NCBI GenBank assembly: GCA_036172245.1
Contig: JAYWIR010000060.1
Span: forward strand, 620,001-665,423
Direction: 5' to 3'
DNA length: 45,423 bases
From: Raillietiella orientalis
Lineage: Eukaryota
In this document: positions 1 through 45,423 of the stretch, piece after piece
Layout: the number at the start of each line of letters is the position of its first letter
How positions within the stretch are numbered: the stretch's first letter is position 1
Made by a program: the position numbers and the translations under genes
Notes under the pieces: generated by a model
What the model saw: only the letters and a program-made list of their open reading frames with translations
The model's database searches: none
What the model was told of the DNA's origin: nothing

Positions 1-81
1 CATGGCCGCCCTTCTGGGGTCCTACGACCTTGCGCTGCTGCAGGAGATCCACTTTATCTGTGCAGAACAAGCGCAAGAGAT
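1..81 (+). mobile_element. Family E non-LTR retrotransposon, N-terminal APE fragment (continues at 2357)
   Basis: Translates to MAALLGSYDLALLQEIHFICAEQAQEI (APE LQE-x-H motif). Ends in gcaagagat (73-81), which is duplicated at 2357-2365. Confidence 0.85.
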
Positions 82-2356
82 TTCTCGCCTGTCACGCAGG
101 GGCGTTCATTCCATATAACATAAACAAAAAAACAATTCTACAAAATAAACCAGCTGGGAACCGAACTCCCATCCAACGACTCAACAAGAATGAAGAGAAT
201 ATTGCTGGCACGCAGGCCAGAGTAACAATTTTGCGAACGGTGTAGGGGGGGCAGGGAACACAAAGAAACCAAAATAAAATAAAAACAATGAATAAGGAGG
301 AAGGAATAAGGGTCTTTGGAATCGCTCTGGAAGACACGGGGATAGAAGCATGGGCACCGGAAATTTTACCGAGCGTACGGGGACGGGGTATGGGTGGGCG
401 AGAGGTCGCAGGGGTCACCGGATTACGCCGTTCTCAAAGGTTTTTAAACCGGCGATGTATGCCGGTGATGTCCTCATTCACCTTGTCACGAAGATGAGAC
501 CACCTTGAAGCTTTCTCCATGAATTGAGCTGCAAGCAGGTGAGCCTCCCTTCGCTGCGCTGACAACTTCAGGGCGTAGCGGGCCTTCACGATGGCGCGAA
601 CGCAACACATGGTTGCGACAATCGCGCTAACCGAAAGTCCATTTCTGCTGAAGAAGCGCCGCAGCACATCAATGGCAGTGCCTCCTTGTGGCATGATGGC
701 CGAAGTGAGCCTTCGCCACAGTTCCCGGAGGTCACCGCAGTCCAGCAAAAGGTGCGGAAAAGACTCGATCTATCCGCACCTTAAACAGTTTGGCAAGGCA
801 GCTCCCCCGGAAACGATGCTTCGCTGCCTATTACAGTGTAATGCACAATGTAAAAACAGCAGCACATCTTGTTTCCACTTTAGGGGGAACACGGAGCTGT
901 CCAAACAAACGGGGGGAACCACTATCTCTACGGGGGGCACACTGAAATGTTCGCTCCACCGAAGCAGACCCTTCGCCCGATTCCGAGGAGTGGCGACTTG
1001 CACCAGATCCTTTGTCGTCCAGCTGCCGAGTAGCTTACTGACTCCCGCTATTTTGCAGGAGAACTTCCATTCCGCCGGTAGGCAACCGTCGTTGCTTGCC
1101 CTGAGGGCAGACAGCGCTGCGGCGAGTGGTGTGGCGGCCAGACGATCCGACAACTTCTTGTCCTGCATGACTTCGTCCATTTGATGACTGAGGAGAAGTC
1201 GCAGGCGTCGAAGATGTTCCAAGCGCGTTCCTTCGGAAGCTGCCCACGATGAAAAAGATTCCTGCCGCCATGCATCTATGTTCATGGGGCGGCATGAGAT
1301 CCAGCTTTGGGCTTCCAGCAGTGAGGACAGCTGCCTCAGCGGGAAGCCAAACCCTATTCTGGTGTGCCGAAAGTGGGGTAGCAACGAAAGCAGTCCCTCG
1401 CTTCCCGTGCAGCGCCTCAGGATAAGGCGTGCGGGTAAGCACCACGGCGTACACCACAGCTTGGCACAGAGCCGCAGCATGCGGAACTGCACCTGCAGTT
1501 CGATGCTGTTTAAGTCGAGGATGCCCAAGCCTGCATCCTGACGCGGCGCCACGAAATCTGTAAGTCTAACACGGGATCTTGCAGCGCCCCACAACGCTTT
1601 GCGTAGAAGACGCTGCGCCCAGACTTTGACTTCCTGGTAGGGTGGACAAACAAAAAACAGGGGGCGGAGGAGGGGGGCAACGAAGGTGTTCCAGATGTAG
1701 GCCCGTTCCGGCAAGACGAACTCGCCTCCTGAAAACGGGACAAGTGCACGTTCTGCCTTCCGAAGGCAGTCCGACCACGCTTCTATGATGCAGATGTCGC
1801 CCAACGGCACGCCAAGGTACCTGAGGTACCTGCCCGTGGGGATCCCCAGGTCGATCCAGTCGGACTGCCCCTCCCACGTCGCACCCACCGGAACAACCAT
1901 ACACTTACTCCTGTTAACGCTCACGCCCGCACCGCGACGAATCAACTCAAAGAAGCCTTCAAGCGATGTCGCCGGGGTGGACATGGGCAACAGGAGAAGC
2001 AGGTCGTCGGCATAGGCTGCCACGGCCGGCGTACCTGGACAGGAGCTCGGCAGGTTGGCTAGCGTCAGCCTGTAAGCCTCCAGCAGCAATTCAAAATCGA
2101 TGCTAAAGAGCAGTGGGCTTAAGCAGTCACCCTGCCTAATTCCTCGTCGTACCGGCACGCCGTACACGCGACAGCCACTGAAAACAATGGATGTAATCGC
2201 GTGGCGCCAGCAGGAGCGCAAGTACGCCAACAGGGATGCCGGAAGACCCAGACGTTCCAAAAGCTCAAGAAGAAGCTTTTGGTTCACGCAATCGAAAGCT
2301 TTGTGCAGATCGACTGCAACCGCCAAGGCTCCCGGTTTCTCCCTTTGCGTCCCTTT
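82..2356 (-). mobile_element. Family C element, copy C1, 5'-truncated (RT C-terminal half, zinc finger, 3' UTR)
   Basis: RT motifs DLHKAFD, GIRQGDCLSPLLF and AYADD; CLRC...HLLLDC zinc finger; T-rich 3' UTR with terminal hairpin; flanked by a 9-bp TSD gcaagagat. Confidence 0.9.
434..2356 (-). pseudogene. C1 ORF2, partial: reverse transcriptase and CCHC zinc finger, with in-frame TAG at 770-772
   Basis: ORFs 770..2326 and 434..748 are in the same frame; YADD motif present. Confidence 0.85.
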
Positions 2357-3666
2357 GCAAGAGATCGAACGGATCTACGAAGGGAGGCTGTGGTACAGGT
2401 GTGGGAGACCGAAAAGTTGCGGTGTCGCCTACCTGTTTCGGCCAGCCGTCGAGGCCGCTGCTCGGGGTGTGCGGTTCGACGATCACGGTCGTGTCGGCCA
2501 GCTGACTCTCAGGTGGTCCGTCACGATCGATCTGATCGTCACGAACGTGTACGCGCCGCTCGGTGCGTACACGTTCGTGACCAGGAGGGAGAGGAAAGAG
2601 TTTTTCCTTGCCCTCCGGCGAGACTGGCTGACCGAAGCAGGCGTGCGAAATGCCCATCTGGTTGCAGGCGATTTCAACGTTCGCCTGAAATTAGATGGGC
2701 AGAATCCCAAGCGTGACCTGGTCAACGAGGTGTGCATGGCGGTGCACACCTGTAATTTGTTGGCCAGTGCACTGGGGATGAAAGACAGCATTAACCACGT
2801 GTTTCTTGACGAGCACCTGTGCCCTCGCGTGGGCAGGCGCGGCAAGTTACCGTGCGAGCTGTCCGACCATCGCCCTCTAGTCCTCGAGATCCATCCGCGC
2901 GACAGGGGCCCCCCCTCGTCAGCGTGGCGTCTCCCAAGGGACTGGCTGAAGCTCCCGGACGCGGCAAAACATCTCCGCACGTTCATGTGGAGCTTCAGGC
3001 TGCAAACACTCCAGGATTGGGACCGCTTCAAGCAGTCGGTCCAGGAGTTCTGCGACCAGTTCCCTCTGCACCGCCTACCTACGGGTTTTGGGACCGGGGT
3101 CCGTAACGAACGAGCCTACCTGCAGGCCCGTCGTTAGGACTGGACCCCCGACATCCGCAGGCTGGCGGAATACAAAGCGGGAGCAAAGAGGCAAGCCTGG
3201 CAGTCCGGATCGGCCAGCTTGCTGGACGATCAGGACCAGGAGCACTCGGCACCCGCCGAAATCCGCGGCCTGCTGCGGAGTTACTACTCCTCCCTGTATG
3301 CCTGGGCACCTCCGGAGAGGAATCTCTTACGACTCCTGCTTCCGGAAGGCGCTCCAGCGATGGGGGAGGAGGAGAGAAAGACCCTCGAGGAGCCTTTCAC
3401 GATGGACGAGATCCTCTCGGCCATCGAAAAGCTCAAGACGCGAAAGGCTCCAGGGGAGGACGGCCTGCCCGCGGAGTTTTACCAAACTTTCGCGGCTGAG
3501 CTTATCCCCCTGGTACAGCAACTGACCTTGCTGATACGCGAAACAGGTGACGTTCCCGCCTCGTTTCGTTCGGCAAAGGTGGGGCTCCTCCCTAAGGGAA
3601 AAGATCTGAGGAGCATGAACAACTGGCGTCCCATCACAATAGTGAATGCGGACGCCTAGTTGCTAG
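2357..3666 (+). mobile_element. Family E element continued: rest of APE, linker and RT N-terminus (degenerate)
   Basis: NVYAP, AGDFN, SDH, KAPGEDGLPAEFY and NWRPITIVNADA motifs; stops at 3135 and 3657; cut at 3666 by element F. Confidence 0.88.
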
Positions 3667-5667
3667 TTGCCACCCGGTCACGCCGGGGCGTTGATTAAAA
3701 ATTCTCTATGATTCTTGGTACGAGGCCCCACTACGGCCAACGGAACTGGACCTGCCGGGTCGCCGGTACGCAGACCGGCGCGACTCTCCTCGGCAGCGGA
3801 AGGGGGTGGGGGAAAAAAGAAAAAGAAAAATAAAACATAAAAAACAAAGAGATTTGGGAGCGTTGGGGAGGAATCACTGACCACTGGGAGGAGGGTCCAT
3901 CCTTTGCAGGATGCCCTCGAGGTCCGTCCGTATAATTCCCAGGTGGGGCCATCTGGTCGCAATCCGCAGGTAGCGGACTGCAAGTACGACGGCATCCCTG
4001 TCGTGGCTCGGTCTTCTGACGTTGCTCCAGCACGTCACGATCCCACGTACGCAGCAAAGTGCAGCCAGGACAGCGGATGGTCGCAGGGTATCACGCACGA
4101 ACAAATGCCGAAAAACGTCTCTGGGCTGGCTGCCCTCCTGGTTCCGTAGGGAGGCACGAAGACGTTCCCAAAGGGGTCGGAGGGCAACACAGTCAACAAG
4201 TAGGTGGGGGAGCGATTTCCGCTCCCCGCACCTAGCACACTCAGGCCTTACACTTCCCCGCGTCCAGTGGAAGCGGCGCGCGTTGCAGGGTAGACACCAA
4301 TGCAAGAACAGAAGCGCCGACTCCTGCCACTTCAGTGGGAGGATCCTAGAACCAAGTAATACCGGGGACCACTTCAGGTCATCCGGCTGGATGCCGAGTA
4401 GCACGACCCATCTCTCAAGTCCTCTCGGATGGACACTAGGGGTAGTGGCGTCCGCCAGTTGCCCCGTGGACCAGACGCTTATCAACTTCTCCTTGCCTGC
4501 GATGCGGCAGGAGACTTGCCACCTAGGCTTGCGGCTGCTACAGAGCGCCCTCCTCAGAAAGAGCATCGCCGTAGATAGGGGGGTTGTCTCTGTTCACGTG
4601 CTTCTCGCGGGACACTGGAGTATCTTCCGCAGAGTGCAGCGGGAATAGGCGCCGCGTCGCAGGCAGTTCCACATTTCTTCATTCCTTTCATTAGTCTTCG
4701 CCTACGTGCCAGCTGTCTCCTGCAGCCATGCGGAGGAGTTGGCGAGGCTGCATACCATCCAGCCGTTTTCCTTAGCCACAGTTGCCATGCGTCCCATGAG
4801 CTCCAGCAGGAGATCCTGTTCCACGCAGTCAAACCCTTCATGCAGATCGACTGCGATCGCCAGGGCCCCCTTTCCCACCTGGGTGTACTGTGCCTGCCCG
4901 GCTGACGCCCTCGAAGCGGGGCTGCTAATCGTTCCGTCTTTCATTTCTTGACTACTCTGCACATGAAACCATGGGCTCGCGAAAAGAGGTTGGCCTCCAT
5001 ACTTCCCCCGGGAACAGCGTAAGTCTGCTCTGGGCTAATTATAGAATTGGCCACCTGCCCCAGACGCGGAGCCCACAGTCCGGCGATCAGCTTGGCGTCC
5101 GTATTCACAATTGTGATCAAACGCCAGTTGCTGAGTTTCCTGAGGTCTCCTCCTTTCGGAAGGAGCCTCACTCTGGCTGACCGAAACGAGGCGGGTACAT
5201 CGCCTTCATCTCGGATCAGCCTTGTCAACTCAAGCACCAGGGGTGCCCACACTGCCGCGAAACATTGAAAAAACTCCGCGGGCAGGCCGTCCTCCCCTGG
5301 TCCTTTCCGTCTCTTGAGCCTTTTGATACCGACGAGAATTTTGCCGGTGGTAAAAGGCTCGTCGAGGCTTTCCTTCTGCTCCTCCCCTATTGCCGGGGCA
5401 CCGTTCCGAAGCAAGCGCCGAGAGTCATCTTGGTCAGGGGGCGCCCTGGCATAAAGGAAAGAATAATAACGCCGCACGAGGTGCCGTACCGACGCCGGGG
5501 ACGAACATTCCCGGCCCTGGTCGTCCAGCAAGCTGGCCGACCCGGATTGCCAGGCTTGACGTTCGGCCCCGGCTCGGTACTCTGCCAGGCGACGGACATT
5601 GGGGGTCCTCGCGTAACGACGGGCATACAAGTACGCTCGTTCGTTACGGATCCCCTCCCCAACTCCC
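3667..5667 (-). mobile_element. Family F (A-related) element: linker, RT with internal deletion, zinc finger, 3' UTR
   Basis: ORFs 4941..5774, 4702..4962 and 3874..4566 are ORF2 pieces; CARCGERKSLPHLLVDC; 3' end reads ...cgccccggcgtgaccgggtggcaa. Confidence 0.85.
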
Positions 5668-5680
5668 TCTCCTCGAGAGC

Positions 5681-5694
5681 GGACGTGTTTTTCC
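5681..5694 (+). promoter_or_regulatory. Conserved 5'-terminal motif GGACGTGT(T/C)TTT, putative internal promoter or start-site element
   Basis: Recurs about 70-95 nt upstream of the ORF1 ATG in all five elements with intact 5' ends: 5681, 22525, 40874 (+) and about 13921-13932, 19472-19484 (-; the last has one mismatch). Function is inferred. Confidence 0.5.
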
Positions 5695-5767
5695 GGCGCT
5701 CCGCGAACGAGCAGCGGAAAGCGTTTTTTTTGGTTCAGTGTGTGCTTTTTCACATCGTTGGTGTCCG

Positions 5768-7519
5768 ATGGCATCGCTGCCAGAGGACACCACGATGGAG
5801 GTAGGCGTGAGGGAGGCTAGCCCCCCCCCACGACCTACAGAATCAGGGGCATCCGCCCCGGAATCGCCCTCGTCGCCCAAGACGAGGAGCTGGAGCGCCA
5901 TGGTCGCCGCGCCGAGCGCGGAAACCTTGGCTGAGCAAGCGGCCTACAGGGCCTCCGGATATAAACCATCCCTGGTTTATAAGGTAGGAAACCTGTTCGA
6001 CGGTCGCACCGCGCGTGCCTTTAGCAAGGCACTACAGGAATTCCCTGTGCGTGAGGAGGATCTTGACGGCCTCGCCGTACTCAGCGGGGGGCAACGCGTG
6101 GAGGTCGTCTGCAAAGACGTAGCCCTAGCGCAGCGCCTCATCAACACCCCGCTGAATGTGGCTGGCCGAAAGATCCTACCCGTTAGCATGGACCGCTCCG
6201 TAGTGGTCCATCTAACGGGGATCACGAACCGCATGACGCGCTCTGCGGTGAACGCGGAATTGAGGAAATACGGAGATGTGCACGCGCTGTGGCCAAAGCC
6301 AACCATTTTCGACGGCTATAACAGCCTCTTTGGTGGCCACGCAGCAGCGCGTGTCACCGTGAACGAGGGTGCTGGGTTACCCCACAAACTGGAGGTCAGG
6401 AAGGAGCCCGTCGACCTCTGGTACGTTGGGAAACCCCGCTATTGTGGATACTGCGATGCAGTAGGGCATGTGCGCAGGCGGTGCCCGAATATCGAGTGGC
6501 ACTTGTGCGGGGAAAAGGGACACGTCCGTCGTGTGTGCCCTAAACGCCCCACCCCGGTGCCACCTGCTGCCAAAAAGGCACAGGTGAAAAAGATGAATAA
6601 GGTCGAAAGACCTCATCGCGAGAATGGCCGGCCCCAGCAGCCTTCTCCTCCTCCTCCAACCCAGGCGGCGGCGGAAAAAACCGCGAAAGACGCGGGCGAG
6701 GAAGAAGGATGGACGCTGGTAAAGGCCAGAAAAGAACCCAAAAAGGGTTCACAAGAGAAGGCGGAGAAAAAGTTGGGCGCGAAGGCGAAAAAACCTGGTC
6801 CGCGATCTAAAACTCTCCGCGAGTGCTCGGTAGCACTGGAGCGCATCAGCGTTCCCGAGGCTGCCACCCGGGGCGACGAGCCTCCCCTCGCCGTTTCCGC
6901 CGCGCCCGAGGTTTGCGACGGCGAACCCTCTGTTTGCACAGAGGGTGAGACGCGCGACGCGCTCGCCGCCGGCGAGGACGCCGCCTTCGCGAAGGCGGCG
7001 GAAGAGCTCGCAGCCACGCTGGCTGAGCGTGAGAACCCCTCACGCAAGGCCGTACGATCGCCGGCTTCGCCGAAGAAGGCCCCCGCAGGTGAGTGCGACC
7101 TGGGGGCCGGAAGTGCATCCTCCTCGTCAGGGGCACCCCCCCGGAAGACGGGACGCAAGTCCCAAAAGCCGAGGAAGCGCCTCCCCTCCACGAGCGAGGA
7201 GGAGAGGCAGGAAGACGCCGGCAGCGTGGGAATCCCGGAGGAAGAGCTCCCACGCGCGGAAGCCGTCGAGCAGGACACCCTCATGGAGGAGGGTGAGCAG
7301 GGGGGCGAAATCCCCCCTGCCGTCGCGGACCCTGAGGAGCCCACCCCTATGGAGGAGGGCCAGCAGATAGGCGCGACCCCACCTGAGGGTGACCCGCTCG
7401 ACGCGCCGTCACAGATGGAGCAGGGGGACCAGGTGCTCGAGGCACCTGTCCCTCCTGCTCCACCTAGCGTCCCGCCTCAACAGGTGGCGGACGCCACAGA
7501 GCCGATTTCCCAGGAATAA
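5768..7519 (+). CDS. A1 ORF1: gag-like nucleic-acid-binding protein, 583 aa
   Basis: ATG at 5768 is homologous to the ATG at 40969. Knuckle CGYCDAVGHVRRRC; second knuckle has C->W (WHLCGEKGHVRRVC); Lys-rich then Pro/Glu-rich C-terminus. Confidence 0.9.
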   Translation: MASLPEDTTMEVGVREASPPPRPTESGASAPESPSSPKTRSWSAMVAAPSAETLAEQAAYRASGYKPSLVYKVGNLFDGRTARAFSKALQEFPVREEDLDGLAVLSGGQRVEVVCKDVALAQRLINTPLNVAGRKILPVSMDRSVVVHLTGITNRMTRSAVNAELRKYGDVHALWPKPTIFDGYNSLFGGHAAARVTVNEGAGLPHKLEVRKEPVDLWYVGKPRYCGYCDAVGHVRRRCPNIEWHLCGEKGHVRRVCPKRPTPVPPAAKKAQVKKMNKVERPHRENGRPQQPSPPPPTQAAAEKTAKDAGEEEGWTLVKARKEPKKGSQEKAEKKLGAKAKKPGPRSKTLRECSVALERISVPEAATRGDEPPLAVSAAPEVCDGEPSVCTEGETRDALAAGEDAAFAKAAEELAATLAERENPSRKAVRSPASPKKAPAGECDLGAGSASSSSGAPPRKTGRKSQKPRKRLPSTSEEERQEDAGSVGIPEEELPRAEAVEQDTLMEEGEQGGEIPPAVADPEEPTPMEEGQQIGATPPEGDPLDAPSQMEQGDQVLEAPVPPAPPSVPPQQVADATEPISQE

Positions 7520-10500
7520 CACCTGGGCTCGCCTGTCGCCGTCGAATCCGCGTGGCCAGTTGGAACGTCAACGGGCTGCGCGACGACGGCAACAGACGAG
7601 ATACGGCCGACACCCTGCGTGAGTTCGACCTGGCCCTGCTGCAGGAGATCCACGTTATCACCGCGGCAGACGCCCAGGAGATCGAGACGATCGCAGGGGG
7701 TCGGTTGTATTGGCGATGCGGCGCCCGCAACACCTGTGGGGTCGCGTTTTTCGTGAAGCCGGCCATTGACGCTGCCGTGAAGGGCGTACGCTTCGATGAC
7801 GACGGTCGGGTCGGTCAGCTGATTCTCAGCTGGTCCGACTCGATCGAATTGATCGTCACGAACGTGTACGCCCCAAGCGGGAAAGGGGGATACAGCGACC
7901 GTACCAGGTTGCTGGAAACCCTGAAGCGCGACTGGCTGGCCGATACGAACGTGCGGAAGGCACACCTGATAGCTGGGGACTTTAATCTCCGTCTGCTGTC
8001 AGGTGAGCCCGAAGCACAAGAACGCACGGCCAACGAGTTGTGCGCTGCCATGCGCACGCGCAACTTGTTGACGGACGCGGAGGGAATGGACCGCAGCATC
8101 GACCACTTCTTCCTGGATGTCGACCTGTGCTCGCGGGTCGGCAAACGGGGAAAAGTTGCGTCGACGCTGTCGGACCATTCCAGGATCATCGCCAAGGTTT
8201 GCTCGCGCGACAAAGGACCCCCGTCCAGGGCGTGGCGGCTGCCTGGGGACTGGACGCGGCTCTCAGGTGCGAAAGAACACCTTCGCGAATTCCTGAGAGG
8301 CGTCACCCTCCGCAGTCTCCAAGACTGGGACCTCTTCAAGGCCTCGTTCCGCGAGTTCTGCGAGGAGTTTCCCCTGCACCACCTGCCTCCCGGATTCGGG
8401 GAGGGGGCTCGGAACCATCGGGCTTATCTACAGGCCCGCCGGTACGAGAGGACCCCGAATGTCCGTCGCCTCGCGGAATATCGAGCCGGGGCCGAACGCC
8501 AAGCCTGGCAATCCGGGTCGGCCAGCTTGCAGGACGACCAGGGCCGGGAGCGATCCGCCCCACCCGCGATCAGGCACCTCGTGCGACGTTATTACGCCTT
8601 CCTCTACGCTAGGGCACCCCCAGAGCGGAACGCCTCGCGGCTCCTGCTCCCGGATAGGGCCCCGGCAATAAAGGAGGAGGAGAGGATCAGCCTCGACGAG
8701 CCTTTTTCTACCGGTGAAATTCTCGCCGGTATTAAAAGGCTCAACAGGCGAAATGCGCCAGGGGAGGACGGCCTGCCTGCAAAATTCTTTCAATGTTTCG
8801 CGGCAGAGCTGGCCACCCTGGTGCTTCAGTTGACCGGGCTGATCCGAGACGAAGGCGACGTTCCCTCCTCGTTTCGGTCAGCCCGTGTGAGGCTCCTCCC
8901 GAAGGGAGGAGACCTGAGATCCCTAGGCAACTGGCGTCCGATCACAATTGTGAATACGGACGCCAAGCTGATCGCTGGACTGTGGGCTTCGCGTCTAGGA
9001 CAGGTGGCAGACTCCATAATTAGCCCGGAGCAGACATACGCTGTTCCCGGGCGAAGTATGGATGCCAACCTGTTCTTCGCGAGCACATGGTTCCATGTGC
9101 AACGCTGCCTGAATGAAACTGGAGGAAAGATTGGCAACCCCACTTTGGGGCCGCCAGCTGGACTGGGAATGGACACCCGGGCTGGGAAGGGGGCCCTAGC
9201 GATCGCGGTCGATCTCCATAAGGCGTTCGACTGCGTTGACCAGGAGCTACTGTTGGAGCTTTTGGGTCGCATGGGCTTCCCACCCTCCCTTCTCTCCTTC
9301 CTGCGCTCCTGCTGGCGCAACGCCATAATTAACATCTGCTTTTCCAGCCAACAGTTGTACGGCGTGCCGGTGCGGCGGGACATACGGCAGGGCGATAGCC
9401 TCAGTCCCCTGCTCTTTAGCACCTACTTTGAGTTGGTGCTGAGAGCGTACAGGGTGACTTTGGCTGCCCTGCCCAGCTCGTGCCCCGGCACGCCCGCCGT
9501 TGCAGCATACGCCGACGACCTTCTGCTCATGTTGCCCATGTCCGCCCCGGCAGCCGCAGTCGAGGATTTCTTCGACCTGCTAAGTCGTGGGACTGGACTG
9601 CGGGTAAACAAGGCGAAGTCGTCGGTCGTACCGGTGGGTGCGACGTGGGTCGGACGGCCTGACTGGATCCGCTTCGGGATCCCCGCGGCCAGGTACCTGA
9701 AGTACCTAGGTGTCCCGTTGGGGGACTTCTGCCTCGCAGAAGCCTGGTCAGGTCGTCTCCAAAACGTAGAGTTGGCAATCGGCCCGTTCCTGGAAGGCAA
9801 GTTCCTTCTGCCGGAACGGGCCGCGGTGTGGAACGCCTTCGCGGCTCCCATCCTCCGCTTTCTGCTTTTTGTGTGATCCGTCCCCCGTGACATTAAAAAG
9901 AGGACAAAAGACCTACTCCGCATCGCCCTCTGGGGCAGCGGGAAGCCACGTGTGCCTCTGGATGATTTATGCGCTCCTCGTCGGGACGGCGGTCTAGGCC
10001 TCCTGACGCTAAAGCGCCTGGAAATACAGCTGCGATGGCGCACCCTCGCCATCGCAGCAAAGTCATGGAGCACCTTTTGGTGCGCTCCGGCCCGAATCCT
10101 CGCCAGCCGTGTGTCCAGGACGCAAGGACTCGCGTCGTACCTTCTGTGCTTCGGCAGGAAGGTGAGAAGATGCGGCCTTCTTCTTGGACGCATGGGAGCC
10201 CTGGTCAGAGACAACGGCTGGACGGTATGCAGCCCCGTCAACTCCTCGGCCTGGCTGGAGGAATCAGTTGCGACGTGGGCCAAGCTGAACCTCCAGACTT
10301 CCCCGGAATGGAACCGCCTGCGATTCGGCCCCAACGCCCGCTGCACACTGCGGACTACTCTGGAGTGTCCCGCCAATAGCGCGTGGGCGGAGACCACCCC
10401 TCTAGCTTCGACCCTGCCCTTCCTCCGGAGGGCTTTAACCAGCGGCCGCAAGCCAAAGTGGCAAGTCTCCTGCCGAATCGCAGGCAAGGAGAAGAAGATG

Positions 10501-11115
10501 AGCGGTTGGACCATGGGAGAACTGGCGGATGCCACGACCCCGAGTGCCCTCCCTCGTGGACTTCGTCGATGGGGCGAGCTGCTCGGCATCCCGACGGATG
10601 ACCTGAAGTGGCCCCCAATACTGATAGGATCCAGGCTTCTCCCCCTGAAGTGGCAAGATTCGGCGCTGCTGCTGTTGCACTGGGGTCTACCCTGCAACGC
10701 GCGCCGCTTCCACTGGACGCGGGGGAGTGTAAGGCCTGAGTGTGCCAGGTGTGGGGAGCGAGAATAGCTCCCCCACCTACAAGTTGACTGTGCTGCCCTC
10801 CGACCCCTGTGGGAACGGTTCGGGACGACCTTCGGTCTCCCAATGGGCAGCGCGCCCAGAGACGTTCTTCGGCACCTCTTCGTGCGGGACGCCCTGCAGC
10901 CCGCCGCAGCCCTCGCAGCCCTCTGCTTTATCCGGGGCATCGTGGCGGCATGGAGCGACATTCGCGACGAAGGAGTGGATGCCAACGTGAGGGATGTCAT
11001 CCCGTATGCGGTCTGCTTCATGCGGAGAGCAGCGAGATGGCTCCATCTACGAAACATGAAGATGGACCTAGAGGGCATCCTGCGAAGGATTGACCCTCTT
11101 CTATGTGGATTGTGA
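7519..11115 (+). pseudogene. A1 ORF2: APE, RT and CCHC zinc finger (about 1198 codons), two premature stops
   Basis: SWNVNG, LQE, NVYAP, GDFN, IDH, SDH; DLHKAFD, QGDSLSPLLF, YADD; CARC..H..DC. ORFs 7552..9876, 9952..10767 and 10843..11115 share one frame. No ATG at the N-terminus. Confidence 0.92.
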
Positions 11116-11196
11116 TCCCTTCCTCTCCCTCCAAACTCTTTTTTTTGTTTACCTTATCTTTATTTTTCTTTTTGTTTTGATCCCTATCCCCCTCCA

Positions 11197-11323
11197 CTGC
11201 CGAGGAGCGTCACGCCGGGCTGCGTCCCGGCAGGTCCGGTGTTGTGTGGCCGTTAGTGGGGCCTCGTACCACGTTTATGCAGAGTTTTTTTCAATAAACG
11301 ATCCGGGCGTACCCGGGTGACAA
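11197..11323 (+). other. Structured 3' UTR: CTGCGT-loop hairpin, GGCC hairpin, AATAAA and terminal CCGGG hairpin
   Basis: gccggg-ctgcgt-cccggc (11214-11231); ggcc-gttagtgg-ggcc; aataaa; ccggg-cgta-cccgg. The first and terminal hairpins have homologues at the other element 3' ends. Confidence 0.65.
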
Positions 11324-12212
11324 CCCCAAATCCCGCAGGTAGGCGATGCAGGGGGAACTGATCGCAGAACTCCTGGACCGACCGCTTGAAGCGGTCCCAG
11401 TCCTGAAGTGTCTGCATCCTGAAGCTCCGAATAAACGCGCGGAGGTGCTCCGCCGCATCGGAAAACTTTAGCCTGTCCCCTGGCAGACGCCACGCTGACG
11501 AGGGGGGGGCCTTGTCGCGCAAACGCACTTCGAACATGATCCGACCATGGTCCGACAGCTCGCATGGTACCTTGCCGCGCCTGCCCACCCGAGAGCATAG
11601 GTGCTGATCAAGGTACACGTGATCGATGCTGCTTTCCATGGCCGTGTCCCCGGCCAACAAGTTGCGTGTGTTCATTTCTGCGCACAACTCGTTGACGCGG
11701 TCGTTCAGTGTATCCGGCGCACCTGAAAGCAGGCGCAGGTTGAAATCACCTGCGATCAGGTGCGCTTTGCGAACTCCTGCATCGGTCAGCCAATCGCGTC
11801 TCAGGGCAAGGTAGAATTCCCTTCTTGCCTTCGCCCTCAACGCGTTGATTCCGCTAGGAGCGTATAGGTTGGTGACGACCGGGTCGATAGAGTCGGACCA
11901 GCTGAGAGTCAGCTGACCGACGCGACCTGCGTCATCGAACCGAACGTCCTTTATTGCGGTCTCGATGGCTGGCCGAAGCAGGAAGGCGACACCGCTTGAT
12001 TTCGCCGTGCCACAACGCCACAACAGCCGCCCACCCGAGATCCGTTCGATCTCCCGGGCTTGATCTGCGGAGATCACGTGGATCTCCTGCAGCAAAACCA
12101 GGTCGAAGGATGCCAGGGTGGCGGCCACGTCACGCCTCTTGCCGTCGTCGCTTAGCCCGTTCACGTTCCAACAGGCGATCAGAAGACGACGGCGAGAGGC
12201 GATTTCCGGCAT
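11324..12212 (-). pseudogene. B1 ORF2 N-terminus (APE endonuclease), truncated by insertion
   Basis: MPEIASRRRLLIACWNVNG...NLYAP...GDFN...IDH...SDH. The ATG overlaps the ORF1 stop (TAATG, 12210-12214). Confidence 0.88.
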
Positions 12213-13855
12213 TATGGCTGGCAAAGTGGCGTCGCGGCACCTGCCGCGGGGCAGGTGTAGGACAGGTCCATCGGTACGAGGACATAGGCCTCTTCAGGCG
12301 CCTGGGGTACCTGTTCGGCCTCCATCCTCACCATCCCCTCCGTGTCCGAGCGTGGAATTCTCTCGGACGACGGGTCCCGGGAGTTTCCCACGCTCATGGC
12401 ACCCTCGCTACCGGAAGTTATTTCTTCCCCTTCGTCGGGGGAGACGATCTTCCGGGGCATTGTGGACTTTCGTCCTGCCTTTTTGCGGGGTGCCGCGGAG
12501 ATGGATGCTGTGTTTCCGGCCTTCACCTCGGGGTCGGAAGTGGCCGACTCCTGAGGGGAAGCCGGACGCCTGACGGCCTTTTTGCCAGCCTTGGGGGCAA
12601 CCGGCTGCAGCGAGGCAGCCAGCTCCTCCGCGGCGCGCTCGAAGGCTACGTCATCGAGCGTGAGCTCGATGACGGACGCCGCCGCCTCGCTGCCCTCCTT
12701 GTTGACTTTGTGAACGGAGGGTTCAGCAGGGGAATCAGCGAGTTTTTTAGCGCCGCCTTCGTCGATGGCGGGAATCCGCTCTACAACGACGCAGCAGCTT
12801 TTAATTTTTTCGCGGCGCAGAGCGGTTTCGCTCCGTTTCGCCACGTTCTTTCCCTTCTTATGGGAGTTTTTCTTGGGGTCGACCTTCTGCCACCCTGGCT
12901 CTTGACCCTCGCCCTCGACCTTTTCGGCGTTTTTCGCCGAGGTCTCCAAGCTGGCCTTCGCCTTGGTGGCGGAGGTGACCTCCTTAGCAGCAGCACGAGC
13001 TACCAGCTTCTTTCTCTTTTGTGCCGTGCGCTTTCTCGCGTTTTTCGCGGACACGACGCTAACTGTGTTATGGGGGCACACCAGACGGGTGTGCCCCGCT
13101 TGTTTGCATTGCTGGCACTGCACGTTCGGACACCTCATTTTAAGGTGACTAAAGCTGCTGCAGCAGCCGCAAAACTTGGGTTTCCCCACGTACCACAAGT
13201 AAACGGATTGACCGTTGACGGTGAGTTTGTGGGGAAAGTCACATCCCTCGCGAACCTTCACTCGCGCTGCACCCAGGCCGCCAAGCAACCCGTCGTGATC
13301 GACAAAAGGAGTAGGGTTTCCCCGCAGCGCGTGGACAGTTGCGAATTTTTCCAATTCGTTCCGGACGGCCTGTTTCGTCAACCGGAACGTGATACCGGTC
13401 AGGTGAATGATCACCGACTGGTGTTTAGTAATTGGGAGAAGCCTCCGGCTGCCCATAATTACGGGGGTTCGCAGAAGTCTCTGCGCAAGAGTTGCCTCCT
13501 TGCAGATAACTTCCACAAATTGACCCCCGCTTCTGACGGACATAGCCAGAAGCTCCTCTTTCTGTACGCCGAGAACGCGCATCGCCTGTGAGAAGGCGCG
13601 CGCATCCTCGGGAGAATATAGGCCGCCTACCTTATATAGTAGGGGTGGGTTATACCCCTCCTCCAGGTAAGCGCGCATTTCCGCCATAGCCGCTGGCGTA
13701 GGTGCCGCAGCCACGGCGTTCCAAGCCCTGGGTAGGGCCGGGGGCGCATCCGTGCTGGCAGGAGCCTCCACTGATGCGGGAGCTTCCACCTCCATCTCCT
13801 CCGGGGGCAATGAGGTCATCGCCCCCGGATCCTCAACGGTGGTGGTATCAGGCAT
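12212..13855 (-). CDS. B1 ORF1: gag-like protein with two CCHC knuckles, 547 aa
   Basis: CGCCSSFSHLKMRC and CQQCKQAGHTRLVC. Confidence 0.9.
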   Translation of the reverse strand: MPDTTTVEDPGAMTSLPPEEMEVEAPASVEAPASTDAPPALPRAWNAVAAAPTPAAMAEMRAYLEEGYNPPLLYKVGGLYSPEDARAFSQAMRVLGVQKEELLAMSVRSGGQFVEVICKEATLAQRLLRTPVIMGSRRLLPITKHQSVIIHLTGITFRLTKQAVRNELEKFATVHALRGNPTPFVDHDGLLGGLGAARVKVREGCDFPHKLTVNGQSVYLWYVGKPKFCGCCSSFSHLKMRCPNVQCQQCKQAGHTRLVCPHNTVSVVSAKNARKRTAQKRKKLVARAAAKEVTSATKAKASLETSAKNAEKVEGEGQEPGWQKVDPKKNSHKKGKNVAKRSETALRREKIKSCCVVVERIPAIDEGGAKKLADSPAEPSVHKVNKEGSEAAASVIELTLDDVAFERAAEELAASLQPVAPKAGKKAVRRPASPQESATSDPEVKAGNTASISAAPRKKAGRKSTMPRKIVSPDEGEEITSGSEGAMSVGNSRDPSSERIPRSDTEGMVRMEAEQVPQAPEEAYVLVPMDLSYTCPAAGAATPLCQP

Positions 13856-13936
13856 TGCTGCCTAATCCTCCACCCACACCACGCACAAGCACCAACGGAA
13901 ATGGAACTCAGGAGCAACGAAAAGACACGTCCGCTC

Positions 13937-13954
13937 GACGCTCCGGAATCTCCA
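13937..13954. repeat. 18-bp direct repeat gacgctccggaatctcca (partner 19489-19506), probable TSD
   Basis: Lies between B1 and B2 and at the far end of B2. In the A' host frame it reads T-L-R-N-L-Q, homologous to A1 TLRSLQ. Confidence 0.7.
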
Positions 13955-14167
13955 TTGTAACCCGGGTGCGCCGATACGTTTATTCTAACGAATAAACTTA
14001 TACAATCTGTGACTGGACCAGTAGTCCAGCCACGCCCTGGAAAGATATAGCCTGCCGGGCTACCGGTGCGCAGACCGGCGCGGTCGACCTCGGCAGCAGA
14101 GGGGAGGGGGAACGAAACAAAAAGAAAACAAAAAATAAACAAAAATCAGGGAGGGAGCAGGAAGGGA

Positions 14168-17100
14168 TCACAGTCTGCTAGGAGGGCCCGTCATCTTCTG
14201 GAGGATGCCGGCAAGCTGTTTCTGCTTGTGTGGTTCCAGATGGGGCCATCGCGTCGCCATCCTGAGGAAACGGGCAGCATACACGTTGGCATCCCTGTCG
14301 CTGGATCCTCCCGTCGCTTTGCTCTATGCGACGACGATCGCGCGTAGGCAGCACAGGGCTGCAAGCAAGGCCGCTGGAGGCAGGGCGTCACGGACGAAGA
14401 GGGGGCGCAAAGCGTCTCTGGGGTTGCCTCCGGGGATCCCCAGGGCTGCGGCAAAGCGTTCCCACAAGGGACGGTGGGCAACACAATCCACTAACAGGTG
14501 GGGGAGGTATTCCCTCTCACCGCACCTGACAGAATTGGGGTTGACAACCCCCCGCGTCCAGTGGTGTCGGCGGGCGTTGGAAGGAAGCCCCCAATGCAAC
14601 ACCATCAGTGCCGACTGTTGCCACTTCATGGGGAGGGTGCGCGAGTCCATGAGCACCGGAGGCCACTCGAGATGTTCCTCTGGAACATCCAGTAGCTCTC
14701 CCCAGCGCAAAAGTCCATTTGGGGTGGTCCTCGGGGTCGCAGCGTTGGTGAGCTGACCCGTTCTCCAATCCCCGATCTTCTTTGCCCTGCTGGCGATCTT
14801 CACAGTTACCTCCCATTGTGCCGCGACGTCGCTGCCCAGATGTTCCCGTAGGATAGGCAGTACCGCAGCAAGGGAGGTTCTTTGTGCCCACGCTCTCCTT
14901 CGGGGATTCTCGATGATTTCTCGGAGCGTGCGGTGGGCGTGAGGCCCGAACAGAGCTATTCGCTCGTGTTGCGGGCTCTGCTCCTGAATCATCGCCCACG
15001 TTCGCATGGTTTCCTGCAGCCAGGCAGGACTGTTCGCGGGGCGTACGAGGATCCGCGCCGAGTTGTTCTTCACGAGCTTGGCCGCCCTCCGAAGTTGAAG
15101 TCCGCAGTGGCAGATGGGGCTTCGGAGTGCAAAGTAGGACGAGAGTCCCGCATTGCCGGTGGCCCGCTCGACGAGGAGACGTGCAGGGAGGCACCAAGGG
15201 GTGCACCAATTTCCTGCCATAAAGGCAACAACTCGGAACTGGAGCTGTAGCTCCAGCCGCTCCAACGTCAGGAGGCCCAGACCACCATCCCGACGAGGAG
15301 CGCACAAGTCCGAAAGACGGACTCGGGGCCTCCCTCTGCCCCAAAGGGCGATCCTCAGGAGGTCCTTCGTCCTCTTCTTTGACTCCGCTGACGGGGGGCA
15401 AACAAAAAGCAAGGGGCGAAGGAGGGGGGCCGCAAACGCGTTCCACGCCGCGGCCCGTTCCTGCAGGTAGAACCTGCCGTCCTGGAACGGGCCGATCGCC
15501 GCCTGAGCCTGCTGAAGGCAGCCGGACCACGCTTCCGCAGGGGAGTACTCCCCCAACGGCACACCAAGGTACTTGAAGTACCTCACCGTGGGGATCCCCA
15601 AACGGACCCAGTCCTGCGGCCCTGCCCACGCCGCTCCGACTGGCATTACGGACGACTTCGCCCTGTTCACCGTCAGTCCTGTTCCACGACTCAGCAGGTC
15701 GAAGAAGTCCTCGACCGCCGAGGCCGGGGTGGACATAGGCAGCAGCAGCAGAAGATCGTCCGCGTACGCCGAAACCGCAGGCGTACCGGGGCAATCGGAC
15801 GGCAGGTGCGCAATAGTCTCCCTATACGCTCTCAGCACCAATTCGAAAAAGGCGCTAAAGAGCAGGGGGCTCAGGCTGTCTCCCTGCCGTATGCCGCGTC
15901 GCACCGGTACTCCGTGCACGGTTTGCCCGCTGAAAAGAACATTAATGAGCGCGTCGCGCCAGCTGGAGCGCAGGTAGGCCAACAAAGAGGCCGGGAAGCC
16001 CAAGCGTTCCAGAAGCTCCAGGAGGAGATTCTGGTCGACGCTGTCGAATGCTTTACGCAAGTCGACAGCGACCGCAAGGGCTCCCTTCCCCACCCAACAG
16101 TTCCGTCTCCCGCCAACGGACGCACCGGAATTCCGGCTGCTCAATAAGCCCCTTCCTTGTTGGAGCTCTAACCATGTGGAAGCGTGGAACAGGTTCGCCT
16201 CCATGCTCCGCCCGGGAACAGCATAAGTCTGTTCCGGGCTGATGAAGATGTTGGCGACCCATCCCAGGCGCTCTGCCCACATCTTGGCTATCAACTTGGC
16301 GTCCGCATTCACTATTGTGATGGGACGCCAGTTGTTCATGCTCCTTAGGTCTCCTCCCTTCGGGAGGAGCCGCACCTTTTCTGAATGAAACGAGGTGGGA
16401 ACGTCACCTGTTTCACGGATCAGCAAGGTGAGCTGATGTACCAGGGGAGTAAGCTCAGCCGCGAAAGTTTGGTAAAACTCCGCGGGCAGGCCGTCCTCCC
16501 CTGGAGCCTTCCGCCTCTTGAGCTTTCCGATGGCCGAGAGGATCTCGTCCATCGTGAAAGGCTCGTCGAGGCTACTTTTCTCCTCCTCCCCGATCGCTGG
16601 AGCACCTTCCGGAAGCAGAAGTCGTGAGACGTCTCGCTCCTTAGGCGCCCTGGCGTACAGGGAGGAGTAAAATTTTCTTACTATCCCGCGTTTCTGAGCG
16701 GGAACCGAGTGCTCCCGGCCCTGGTCGTCCAGCAAGCTGGCCGATCCGGATTGCCGGGCTTGCCTCTCGGCTCCCGCTCGGTACTCTGCTAACCTGCGCA
16801 TGTCGGGGGTTCTCGCGTAACGTCGGGCCTGAAGATAGCACCTTTCGTTACGCGGCCCCTCCCCAAAACCCGCAGGTAGGCGATGCAGGGGGAACTGGTC
16901 GCAGAACTCCTGGACCGACCGCTTGAAGCGGTCCCAGTCCTGAAGTGTCTGCATCCTGAAGCTTCGAATAAACGCGCGGAGGTGCTCCGCCGCGTCGGGA
17001 AACTTCAGCCAGTCCCCTGGCAGACGCCACGCTGACGAGTGGGGGCCCTTGTCGCGCGGACGCACTTCGAACATGATCCGACCATGGTGCGACAGCTCGG

Positions 17101-17749
17101 ATGGTACCTTGCCGCGCCTGCCCACCCGAGAGCATAGGTGCTGATCAAGGTACACGTGATCGATGCTGCTTTCCATAACCGTGTCCCCGGCCAACAAGTT
17201 GCGCGTGTTCATTTCTGCGCACAACTCGTTGACGCGGTCGTTCAGTATATCCGGCGCACCTGAAAGCAGGCGCAGGTTGAAATCACCTGCGATCAGGTGC
17301 GCTTTGCGAACTCCTGCATCGGTCAGCCAGTCGCGTCTCAGGGCAAAGTAGAATTCCCTTCTTGCCTTCGCCTTCAACGCGTTATTTCTTCTAGGAGCGT
17401 ATAGGTTGGTGACGACCAGGTCGATAGAGTCGGACCAGCTGAGAGTCAGCTGACCGACGCGACCTGCGTCATCGAACCGAACGTCCTTTATTGCGGTCTC
17501 GATGGCTGGTTGAAGCAGGAAGGCGACACCGCTTGATTTCGCGGTGCCGCAACGCCACAACAGCCGCCCACCCGAGATCCGTTCGATCTCCCGGGCTTGA
17601 TCTGCGGAGATCACGTGGATCTCCTGCAGCAGCACCAGGTCGAAGGATGCCAGGGTGGCGGCCACGTCACGCCTCTTGCCGTCGTCGCTTAGCCCGTTCA
17701 CGTTCCAACAGGCGATCAGAAGACGACGGCGAGAGGCGATTCCCGGCAT
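14168..17749 (-). CDS. B2 ORF2: APE, RT and zinc finger; open for 1141 aa, then TGG->TAG at 14324-14326 (1193 aa if repaired)
   Basis: All APE and RT motifs including SAYADD. The first Cys of the zinc finger is Ser (PNSVRCGERE). The frame continues to TGA at 14168-14170. Confidence 0.9.
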
Positions 17750-19407
17750 TATGGCTGGGAAAGTGGCGACGCGGCACCTGCCGCGAAGCAGGTGTACGAA
17801 AGGTCCATCGGTACGAGGACCATCGGAACGAGGACGGAGGCCTCTTCAGGCGCCTGGGGTACCTGTTCGGCCTCCATCCTCACCATCCCCTCCGTGTCCG
17901 AGCGTGGAATTCTCTCGGGCGACGGGTCCCGGGAGTTTCCCACGCTCATGGCTCCCTCGCTACCGGAAGCCATCTCTTCCCCTTCGTCGGGGGAGACGAT
18001 CTTCCGGGGCATTGTGGACTTTCGTCCTGCCTTTTTGCGGGGTGCCGCGGAGATGGATGCTGTGTTTCCGGCCTTCACCTCGGGGTCGGAAGTGGCCGAC
18101 TCCTGAGGCGAAGCTGGACGCCTGACGGCCTTCTTGCCAGCCTTGGGGGCAACCGGCTGCAACGAGGCAGCTAGCTCCTCCGCGGCGCGCTCGAAGGCGA
18201 CGTCATCGAGCGTGGGCTCGATGATGGACGCCGCCGCCTCGCTCCCCTCCTTGTTGACTTTGTCAACGGAGGGTTGAGCAGGGGCAGCAGCGAGTTCTTT
18301 AGCGCCGCATTCGTCGATGGCGGGAATCCGCTCTACAACGACGCAGCAGCTTTTAATTTTATCGCGGCGCAGAGCGGATTCGCTCCGTTTCGCCACGTTC
18401 TTTCCCTTCTTATGGGAGTTTTTCTTGGGGTCGACCTTCTGCCATTCTGGCTGTTGACCCTCGCCCTCGACCTTTCCGGCGTCTTTCGCCGAAGTCTCGG
18501 GGCTGGCCTTCGCCTTGGTGGCGGAGGTGACCTCCGTAGCAGCAGCACGAGCTGCCAGCTTCTTTCTCTTCTTTGCCGCGCGCTTTCTCGCGTTTTTCGC
18601 GGACACGACGCGGACTGTGTTTTGGGGGCACACCAGACGGGTGTGCCCCGCTTGTTTGCATTGCTGGCACTGCACGCTCGGACACCTCATTTTAAGGTGA
18701 CCAAAGCTGCTGCAGCAGCCGCAAAACTTGGGTTTCCCCACGTACCACACGTCAACGGATTCACCGTTGACGGTGAGTTTGTAAGGAATCTCACATCCCT
18801 CGCGAACCGTCACTCGCGCTGCACCCAGGCCGCCAAGCAACCCGTCGTAATCGACAAAAGGAGTAGGCTTGCCCCACAGCGCGTGGACAGTTGCGAATTT
18901 TTCCAATTTGTTCCGGACGGCCTCCTTCGTCACCCGGAACGTGATACCGGTCAGGTGAATGATCACCGACCGGTCTTCTGTTATTGGGAGAAGCCTCCGG
19001 CTGCCCATACTTACGGGGGTTCGCAGAAGTCTCTGCGCAAGAGTTGCCTCCTTGCAGATAACTTCCACAAATTGACCCCCGCTTCTGACGGACATAGCCA
19101 GAAGCTCCTCTTTTTGTACACCGAGTGCGCGCATCGCCTGCGAAAAGGCGCGCGCGTTCTTGGGAGAATATAAACCGCCTACCTTATATAGAAGGGGTGA
19201 GTTATACCCCTCCTCCAGGTAAGCGCGCATTTCCGCCATAGCCGCTGGGGTAGGTGCCGCAAGCACGGCGTTCCAAGCCCTGGGTAGGGCCGGGGGCGCA
19301 TCCGTGCTGGCGGGAGCCTCCACTGATGCGGGAGCCCCCACCTCCATCTCCTCCGGGGGCAATGAGGTCATCACTCCCGGATCCTCACCGGTGGTGGTAT
19401 CAGGCAT
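17749..19407 (-). CDS. B2 ORF1: gag-like protein with two CCHC knuckles, 552 aa
   Basis: CGCCSSFGHLKMRC and CQQCKQAGHTRLVC. The stop overlaps the ORF2 ATG (TAATG, 17747-17751). Confidence 0.92.
   Translation of the reverse strand: MPDTTTGEDPGVMTSLPPEEMEVGAPASVEAPASTDAPPALPRAWNAVLAAPTPAAMAEMRAYLEEGYNSPLLYKVGGLYSPKNARAFSQAMRALGVQKEELLAMSVRSGGQFVEVICKEATLAQRLLRTPVSMGSRRLLPITEDRSVIIHLTGITFRVTKEAVRNKLEKFATVHALWGKPTPFVDYDGLLGGLGAARVTVREGCEIPYKLTVNGESVDVWYVGKPKFCGCCSSFGHLKMRCPSVQCQQCKQAGHTRLVCPQNTVRVVSAKNARKRAAKKRKKLAARAAATEVTSATKAKASPETSAKDAGKVEGEGQQPEWQKVDPKKNSHKKGKNVAKRSESALRRDKIKSCCVVVERIPAIDECGAKELAAAPAQPSVDKVNKEGSEAAASIIEPTLDDVAFERAAEELAASLQPVAPKAGKKAVRRPASPQESATSDPEVKAGNTASISAAPRKKAGRKSTMPRKIVSPDEGEEMASGSEGAMSVGNSRDPSPERIPRSDTEGMVRMEAEQVPQAPEEASVLVPMVLVPMDLSYTCFAAGAASPLSQP
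17806..17835. repeat. 15-bp tandem duplication (VLVPM twice) in the ORF1 C-terminus
   Basis: catcggtacgaggac-catcggaacgaggac. Present in B2 and B3, single copy in B1. Confidence 0.8.
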
Positions 19408-19488
19408 TGCTGCCTAATCCTCCACCCACACCACGCACAAGCACCAACGGAAATGGAACTAAGGAGCAAGGAAAAGACACGTTCGCTC

Positions 19489-22400
19489 GACGCTCCGGAA
19501 TCTCCAGAACAGGGACCTTTTTAAGGAATTGGTCCGGGAGTTCTGTGAGCAGTTCCCCCTGGATCGCCTGCCCCCGGATTCGGCAAGGGTCCTCGCAAAC
19601 ATCGGGCCTATTTACAGGCCCCTAGGTACGAGCGAACCCCTAATGTCCATCGCCTGGCCGAGTACCGCGCAGGGGCCGAACGCCAAGCCTGGCAATCCGG
19701 GTTGCCCAGCCTGCTGGACGACCAGGGCCGGGAATGTTCGTCCCCGGCGTCGGTACGGCATCTCGTGCGGAGTTATTATTCCTCCCTTTACGCCAGGGCG
19801 CCTCCAAATCAAGATGCCTCTCGGCTCTTGCTTCCTGATGGTGCCGCGGAAATAGGGGAGGAGGAGTCGTTAAGCCTCGATAAGCCTTTTACCACCGGCG
19901 AAATTCTCGCCGGTATCAAAAGGCTCAAGAGGCGGAAAGCTTCAGGTGAAGACGGCTTGCCCACGGAGTTCTATCAGAGCTTCGCGGTAGAGCTAGCATC
20001 CCTGCTGCTTCAGCTGACAAGGCTGATCCGAGACGAAGGCGATGTTCCCGCCTCGTTTCGGTCAGCCAGAGTGAGGCTCCTTCCGAAAGGGGGAGACCTT
20101 CGAAATTTGAACAACTGCCGTCCGATCACGATTGTGAATACGGACGCCAAGTTGGTTGCTGGGCTATGGGCTTCGCGTCTGGGGCAGGTAGCAGAATCCA
20201 TGCTTAGCCCGGAGCAGACATATGCTGTTCCCGGGCGAAGTATGGATGCCAACCTCTTCTTCGCGAGCACATGGATGCACGCGCAGAGGTGTCAAAAGGA
20301 AGGGAAAGGAAAAATCGGCAACCCCACTTTGGGGCCGCCAGCAGGGCAGGGAATCGACTCCCGGGCGGGGAAGGGGTCCTTAGCGCTCGCAGTCGAACCC
20401 CATAAGGCGTTCGACTGTGTTGACGAGGCGCTTTTGTTGGAGCTCTTGGGTCGCATGGGCTTCCCACCCTCCTTGATTACCTACCTGCGCTCTTGCTGGC
20501 GGAATGCGATTATCTCCGTCTCTTTCAGTAGCCAGAAGGTGTATGGCGTGCCGAAGCGGCGAAGCATCAGGCAAGGAGATAGCCTCAGCCCCCTGCTCTT
20601 CAACACCTACTTTGAGTTGGTGCTGAGAGCCTACAGGGTGACTTTGGCCTCCTTGCCGAGCTCGTGTCCCGGCACGCCCGCCGTAGCAGCGTACGCCGAC
20701 GATCTTCTGCTTTTGTTGCCAATGTCCACCCGGCGAAGGCGGTCGGAGACTTCTTCGATTTGCTCAGCCGTGGGACGGGACTGCAGGTCAACAGGGCGAA
20801 GTCGTCGGTGGTGCCAGAAGGTGCGGTGTGGGCGGGGCAGCAGGACTAGATCCGTCTGGCGATCCCGACGGCTAGGTGCCTCAAGTACCTTGGTATGCCG
20901 TTAAGTGACTACTCCCCTGCGGAGGCGTGGTCCAGCTGTCTTCAAAAAGTTAACACAACGATCGGCCCGTTCCTGGAAGGCAAGTTTCACTTGCCGGAAC
21001 GGGCCGCGGTTTGGAACGCTTTTGCGGCCCCCATCCTCCGCTTCTTGCTTTTTGTTTGCCCCGCTCCCAGAGAATGCAAAAAGAGGACAAAGTACCTCTT
21101 CCGCATAGCCCTTTGGGGCAAGGGGAGGCCCCGAGTCCCTCTGAAGGACTTGTGCGCTCCGCGTGGGGACGGCGGCCTTGGCCTCCTGACGCTGGAGCGC
21201 GTGGAAATCCAGCTGCGGTGGCGAACCCTCGCCATCGCAGCGAAGATGTGGAGCACCCCTTGCTGCGTTCCGGCCCGCCTCCTCGCCGGGCGTGTGTCCC
21301 GATGCGAAGAACTCGCGTCGTTTCTTCTGTGCCCTGCCCGGAAGATCCGAAGATGCGGCCGTATGCGCGGACGCATAGCAACCCTGGCGAAGACGAACGG
21401 TTGGATGGTTTGTGGCCCCGCCAACTCCTTCGCCTGGTTCGAGGAGTCTGCTGGCACATGGGCTAAGCAGAACCGGAGGAGTGAAAACCATATGAACTGC
21501 CTGCGAATCGGCCCATACGCCAACCGCACCCTGCGGGAAATACTGGAATTTCCCCGGAGTCGCAGGTGGGCGTTGACGACCATCCTTGCTACGGCGATGC
21601 CCTACCTGCTGAGGGCGCTTCAGGATCGCCAGAAGCCGACGTGGAAAGTCACCTGCCAAATCGCAGGCAGGGAGAAGATGTGAAGCGGCTGGACCACAGG
21701 AGAACTGGCGGACGCCACGACCCCGAGCGTCCTGCCGCGTAGATTAATGAGATGGGGCGAGCTGCTAGCCATCCTTACGGATGTGCTGAAGTGGCCTTCG
21801 GTACTGAAGGAATCCAGGATCCTGCCCCTTAAATGGCAAGAGTTGGCGTTGCTACTGCTGCACTGAGGTTTACCCAGCAACGCACGCCGCTTCCACTGGA
21901 CAAGGGGAGCTGTGGATCCTGAGTGTGTCAGGTGCGGAGAGCAAGAATCGCTCTCTCACCTTATTGTGGACTTTGCTGCCATCCGACCCCTCTGGGAACG
22001 GTTCGGGGCGACCCTCGGGCTTCCTACGTGCAGCACCCCCAGAGACGTTCTTCGGCCCCTGTTCGTGAAGGACGCACTGCAGCCAGCCGCAGCCATCGCA
22101 GCTTTGTGCTGCGTCCGTCGCATCGTGGCGGCATGGAGCGACGCCAACTACGAAGGAGTGGGTCCACCCGCGAGGGATGACATCCCATACGCCCAACGCT
22201 TCATGCGGAGATCTGCCGGATGGCCCAACTGGGGAATATACGGACGGACCTCGAGGGCTTCCTTCAACGGATGGGCCCTCCTCACAGCGTTTAGTGATCC
22301 CTTCCCTGCCTTCCAACTTCTTTTTGTCTGTTTATTTTTTTTATTTTTCTTTTTGTGTTATCCCCATCCCCCTTCGCTGCTGAGCAAAGCTACGCTAGGC

Positions 22401-22507
22401 TGCGTCCCAGCGTCCTGGCGGGTCCAGTGTATATGGCCGTGAGCAGGGCCTTGTACCGCGGATCTAGAGTTTTACCAATAGACGCCCCGGGCGTACCCGG
22501 GTGTAAA
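19489..22507 (+). mobile_element. Family A' element, copy 1: linker, RT, zinc finger and 3' UTR (degenerate); host of B1/B2
   Basis: Frameshifted ORF2 pieces 19702..20904, 20895..21683 and 21912..; YADD; ends ...ccgggcgtacccgggtgtaaa. Confidence 0.88.
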
Positions 22508-22520
22508 CCTCCAGGCCAGA

Positions 22521-23929
22521 TGGAGGACGTGTTTTTCCTTCACTCCTCAAAGGGTAGTATGAAAGCGCTTTCTTGTGTGTGGTGTTTTGTGTACATCGTC
22601 GGTGTCCAATGGCCACGAGGCCAGAGGACACAGCGATGGAGGTGGGAGTGGGGCAGGCTAGTTCGCCCCCACAGCCTACTGGGGCAGGGCAGCCGCCCCG
22701 GAATCATCTCCGGACACGCCGAGGACATGGAGCGCCATGGTGGTCGCGCTCAGCGCAGAAACCATGGGGGAGATGGCTGCATACAAGGCCTCCGGGTACA
22801 AGCCATCGCTTGTCTACCAGGTAGGCAACTTGTTCGACGGCCGGACAACGCGCGGCTTCAGCAAAGCGTTGAAGGACGCGAATGTTACAGAGAAGGATCT
22901 GGACCGCCACTCCGTCCTCAGCGGCAGGCAGCGGGTGGAAGTGGTCTGCAAGGATGTCACCTTGGCTCACCGCCTAATCCTTGCGCCGCTGAACTTAGAC
23001 GGCCGCAAGATCCTGCCAGTGTCAATGGACCGCTCCGTGGTGGTCCACATGACTGGCATTACCAGCCGCATGACGTGGTCAGCGGTTGGTGAAGAACTGC
23101 GAAAGTACGGTGAGGTGCACGCACTGTGGCCGAAACCCTCCATTTTCGACGGCTTGGATAGCCTTTTTGGTGGTCAGGCTGCTGCGAGGGTCACCGTAAA
23201 GGAGAATTGTGGGCTTCCCCACAAACTACAGGTGGCGCAAGAAAATGTCGACCTGTGGTATGTAGGGAAGCCCCGGTATTGCGGGCATTGTGATACCTTG
23301 GACACCTACGTAAAAGGTGTCCCAATATACAATGCCATTTGTGCGGAGAGCGGGGCCACGATCGGCGCGTGTGCCCCAAACGCCCCACCCCGGTTCCCCC
23401 TGCCGCAAAAAAAGCGCAGGGGAAACGTGCTTCAAAGGTCTCTAGACCTAAAGTAAAAAAGGGCAAGCACAAGCTGCCAAGACCTCAACCTCCGGCGCGT
23501 AAGCCGGAGGATAAACCTTCGGAAACGGTGGAAGGCGAAGAGGGATGGCAGCTTGTAGAGGCCAGAAAACCAAGGAAACTCCCACCCGCGAAGAGCAAAG
23601 AGCGCAAGACGGCCAATTAGTTGAAAAAACCCGGTCCGCGCTCGAAAACTCTGCGCGAGTGCAGGGTGGCACTGGAACGAATCGTCGTTCCCGAGGTTGC
23701 CACCCGGAGCGACGATCCTCCCCTCGCCGTTTTTGCTGCGCCCGAGGCTCGCGACGGCGAACCGTCTGTTTACATAGAGGGTGAGCCGCGCAACATAGCG
23801 GCGGTCGAAGCCGTGGACGCCGCGTTCGCGCAGGCGGCGGAGGAGCTCGCGGTCACGCTGGCCGAGCGTGAGAACCCCTCGCGCAAGAACGTGCGAAGGC
23901 CGGCTCCGGCGAAGAAGGCCCCCACAGGT
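22521..23929 (+). mobile_element. A-like element 5' portion (5' UTR and frameshifted ORF1, ATG at 22609), cut by D1
   Basis: GGACGTGTTTTT at 22525; YKPSLVY..., knuckle remnants CGHCD and CGERGHDRRVC; breaks at KKAPTG. Confidence 0.88.
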
Positions 23930-26890
23930 TTTTCACCCGGGTAAGCCGGGACTTTTATTACTAAAATTTTGATATTACAAAATTTTGTAACAAAGTCTAT
24001 GTTGTTAAAATTTTTCTTTTTACGTCGTCAGAAGTTCAGTTCAGAAGTTCAGTAGCACTTGTCCTTACCGACCCGGAGGCCGATAAGGTCCTTCACTGGC
24101 GCCGGGACGGGAAAAACAAAAGAAAACAAAAACAAAAAAAGAAAAACGTCTGGAGGGCAATGTTTCTTGGGTAGGGGGAGGGAGGGAGGGGATCACGGTG
24201 CGCCGTGAGCAGGCCTTTGTATCCGGTTTCGGATGCGAACAAGTGCCGGCAAATGTTTTTGAATTCGGCGCCAACGGCACGCTTTCTCCAAGGAGATCGC
24301 TGCCAAGTGGTTGGCATTCCGGCTGGTCCTTCCTCTCCTAGACGCGGTCCACTACTTCAGGGTACCGCGTATGCAGCAGAGCACTGCTACGCTCCCGGAA
24401 GCTGGCAAGCCGTCTCGCGTCAGGAGGCGTCTAAATAAATTTTTCGGGTCACCCCCCGCAATGTTGAGGATCGACGAGAGTCTGTCCCACATTTCGCGGA
24501 GGGCAACACACTCCAGAATCAAGTGAGGGAAGGTCTCCCTTTCCCCGCACTCTGCACAACTAGCATCCACATTCCCCGATGTCCAGCGAGAGAGGCGTGC
24601 TCTGCTTAAAAGTCCCCAGTGGAGCACAAGCAACGCCGTCTCCTGCCACTGCAGGGGAAGGGTACCGTTGTCCCATGACGCTGGGGGCCACTTCACCTCC
24701 TCCGGAGGTATACCGAGCAGCGCGCATCAGCGTAAAAGTCCGTTCGGCGGGACACTCGGGGTACTAGCGTCCGCCAGTTCCCTCGGCGTCCACGCCTTCA
24801 GTGATTTTTTCCTGCCTCCGATGGGGCAGGACACTTCCCACGATGCCTGTTGGTGGCTGTCTCGTACTTCCCTGAGGGAGGGCAGCACTGGGGCAAGGGG
24901 GATGAAGGAAGCCCACAGAAGTTTCCGTGGGTTGGAAACGATCTCCTGAAGTGGCTGACCAGCGTGCCTCCCTCTGCGGAGGCAGGAGAAGTCCTCATCG
25001 CTGGTGCCCTTGATCTTCGCCCATGCGGATACAGACTCCTGAAGCCAGGTAGTCCAGTCCGCTGGGATGCAGGAGATCTAAGGGTTGTCTCTCATCAGGG
25101 CAACCAAGTCCCGCAGCTGATAACCACAATGGTTCAGGCTGCGTTCGTTGGCTACCAGGATTGAAGTCAATCCGAAGCAGCCTGTTGCCCTGTGAGCAAG
25201 GAGTCTTGCCAGTGCACACCATGGTGCTGTCCAAAACTTTGCCACAAGGGCAAGTTTTCTGAATTGGAGCTGTTGCTCCATGCGCTCCAACGTCAGGAGA
25301 CCAAGTCCACCGTCCCTGCGTGGAGCGCACGTCTTTGAGCCGGACGCGGGGCCTCCGGTTGCCCCAGAGGGCTTTCCGTATAAGGCCCCTAGTCCGTGTC
25401 CTAATTTGGTAAGGGATAGGGCACACAAAAATTAGGGGGCGAAGGAGGGGGGCCGCGAAAGCGTTCCATACCGTGGCCCGTTCCTGCAAGTGGAACTTGC
25501 CTTTCCGGAACGGGCCGATAGCCAGCTCCACCTTTTGTAGACGGTCGGACCAAGCTTCTGCAGAGCAGAAGTCCCCCAACGGAACGCCAAGGTACTTGAT
25601 GTACCTGCCCGTGGGGATCCCCAAGCGGTTCCAGTCCGACCGTCCGGTCCTCGTTGAGTCGGTGAAAAGCAACGACGATTTCGTCCTGTTTACCTGGAGG
25701 CCTGTCCCACGGTATAGCAACTCCAAGAAATCCTCGAGCGCCGATGCCGGGGTGGACCCGGGAAGCAGGAGCAGAAGATCGTCGGCATAGGCCGACACGG
25801 CAGACGTGCCGGGACACGAGCTCGGCAGGGTTGCCAAAGTCTCCCTGTATGCTCTCAGCACCAACTCAAAGTAGATGCTGAAGAGCAGGGGGCTGAGGCT
25901 GTCACCCTGCCGGATGCCACGACGAACCGGCACGCTGAACACGTGCCGGCCGCTGAAATTAATATTGATGTACGCGAAGCGCCAGCAGGAGCGCAGGTAG
26001 GCCAGGAACACGGCCGGAAATCCCAAGCGTTCCAGGAGCTCCAGCAGGAGATACTGGTCGACGCAGTCGAAAGCTTTACGCAAATCGACTGCGACCGCAA
26101 GGGCTCCAGGCTCCGCATCTTCTTCCCGGCTTCCCTCCCCCCTGTCAATGGAGAGTCCAGGACTTTCCCGACGTAGCTGCGCCTCGCGTTGTTGCAACTG
26201 CCAGAATGTGCTGGCGAGGAACAGGTTGGCCTCCATGGTTCGTCCGGGAACAGCGTATGTCTGTTCCGGACTGACCACGGAGTCCGCTACCCGTCCCAGG
26301 CGCTCAGCCCACAGTTTGGCGAGCAACTTTGCGTCCGCATTCACTACAGTGATGGGACGCCAGTTGCCAACGTTGCGCAAGTCTCCTCCCTTAGGAAGGA
26401 GACGTACTCTAGCTGACCGGAACGAGTTGGGTACATCCCCACGTTCACGGATCAGCATACATAGTTTTAGCACCAGAGGGGCCAGCTCTGCCACGAAGTG
26501 TTAGTAGAATTCAGCTGGCAGGCCGTCTTCCCCTGGTGCTTTGTTTTTTCTTAATTTAGTGATGGCGGAGATTATCTCCGCCATCGTGAACTCATGAAGG
26601 AAGATGTTTATTTCTTCCTCTCTCAACGCGAGAGCACCCTCTGGCAGTAGGCGCTGCGCAAAGGAGCACTCTGGTGGTCTCAGCGCGTAAAGGGAGGAAT
26701 AGTAATCCCGCAGAATGCGGCAAACCTGCGCTGGAGATGAGTGCTCCTGGCCTTCCTCGTCCAGCAAGCAGGCAGACCCGGATTGCCAGGCCTGCCTCTC
26801 CGCTCCAGCCTTGATTTCCGCCAGGCGACGGACGTCGGGCTCGTTGGAAAAACGACGGGCCTGGAGATAGTTCCTGTCGTTCCTAGGAGA
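23930..26890 (-). mobile_element. Family D element, copy D1: linker, RT, zinc finger and 3' UTR (degenerate)
   Basis: ORF 24995..26494 with SAYADD; CAECGERETFPHLILEC; 3' end aataaaagtcccggcttacccgggtgaaaa. Confidence 0.88.
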
Positions 26891-27702
26891 GTTGACAGAT
26901 GCAACGACCCCTAGTCTCCAACCGCGTGGATTAAGAAGATGAGGCGAGCTGCTCGGCATTCGATTGGATGACCTGAAGTGGCCCCCGGTTCTACTTGGAT
27001 CCAGGATTCTTCCCCTGAAGTGGCAAGAATCGGCGCTTCTGTGGCTGCATTGGGGTCTACCCTGCAACGCGCGCCGCTTCCACTGGACGCGGGGAAGAGT
27101 AAATCCTGCGTGTGCCAAGTGCGGGGAGCGGGAGTCGCTCCCCCACCTCTTAGTTGAATGCCCTGCCGTCCGGATTCTTTGGGAACGTCTTCAAACGGCT
27201 CTCGGGATGCCGGATGCTGGCAATGGTGGATGTATCTTCAGTCTTGTCTTCGTGCGGGACGCCCTCAGTCCAGCTGCAGCCCTGGCAGCACTTTGCTTCA
27301 TTCGTGGTATAGTGGCGGCCTGGAGTGATGCCGAAGATGAAGACTGCATCGTGAGGGATGTCATCGAGTATGCTTCTCGCTTCCTGCAGAGAGCTACCCG
27401 ATGGACCCATCTAGGAAGGATGAAAAAGGAACTAGAAGGCATCCTGCAAAGGATGGGCCCTCCCAGCAGTTTTCTGTGATCCCTTTCGGCCCTCCAAACT
27501 TTTTTTTGTGGTTTGTTTTTCTTTGTTATTTTATTTTTGTGTTCTCCCCCATCCCCCTCTACTGCTGAGGAGAGCCACACCGAGCTGCGTCTTGGTGTCC
27601 CGGCAGTTCCGGTATTGCGTGGCCGTCAGTGGGGCCTTGTACCACGTTCTGTATTGACCGTTGAAATGTTTTTAATAAACGTCCCGGCGTATCCGGGTGG
27701 CA
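26886..27702 (+). mobile_element. Family A element, copy A2, heavily 5'-truncated (ORF2 C-terminus and 3' UTR)
   Basis: Near-identical to about 40020-40839. Inserted at D1 GFGD|SPRN with a 5-bp ggaga microhomology at the 5' junction and no clear TSD. Confidence 0.9.
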
Positions 27703-28213
27703 TCGCCGAAACCTGGAGGAACTTGATGGAGGGGAAACTGGTCACAGAACTCTCGGACTGAGCGTTTTATTTTGTCCTAGTCAGCGAGAGTCTGCAGTTC
27801 GCAACTACGCAGGAATGGGCGCAGATGTTCGCGCGCTCCTGCGAGTCGCAACCAGTCCCCCGGCAGGCGCCACGCTTTGGAGGGTGGACCTCTGTCGCGC
27901 GGATGAATGTTAATCACTAGCCGAGGATGATCGGACAGCTCCGACGCAATTGCTCCTCGAGTCCCCACCCGCGTACACAAGTGGTTATCGAGAAACACGT
28001 GGTCGATTCTGCTTCTCGCCCTGGCTTCATCGGCCAACAAGTTGCGTGTGTGCATAGCCGCACACAACTCGTTGACCAATTGTGCTCGTATGTCGGGCGC
28101 TTCCGACAGCAGGCGGACGTTGAAGTCTCCCGCTATCAGATGCGCCCGCCGCACGCCTGCTTCGGCCAGCCAGTCTCGCCGCAGGGCTTCGAAGAACGCA
28201 GTGCTTTCTTCGA
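27702..28213 (-). mobile_element. D1 continued: APE C-terminal part, 5'-truncated
   Basis: AFFEALRRDW...GDFN...IDH...SDH...FPLHQVPPGFGD joins in frame to 26890. Confidence 0.85.
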
Positions 28214-28936
28214 AGGGCACAGGTGCTCGTCTTAAGACACGTGGTCAATGCTGCCTACCATCCCCGGTGCACTGGTCAACAAATTACAGGTGTGGAACGC
28301 CATGCACACGTCGTTGACCAGGTCACGCCCGGGATTCTACCCATCTGGTTTCAGGAGAACTTCGAAATCGCCTGCAACCAGATGGGCATTTCGCACGCGT
28401 GTCTCGGTCAACCAGTCGCGATGGAGGGCAAGGAAAATTTCTTTCCTAGCCCTCCTGTTCGTCAGGTCCGCTCTGCTCGGGTCGTAAACGTTCGTGACGA
28501 TCAAGTCGATCGAGTCGAACCACCTGAGAGTAAGCTGGACGACACGACCGTGATCGTCGAACCGCACGCCCCAAGTTGCGGCCTCGACGTCTGGCCGAAG
28601 CAGGTAGGAGACACCGCAAGTTTTCGGTCTCCCACACCTGTACCACAGCCGCCCATCGGAGATGCGTTGGATCTCTTGCGCTTGTTCTGCAGAGATCACG
28701 TGGATCTCTTGCAGTAGCGCAAGGTCGTACGACTGCAGAAGGGCGGCCATGTCTCGTCTCCGAAGGCGTCTGTTAAGCCGTTCACGTACCAAACGGCGAT
28801 GCGCAGGCGGAGGCGGTAGGAGATTCCTGGCATTTCTGCTGGGAACATTAAGGTGTTTGGAAGCCCGCCTCTTGCGAGGCGGGCAGGATGTCCATGGTGA
28901 TTTCGGCCTTCTCAGGCACCTAAGACACCTGATCGG
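28214..28936 (-). mobile_element. Family E-like fragment: ORF1 C-terminus and APE
   Basis: DMAALLQSYDLALLQEIH...RLWYRCGRPK matches the E host at 1-81 and from 2357. Confidence 0.82.
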
Positions 28937-31202
28937 CGAAGTATAGATGCCAACCTCTTCTTCGCGAGCACATGCATGCACGCGAAGAGGTATCAGAAGG
29001 ATGAGAAAGGAAAAATCGGCAACCCCACTTTGGAACCGCCAGCAGGGCAGGGAATGAACTCCCGGGCGGGGAAGGAGGCTTTAGCGCTCGCAGTCGATCT
29101 CCATAAGGCGTTCGACTGTTTTGACCAGGAGCTTTTGTAGCAGCTTCTGATTCGCATGGGCTTCCCACCCTCCTTGATCACCTTCTAGGGCTCTTGCTGG
29201 CGCAATGCGATTGTCTGCATCTTTTTCAGTAGTCAGAAGGTGTATGGCGTGCCGGTGCGGCGGGGCATCAGGCAGGGAGATCGCCTGAGTCCCCTGCTCT
29301 CCAGCACCTACTTTGAGTTGGTGCTGAGAGCCTACAGGGTGACTTTGGCCCCCTTGCCGAACTCGAGCCCCGGCACGCCCGCCGTAGGAGCCTATGCCGA
29401 TTTCCTTCGGCTTCTGTTACGTATGTCCACCCCGGCGAAGGCGGTCGGAGACTTCTTCCATCTGCTCACCCGTGGGACCTGACTGCAGGTCAACAGGGCG
29501 AAGTGGTCGGTGGTGCCAGTAGGTGCAACGTGGGGAGGACAGCAGGACTATGTCCGTCTGGGGATCCTCACGACGAGGTGCCTCAAGTACCTAGGTGTGC
29601 CGTTGGGGGACTACTCCTCTGGGTAGCGTGGTCCAGCTGCCTTCAAAAAGTTGAGACGGCGATCGGCCCGTTCCTGGAAGTCAAGTTTCACTTGCCGGAA
29701 CGGGCCGCGGTTTGAAACGCTTTTGCGTCCCTCTTCCTCCGCTTCTTGCTTTTTGTTTGTCCCGCCCCCAGAGAATGCAAAAAGAGGACGAAAGACCTCC
29801 TACGTGTCGCCCTTTGGGGCGAGGGAGGCCCTGAGTCCCTCTGAGGGACTTTTGCGCTCCACGTCGGGACGGCGGTCTTGGCCTCCTGACGCTGGAGCGC
29901 GTGGAAATACAGCTGCGGTGGCGAACTTTCGCCATCGCAGCGAAGATGTGGAGCACCCCTTGGTGCGTGACGGCCCGCCTCCTCGCCAGGCGTGTGTCCC
30001 GATGCGAAGGACTCGCGTCGTTTCTTCTGTGCCCTGGGCGGAAGATCCGAAGATGCGGCCTTGTGCTCGGACGCATAGCAACCCTGGCGATGACAAACGG
30101 TTGGATGGTTTGTGGCTCCGCCAACTCCTCCGCCTGGTTGGAGGAGACTGCTGGAACATGGGCCAAGCAGAACCGGAGGAGTGAAGACAACATGAACTGC
30201 CTGCGAATCGGCCCATACGCCAACCGCACCCTGCGGGAAATACTGGAATTTCCTCGGAGTCGCAGGTGGGCGTTGACGACCCCCCTTGCTACGGCAATGC
30301 CCTACCTCCTGAGGGCGCTTCAGGATCGCCAGAAGCCGAGGTGGAAAGTCACCTGCCAGATCGCAGGCAGGGAGAAGACGTTAAGCGGCTGGACCACAGG
30401 AGAACTGGCGGATGCCATGACCCCGAGCGTCCAGCCGCGTGGATTGATGAGATGGGGCGAGGTGCTCGCTATCCCTACATATGTGCTGCAGTGGCCCCCG
30501 GTACTCAAGAAATCCAGCCCCTTAAGTGGCAAGAGTCGGCGTTGCTACTGCGGCACTGGGGTTTACCCTGCAACGCACGCCGCTTCCACTAGACAAGGGG
30601 AGCTGTGGATCCTGAGTGTGTCTGGTGCCGACAGCGGGAATCGCTCTCCCACCTTATTGTGGACTTTGCTGCCTTCCGTCCCCTTTGGGAACGGTTTGGG
30701 ACGATCCTCGGTCTCCCAACGGGCAGTTCCCCTAGAGACGTTCTTCGGCCCCTCTTCGTGAAGAACGCACTGCAGCCAGCCGCAGCCATCGCAGCTTTGT
30801 GCTGCGTCCGTGGCATCGTGGCGGCATGGAGCGGCGCCAACAACGAAGGAGTGGGTCCAAACGCGAGGGATGTCATCCCATACGACCAACGCTTCATGCG
30901 GAGAGCTGTTGGATGGCCCCAACTGGGGAATATACGGACGGACCTCAAGGGCTTCCTTCAACGGATGGGCCCTCCTCAAAGCGTTTAGTGATCCCTTCCC
31001 CGCCCTTCAGCTTCTTTTTGTCTGTTTGTTTTTTGTTTTTATTTTTGTTTTATTCCCATCCCCCTTCGCTGCTTAGAAAGGCTACGCTGGGCTGCGTCCC
31101 GGCGTGCCGGCAGGTCCAGTATATATGGCCGTGAGCGGGGCCTTGTACCGCGGTTGTAGAGTTTTTTTAAAAAGAAACGTTCCGGGCGTACCGGTGTGTA
31201 AA
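28935..31202 (+). mobile_element. Family A' element, copy 2: RT to 3' end, heavily mutated
   Basis: Colinear with about 20233-22507; YADF variant; ends ...ccgggcgtaccggtgtgtaaa. Confidence 0.88.
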
Positions 31203-31770
31203 CCCCCAAGGCTGGCAAGAAGGCCGTAAGGCGTCCGGCATCCCCTCAGGAGTTGGCCACTTCCGACCCCAAGGTGAAGGCCGAAAACACAGCATCCATC
31301 TCCGCGGCACCCCGCAAAAAGGCAGGACGAAAGTCCACAATGCCCGGAAGATCGTCTCCCCCTACGAAGGGGAAGAGATGCCTTCCGGTAGCGAGGGTGC
31401 CATGAGCGTAGGAAACTCCCTGGACCCGTCACCCGAGAGAATTCTACGCTTGGACACGGAGAGGATGGTAAGGATGGAGGCCGAACAGGTACCCCAGGTG
31501 CCTGAAGAGGCCTTCGTCCTCGTTCCGATGGTCCTCGTACCGATGGACCTTTCCTACACCTGCCCCGCGGCAGGTGCCCAAACGCAACTTTCCCAGCCAT
31601 AATGCCGGGAATCCCCTCTCGCCGTCGTCTTCTGATCGCCTGTTGCGAACGGAACTGAACGGGCTAAGCGAAGACGGCAAGAGGCGTGACGTGGCCGCCA
31701 CCCTGGCATCCTTCGAGCTGGTGCTGTTGCAGGAGATCCACGTGATCTCCGCAGATCAAGCCCGGGAGAT
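31203..31770 (+). mobile_element. Family B fragment B3: ORF1 C-terminus and APE start, cut by C2
   Basis: PKAGKKAVRRPASPQE...; TAATG at 31600-31604; LLQEIHVISADQAREI, then the junction. Confidence 0.88.
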
Positions 31771-32123
31771 TTCTCACCCGGTGACGCCGGGGCGTTTATT
31801 CCATATAACATAACGAAAAAAAGCAATTATACAAAATAAACCAGTTGGGAACCAAACTCCCAACCGACGACTGAACAAGAATGAAGAGAATATTGCTGGC
31901 ACGCAGGCCAGAGTAACAGTTTCTTGAACGGTGTGGGGGGGTGGGAAACACAAAGAAACCAAAATAAAATAAAAAAAATGAATAAGGAGGACGGGATAAG
32001 GGTCTTTGGGATCGCTCTGGAAGACACGGGGATAAAAGCATGGGCACCGGAAATTTTACCGACCGAACGGGGACGGGGTATGGGTGGGCGAGAGGTCGCA
32101 GGGGTCACCGGATTACGCCGTTC

Positions 32124-35100
32124 TCAAAGGTGTGTAAACCGGCGATGTATGCCGGTGATGTCCTGATTCACCTTGTCACGAAGATGAGACCACCTTGAAG
32201 CCTTCTCCATGAATTGAGCTCCAAGCAGGTGAGCCTCCCTTCGCTGCGATGACAACTCCAGGGCGTAGCGGGCCTTCACGATGGCGCGAACGCAACACAT
32301 GGTTGCATCAATCGCGCTAACCGAAAGTCCATTTCTGCTGAAGAAGCGCCGCAGCACATCAATGGCAGTGCCTCCTTGTGGCATGATGGCCGAAGTGAGT
32401 CTTCGCCACAGTTCCCGGAGGTCACCGCAGTCCAGCAAAAGGTGCGGAAAAGACTCGATCTATCCGCACCTTAAACAGTTTGGCAAGGCAGCTCCCCCGG
32501 AAACGATGCTTCGCTGCCTATTACAGTGTAATGCACAATGTAAAAACAGCAGCACATCTTGTTTCCACTTTAGGGGGAACACGGAGCTGTCCAAACAAAC
32601 GGGGGGAACCACTATCTCTACGGGGGGCACACTGAAATGTTCGCGCCACCGAAGCAGACCCTTCGCCCAATTCCGAGGAGTGGCGACTTGCACCAGATCC
32701 TTTGTCGTCCAGCTGCCGAGGAGCTTACTGACTCCCGCTATTTTGCAGGAGAACTTCCATTCCGCCGGTAGGCAACCGTCGTTGCTTGCCCTGAAAGCAG
32801 ACAGCGCTGCGGCGAGTGGTGTGGCGGCCAGACGATCCGACAACTTCTTGTCCTGCATGACTTCGTCCATTTGATGACTGAGGAGAAGTCGCAGGCGTCG
32901 AAGATGTTCCAAGCGCGTTCCTTCGGAATCTGCCCACGATGAAAAAGATTCCTGCCGTCATGCATCTATGTTCATGGGGCGGCAGGAGATCCAGCTTTGG
33001 GCTTCCAGCAGTGAGGACAGCTGCCTCAGCGGGAAGCCAAACCCTATTCTGGTGTGCCGAAAGTGGGGTAGCAACGAAAGCAGTCCCTCGCTTCCCGTGC
33101 AGCGCCTCAGTATAAGGCGTGCGGGTAAGCGCCACGGCGTACACCACAGCTTGGCACAGAGCCGCAGCATGCGGAACTGCACCTGCAGTTCGATGCTGTT
33201 TAAGTCGAGGATGCCCAAGCCTGCATCCTGGCGCCGCGCCACCAAGTCTTTAAGTCTAACACGGGATCTTGCAGCGCCCCACAACGCTTTGCGTAGAAGG
33301 CGCTGCGCCCAGACTTTGACTTCCTGGGGAGGTGGACAAACAAAAAACAGGGGGCGGAGGAGGGGGACAACGAAGGTGTTCCAGATGCTGGCCCGTTCCG
33401 GCAAGACGAACTCGCCTCCTGAAAACGGGACAAGTGCACGTTCTGCCTTCCGAAGGCAGTCCGACCACGCTTCTATGATGCAGATGTCGCCCAACGGCAC
33501 GCCAAGGTACCTGAGGTACCTGCCCGTGGGGATCCCCAGGTCGATCCAGTCGGACTGCCCCTCCCACGTCGCACCCACCGGAACGACCATACACTTACTC
33601 CTGTTAACGCTCACGCCGGCACCGCGACGAATCAACCCAAAGAAGCCTTCAGGCGATGTCGCCGGGGTGGACATGGGCAACAGGAGAAGCAGGTCGTCGG
33701 CATAGGCTGCCACGGCCGGCGTACCTGGACAGGAGCTCGGCAGGTTGGCTAGCGTCAGCCTGTAAGCCTCCAGCAGCAATTCAAAATAGATGCTAAAGAG
33801 CAGTGGGCTTAAGCAGTCACCCTGCCTAATTCCACGTCGTACCGGCACGCCGTACACGCGACAGCCACTGAAAACAATGGATGTAATCGCGTGGCGCCAG
33901 CAGGAGCGCAAGTAGGACTGGAGCACGGCCGGGAAACCCATGCGTTCCAGGAGCTCCAAAAGGAGTTCCTGGTCGACGCAGTCGAATGCTTTGTGCAAGT
34001 CGACCGCGACTGAAAAGGCTCCCGCCGAGTCCCCCCCACCCTCTCTTCGATATTGCTGGTCAGAGGTGAGCGCAAGACTCCCTTGACCTTCCTGGGCAAC
34101 GCGTTGTCGCAACTGCCACCATGTGCTGGCGAGGAGCAGGTTGGACTCCATGCTTCGTCCGGGAACAGCATAAGTCTGCTCCAAACTGATCACGGAAGCG
34201 GCCACCCGCCCCAAGCGCTCAACCCACAACTTGGCATACAACTTCGCGTCCGCATTCACTACTGTGATGGGACGCCAGTTGCCAATGTTGCGTAAGTCTC
34301 CTGACTTCGGCAGGATACGTACTTTTGCTGACCGAAACAACGCGGGAACTTCGCCGTGTTCGCGGATCAGCGTACTTAACCTGAGCACCAGGGGGGTCAG
34401 CTCTGGTGCGAAGTGTTTGTAGAACTCCTCGGGCAGGCCGTCCTCCCCTGGTGCCTTCCTTTTCTTAAGCCTGCTGATGGCGGAGACGACCTCCACCATC
34501 GTGAACGGTTCGGCGAACCTGAAAGGATCCTCCTCCTTGAGCGCGGGGAGGCCATCCGGCAGCAGGCGCTGCGCGAAATGGCGCTCCGGTGTTAACGGCG
34601 CGTACAAGGAGGAATAAAACTTCCGCACGATGCCGCTCACCTGAGCTGGGCTGGAGCGTTCTTGGCCCTGATGGTCCAGCAAGCAGGCCGAGCCTGACTT
34701 CCAGGCCTGCCTCTCCGCCTCAGCTTTGAATTCCGCCAAGCGTCGGACGTCGGGACGCCTGGAATACCGGCGGGCCTGTAGGTAGGCCCGCTCGTTCTTG
34801 ACCTTATCGCCGAAGCCCGGCGGAAGACGTTCCAGGGGAAACTGGTCGCAAAACTCGCGGACTGAGCACTTCATTTCGTCCCAGTCCGCGAGCGTCTCAA
34901 GATGGAATCCTCGCAGGAAACAGCGTAGATGTTCCGCCGCTCCTGCGAGGCGCAACCAGTCCCCTGGCAGGCGCCACGTTTTCAAGGGAGGGCCCTTATT
35001 CCGCGGATGGAACTCGAGCACGAGCCGTCGATGGTCGGACAGCTCTGCCGGGAGCGTTCCTCGAGATCCCACCCGCGTGCACAGGTGGTTGTCGAGGAAC

Positions 35101-35699
35101 ATGTGATCGATGTTCCGATCTCTCCCGGCATCACCGGCCAACAAGTTGCGCGCATTCATTGCTGCGCACAACTCGTTGACCAGCTGTGCTCGTCTGTTGG
35201 GTGCACCTGCTAGCAGGCGGAGATTGAAATCGCCCGCGATGAGGTGCGTCCGCCGTACGCTTGCTTCAGCCAGCCAGTCTCGCCGCAGGGATTCGAGGAA
35301 CGCAGTGCGTTCCTCGGCCCCGTGATTGCTCACTGGCGCGTATATGTTCGTCACAACGAGGTCGATCGATTCGGAACACTTGAGAACAAGCTGTCCAACT
35401 CGACCGTCCCAGTCGAAGCGAACGCTACGGAGAGAGTTTTCGACTGCCGGCTTCAGCAGAAAGGCCACTCCGCACGAGTAGCCTGTTCCGTTCCTCCACA
35501 GCAGCCGCCCTCCTGTGATTCTTTCGAAATCCTGGCCTGCTTCTGTTGTGAGCACGTGAGTCTCTTGCAGTAGGGCCAGGTCGAAGTTTCGCAGAATGGC
35601 GGCTACGTCTCGCCTCTTCCCGTCGCTGCTCAACCCGTTGACGTTCCAACAGGTTATTCGCAAGCGGCTAGAGGAGGCGAGTCCACGCAATGGTGTTGT
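32124..35699 (-). pseudogene. C2 ORF2: APE, RT and zinc finger, stops at 32958-32960 and 32460-32462
   Basis: ORFs 32958..35690, 32460..32912 and 32124..32438 are in frame; CWNVNG, LQETH, GDFN, SDH, AYADD. Confidence 0.9.
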
Positions 35700-36349
35700 T
35701 ATGGTGGGGTGGAAGAAACCGCCTCCTGTTCAGAAGACGGGTGGTCCGGGTCCATGTCGTTGGAGTGTTCAGGAGCATCGCTCACTCCGTCGGCCGTGAA
35801 CTGTGTTTACAGTTGGTAAAGGATGCTCTCAGGCACGGAGTCGCATTGTGCAACGCACATGGACTCTTCCTCGCTGTCAGATGCCATTTCAACCTCTTCC
35901 TGAGAGGTGACAGCACGCCTACGAGCACCTGTTGCATTTTTATGTTTTCTTTTCGGCAAGCCAACGGAGGGCGAGTTCCCGCTTTCGGCGTCAGACTCGG
36001 AGGTTTCCGGGTCTTTTGCCGTAGCCGGGCGTCGAACGGCCTTCTTCTCGGCCTTGACGGGCTGCCTCAGGAAGGCAGCCAACTCTTCCGCGGCTTGCGC
36101 GAAGTTTGCATCAGAGATGCGTTCCACGTCATCACGGATTTCGCCGCCTGTTGGCGAGTCGGGTGACGTAACAACCGATTCGATAGCGGCAACTGGCGCG
36201 CTATCGTTCGGAACCGCAGCGGCTGAGCTTTCGCTCGCCGCTACAACGCTCCCAGTGGACTGGACTGGAACAACCATTTCGATCGCGGCAACGTGTGCCG
36301 CGCTATCGATCGCGACCGTAGCGATTTCGCCGCACGAAGCCGGAAACGC
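35699..36349 (-). pseudogene. C2 ORF1 C-terminal part
   Basis: FAQAAEELAA..KKAVRRP motif shared with the other ORF1s. Internal TAA at 35807-35809; probable true stop at 35699-35701. Confidence 0.75.
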
Positions 36350-39291
36350 TTTTTCACCCGGATATGCCGGCGCATTTATTCAAAAGAATAAAATTACAAT
36401 GGATTGTCGCGTGTTGAACCCAAGGGTCCATCACTACAAAACAGCTTGGTATTTACCGGCGCGATGCCGGAGAGGTCCATCCGATGCGCGGGGGTTGGGA
36501 AAGAAAAAAAAAAACAAACAAACAAATAGTTGAAGTATGGGAGGGAAGAAATGTTTCGGGAATGGGAGGGCAGGGAGGGGATCACCGTGCGCGCGGATAG
36601 GTCCTCTAGATCCTATTCAGGATCCGTACAAGCTGAGTCCTCTCTGCGCCCAAGTGGCGCCACTTGCAGACGTCTCGGACGAATAGGCGAGTGAACCGTA
36701 AGGCGTTCTCGGTTGGCTGACGTCTTCTTCTGGTGGCGTTCCAAGCCGCCACGATCCCTCGAATGCAGCAGAGGACTGCTACAGAAGAGGGGGAGGACAA
36801 GCCGTCACTACGGAAGAGGAGCCTAAAAACGTCCTTAGGGCCGCATCCGTGCAAGTCCAGGATCGCCGGGAGACGATCCCATAAAGGGCGGATGGCACTG
36901 CACTCGATGAGAAGGTGGAAGAAGGTCTCTTTTTCCCCGCACCGGTCACAATAAGGATCCACGGCCCCCCGGGTTGTGTGATGAAGGCGTGCTTTGAATG
37001 GAAGTCCCCAGAGGACCACAAGCAACTCCACATCCTGCCATTTCAGGGGGAGGGATCCACTGTTCCAGGACGCCGGGGGCCACTTCATCTCCTCCGGAGA
37101 TGATACGAGTAGCTCGCCCCAGCGTCGAATTACGTTGGGCGGGACTCTCGGCGTCGCAGCGTCCGCTAGCTGCCGAGATGTCCACGCCATAATCGTTTGT
37201 GTCCTGCCTCCAATGGTGCAGGACACGTACCATTTCCCAAGCTCCCTACTGTCCCTGGCGTCGATGAGGAAGAACAGCACTGGGGCAAGGGGGGTTATCA
37301 AAGCCCACATGCGCTATTCGTGGGACTGCACGATCTCCTGCAGTTTCCAGCGGGCGTGCCTTTGCAGGCAAGTGTTTCTTGTGCCCGCCGAAACGTGGAT
37401 CTTTACCCAGGTGGACACTGACTCGTGCAGCCATGCAGAGTAGTTCCCTGGGCGGCAGGAGATCTAGGCGTTCTCCCGTACCGCAACTTCCATGCGACGC
37501 AGGAATAAGCAGCCGTGTGCTTCTCTGCGGTCGCGTGCCAGCAGAAACGACAAAAGTCCGTCGCATCCGTAGGCTCGTTGGGCCAGGAGGCGTGCTGGAA
37601 CGCACCAAGGCGTGTCCCACAATTCCGCTGCAAGAGCGAGAGTCCTGAACCTAAGTTGTAGTTCAATGCGCTCCAGCGTAAGAACGCCTAGTCCTCCGTC
37701 CTTACGTGGAGCGCACAAGTCTTTGAGCCTCACACGGGACCTCCCTTTGCCCCAAAGGACTGTCCTCAGGAGGCCCGCTGCTCGTTTTCGGATAAAATAA
37801 GGGGCGAGGCAAACAAAAAGTAGGGGGCGAAGGAGGAAAGCCGCAAACGCGTTCCACACCGCGGCCCGTTCCTGCAAGTAGAACTTGCCTTCTTGGAACG
37901 GACCGATCGCCAACGCTGCCTTTTGGAGACGGTCGGACAGGGCTTCTGCTGCGCAGAAGTCCCCCAACGGTACGCCGAGGTACTTGAAGCACCTGGCCGT
38001 GAAGATCCCCAAGCGGATCCAGTCCGACCGTCCAGCCCACGCCGAACCGACGAAGACCATGGACGACTTCGCCCTATTCACCTCCAGACCCGTCCCGCAA
38101 CGCAGCAACTCGATGAAGTCCTCGAGTGCACTCGCCGGGGTGGACCCGGGAAGCAGCAGCAGAAGATCGTCTGCATAGGCCGACACGGCAGGCGTGCCGG
38201 CACACGAGCTCGGCAGGGCTGCCAGAGTTACCCTGGATGCCCTCAGCACCAGCTCAAAGTAGATGCTGAAGAGCAAGGGGCTTAGGCTGTCACCCTGCCG
38301 GATGCCGCGGCGTACGGGCACGCCGTACACGTGCCGGCCGCTGAAACCGATATTGATTGACGCGTTGCGCCAGCAGGAGCGCAGGTAAGATTGAAGCACG
38401 GCAGGGAAACCCATGCGTTCCAGGAGCTCCAGAAGGAGATCCTGGTCGACGCAGTCGAATGCTTTGTACAAATCGACCGCGACGGCAAAGGCTCCCGCCG
38501 AGTCCATCCCACCCTCTGCCCGATCTTCTTGGTCAGAGGGGGGCGCGAGGCTCCCTTGACCGTCCTGTGCAACGCGTTGTCGCAACTGCCACCATGAGCT
38601 GGCGAGGAGCAGGTTGGCCTCCATGGTTCGTCCGGGAACAGCATAGGTCTGCTCGGGACTCACCACGGAAGCGGCCACCCGCCCCAAACGCTCAGCCCAC
38701 AACTTGGCATACAACTTTGCGTCCGCATTCACTACTGTGATGGGACGCCAGTTGCCAATGTTGCGTAAGTCTCCTGACTTCGGCAGGAGACGTACTTTTG
38801 CTGACCGGAACGAGGCGGGAACTTCGCCGTGTTCGCGGATCAGCGTACTTAACCTGAGCACCAGGGGGGCCAGCTCTGGCGCGAAGTGTTTGTAAAACTC
38901 CGCGGGCAGGCCGTCCTCCCCTGGTGCCTTCCTTCTCTTGAGCCTGTTGATGGCGGAGAAGATCTCCGCCATCGTGAACGGTTCCGCCAATCTGGAACGG
39001 TCCTCCTCCTTGAGCGCGGGAGCGCCATCCGGCAGCAGGCGCTGCGCGAAATGGCGCTCAGGAGTGAGTGGCGCGTACAAGGAGGAATAAAAGTCCCGCA
39101 CGATGCGGCTTACCTGGGCTGGGCTGGAGCGTTCTTGGCCCTGATGATCCAGCAGGCAGGCCGAGCCTGACTGCCAGGCCTGCCTCTCCGCCTCAGCCTT
39201 GAATTCAGCCAGGCGACGGTCGTCGGGACGCCGGGAATAACGGCGCGCCTGGAGGTACGCCCGCTCGTTCCTGACACCCTCACCGAAGCCC
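36350..39291 (-). mobile_element. Family D-like element, copy D2: linker, RT, zinc finger and 3' UTR; host of A3/A4
   Basis: ORF 37464..39101 with SAYADD; CDRCGEKETFFHLLIEC; ends aataaatgcgccggcatatccgggtgaaaaa; broken at GFGE. Confidence 0.9.
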
Positions 39292-40839
39292 TTTCCTGGA
39301 AGGCAAGTTTCACTTGCCGGAACGGGCCGCGGTTTGGAACGCCTTCGCGGCCCCCGTACTCCGCCCCTTGCTTTTTGTTTGCCCCGCCCCCGTGGAATCG
39401 AAAAAGCGGACGAAGGACCTCCTCCGCATAGCTCTTTGGGGCAAGGGGAGGCCCCGAGTCCCTTTGAAGGACTTGTGCGCTCCGCGTCGGGACGGCGGTC
39501 TCAGCATCCTGACGCTGGAGCGCGTGGAAATCCAGCTGCGATGGCGGACCCTCGCCATCGCAGCAAAGATGTGGAGCACCGCTTGGTGCATTCCGGCCCG
39601 TCTCCTGGCCAGGCGTGTGTCCCGCTGCGAAGGACACGCATCGTTTCTCTTGTGCCCTGGCCGGAAGATTCGAAGATGCGGTCTACTGCTCGGCCGCATG
39701 GCAACCCTGGCAAAGGAGAACGACTGGATGGTTTGTGTCCCTGCCAACTCCTCCGCTTGGCTGAAAGAGACTGCTGGCACCTGGGCCAAGCTGAACCAGA
39801 GGTGCGAAGACCAGATGAACTGCCTGCGAGTCGGCTTTTACGCCCGCCGAACTCTCCGTGGAATACTTGAATTTCCACCGAGTTGCACGTGGGCGGAAGG
39901 CACACCCCTTGTTACGGCGATGCCCTTCCTCCAAAGGGCGCTTCACGAAAGCCGGAAGCCAAGGTGGCAAGTCTGCTGCCGTATCGCAGGCAGAGAGAAG
40001 ACGATGAGCGGCTGGACCATGGGAGAGTTGACAGATGCAACGACCCCTAGTATCCAGCCGCGTGGATTAAGAAGATGGGGCGAGCTGCTCGGCATTCGAT
40101 TGGATGACCTGAAGTGGCCCCCGGTTCTACTTGGATCCAGGATTCTTTCCCTGAAGTGGCAAGAATCGGCGCTTCTGTGGCTGCATTGGGGTCTACCCTG
40201 CAACGCGCGCCGCTTCCACTGGACGCGGGGAAGAGTAAATTCTGCGTGTGCCAGGTGTGGGGAGCGGGAGTCGCTCCCCCACCTCTTAGTTGAATGCCCT
40301 GCCGTCCGGATTCTTTGGAAACGTCTTCAAACGGCACTTGGGATACCGGATGCTGTCAACGGTGGATGTATCTTCAGTCTTTTCTTCGTGCGGGACGCCC
40401 TCAGTCCAGCTGCAGCCCTGGCAGCACTTTGCTTCATTCGTGGTATAGTGGCGGCCTGGAGTGATGCCGAAGATGAAGACTGCATCGTGAGGAATGTCAT
40501 CGAGTATGCTTCTCGCTTCCTGCAGAGAGCTACCCGATGGACCCATCTAGGAAGGATGAAAAAGGAACTAGAAGGCATCCTGCAAAGAATGGGCCCTCCC
40601 AGCAGTTTTCTGTGATCCCTTCCCGGCCCTCCAAACTTTTTTTTGTGGTTTGTTTTTCTCTTTTATTTTATTTTTGTGTTCTCCCCCATCCCCCTCCACT
40701 GCCCAGGAGAGCCACACCGAGCTGCGTCCCGGTGTCCCGGCAGTTCCGGTATTGCGTGGCCGTCAGTGGGGCCTTGTACCACGTTCTGTATTGACCGTTG
40801 AAATGTTTTTAATAAACGTCCCGGCGTATCCGGGTGGCA
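39292..40839 (+). mobile_element. Family A element, copy A3, 5'-truncated (open 433-aa ORF2 C-terminus and 3' UTR)
   Basis: ORF 39314..40615 with CARCGERESLPHLLVEC; TSD tcaccgaagccc(tt) at 39280 and 40840. Confidence 0.92.
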
Positions 40840-40968
40840 TCACCGAAGCCCTTCGCCGAAAGCCGGTGTGGGTGGACGTGTTTTTTGGTCGCTACGCCAG
40901 CGCTTGTCTGGGAAGCACCCGGAGTTTTTTAGTGTAGTCAGGTGTAAAGTGTGGGTCGTCGGTGTCCG

Positions 40969-42720
40969 ATGGCAGTTGTGCCAGAGGACACCGCGATGGA
41001 TGTAGTTGTGGAAGAGGCAAGTCCTCCCACAAGACCTACAGCTATGGGGGCAATAGTCCCTGGAACGTCTTCGCAGCCGGCGAAGACTTGGAGTGAAATG
41101 GTCGCCGCCCCCAGTGCGGAGGCCATAGCCGAGGAAGCCGCCTATCGGGCCTCTGAATACAAGCCATCGCTTGTATACAAGGTAGGCCCTTTGTTTGAAG
41201 GAAACACGGCGCGCTCTTTCAGCAGAGCGCTTCAAAATTCTAATGTCCGTGAAGAAGATCTGGAAGGTCTGTGCGTGCTCAGCGGGGCGCAGCGGGTTGA
41301 GCTGGTGTGCAAGAGCATCAGCCTAGCCGATCGCCTTATAAATACCCCGTTGATCATGGACGGTCGAAAGATCTTCCCGGTGTCGATGGACCACTCGGTT
41401 GTGGTCCACTTGACAGGAATATCCAAGCGCATGACGCGCACTGCAGTGAAGGACGAATTAAGCAAGTACGGGGACGTACACGCGCTGTGGCCGAAGCCCA
41501 CAATCTTTGAGGTCTACGGACGCCACTTCGGGGGCCTCGCCGCGGCACGTGTAACCCCAAAAGACGAAGCGAAGCTACCCCACAAACTTGAGGTCGCGGG
41601 AGAACCGGTAGACCTCTGGTATGCGGGCAAGCCACGGTATTGCGGCAACTGCGATGCGGTCGGACACATCCGAAAGAGGTGCCCAAACATCGTATGCTAC
41701 TTGTGCGGGGAGAAGGGACACGTCCTTCGCGTGTGCCCTAAACGCCCCACCCCGATTCCCTCGGCCGCCAAAAAGGCGCAAGGGAAACGCGCGGGGAAAG
41801 AAAAATTGCAGAACCGTGAAACTGGCCGAGAAAAGCTGCCAATAACCCAAGCTCCCAGCGCGGCATCGGAGAAAAATCTTCCCGAGACCGCAGAGGGAGA
41901 ACAGGGCTGGCAGCTAGTCAAAGCCAAAAAAGAGAAAAAGGACAAGCATGTCCCGAAGAAAGGAGAGAAGGCGGCGGCCGGAACAAAAGCTAAATCCGTG
42001 TCGCGCGTAAAAACTCTCCGAGAATGCACGGTTACGCTGGAGCGCATTGACGTTCCCGCCGACACCACCGCAGGCGATACGGCTTCGATGGATTTTCCCG
42101 CCGCGGCGAATGCGCGCGAAAACCCACCCCCTGCTTGCGACGAGGGTCAGCCGGACGACAAAATCGCCGAAACGGAGGACGCAGCCTTCGAGAAGGCCGC
42201 GGAGGAGCTCGCGGCAACGCTTGCCGAACGCGAGAACCCTTCGCGAAAGGGGTTGCGTTGGCCGGCAGCGGCTAAAATGGCCTCCGCAGGTGAGTCGGAC
42301 CGGGAGGCCGGAAGTGCATCCTCCTCTGCGGAAGCACCACCAAGGAAAGCGGGGCGAAAATCCCAGAAACCCCGAAGGTGCATTCCGCCTCCGCGCGAGG
42401 GGGATCCAATGGAGGAGGAACCAGTGGATGACAGCGTGGGAGCCCAAGTCGGGCATTACCCACGTGCGGAAGCCGACGAGAAGGCGACTCCAATGGTGGA
42501 GGGTAACCAGTGGTCAGCAATGCCCTCTGAAACCGCCGAACCTGAACCACCCGCACCAATGGATGTGGGCCAACAGGTACGAACAACATCCCCTTCGCAC
42601 GGGCAGCCGGAGACGTCGGCACGTAAGAAGGATGGGGAGTTGGTGGGCGAGACGCCAACCCCGTCCAGCGACCCGCCCCAAAAGGTGGCGGGAGCACCAC
42701 CGCCAGGTTCCCAGGAATAA
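40969..42720 (+). CDS. A4 ORF1: gag-like protein with two intact CCHC knuckles, 583 aa
   Basis: CGNCDAVGHIRKRC and CYLCGEKGHVLRVC. Confidence 0.92.
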   Translation: MAVVPEDTAMDVVVEEASPPTRPTAMGAIVPGTSSQPAKTWSEMVAAPSAEAIAEEAAYRASEYKPSLVYKVGPLFEGNTARSFSRALQNSNVREEDLEGLCVLSGAQRVELVCKSISLADRLINTPLIMDGRKIFPVSMDHSVVVHLTGISKRMTRTAVKDELSKYGDVHALWPKPTIFEVYGRHFGGLAAARVTPKDEAKLPHKLEVAGEPVDLWYAGKPRYCGNCDAVGHIRKRCPNIVCYLCGEKGHVLRVCPKRPTPIPSAAKKAQGKRAGKEKLQNRETGREKLPITQAPSAASEKNLPETAEGEQGWQLVKAKKEKKDKHVPKKGEKAAAGTKAKSVSRVKTLRECTVTLERIDVPADTTAGDTASMDFPAAANARENPPPACDEGQPDDKIAETEDAAFEKAAEELAATLAERENPSRKGLRWPAAAKMASAGESDREAGSASSSAEAPPRKAGRKSQKPRRCIPPPREGDPMEEEPVDDSVGAQVGHYPRAEADEKATPMVEGNQWSAMPSETAEPEPPAPMDVGQQVRTTSPSHGQPETSARKKDGELVGETPTPSSDPPQKVAGAPPPGSQE

Positions 42721-45423
42721 CACCTGGACTCGCCTGTCGCCGTCGGATCCGCGCGGCCAGTTGGAATGTTAACGGGCTGCGCGACGACGGAAAAAGACGA
42801 GATACAGCCGCCACCTTGCGAGATTTCGACCTGGTGCTTTTGCAGGAGATCCACGTGATCACCGCAAAAGACGCTCAGGAGATCGAAACGATCGCGGGAG
42901 GGCGGTTGTACTGGCGATGCGGCGCCCGCAACACTTGTGGGGTCGCGTTCTTCCTAAAGCCAGCCATTAACGCAGCCGTGAAGGACGTGCGCTTTGGGGA
43001 CGACGGACGGATCGGCCAACTGATTCTCAGATGGTCCGATTCGATCGACCTCATCGTCACCAATGTGTACGCTCCTAGCGGTAAACAGGGATACCAGCAG
43101 CGCAACGCGTTACTGCAAACCTTAAAGCGCGAATGGCTGGTGGACGCGGACGTGCGAAAGGCGCATCTGATAGCAGGGGATTTCAACGTCCGTCTGCTCT
43201 CAGATCAGCCCGGAGCACAGGGGAACGCGATCAACGAGTTGTGCGGCGCCATGCGCGCGCTTAACTTGTTGACAGAAATAAGCGGGATGGTCAACAGCGT
43301 GGACCACGTCTTCCTCGACGAAGACCTGTGCACACGGGTCGGAAAACGAGGGACGCTTGGATCGACGCTGTCGGACCATTCCCGGTTAGTATTCGAGATG
43401 CGCCCGCGCGACAAGGGACCGCCATCCAGGGATTGGCGTATGCCAGGGGACTGGACGCGCCTGTCAGGAGCGAAAGAACATCTTCGCGAATTCCTGCGAG
43501 GCGTCACCCTCCAGAATCTCGCGGATTCGGACCTATTTCAGGACTCGGTCCGGGAGTTCTGCGAACAGTTCCCAGTGCAACGTCTGCCCCGGGGATTCGA
43601 CGAAGGGGCTCGCGACGAACGCGCGTATTTGCACGCGCGTCGTCACGAGAGGAACCCCAATGTCCGTCGCCTGGCCGAATACCGCGCCGGAGCCGAGCGA
43701 CAAGCCTGGCAATCCGGGTCAGCCAGCATGCTGGATGACCTGGGCCGGGAACGTTCGTCCCCGTCTGCGGTACGGAATCTCGTGCGGTGTTTTTATTCCT
43801 CCCTTTACGCCAAAACTCCACCCGAACAAGACGCCTCGCGGCGATTGCTCATGAGTGGTTCCGTGGCCATAGGGGAGGAGGAGAGAGAAAGCCTCGATGA
43901 GCCTTTCACGACCGGTGAAATTCTCGCCGGTATCAAAAGGCTCAAGAGGCGTAAGGCGCCAGGGGAGGACTGCTTGCCCGCGGAGTTCTTTCAGAGTTTC
44001 GCGGAAGAGCTGGCCCCCCTGGTGCTCGAGTTGACAAGGCGAATCCGAGACGAAGGCGATGTTCCCGCCTCGTTTCGGTCAGCCAGGGTGAGGCTCCTCC
44101 CGAAGGGAGGAGACCTCAGGAAACTTTGCAACTGGCGTCCGATCACGATTGTGAACACGGACGCCAAGTTGATTGTCGGGATGTGGGCGTCGCGATTGGG
44201 GCAGGTGTCCAATTCCATAATTAGCCCGGAGCAGACATACGCTGTTTCCGGGCGAAGTATGGAGGACAACCTCTTCTTCGCGAGCACATGGATGCACGCG
44301 CAGCGGAGTAATAAAGAAGGGAAAGGGAAAATTTGTAACCCTACTTTGGGGCCGCCAGTGGGACAGGGTAGGGACCCTCATGCGGGAAAGGGGGCCTTAG
44401 CGATCGCAGTCGACCTCCATAAGGCATTCGACTGTGTTGACCAGGAACTCCTCTTGGAGCTCCTGGGTCGCATGGGCTTCCCACCCTCCTTGATTTCTTA
44501 CCTGCGCTCTTGCTGGCGGAACGCGATAATCTCAATTACTTTCAGTGGACAAAAGGTGTATGGCGTGCCGGTGCGGCGGGGCATAAGGCAGGGCGACAGC
44601 CTCAGCCCCCTGCTTTTTAGCACCTACGCTGAGTTGGTGCTGAGAGCGTACAGGGTGACTTTGGCCCCCTTGCCGAGCTCGTGCCCCGGCACGCCAGCCG
44701 TAGCGGCGTATGCCGACGATCTTCTGCTCCTCTTACCTATGTCCACCCCTGCGAAGGCGGTCGGAGATTTCTTCGACCTGCTTAGCCGTGGGGCCGGATT
44801 ACAGGTTAACAGGGCGAAGTCGTCAGTGTTGCCAGTTGGAGCGACGTGGGCAGGGCAGCAGGACTGGGTCCGTCTGGGGTTCCCCACGGTGAGGTGCATC
44901 AAGTACCTCGGTGTGCCGTTGGGGGACTTCTTCCCTGCGGAAGCGTGGTCCAGCTGCCTCCAAAAAGTCGAGACGGCGATCGCCCGTTCCTGGAAGGCAA
45001 GTTTCACTTGCCGGAACGGGCCGCGGTTTGGAACGCCTTCGCGGCCCCCATACTCCGCCCCTTGCTTTTTGTTTGCCCCGCCCCCGTGGAATCTAAAATG
45101 CGGACGAAGGACCTCCTCCGCATAGCTCTTTGGGGCAAGCGGAGGCCCCGAGTCCCTTTGAAGGACTTGTGCGCTCCGCGTCGGGACGGCGGTCTCAGCA
45201 TCCTGACGCTTGAGCGCGTAGAAATCCAGCTGCGATGGCGGACCGTCGCCATCGCAGCGAAGATGTGGAGCACCGCTTGGTGCATTCCGGCCCGTCTCCT
45301 GCCCAGGCGTGTGTCCCGATGCGAAGGACTCGCATCGTTTCTTCTGTGCCCTGGCCGGAAGATTCGAAGATGCGGTCTACTGCTCGGCCGCATGGCAACC
45401 CTGGCAAAGGAGAACATCCGTTG
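42720..45423 (+). pseudogene. A4 ORF2: APE and RT, 1-bp deletion frameshift near 44982
   Basis: SWNVNG, GDFN, SDH, GIRQGDSLSPLLF, AYADD; atcgcccg here versus atcggcccg in sister copies. Confidence 0.9.

Follow-up and report, generated by a model that had tools for sequence, protein, structure and literature searches.

Site-specific LINEs are rare, and they are wanted both as models and as tools for inserting genes safely and in a programmable way. The 45,423-nucleotide stretch of Raillietiella orientalis DNA analyzed here, called the window below, consists of LINEs lying within and against one another. Do these elements land in each other by accident of crowding, or does each family choose a defined site in its relatives?

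Composition of the window

A partition of the window assigns all 45,423 of 45,423 bases to 19 element pieces, every one a LINE, with ~61 bases (28846-28906) assigned to their piece from reading frames alone. In tblastn searches with the intact ORF1 (17749-19413, minus strand) and ORF2 (14324-17845, minus strand) of element W as queries, 38 HSPs tiled the whole window, confirming the sequence-only reading, which had taken it to be essentially all retrotransposon. The pieces belong to ~9 related APE+RT (L1-type) families with ORF2 proteins 62-69% identical. ORF2 comprises an APE endonuclease, a reverse transcriptase, and a C-terminal Cys/His motif; Pfam identified PF03372 (Exo_endo_phos, 5e-13) and PF00078 (RVT_1, 3e-23) in W, with C2 likewise, and the closest solved structure is human L1 ORF2p (E=1.4e-47; R2 at ~1e-10 to 1e-15), which is consistent with the L1-type part of the earlier label "L1/Tx1-like". 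For ORF1, zf-CCHC passes the cut-off in L (1e-6), falls under it in Z (0.008), and was not found in W by the Pfam search; two Cys-His knuckle-like strings can be seen by eye in the ORF1 translations. An ORF1 with CCHC zinc knuckles is what we take to be the plant/Tx1 type. W is the sole copy with both ORFs open, and its endonuclease reads SHH where SDH is invariant in the others. An AlphaFold model of the endonuclease, built on a five-sequence alignment, has a mean pLDDT of 51, with residues 155 to 260 below 50, and was set aside.

In a search of public proteins the nearest matches are 23-37% identical and mostly unnamed, and an exhaustive protein search returned P0069 (619 aa, 70% identical, on a 2,870-bp JGI contig) plus a 132-aa fragment at 66%. 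Alignment of ORF2 against metagenome contigs gave 144 relatives, none close, the best 80 of them being 21-35% identical; viral contigs, aligned in the same way, yielded none.

3' junctions and their positions in host copies

Where does one element end and the next begin? A conserved 3' terminus is present in 11/11 ends, composed of an AATAAA-like signal, a 5-bp GC hairpin, GTG, and a family-specific tail of 3 to 16 nt (for example at 11293-11323, plus strand, in Z). A relaxed regular expression for it matched 15 times, namely, at the 11 copy ends that carry an ORF2 C terminus and at 4 false positions inside ORFs. None of the 11 ends has the poly(A) tail expected of an L1-superfamily element. 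The same motif has 1 match in viral contigs and 45 single matches in GTDB genomes, in prokaryote-titled records, all taken as chance. Covariation gave no support for the hairpin, the stem being nearly invariant across the 3' ends; the one two-sided stem change, in C1, was rejected as a sign of selection, since it is a CpG-to-TpG plus a CpG-to-CpA change in a dead copy. All 11 ends abut another LINE, in agreement with the earlier claim that every resolvable 3' junction lies in or against another element, and the junctions within ORF2 are antisense to the host in 7/7 cases.

The first recurrent position involves family A1 and element Z. Z (5668-11323, plus strand) is full length, with ORF1 open and ORF2 frameshifted; S (26886-27703, plus) and M (39292-40840, plus) are A1 copies 5'-truncated near aa 1030 and aa 786, respectively. 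The 3' ends of all three lie at the identical nucleotide after Gly-Phe-Gly (GFG) codons, antisense, in different hosts. The host of Z is Y (11324-13954, minus), a family B 5' part with 5' UTR, ORF1, and ORF2 to ..PAGFG. For S the host is m/T, whose GFG target lacks ~6 bp: m (27704-28210, minus) covers ORF2 aa ~120 to 328 and stops at ..PPGFG, and T (23928-26885, minus), of its own family, runs from just past GFG to a 3' end antisense in the ORF1 of U. M lies in N (36349-39291, minus), which extends from GFG to its own 3' end, sense in the ORF1 of C2. N forms a family of its own and is mosaic with C2, the two being 87-96% alike for ~900 nt past GFG and ~50% thereafter. M is flanked by a perfect 11/11 TSD, CACCGAAGCCC (39281-39291 and 40841-40851), which corresponds to the antisense GFG codons of N. 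The 5' junction of L (40852-45423, plus), an A1 copy spanning its 5' end to ORF2 aa ~930 and running off the window end, is at the same site of N, and 22 extra nucleotides with a second GFG-like sequence (40852-40873) precede its 5' UTR core. Z is flanked by the 11-mers CCCCAACTCCC (5657-5667) and CCCCAAATCCC (11324-11334), which are GFG codons read antisense from two different hosts; the host on the 5' side is E (fragments d and e, 3656-5667, minus), a member of the Z/V/L supergroup that runs from GFG-equivalent (GVG) codons to a 3' end at 3656, antisense in H1, with an internal deletion at ~4774-4791. The GFG position is interrupted exactly in 4 of 10 spanning host copies (Y, E, m/T, and N), always beside a Z or A1 end. 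GGNTTYGGNG matches 9 times in the window. Seven matches lie at GFG codons, and an A-type insert adjoins 4 of these; the other 2 are inside W and unoccupied. S and M are 97% alike (791/815 positions identical) next to downstream flanks that are 58% alike (55/94), and the claim of A-type insertion at GFG was borne out at base resolution for A1 and Z by TSD, antisense orientation, and diverged hosts.

The second position is QA(R/Q)EI, where both family C copies have their 3' ends, antisense, in two hosts, H1 and O. C1 (82-2356, minus), 5'-truncated near ORF2 aa 588, ends at 81/82 at QAQEI of H1, a family H copy whose left piece (1-81, plus) carries ORF2 to ..EQAQEI and whose right piece (2357-3655, plus) carries ORF2 aa ~85 to 516, stopping at ..IVNADA. 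C2 (31770-36348, minus), with 3' UTR, ORF2, and the 3' part of ORF1, ends at QAREI of O (31204-31769, plus), a family B fragment from ORF1 aa 423 to ORF2 ..DQAREI. The site is interrupted in 2 of 8 copies, each time by family C, and the 14-mer target has 5 matches in the window, 2 of them occupied. C1 has a 9/9 TSD, GCAAGAGAT (73-81 and 2357-2365). The two inserts are 93-96% alike (465/499 plus 1690/1753 positions identical) and their host flanks 76% (61/80), so the C junctions stand as first read.

For family B, the proposed TLRNLQ target was likewise borne out at base resolution, at one true host site, in V, and beyond it there are only site copies at B 5' ends; the motif is interrupted in 1 of 8 copies, by family B. 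V (19507-22508, plus), a family D copy that hosts the B insertion or insertions, runs from ..Q|NRDLFK (ORF2 aa ~288) to its 3' end. Beside it lies W (13955-19506, minus), full length, with the 3' tail GGGTTACAA and a 17-nt tag (19490-19506) that reads in frame as the T-L-R-N-L-Q of V, followed by NRDLFK. The tag forms a 17/17 direct repeat with 13938-13954, the first 17 nt of Y, placed between the W tail and the Y 5' UTR.

Insertion of family D into ORF1, also proposed from sequence, has one clear junction, the second case being an ambiguous 16-nt tag. The clear one is P (28907-31203, plus), 5'-truncated near aa 537, with its 3' end sense in the ORF1 of O, before PKAGKKA. The tag, CTCCAGGCCAGATGGA, precedes U (22509-23927, plus), a 5' part with 5' UTR and ORF1 to ..KKAPTG, whose identities fit family D. 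The P target and this tag agree at ~14/20 positions, gapped; site specificity is not claimed for family D, for which the evidence is suggestive. A common target was also looked for in T and N, two related families whose 3' ends lie in ORF1, and none was seen.

Could such coincidences arise by chance? When simulations scattered 11 junctions uniformly over a 5.55-kb element, with two orientations allowed, at least 4 coincident junction pairs occurred in 4 of 2,000,000 trials (~2e-6), so for this window the clustering proposed earlier withstands a random model. The counts come from one 45-kb window, with at most 5 A-type, 2 C, and 1 to 2 B events. Three public runs (X1 to X3) over 13900-33400 gave short contigs, mostly 90-99% alike, none bridging a junction with at least 31 letters per side.

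Proposed mechanism and alternatives

We consider it likely, from the junctions in the window, that at least four families (A1, Z, C, and B) use sequence-specific target-primed reverse transcription to insert into short, conserved coding motifs of their relatives. The endonuclease would nick the sense strand of the host at a fixed nucleotide: after GGN TTY GGN G for A1 and Z, within GAGAT for C, and after ..AATCTCCA for B. Reverse transcription would begin exactly at the RNA 3' end, probably recognized through the conserved 3' hairpin as in a "stringent" LINE, and second-strand cleavage 9 to 17 bp off would generate the TSD. Since its upstream context stays, the upstream TSD copy could be hit again, giving head-to-tail pairs of one family with the newer copy 5'; the three same-family tandem pairs (W>Y, M>L, V>U) look like such re-insertions. 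Conserved codons would offer dependable, harmless multi-copy targets, a "safe haven" as evolutionary rationale. The 5' flank is unlike the 3' host in several cases, namely, Z (E versus Y), P (n versus O), and T/m (n versus U), where n (28211-28906, minus) is a family H fragment from the ORF2 start to aa ~238, so that rearrangements must be invoked; later unequal recombination among like copies may have scrambled the nest, which would explain the two different hosts around Z.

An unlikely but serious alternative is regional targeting, in which the elements are steered to this part of the chromosome (it might be centromeric or heterochromatic, as has been suggested for clusters of the Zepp type), the endonuclease requires no more than a nick motif of 6 to 7 nt that by coincidence lies in conserved codons, and relatives are hit by their abundance. 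With LINEs filling 100% of the window, every insertion here has to land in one; Zepp and ZeppL clusters are described, in the accounts drawn on here, as confined to a single place per chromosome (PMC3446292, PMC8226300); and the occupied GFG sites have only TTYGGNG in common plus wobble-variable flanks. This short degenerate core, together with the unoccupied 10-mer matches in W, implies that recognition needs more than the 10-mer or else a regional cue. However, the A-type ends all lie at one homologous position and orientation while the 10-mer occurs twice elsewhere unoccupied, each of three different families keeps to a single site of its own, and the exact nucleotide is retained across hosts only 58-76% alike, which argues against regional targeting.

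Far less probable is an origin of each recurrent junction in one event that was later copied within a repeat array, whether through segmental duplication, gene conversion, or unequal crossing-over. The region is indeed rearranged, with Z between halves of two host families, and N and C2 are mosaic. Yet divergence is far greater in the host flanks (76% alike for C, 58% for A1) than in the inserts (93-96% and 97%, respectively), excluding a segmental duplication of one event, the objection that the sequence-only reading had raised against itself; moreover, truncation points differ (aa 588 in C1 against the long C2, aa 1030 in S against aa 786 in M), and the TSDs are particular to each host. Homology-guided joining, in which element RNA or cDNA pairs with a related copy and template switching or annealing replaces endonuclease choice, is the least credible, for although hosts and inserts are related and some 5' junctions show microhomology (GG at T|S, ~12 nt in either frame at n|m), the 3' tails GGCAT, GACAA, TTACAA, and GAGAAA have no sequence in common with their targets, the inserts are antisense at sites non-homologous to their own 3' ends, and clean TSDs indicate staggered cleavage.

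Sequence-specific insertion into relatives invites a further, more doubtful step. The families might form a guild of sister LINEs engaged in reciprocal "homing" into rivals' ORFs, in which the endonuclease of each has evolved toward a different base-precise target within a conserved codon motif and a family tends to be protected by divergence of its own motif, in an intragenomic arms race. The families' own motifs differ next to the nick: A1 has GFD (GAC) for GFG, C has AGQDFE for QA(R/Q)EIE, and B has RMQTLQ for TLRNLQ. Against self-immunity, Z retains a perfect GFG site, and there are only 1 to 2 copies per family. If true, every insertion would disrupt ORF2 of the host copy, retrotransposon families may compete by disrupting one another, and the window would hold a natural set of APE endonucleases whose targets have changed within one clade (62-69% identical). 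Close relatives appear to have switched target several times (GFG is used by two families, QA(R/Q)EI and TLRNLQ by one each, and ORF1 sites possibly by others), and comparing their endonucleases and 3' ends could reveal how an APE-type LINE gets retargeted.

Comparison with known LINEs

Among the sources searched, for the most part titles and abstract openings, none described several LINE families that each insert at a codon site in the rest. Individual features have precedents, as far as the following accounts go. Listed targets of specific LINEs include transposons (PMC4640811), and in Xenopus laevis the endonuclease of Tx1L, an APE-type LINE, nicks a single defined sequence that lies inside Tx1D (PMC1950540, PMC6719617). 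A1 and Z, C, and B resemble Tx1L and the Tx1 group as described there in having one defined target within another transposable element, with a TSD. Unlike that of Tx1L, a DNA transposon, or those of other members, RNA genes, the targets here are coding motifs of related LINEs, and several sister families each use a different site, with targeting in several directions.

R1 and R2 in rDNA and TRAS and SART in telomeres are known for target-primed reverse transcription that is stringent and site-specific and leaves precise 3' junctions (PMC1919474, PMC7265360), and the multi-copy target and precise 3' junctions here are alike; their targets are host genes or repeats, whereas in the window other LINEs of the same clade serve as the multi-copy target. 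Drosophila HeT-A and TART are reported to form same-family head-to-tail telomeric arrays (PMC5537684). Those arrays grow by chromosome-end addition, but the tandem pairs here are separated by an internal target copy, which fits re-use of the TSD.

Zepp of Chlorella and Coccomyxa and ZeppL of Chlamydomonas are described as GC-rich L1-type LINEs that occur almost only nested or in tandem, often 5'-truncated, in compact clusters, and new insertions reportedly go into copies already present (PMC8226300, PMC3446292, PMC9940879). The window is similar, with nested and tandem copies inserted in existing copies (19 pieces, ~9 families, and 3 tandem pairs). As described there, ZeppL has one or two families per species and no codon-level target; unlike it, the window has ~9 interleaved families, base-precise family-specific sites, and no poly(A). 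Insertion at conserved codons followed by re-use of the regenerated target, leading to tandem arrays, could provide a base-level mechanism for self-building LINE-only clusters of the Zepp kind. The arrangement seen here is best read as a probable combination of Tx1-like specificity with Zepp-like nesting.

LINE content and family composition

A tblastn search with the ORF1 and ORF2 proteins of W, the only element with both frames open (13955-19506, minus strand; ORF1 of 554 aa, ORF2 of 1173 aa), returned 38 HSPs on both strands that tile the window, and G+C content is 55-64% throughout. With piece boundaries read from the HSPs, and ~61 bases near 28846-28906 placed by reading frame alone, 19 LINE pieces sum to 45,423 of the 45,423 bases and zero non-LINE DNA remains, bearing out the sequence-only reading that the window is essentially all retrotransposon. 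W ORF2 contains both an endonuclease domain (Exo_endo_phos) and a reverse transcriptase domain (RVT_1); of the solved structures it matches human LINE-1 ORF2p best (E=1.4e-47), with R2 proteins scoring behind. Within W ORF2 (14324-17845, minus strand) the endonuclease has SHH at the place of an SDH that is invariant in five other aligned copies, and in the C-terminal Cys/His motif the first Cys is replaced by Ser; judged by its sequence, W may not be active even though both of its frames are open. The endonucleases (e.g., that of piece Y, 11534-12212, minus strand) have 9 residues where the human L1 endonuclease has about 27-31 (query 182-192 aligned to chain 170-198/202), a stretch whose hairpin loop is described as crucial for DNA recognition (PMC1950540).

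By nucleotide identity, the pieces group into about nine families: A1 (L, M, and S; 97% identity), B (W, Y, and O; 93-95%), C (C1 and C2; 93-96%), D (V, P, and probably U; V and P 89%), H (H1 and n; 85%), and the single-copy families Z, E (fragments d and e), N, and T (T and probably m, which contains an in-frame stop). ORF2 proteins of the other families are 62-69% identical to that of W, whereas the closest public proteins are 23-37% identical, except for two fragments of 619 aa (70%) and 132 aa (66%). The families are therefore the product of local radiation within a single L1-type lineage that is poorly sampled. The 619-aa fragment (P0069), encoded on a 2,870-bp JGI contig, shares 59-70% identity with every family in the window and could belong to a tenth family of this clade, in an environmental sample. 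Over 13900-33400, contigs of one public sequencing run cover all 30 bins at 90-99% identity, so further copies exist in public data.

The families are partly mosaic, and interfamily recombination seems common. N (36349-39291, minus strand) and C2 (31770-34817, minus strand) are 87-96% alike for ~900 nt after the GFG codons but only ~50% alike in the remainder, which takes in the C-terminal region and the 3' UTR, and residues 332-526 of H1 ORF2 are 85% identical to family B. Element E has lost roughly residues 619-920 of ORF2 in an internal deletion that keeps the frame (4774-4791, minus strand). The two places joined both encode ..L(L/M)GRM.., which makes this a microhomology deletion or a reverse transcriptase template switch. 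At the junction of n and m (28196-28217, minus strand), ~12 nt can be read as ..EHLCP of n or ..APVPFEE of m, a microhomology where a truncated copy has its 5' end.

Insertion sites in conserved ORF2 codons

All 11 3' ends adjoin another LINE, as the sequence-only reading had held for every resolvable 3' junction. Three A-type elements, Z, S, and M, end antisense at one identical nucleotide in hosts Y, m, and N, exactly one base beyond the ORF2 Gly-Phe-Gly (GFG) codons. M has a perfect 11-bp duplication of the GFG site on both sides (39281-39291 and 40841-40851), and the 5' junction of the neighboring L also falls at this GFG site of N; S has lost ~6 bp of target and shows no duplication. Z is flanked by two 11-mers with one base different, and its left and right hosts (E and Y) belong to different families. 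The simplest account of these mixed flanks would be that Z inserted twice, independently, and that the two insertions later recombined unequally; this would also account for the absent halves of H1 and V and would bring the GFG site to five events in four host families. At the nucleotide level, the occupied sites have little in common beyond TTYGGNG. The 10-mer GGNTTYGGNG has 9 matches in the window, a count not above that of shuffled sequence; 7 of the 9 lie at GFG codons, and all four that flank A-type inserts are among those seven.

The 3' ends of C1 and C2 both lie antisense at QA(R/Q)EI codons, with a 9-bp target-site duplication (TSD) for C1. The inserts are identical at 465/499 and 1690/1753 positions, compared to just 61/80 for the host flanks, and the two copies are truncated at different points; C1 and C2 are separate insertion events. 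The 14-mer of the C site, with an expected count of 0.27, has 5 matches in the window, two of them occupied. Unoccupied matching sites remain in W, Y, and n for C and in Z, W, and C2 for GFG, meaning that targets are not saturated.

For family B, the junction between the 5' end of W and V contains 17 nt that read T-L-R-N-L-Q in the frame of V, followed by NRDLFK of V; this stretch agrees with the homologous TLRSLQDWDLFK of Z, and the identical 17 nt also lie between the 3' tail of W and the 5' UTR of Y. W and Y form one of three head-to-tail pairs, along with M and L (each pair of the same family) and V and U (probably of the same family), and a short target copy separates the members of each. 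Because the upstream TSD copy keeps its upstream context, re-insertion there would fit the geometry of the pairs and let arrays grow stepwise. The 22 extra nt between the TSD of M and the 5' UTR core of L (40852-40873, plus strand) contain another GFG-like antisense sequence, distinct from the first (TTCGCCGAAAGCC..), and may be a 5' transduction of a master copy's target or the remnant of an earlier event.

All seven 3' junctions inside ORF2 are antisense; of the three in ORF1, that of T is antisense and those of P and N are sense. When 11 junctions were given random positions on a 5.55-kb element, in either orientation, 4 of 2,000,000 trials gave at least 4 coincident junction pairs, as observed. 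Insertion of element into element is real, and the proposal that families target conserved sites of their relatives is supported by these junction sequences for four families: A1 and Z at GFG, C at QA(R/Q)EI, and B at TLRNLQ.

Element termini and a possible insertion mechanism

The 11 copies that keep the ORF2 C terminus all end in an AATAAA-like signal followed by a G+C hairpin of 5 bp, GTG, and a short tail specific to the family (GGCAT in A1, GACAA in Z, TTACAA in B, GAGAAA in C, and GTAAAC in D), and none of the 11 has poly(A). A relaxed pattern of this motif retrieved those 11 ends from the window plus only 4 false matches, all inside ORFs. The tail of element E (3656-3675, minus strand), unlike the short tails of other families, ends in CAACTAG twice, a tandem 7-nt duplication. 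Full-length copies share the 5' UTR start GGACGTGT, with the variant GAACGTGT in W. Family B elements have the overlapping stop and start codons of ORF1 and ORF2 in the form TAATG (17735-17765 and 12198-12228, minus strand; 31585-31615, plus strand). The homologous place in Z (7505-7535, plus strand) and L (42706-42736, plus strand) has TAACA without ATG, and ORF2 there reads ..GITPGL versus ..AIMPGI in B, which suggests coupled termination-reinitiation or a non-AUG start. UAAUG stop-start overlaps occur in other LINEs.

The insertions are precisely joined at the 3' end, have TSDs that measure 9, 11, and possibly 17 bp, keep a fixed orientation, and recur across diverged hosts. In a mechanism of this kind, an APE endonuclease would nick the sense strand of the host at a family-specific site, and priming would start at the extreme end of the RNA and involve no base pairing, because the tails share nothing with the targets. 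The element RNA might be recognized via the 3' hairpin, whose stem is nearly invariant among the 3' ends, this conservation being the sole evidence for such a role, and a staggered cut of the second strand would follow. An element's own copy of its target differs beside the nick in A1 (GFD), C (AGQDFE), and B (RMQTLQ). One idea is that this divergence confers self-immunity; the perfect GFG site of Z speaks against it, and the copies are few.

Comparison with known site-specific and nested LINEs

Tx1L, an APE LINE with sequence specificity, has the DNA transposon Tx1D as its target, and reviews cite it as the case of one transposable element targeting another (PMC1950540, PMC6719617); "transposons" also appear among the listed targets of specific LINEs (PMC4640811). 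A literature search, mostly at the level of titles and abstract openings, found no description of a cross-targeting LINE system such as this one. The L1 elements Zepp and ZeppL of green algae are reported to form nested clusters by targeting existing copies, and these clusters are thought to mark centromeres; neither a codon-level target nor several cross-targeting families appear in the retrieved portions of these accounts (PMC8226300, PMC3446292, PMC9940879, PMC11005252, and a 2025 preprint). The system described here is Tx1-like in its site specificity and Zepp-like in its self-nesting, and is best filed as a combination of the two.

Follow-up and report, generated by a model that had tools for sequence, protein, structure and literature searches.

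Family C, an L1-group LINE in the genome of Raillietiella orientalis, inserts with few exceptions at one nucleotide within the APE endonuclease genes of its sister LINE families, or at a copy of that site. The pattern is real and well supported; elements that target other mobile DNA are already known, and family C is a sharper form of the same behaviour.

Insertion of family C at one site in sister endonuclease genes

The window, the whole 45,423-nucleotide stretch analysed, is the last 45 kb of a contig (C60 here) of a 210 Mb genome. It is filled by nested APE/RT non-LTR elements of several families, 65–95% alike. The letters A–K are labels of the present analysis, in which B, C and E match those of an earlier note on this DNA as far as possible. 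The features referred to are:

1–81, + strand: family E host, from the APE coding start to QAQE-I, ending in the target core GAGAT (77–81)
73–81, + strand: left copy of a 9-bp target-site duplication (TSD), gcaagagat
82–2354, − strand: C1, a 5'-truncated family C copy, 94.6% identical to the full-length reference over 8–2273
82–108, − strand: 3'-terminal motif of C; sister families carry a related form, a short inverted repeat and then a 3–4 nt family tail
2357–2365, + strand: right copy of the 9-bp TSD, gcaagagat again
2366–3665, + strand: host E ORF2 resuming in frame, up to an antisense family J copy at 3666, in the RT motif IVNADA
7668–7684, + strand: A-type site, empty; the core is present, the upstream part differs, and the class is rarely used
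12047–12068, − strand: B-type target site, empty
17584–17605, − strand: B-type target site, empty, in a near-complete B copy
28669–28690, − strand: E-type target site, empty
31203–31770, + strand: family B host, ORF1 end and APE start up to the target core, 93% identical to B at 17586–18149
31771–33914, − strand: C2, family C-derived part, 92–98% identical to the C reference until ~33,900 and 55–76% beyond
33915–36340, − strand: family D sequence (5' RT, APE, ORF1 end) fused in frame to C2, 84–97% identical to D at 37,781 onwards; motif LLQETH..AGQDF
42869–42885, + strand: H-type (A-like) site, empty

Two junctions in the window, from which the earlier note had proposed targeting, were as it had described them. 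Positions 65–81 read gaacaagcgcaagagat, followed by ttctc at 82, and after the right copy of the 9-bp duplication the frame of host E resumes as ERIYEGRLWYRCG. The second junction, in host B, reads gatcaagcccgggagat up to 31770, again followed by ttctc. Both fall after LLQEIH, at the same codon and phase, with C opposite to the host, and the hosts are diverged as claimed, their flanks agreeing at 61 of 79 positions and the C parts at 96% over ~2.17 kb. C1 contains the 3' half of the RT, the C-terminal region, a T-rich 3' UTR and the fixed 3' end without poly(A); the two bases that come after it (2355–2356) are absent from both the C reference and the host. C2, on the other hand, is not a full C copy: a second TSD is absent from the window, and the sequence turns into family D at ~33,894–33,914, the crossover lying inside a shared 20-nt stretch in YLRSCWR. 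As C2 is a C/D chimera, the endonuclease in its frame is that of D, and the window holds no C endonuclease. The resulting open frame of 923 codons joins the D endonuclease to the C-terminal half of the C RT, and other in-frame or junctional chimeras were evident in the ORF list of the window.

The two window cases alone would be weak evidence. Copies of C were located across the genome by a DNA search (181 candidates, 40 of them scored) and by an exact 23-mer (71 matches); a script found at least 78 C 3' ends in the sequence retrieved, and the host class of each junction was assigned from 80 nt of flank. In 68 of these 78, the junction lies in a sister LINE APE gene, antisense, at one nucleotide, GAGAT^CG (codons QA[Q/R]E-I), which excludes chance. 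The hosts were E (28), B (26), E2 (10), F (1) and three A-like types (one each), seven types with 80-nt flanks that are 65–89% identical to one another. In eight further junctions, the flank is the 5' end of an earlier C, whose target copy served as the site, so that 76 of the 78 are at the APE site or its regenerated copy. The other two also end in GAGAT: one is at a GAGAT stretch in C's own RT region, the other, in unrelated DNA (contig C47), has the core GAGAT^CG and is flanked by a TSD of 15 bp. The proposed sequence-specific targeting therefore holds genome-wide, and copies of C scattered over unrelated sequences, which would have spoken against it, were not what the survey returned.

Exact GAGAT precedes the junction in 72/78 cases, with one or two base differences in the remaining 6, and merging four identical pairs leaves 74 clusters. 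The 5' ends agree with this distribution: in a sample of 89 full-length ends (81 exact matches and 8 near ones), 85 run into a sister APE gene (76) or another C (9), and the other four are one duplicated off-target site, a single sequence in four identical copies starting with CG. No C junction (0/78) was at 28S rDNA or telomeric repeats, targets typical of the R1 clade. A target logo, the check that the earlier note had suggested, was built from the junctions; it mostly mirrors the conservation of two abundant hosts and not recognition.

The earlier note had also held that insertion just downstream of the catalytic LQE-x-H motif disables the host endonuclease. The position is correct and ORF2 is split after ~55 codons, but the loss covers endonuclease and RT together, and closeness to the motif is not necessarily the purpose; the region of the motif may be just the sequence best conserved among the sister families.

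Several junctions were unusual. The C72 junction was considered as a tandem behind a truncated copy; its flank matches the GAGAT-bearing stretch in the C RT, so it is either a tandem or an insertion at the internal core motif. Truncation and junction points of C cluster at reference positions 2235–2290 (window 2340–2356; C47:264816; C72:268054), a variable RT insert that holds an internal copy of the target core. At C74:59595, a truncated C has next to its 5' side a host target duplication of ~50 bp, which greatly exceeds the other TSDs in length. Two C 3' ends at C4:14754–16573 face each other 1.8 kb apart (pieces of 1.6 and 0.2 kb), one in E and one in B, and probably reflect a rearrangement.

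Independence of the insertions and use of the available sites

Because host labels are scattered over the tree of C copies, the insertions appear to be mostly independent. The tree comprised 70 copies of at least 1.4 kb (8 shorter ones were left out); its bootstrap had not settled and many forks were open. On it, 29 host-label changes were counted, where 6 would be the fewest possible and shuffling gives a mean of 35.3, the slight host clustering being equalled by 1/200 shuffles, and the starred sister pairs occupy different hosts. Host-diagnostic bases persist to within 6–9 nt of the C 3' junction; at flank position −7, G was found in 25/26 B hosts and A in 38/38 E/E2 hosts. Truncated copies carry TSDs of their own, of 9, 15 and 16 bp. 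In three of 38 paired elements the host on one side differs from that on the other, a sign that copies do recombine, which can increase the scatter on the tree; together with the four identical pairs, these hybrid-flank elements show that duplication and recombination contribute some of the copies.

Full-length C measures 5.94 kb, with an ORF1 of 636 aa and an ORF2 of ~1,190 aa, and all 89 5' ends continue into an 11-nt target-like stretch. Where a single host type flanks C left and right (26 elements), this 11-mer was of that host's type in 12, of another host family's type in 10 and a mosaic in 4. The ten foreign-type tips were six of E/E2 type in B hosts, two of B type and one of E2 type in E hosts, and one of E2 type in F. 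Since B-type tips occur in E hosts, the 11-nt stretch comes down from the donor locus rather than being a constant component of the element. Donor-type tips fit the prediction of the annealing model as far as it is set out in the available portions of the R1 (PMC2718515) and R2 (PMC3774820) papers. A resemblance of the C 5' UTR to the target beyond the 11-mer was discarded, as 37% of shuffles score equally well. A search of the full-length C locus for ribozymes or RNA families (Rfam) returned five chance-level matches only (best E 0.48), and folds of the 5' UTR and 3' end were no more stable than those of shuffles (z between −1.1 and 0.2), so the 3' hairpin of C is only a shared motif.

B/E/E2-type sites were filled in 64 cases and empty in 134, versus 3 filled and 115 empty for A/H-type sites (Fisher p = 8e-12), with occupancy overstated as filled sites were counted with mismatches allowed and empty ones as exact matches only. 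Many empty sites of both classes are on the same contigs. The core of A-type sites is complete and their differences lie at −12 to −16; their rare use implies that more than the core matters, or that RNA pairing does. In C's own APE gene, the homologous place reads GCCGAAAT^CG, with GAA in place of the hosts' GAG (the same glutamate) and further differences upstream, and none of the 48 copies spanning that site was interrupted there. The GAA may reflect either selected immunity or drift. The family's own sequence was used only through the terminal target copy (eight cases) and once at the internal core motif.

Two sister families were sampled as controls, both samples being biased to large contigs. 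J-type ends (the first 30 of 95 matches) were at the RT motif NADAK in 10/30 and in non-LINE DNA in 14/30, and A-type ends (the first 30 of 285) were at a GFG site past the APE domain in 7/30. The J-type preference, antisense at IVNADAK, extends over several sister families and has its window example at 3666. A- and K-type elements favour GFG codons just past the APE domain of B, D and others (window 11324, 27703, 39288–40851 and 5660), the element at 39288–40851 having an 11-bp TSD and then the 5' end of the next element. At six loci on chromosome arms, very short A-type insertions (~20–30 bp, the terminal motif only) lie between TSD-like repeats.

The family C endonuclease and the choice of target

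The C ORF2 protein (P0001) matched APE (PF03372, E 5.7e-11) and RT (PF00078, E 1.4e-19) domains, and all seven catalytic or structural APE residues are present (N15, E42, Y116, D153, N155, D196 and H221). Its nearest solved structure is L1 ORF2p (E 1e-42, versus 1e-14 for R2), and the 636-aa ORF1 carries a zinc knuckle (PF00098). By these features and by its 5' truncations with TSDs, C is an L1-group APE non-LTR retrotransposon. A CxxC...H...C pattern is visible in the C reference copy; PF13966, present on many of the nearest relatives, had no match on P0001. Families A and I and four database rows were left out of the RT tree, either by choice or because the anchor motif was missing. In this tree, C, B, D, H, K and G form a starred branch of their own (100/99), and the nearest database relatives are unnamed. 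Relatives of the C protein outside this genome are at 27–33%, except for two unnamed fragments at 58–60%, and protein-atlas matches were to unnamed RT/APE clusters only. The consensus motifs of the relatives are presumably Tx1-like. The 18S gene of the genome (L197, 594–2426), which we take to be arthropod-like, has unusual changes near 1165–1215, in a normally invariant stretch.

The APE domains of C and its sisters are 49–57% identical. That of C (P0002), predicted from a 61-row alignment with pLDDT 90 (36 from the single sequence), matched L1-EN best, the top fold matches scoring Z 25–26 (Z 25.9, rmsd 2.3, 213 residues aligned). The spacing between N155 and D196 is 40 residues in C, 38 in four sisters and 36 in G, compared to 49–78 (median 60) in 104 database relatives and to 57 between N147 and D205 of L1 by the numbering of PMC1950540. 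C and its sisters are without ~20 residues at the region of the specificity hairpin of the L1, R1 and TRAS1 endonucleases, where the predicted C structure has a short helix instead of a hairpin (pLDDT 92–94 in that stretch). The hairpin has been described as common to LINE endonucleases (PMC1919474), and deletion of T192–S202 reduced L1 nicking to 10% and retrotransposition to 0 (PMC1950540). Thus, the modelled C endonuclease shares its fold and catalytic residues with that of human L1 (1VYB, 8SP5; PMC1950540) and differs from it in two ways: the stretch between the N147 and D205 equivalents is 17 residues shorter, a gap that spans the T192–S202 hairpin, and the target is G-rich, with no T-tract. 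Despite the loss of the hairpin, C and its sister families are, to judge from their sequences, plainly mobile.

Any mechanism has to account for the observed junction positions, orientation, TSDs, host preference, donor-type 5' tips, tandems and unused own site. That C inserts by site-specific TPRT of some kind, through protein reading or RNA pairing, is very likely; that its ORF2 protein is what recognises the sister APE sequence seems to us rather probable. The protein would recognise ~16–20 bp of sister APE coding sequence, including the upstream bases, and nick the host sense strand at GAGAT^CG. The 3' end released there would prime cDNA synthesis at the fixed 3' terminus of C and, with priming from the nicked sense strand, C would land antisense. 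A second nick 9–16 nt away would yield the TSDs of truncated copies. Full-length C RNA, from its presumed transcription start, would begin with the 11-nt target copy of the donor locus, the cDNA of which would anneal to the target overhang and prime the second strand; as a result of this annealing, the bases at the 5' junction would be of the donor type or a mosaic, and a usable target would be rebuilt, giving rise to tandem C–C arrays. Two points count against reading by the protein. The hairpin region is absent from the predicted structure, which would leave no account of how 16–20 bp are read, and sister families whose loop is just as short show much lower specificity (the 10/30 and 7/30 at modal sites given above).

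Alternatively, RNA pairing would be the main selector and the endonuclease would read only a short core (GAT^CG or less), an explanation that is possible but that we consider unlikely. Transcripts would read through into the downstream host flank, only nicks that pair with the read-through would become insertions, the overhang would also pair with the 5' 11-mer, and target choice would be inherited from the donor locus. The missing hairpin region, the invariant 3' end without poly(A) and the donor-type 5' tips, as flank sequence travelling in RNA, all fit this explanation; off-target sites share little past GAGAT^CG, and complementarity of the RNA 3' end is named as a possible extra factor in the Discussion of PMC1950540. 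However, the F, A-like and off-target insertions carry 3–6 mismatches in the 11 nt beside the nick. No donor bases were found at any C 3' junction, which is expected under both models and is non-decisive.

The remaining explanations place the specificity outside the integration step. Regional tethering to LINE-dense heterochromatin, combined with a short motif and with purging of insertions elsewhere, would be in keeping with the fact that 63/78 C copies are either on short contigs (<0.7 Mb) or no more than 120 kb from where a contig ends. The 13-mer GCSCRRGAGATCG occurs 577 times in the genome, many of them on large-contig arms, yet only two separate non-LINE sites were seen used. Tethering is very improbable, since the same arrays contain 115 A/H sites with the full core and only 3 insertions, purging cannot yield single-base precision, and looser sister families survive on the arms; it may nevertheless be a partial contributor. 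The earlier note had set aside segmental duplication, rightly, but inter-family gene conversion and regional targeting needed testing as well, and both fit poorly. Spread of a few old insertions by segmental duplication, by composite retrotransposition of host and C or by APE gene conversion between families could draw on the four identical pairs, the off-target site in four identical copies, the three hybrid-flank elements, the slight host clustering in the tree and C2, itself a chimera. It is scarcely credible and already largely refuted by host-diagnostic bases that reach so close to the 3' junction in hosts down to 65–70% alike, by truncations of unlike length with separate TSDs, by the clean 15-bp TSD of the C47 off-target copy and by the tandems.

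Whether recognition by protein or pairing by RNA prevails, C and its sisters form a natural series of related APE endonucleases, from loose to near-absolute target choice and all without the loop presumed to set specificity, which makes directly testable what else steers APE-type LINE integration, protein surface or RNA pairing. The family-diagnostic target bases are genetic evidence that the donor flank at the RNA 5' end is used at the 5' junction, evidence unavailable in uniform rDNA.

Relation to known systems and targeting among the families

Tx1 families are the closest parallel. In the available portions of PMC4494074, Tx1L targets Tx1D, the crocodilian Tx1-Mar targets Mariner-N4_AMi, Tx1-8_Crp and Tx1-4_AMi target LTR retrotransposons and Tx1-9_AMi targets Harbinger; the parts available of this and two other papers (PMC6719617, PMC4640811) describe Tx1 families that favour other transposons, LTR retrotransposons included. 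Like Tx1 as portrayed there (PMC4494074), C is an L1-group APE element with a mobile-element target and TSD-separated tandems, often antisense to the host, and the target preference that is a trait of the Tx1 clade is present in C in 76/78 junctions. Unlike Tx1, C targets autonomous sister LINEs, at one endonuclease codon across several families, leaves the homologous site in its own APE gene untouched and is in turn a target, of family G. It is also near-absolute in its specificity, whereas PMC4494074, in the part available, calls a family specific from 20% of flanks. In the open literature, outside Repbase and most subscription journals, no case was found of a LINE with sister-LINE endonuclease genes as its target; figures S3–S5 of PMC4494074 may list LINE-targeting Tx1 elements.

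With R1 and R2 of Drosophila, as far as the accessible text of PMC2718515 and PMC3774820 goes, C shares a fixed 3' junction, tandems through the 5' TSD (R1 tandems form by insertion into it; PMC2718515) and target sequence at the RNA 5' end that is annealed to prime the second strand. Their 28S target is uniform, whereas the targets of C differ by family, so that the donor of a 5' tip can be read. C is R1-like in tandem formation and 5' annealing only. Zepp of Coccomyxa/Chlorella is likewise a LINE in dense nested clusters, according to the available part of PMC3446292; Zepp nests in Zepp, whereas C goes into other families and not into its own homologous site.

Family G, a distant L1-group family of 5.6 kb with the same short endonuclease loop, interrupts C. 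Among the 49 C copies reaching mid-ORF1, 33 stop at one site, where G sits antisense with a 14-bp TSD. Genome-wide, 60/163 G 3' ends are at this site, which makes it a hot spot and not a case of strict specificity. The 5' ends of G vary (truncations and one inversion), so the insertions of G in C are at least partly separate events. An example is found at C60:597517–609082, besides ~30 other C copies, and a G variant with CCCTCGTGG in its 3' end seems commoner at the C ORF1 site. Family I (TAA tail) has its 3' ends at one site in B ORF1 (APKAGKK), in host orientation, in 6/6 rows outside the window; in the window, I is found at B ORF1 at 31203–31210 and 22500–22513.

Competition between transposon families is clearly written in the sequence. 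That C would be specialised in inactivating rival sister LINEs is a further step, and a doubtful one: C would cut conserved endonuclease codons while being immune by a synonymous change, within a chain in which G targets C, C targets B and E, and I targets B, and, the hairpin being lost, the RNA-borne flank would act as a heritable, reprogrammable guide. An unoccupied target and the junction of G with C were both present among the contigs of one DNA sequencing run; this run may be the source sample itself, and that unoccupied site is not necessarily orthologous. A family with a CGAAAT loop (161 ends genome-wide) had two junctions at the RT motif AVDLxKAFD (C26:1005473 and C13:2516075).

Follow-up and report, generated by a model that had tools for sequence, protein, structure and literature searches.

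The 45-kb stretch of DNA analyzed here (45,423 nucleotides, hereafter the window) is made up of LINE fragments laid end to end, and the question that it raises is why several of them should meet their neighbors at the same few codons. The window (GC 0.55-0.64) is an island of related L1-like LINEs only, nested in one another and built on a common plan, in which ORF1 contains two CCHC knuckles and ORF2 combines APE and RT with a C-terminal Cys/His motif. In the ORF2 of elements B2 and A4, Pfam places an N-terminal APE domain (PF03372; 5e-13 and 3.3e-13) ahead of an RT domain (PF00078; 3.3e-23 and 7.3e-23), which is the arrangement of APE-type LINEs, and the nearest solved chains to ORF2 are those of human L1 ORF2p (E 1.4e-47), the best R2 chain standing at 7.9e-15. 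Two CX2CX4HX4C knuckles are found in each ORF1 of B2 and A4; Pfam reports a zf-CCHC match in the latter and no match at E 0.01 in the former. The best database protein matches are 21-35% identical and unnamed.

The 3' ends of these elements follow a fixed order in alignment, with AATAAA lying 20-25 nt ahead of the element end and followed by a short CCNGG...CCNGG hairpin. L1 proper typically carries a 3' poly(A) tail. Such a tail is absent at all 11 of the 3' ends in the window, where the hairpin is followed by 4-8 nt (GGCA, AACC, GAAA, AAAAA and similar) and then directly by the flank; in this respect they are more like the 'stringent' LINEs, which are recognized by 3' structure. The hallmarks of target-primed reverse transcription are present as well, both as 5' truncation (A2, A3, C1, I, E and D1) and as TSDs, which measure 12 bp in A3, 8 bp in C1, probably 5 bp in I and 0-1 bp in A2.

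The junctions at issue involve three copies of a young lineage, A2, A3 and A4 (A2 and A3 being 96.9% identical over 817 columns, and A3 and A4 96.8% over 431 bp), and their hosts D1 and D2:

23929..26890, minus strand: host D1, 3' part (ORF2 aa 331 to the 3' end)
26891..27702, plus strand: A2, 5'-truncated young-lineage copy (ORF2 aa ~1030 to the 3' end), placed by tblastn of aa 1030-1173 and by its junctions
27703..27713, plus strand: target TCGCCGAAACC, antisense of the host D1 G-F-G-D codons, directly behind the A2 3' end
27703..28212, minus strand: host D1, 5' part (ORF2 aa 165-328), in frame with the 3' part once A2 is removed
36350..39291, minus strand: host D2 (ORF2 aa 326 to the 3' end), ending at the left A3 TSD copy
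39280..39291, plus strand: left A3 TSD copy, TCACCGAAGCCC, 12 bp, antisense of G-F-G-E
39292..40839, plus strand: A3, 5'-truncated copy (ORF2 aa ~786 to the 3' end, ...GGGTGGCA)
40840..40851, plus strand: right A3 TSD copy, TCACCGAAGCCC
40852..45423, plus strand: A4, with a full-length 5' end and running off the window (ORF1 40948-42720, ORF2 from 42627)

The two clean events are those of A2 and A3. At 27702/27703, ...GGGTGGCA of A2 is followed immediately by TCGCCGAAACC of D1; a preliminary description of this DNA had recognized the site, but the boundary lies one base further right than it had been placed, the A of 'atc' belonging to the element or being shared with it. Removal of 26891-27701 makes the D codon (27702-27704) and the S codon (26888-26890) of D1 meet in frame, which agrees with the restoration claimed earlier. 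On its 5' side A2 has GGAGA (26886-26890) in common with its host as microhomology, and the 3' end of D1 itself (23929) sits antisense in ORF1 of element J. In the case of A3 the insertion is bracketed by the 12-bp TSD, whose left copy ends in four bases (GCCC) that double as microhomology with the element, and the 5' part of D2 falls beyond the window. A4 starts directly behind the right TSD copy, giving an element-TSD-element order (A3-TSD-A4). No A copy in the window is demonstrably intact, A4 having a 1-bp deletion near 44983.

The same codons recur at a further locus, with a more complex history:

4774..5666, minus strand: host F (ORF2 aa 326-619; A/I clade), left flank of A1
5667..11325, plus strand: A1, full-length, of a different lineage (76% identical to A3), with its 3' end within 11323-11327
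11324..13954, minus strand: host B1 (5' end to ORF2 aa 328), right flank of A1, starting (C)CCCAAATCCC

A1, which bears in-frame stops at 9874 and 10765, ends in ...GGGTGACAA and is followed by CCCCAAATCCCGC of B1, an element 94.7% identical to B2. This junction is ambiguous within CCCC (11324-11327), its flank reads L-H-R-L-P-A-G-F-G on the minus strand, and it is offset by 1-4 bp from the junctions of A2 and A3. On the left, host F ends in TCCCCAACTCC(C) (5656-5667) at its GVG(E) site, at the +12 position of the GFG site, matching the offset of the A3 TSD end. As the two flanks come from two hosts, a further event is needed at this locus, either recombination or an insertion that linked two separate cuts.

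The 3' ends of A1, A2 and A3 thus all meet their hosts in antisense orientation at a single position, to within 1-4 bp: the G-F-G-(D/E) codons (aa 326) in the APE-RT linker of ORF2 in hosts B1, D1 and D2. The antisense insertions of these three copies, the A3 TSD, the start of A4 behind it and the left flank of A1 at the same site in F had all been proposed, and we reproduce each of them to the base. The argument that different hosts and different truncations are involved also stands: host flanks are 64-76% alike (D1/D2 73.8%, D1/F 63.9%, D1/B1 67.6%) against 96.9% for the A2 and A3 inserts, and the 5' ends differ, A1 being full length, A2 and A3 starting at aa ~1030 and ~786, and A4 having a full-length 5' end. 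The description is to be amended in treating these copies as a single family confined to 26880-40865. A2, A3 and A4 are indeed about 97% alike, but A1, which lies outside that range, is 75.6-76.2% identical to them and no closer than elements I (77.0%) and E (76.3%); in an RT tree A4 groups with I and E, and A1 falls outside. Repeated independent antisense insertion at GFG codons is upheld, and its attribution to one family is not. I and E are nearest to A4 in that tree, and yet their 3' ends lie away from the GFG site (I at TCCAG between B2 and J, E in ORF1 of B3, in sense orientation), which indicates that the preference is either recent or not strict.

Independent copies occupying the same position and orientation of a repeated target are one mark of a target-specific LINE, and A1, A2 and A3 show it to within 1-4 bp. 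Within the window, 11 3' junctions can be determined, and the GFG site takes three of them, all antisense; for the lineage of about 97% identity it takes both determinable 3' ends, and the third copy, A4, abuts the TSD. When 11 junctions were placed uniformly, at least three fell within 5 bp in one orientation in 48 of 400,000 simulations (P about 1.2e-4). The pattern is drawn from one 45-kb window and 3-5 events; public run X1 contributed short contigs only, 90-95% alike, and no relatives were found among the metagenome contigs searched.

Uninterrupted versions of the site are also available for comparison:

8392..8402, minus strand: GFG site of A1 itself (ORF2), empty, TCCCCGAATCC as read on that strand
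16860..16870, plus strand: empty GFG site in full-length B2, TCCCCAAAACC
34807..34817, plus strand: empty GFG site in C2, TCGCCGAAGCC
43593..43603, minus strand: A4's own site, empty, encoding G-F-D-E, TCGTCGAATCC, one base off the motif

The sites in B2 and C2, already listed as empty in the preliminary description, are confirmed as paralogous uninterrupted sites. The degenerate target proposed there, (T)CNCCRAANCC, has six perfect copies in the window, every one at a GFG site, with three at filled loci (27703 and the A3 TSD copies at 39280 and 40840) and three empty. Targets vary at 2-4 of 11 bases (TCGCCGAAACC, TCACCGAAGCC, CCCCAAATCC) and, since the motif derives from four homologous coding sites, the bases recognized are inseparable from those conserved for the protein.

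The GFG codons are not the only position to be hit more than once:

82..2334, minus strand: C1, C-lineage copy truncated at the 5' end and joined antisense, by its 3' end, to host G at the REI codons (aa ~88)
31771..36349, minus strand: C2, C-lineage copy longer than C1, whose 3' end meets host B3 (31203-31770) at the same REI site

C1 is flanked by an 8-bp TSD, GCAAGAGA (74-81 and 2357-2364). Identity between the two copies is 95% and that between their flanks about 75%, and each copy lies antisense at the same REI base. The REI codons are a second hot spot, used by a second lineage.

We consider it likely that the young lineage and the related A1 insert by target-primed reverse transcription at the GFG codons of other LINEs, and the site preference is probably due to a predicted sequence-specific APE nick. 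The host sense strand at the junction ends in ...GGNTTYGGNGA-3' and is continued by the complement of the exact element 3' end (GGGTGGCA), with neither A-tail nor filler; the other strand was opened either at that very position, as for A2, or 12 bp downstream, as for A3 and on the left of A1. Truncated 5' ends were joined via 4-5 nt of microhomology, and a further copy can settle next to an earlier one, as A4 did next to A3. In the putative mechanism, the APE endonuclease of the A2-A4 and A1 lineages would nick the GFG sequence specifically, as in Tx1L or R1, and the RT would recognize the 3' hairpin in the manner of a 'stringent' LINE. Since the site codes for a protein block that is conserved in the host elements, it would remain available to further copies. 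The leader of A4 (40852-40873) begins with the target-like TTCGCCGAAAGCCGG and includes TCGCCGAA, an exact 8-mer of the D1/C2 target; it would represent the left TSD of the source copy, co-transcribed with the element, and may aid 5' joining through homology.

That leader lends itself to another explanation, which we deem unlikely, in which targeting relies on RNA-DNA homology rather than on the endonuclease: after a nick of low specificity, a co-transcribed host flank would anneal to the homologous LINE site and set both the start of reverse transcription and 5' joining, making the preference self-perpetuating. The target-like part of the A4 leader (TTCGCCGAAAGCC) precedes a conserved GGACGTGT core and does not match the TSD next to it, so that it probably came from a different GFG locus; microhomology was used at the 5' junctions, and R1 and R2 set a precedent, for in both of them co-transcribed target sequence helps junction formation. 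However, the AATAAA so close to the element end suggests that transcripts are cut there, without 3' flank, the variation among targets means that RNA pairing would be imperfect, and with a single full-length A copy available the leader may be nothing more than a piece of the element itself. It is more doubtful still that there is no real site specificity, and that in a LINE-saturated island, where any new copy must fall into a LINE, a short endonuclease preference, such as a nick after GA, combined with a hot spot due to DNA structure, R-loops on transcribed copies or luck to produce the GFG cluster. Five of the 11 junctions (A2, A3, C1, C2 and I) do prime from a host strand ending in ...GA-3', the other six lie at six separate places, and I and E, for all their closeness to A4, sit elsewhere. 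GA dinucleotides are, however, far too common to single out one site, the clustering of three junctions is hardly expected under uniform placement, C1 and C2 form a second exact coincidence, and the top-strand cut recurs at the +12 offset in two hosts.

The rearranged state of the region invites a last alternative, to which we give very little credence: one ancient insertion copied together with its host, by segmental duplication or composite retrotransposition, its A parts being later gene-converted, or else artefacts of assembly. Flanks from different hosts do occur at A1, D1 and E, C2 is a mosaic (72% identical to D2 on the RT side and 90-93% in the linker), and none of the contigs of run X1 among the matches listed bridges a junction. 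Against this, A2 and A3 differ in their TSDs, the frame of D1 is restored exactly without A2, the host flanks are far more diverged than the inserts, and what meets at the junctions is unrelated sequence (a coding site and the 3' hairpin of an element), not homologous repeats of the sort that assemblers mis-join. As the truncation points of A2 and A3 do not coincide either, this alternative is close to refuted.

Target-specific insertion has precedents among LINEs. According to the parts cited, R1Bm possesses a specific APE endonuclease (PMC1950540, PMC1919474), and Tx1L, an L1/Tx1-group element of Xenopus laevis, owes its insertion at a single site in the DNA transposon Tx1D to the specificity of its own (PMC1950540, PMC6719617). 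The elements analyzed here resemble Tx1L as APE-type LINEs with an L1-like ORF2 and a defined target inside a mobile element, a likeness that does not imply membership of the Tx1 group. Where Tx1L enters a DNA transposon, the copies at the GFG and REI codons lie antisense in the protein-coding part of LINEs akin to themselves, in conserved codon blocks that differ between at least two lineages, and endonuclease specificity is predicted. Like R1, TRAS/SART and R2, they insert again and again at a single nucleotide position in a conserved target that exists in many copies, with precise 3' junctions and tandem or adjacent copies in one site, but the targets of those elements are host genes or repeats (rDNA, telomeric) and not other LINEs. 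R2, for its part, uses a restriction-like endonuclease.

More generally, the window suggests how an island of nothing but retrotransposons can expand, its elements targeting one another. Nested LINE-only clusters of L1 elements have been described for Zepp (Coccomyxa/Chlorella) and ZeppL-1_cRei (Chlamydomonas), where new copies go to existing ones (PMC8226300, PMC3446292); such clusters lie at putative centromeres and, in several green algae, are reported to make up the chief centromeric repeat. Those clusters span tens of kb, consist nearly exclusively of a single kind of L1 with many 5'-truncated copies and have a GC content near 61%, and the window resembles them, in working and not in kinship, as a nested cluster almost wholly of its own kind of element. 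It departs from them in its CCHC knuckles, which the Coccomyxa Zepp ORF1 is described as lacking in the part cited (PMC5203782), and in that site, strand, TSD and, as deduced from the junctions, nick position are defined here; in the passages cited and the literature searched, we found neither a base-level target nor a mechanism for Zepp/ZeppL clusters.

It is tempting, if tentative, to see in the window a guild of sister LINE lineages, each with an endonuclease homing antisense into a different conserved ORF2 codon block of its relatives, the A lineage using G-F-G-(D/E) in the APE-RT linker and the C lineage R-E-I in the APE domain. Selection on the victim's protein would hold the target constant, so that it could not easily mutate away, as with homing endonucleases whose sites lie in conserved genes, and each hit would both disable a competitor and add a target, resulting in a self-feeding LINE-only island like those that act as centromeres in certain algae. 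A changed site of its own (G-F-D, TCGTCGAATCC) would let the A lineage escape itself, and the target-like 5' leader would help full-length A copies to join. If the pattern extends genome-wide, it would provide a testable mechanism for the nucleation and growth of such islands, namely a sequence-specific nick in the conserved codon block of one's own kind, a case of LINE-against-LINE competition, and short targets (11-12 bp, two in sister lineages) for studying change in APE endonuclease specificity; otherwise, it would be a local curiosity of one rearranged repeat island.

Opposed LINE segments lying side by side are also reminiscent of twin priming, the process behind L1 inversion/deletion, in which both segments derive from one copy. 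The flanks in the window belong instead to other lineages (64-76% identity) with 3' ends of their own, and inversion of a single LINE copy was rejected, given that inserts and flanks are of different lineages and that the host frame is restored without the insert.

The window has a GC content of 0.55-0.64 throughout and, when compared with itself and mapped to a single full-length copy, proves to consist from end to end of LINE fragments on both strands that are 70-97% alike. The reference copy (B2, 13955-19506, minus strand) is the only one in the window with both ORF1 and ORF2 open. ORF1 bears two CCHC knuckles, and ORF2 combines an APE endonuclease domain with an RT domain (in B2, APE at aa 47-244, G-F-G at aa 326-328 and RT at aa 495-763); its closest solved structure is human L1 ORF2p (E 1.4e-47; best R2 chain, 7.9e-15). 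Element 3' ends carry AATAAA followed by a small hairpin (CCNGG-N4-5-CCNGG; C1 has one compensatory pair), and terminate 4-8 nt past the hairpin without an A run. A protein search gave 474 matches, the best listed being 21-35% identical, and no close relative, and an Atlas search yielded generic APE-RT clusters only. Metagenome contigs scanned with the 3'-end pattern produced a single locus (L001), which was discarded as a chance match given its lack of blastn or tblastn similarity to the window. Among individual copies, A1 and C2 have two in-frame stops each (in A1, at 9874 and 10765), A4 shows a 1-bp deletion at ~44983 (GCGATC-GCCC against GCGATCGGCCC in four relatives), and the ORF2 C-terminus of B2 lacks the first Cys of a CX2C...H...C motif that is present in A3.

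Elements of the nest (coordinates, strand, copy)
1-81, plus: G, first part
82-2334, minus: C1, 3' end at the REI site (R-E-I codons of ORF2)
2357-3666, plus: G, second part
3667-4794, minus: H
4774-5666, minus: F, left flank of A1
5667-~11325, plus: A1, full length
11324-13954, minus: B1, right flank of A1
13955-19506, minus: B2, reference copy
19507-22509, plus: I
~22515-23928, plus: J
23929-26890, minus: D1, part left of A2
26891-27702, plus: A2
27703-28212, minus: D1, part right of A2
28214-~28934, minus: n
28935-31204, plus: E
31203/~31205-31770, plus: B3, host of C2
31771-~36349, minus: C2
36350-39291, minus: D2, host of A3
39292-40839, plus: A3
40840-40851: A3 target-site duplication (TSD), right copy
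40852 to window end, plus: A4

The preliminary description held that a family A inserts repeatedly and antisense at the G-F-G-(D/E) codons of the APE-RT linker (the GFG site), and its junction reads for A1-A4 were reproduced here. At the right junction of A2, ...CCGGGTGGCA is followed by TCGCCGAAACC, the antisense of G-F-G-D in D1; the left-hand D1 flank closes with ...CCTAGGAGA, and GGAGA there is common to D1 and A2. The codons for D (27702-27704) and S (26888-26890) lie in the frames of two tblastn matches, and excision of 26891-27701 does restore the D1 frame (...PPGFGD-SPRN..., equal in length to GFGEGPRN of B2). A3 is bounded by the TSD TCACCGAAGCCC (39280-39291 and 40840-40851), its start is preceded by 4 nt of microhomology (GCCC), its 3' end reads ...GGGTGGCA, and A4 starts (40852), as described, immediately after the right TSD copy. 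In A1, ...GGGTGACAA is followed by CCCCAAATCCCGC, the antisense of P-A-G-F-G in B1, the position being ambiguous within four Cs; on its left, F ends TCCCCAACTCC(C), a G-V-G-E form of the site in which the cut falls at the +12 offset that also marks where the A3 TSD ends. The flanks of A1 belong to different hosts, F falling in the A/I clade (74.6% like B2) and B1 being 94.7% like B2, which points either to two insertions, each at its own GFG site, that recombined, or to one insertion bridging two cuts; both flanks mark the GFG site under either scenario. Altogether the site occurs ten times in the window. Four copies at three loci (F/B1, D1 and D2) are filled (half or whole); six are empty, namely those already noted in B2 (16860) and C2 (34807), the deviating ones of G and I, A1's own and, likewise deviating, A4's own. 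The last of these (43593-43603) encodes G-F-D-E and is one base off the motif (TCGTCGAATCC), a single case of a change that might protect the A lineage from itself.

A2 and A3 are 96.9% identical (792/817 columns) and A3 and A4 96.8%, against host flank identities of 73.8% (D1/D2), 63.9% (D1/F), 67.9% (D2/F) and 67.6% (D1/B1). The 5' truncations differ as reported (A1 full length, A2 at aa ~1030, A3 at aa ~786, A4 with a full-length 5' end), and so do the TSDs (0-1 bp in A2, 12 bp in A3). Hosts so much less alike than their inserts, together with the differing 5' ends and TSDs, exclude a copied composite, and a duplication or assembly artefact is very improbable. In a public DNA run (X1), 0.25 of the sampled window words were found; its matches over 25900-28300 were 38 short contigs, most of them 90-95% alike, and none of the pieces listed bridged the A2 junctions. 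One loose end ahead of 27730 (CTCACCGAAGCCCGGAGG...) is no more than a diverged homologue of the site.

That the GFG site is a mere hot spot without real specificity also seems improbable, if somewhat less so. Eleven 3' junctions are readable in the window (A1, A2, A3, I, E, H, C1, C2, B2, D1, D2); six lie at six other places, three at the GFG site and two at a second, the REI site. When 11 junctions were placed uniformly over 2 x 5550 positions, three fell within 5 bp in 48 of 400,000 random trials (P ~1.2e-4). Clustering at the GFG site is real and non-random in this one window. The second site is used by C1 and C2 (95% alike), whose 3' ends lie antisense at one identical base within the R-E-I codons (aa ~88, ...GAGA|T) in two hosts with 80-bp flanks only ~75% alike; C1 has an 8-bp TSD (GCAAGAGA, 74-81 and 2357-2364) and a truncation point unlike that of C2. 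In five of the 11 junctions (A2, A3, C1, C2, I) the priming host strand ends ...GA-3'.

The earlier interpretation is right in substance, too narrow in overlooking a second site and lineage, and too wide in treating A as one family. A1 is 75.6-76.2% identical to A2/A3, the same level as I (77.0%) and E (76.3%) show to them, and the RT tree places A4 with I and E (94/97 support) and A1 outside. I has its 3' end at TCCAG, in the interval from the 5' end of B2 to that of J, and E has its own in B3 ORF1, in sense orientation. Since A4 is nearest to elements that end elsewhere, either the preference is common to two lineages and was lost in I and E, or it is not strict. The proposed target motif, TCNCCRAANCC, does occur six times in the window and always at GFG sites (filled loci: 27703, 39280 and 40840, the last two being the A3 TSD copies; empty: 8392, 16860 and 34807), but it cannot identify the recognised bases, being derived from codons that are homologous.

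Exact element 3' ends that lack an A-tail adjoin ...GGNTTYGGNGA-3' of the host-sense strand; the second strand is cut at +12 or 0, truncated 5' ends show microhomology, and two copies are stacked at one site. These features suggest a nick by a sequence-specific APE domain, by analogy with Tx1L and R1Bm, and reverse transcription that would start at the hairpin-marked 3' end; the target may persist by encoding a conserved block. A hairpin in the target DNA could be seen by eye at the sites of C2 and of A1 itself and not at those of B2 or D1, and the idea was dropped. The 5' leader of A4 (40852-40873, TTCGCCGAAAGCCGGTGTGGGT) precedes the conserved GGACGTGT(T/C)TTTT core. It is similar to the GFG target, and one 8-mer in it is identical in the D1 and C2 sites, but it differs from the adjacent TSD. 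By sequence (TTCGCCGAAAGCCGG...) the leader has the look of a third target copy that has diverged, probably the left TSD of a source copy that was co-transcribed, or alternatively an intrinsic portion of the 5' end. Targeting through homology of such a co-transcribed flank is the least improbable rival to endonuclease specificity, and still an unlikely one.

Sequence-specific APE endonucleases have been demonstrated for Tx1L and R1Bm (PMC1950540), and Tx1L, which inserts into Tx1D (PMC6719617; PMC1950540), would resemble the present elements in targeting another mobile element. Zepp/ZeppL form nested LINE-only clusters said to 'target existing copies' (PMC8226300; PMC3446292; see further PMC9940879, PMC11005252, 10.1101/2025.03.28.645958), an arrangement comparable to that of the window. 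The passages and literature searches consulted gave no base-level self-target within a LINE's own coding sequence, a point on which the original Zepp papers may bear. On the basis of one window, the probable homing to the GFG site adds to the known target-specific and nested LINEs.

The flanks of A1, D1 (J at 23929, n at 28212-28214) and E (n at 28935, B3 at 31204-31205) come from different hosts; either the island was rearranged or insertions bridged distant breaks. C2 is a mosaic (33337-34818 against 37810-39291), 72% identical to D2 on the RT side and 90-93% in the linker, a pattern indicating that lineages have recombined. Between recognisable C2 ORF1 and the D2 3' end, 36119-36349 contains short internal repeats (GCCGCGATCGAA / GCCGCTATCGAA) and probably represents C2 ORF1 that has diverged; stacking of D2 and C2 at the REI site was ruled out, as the D2 3' end (36350) adjoins this probable ORF1. 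The flanks of D1 (J ORF1, antisense) and D2 (C2 ORF1, sense) are only vaguely similar as a shared target. B2 is joined to B1 head to tail (13954/13955) with no spacer or A-tail and a 21-nt leader common to both; I and J are likewise joined head to tail through TCCAG without an A-tail (22509-22515), and were I taken out with its probable 5-bp TSD (TCCAG; 19506/19507), the 5' ends of B2 and J would stand head to head.
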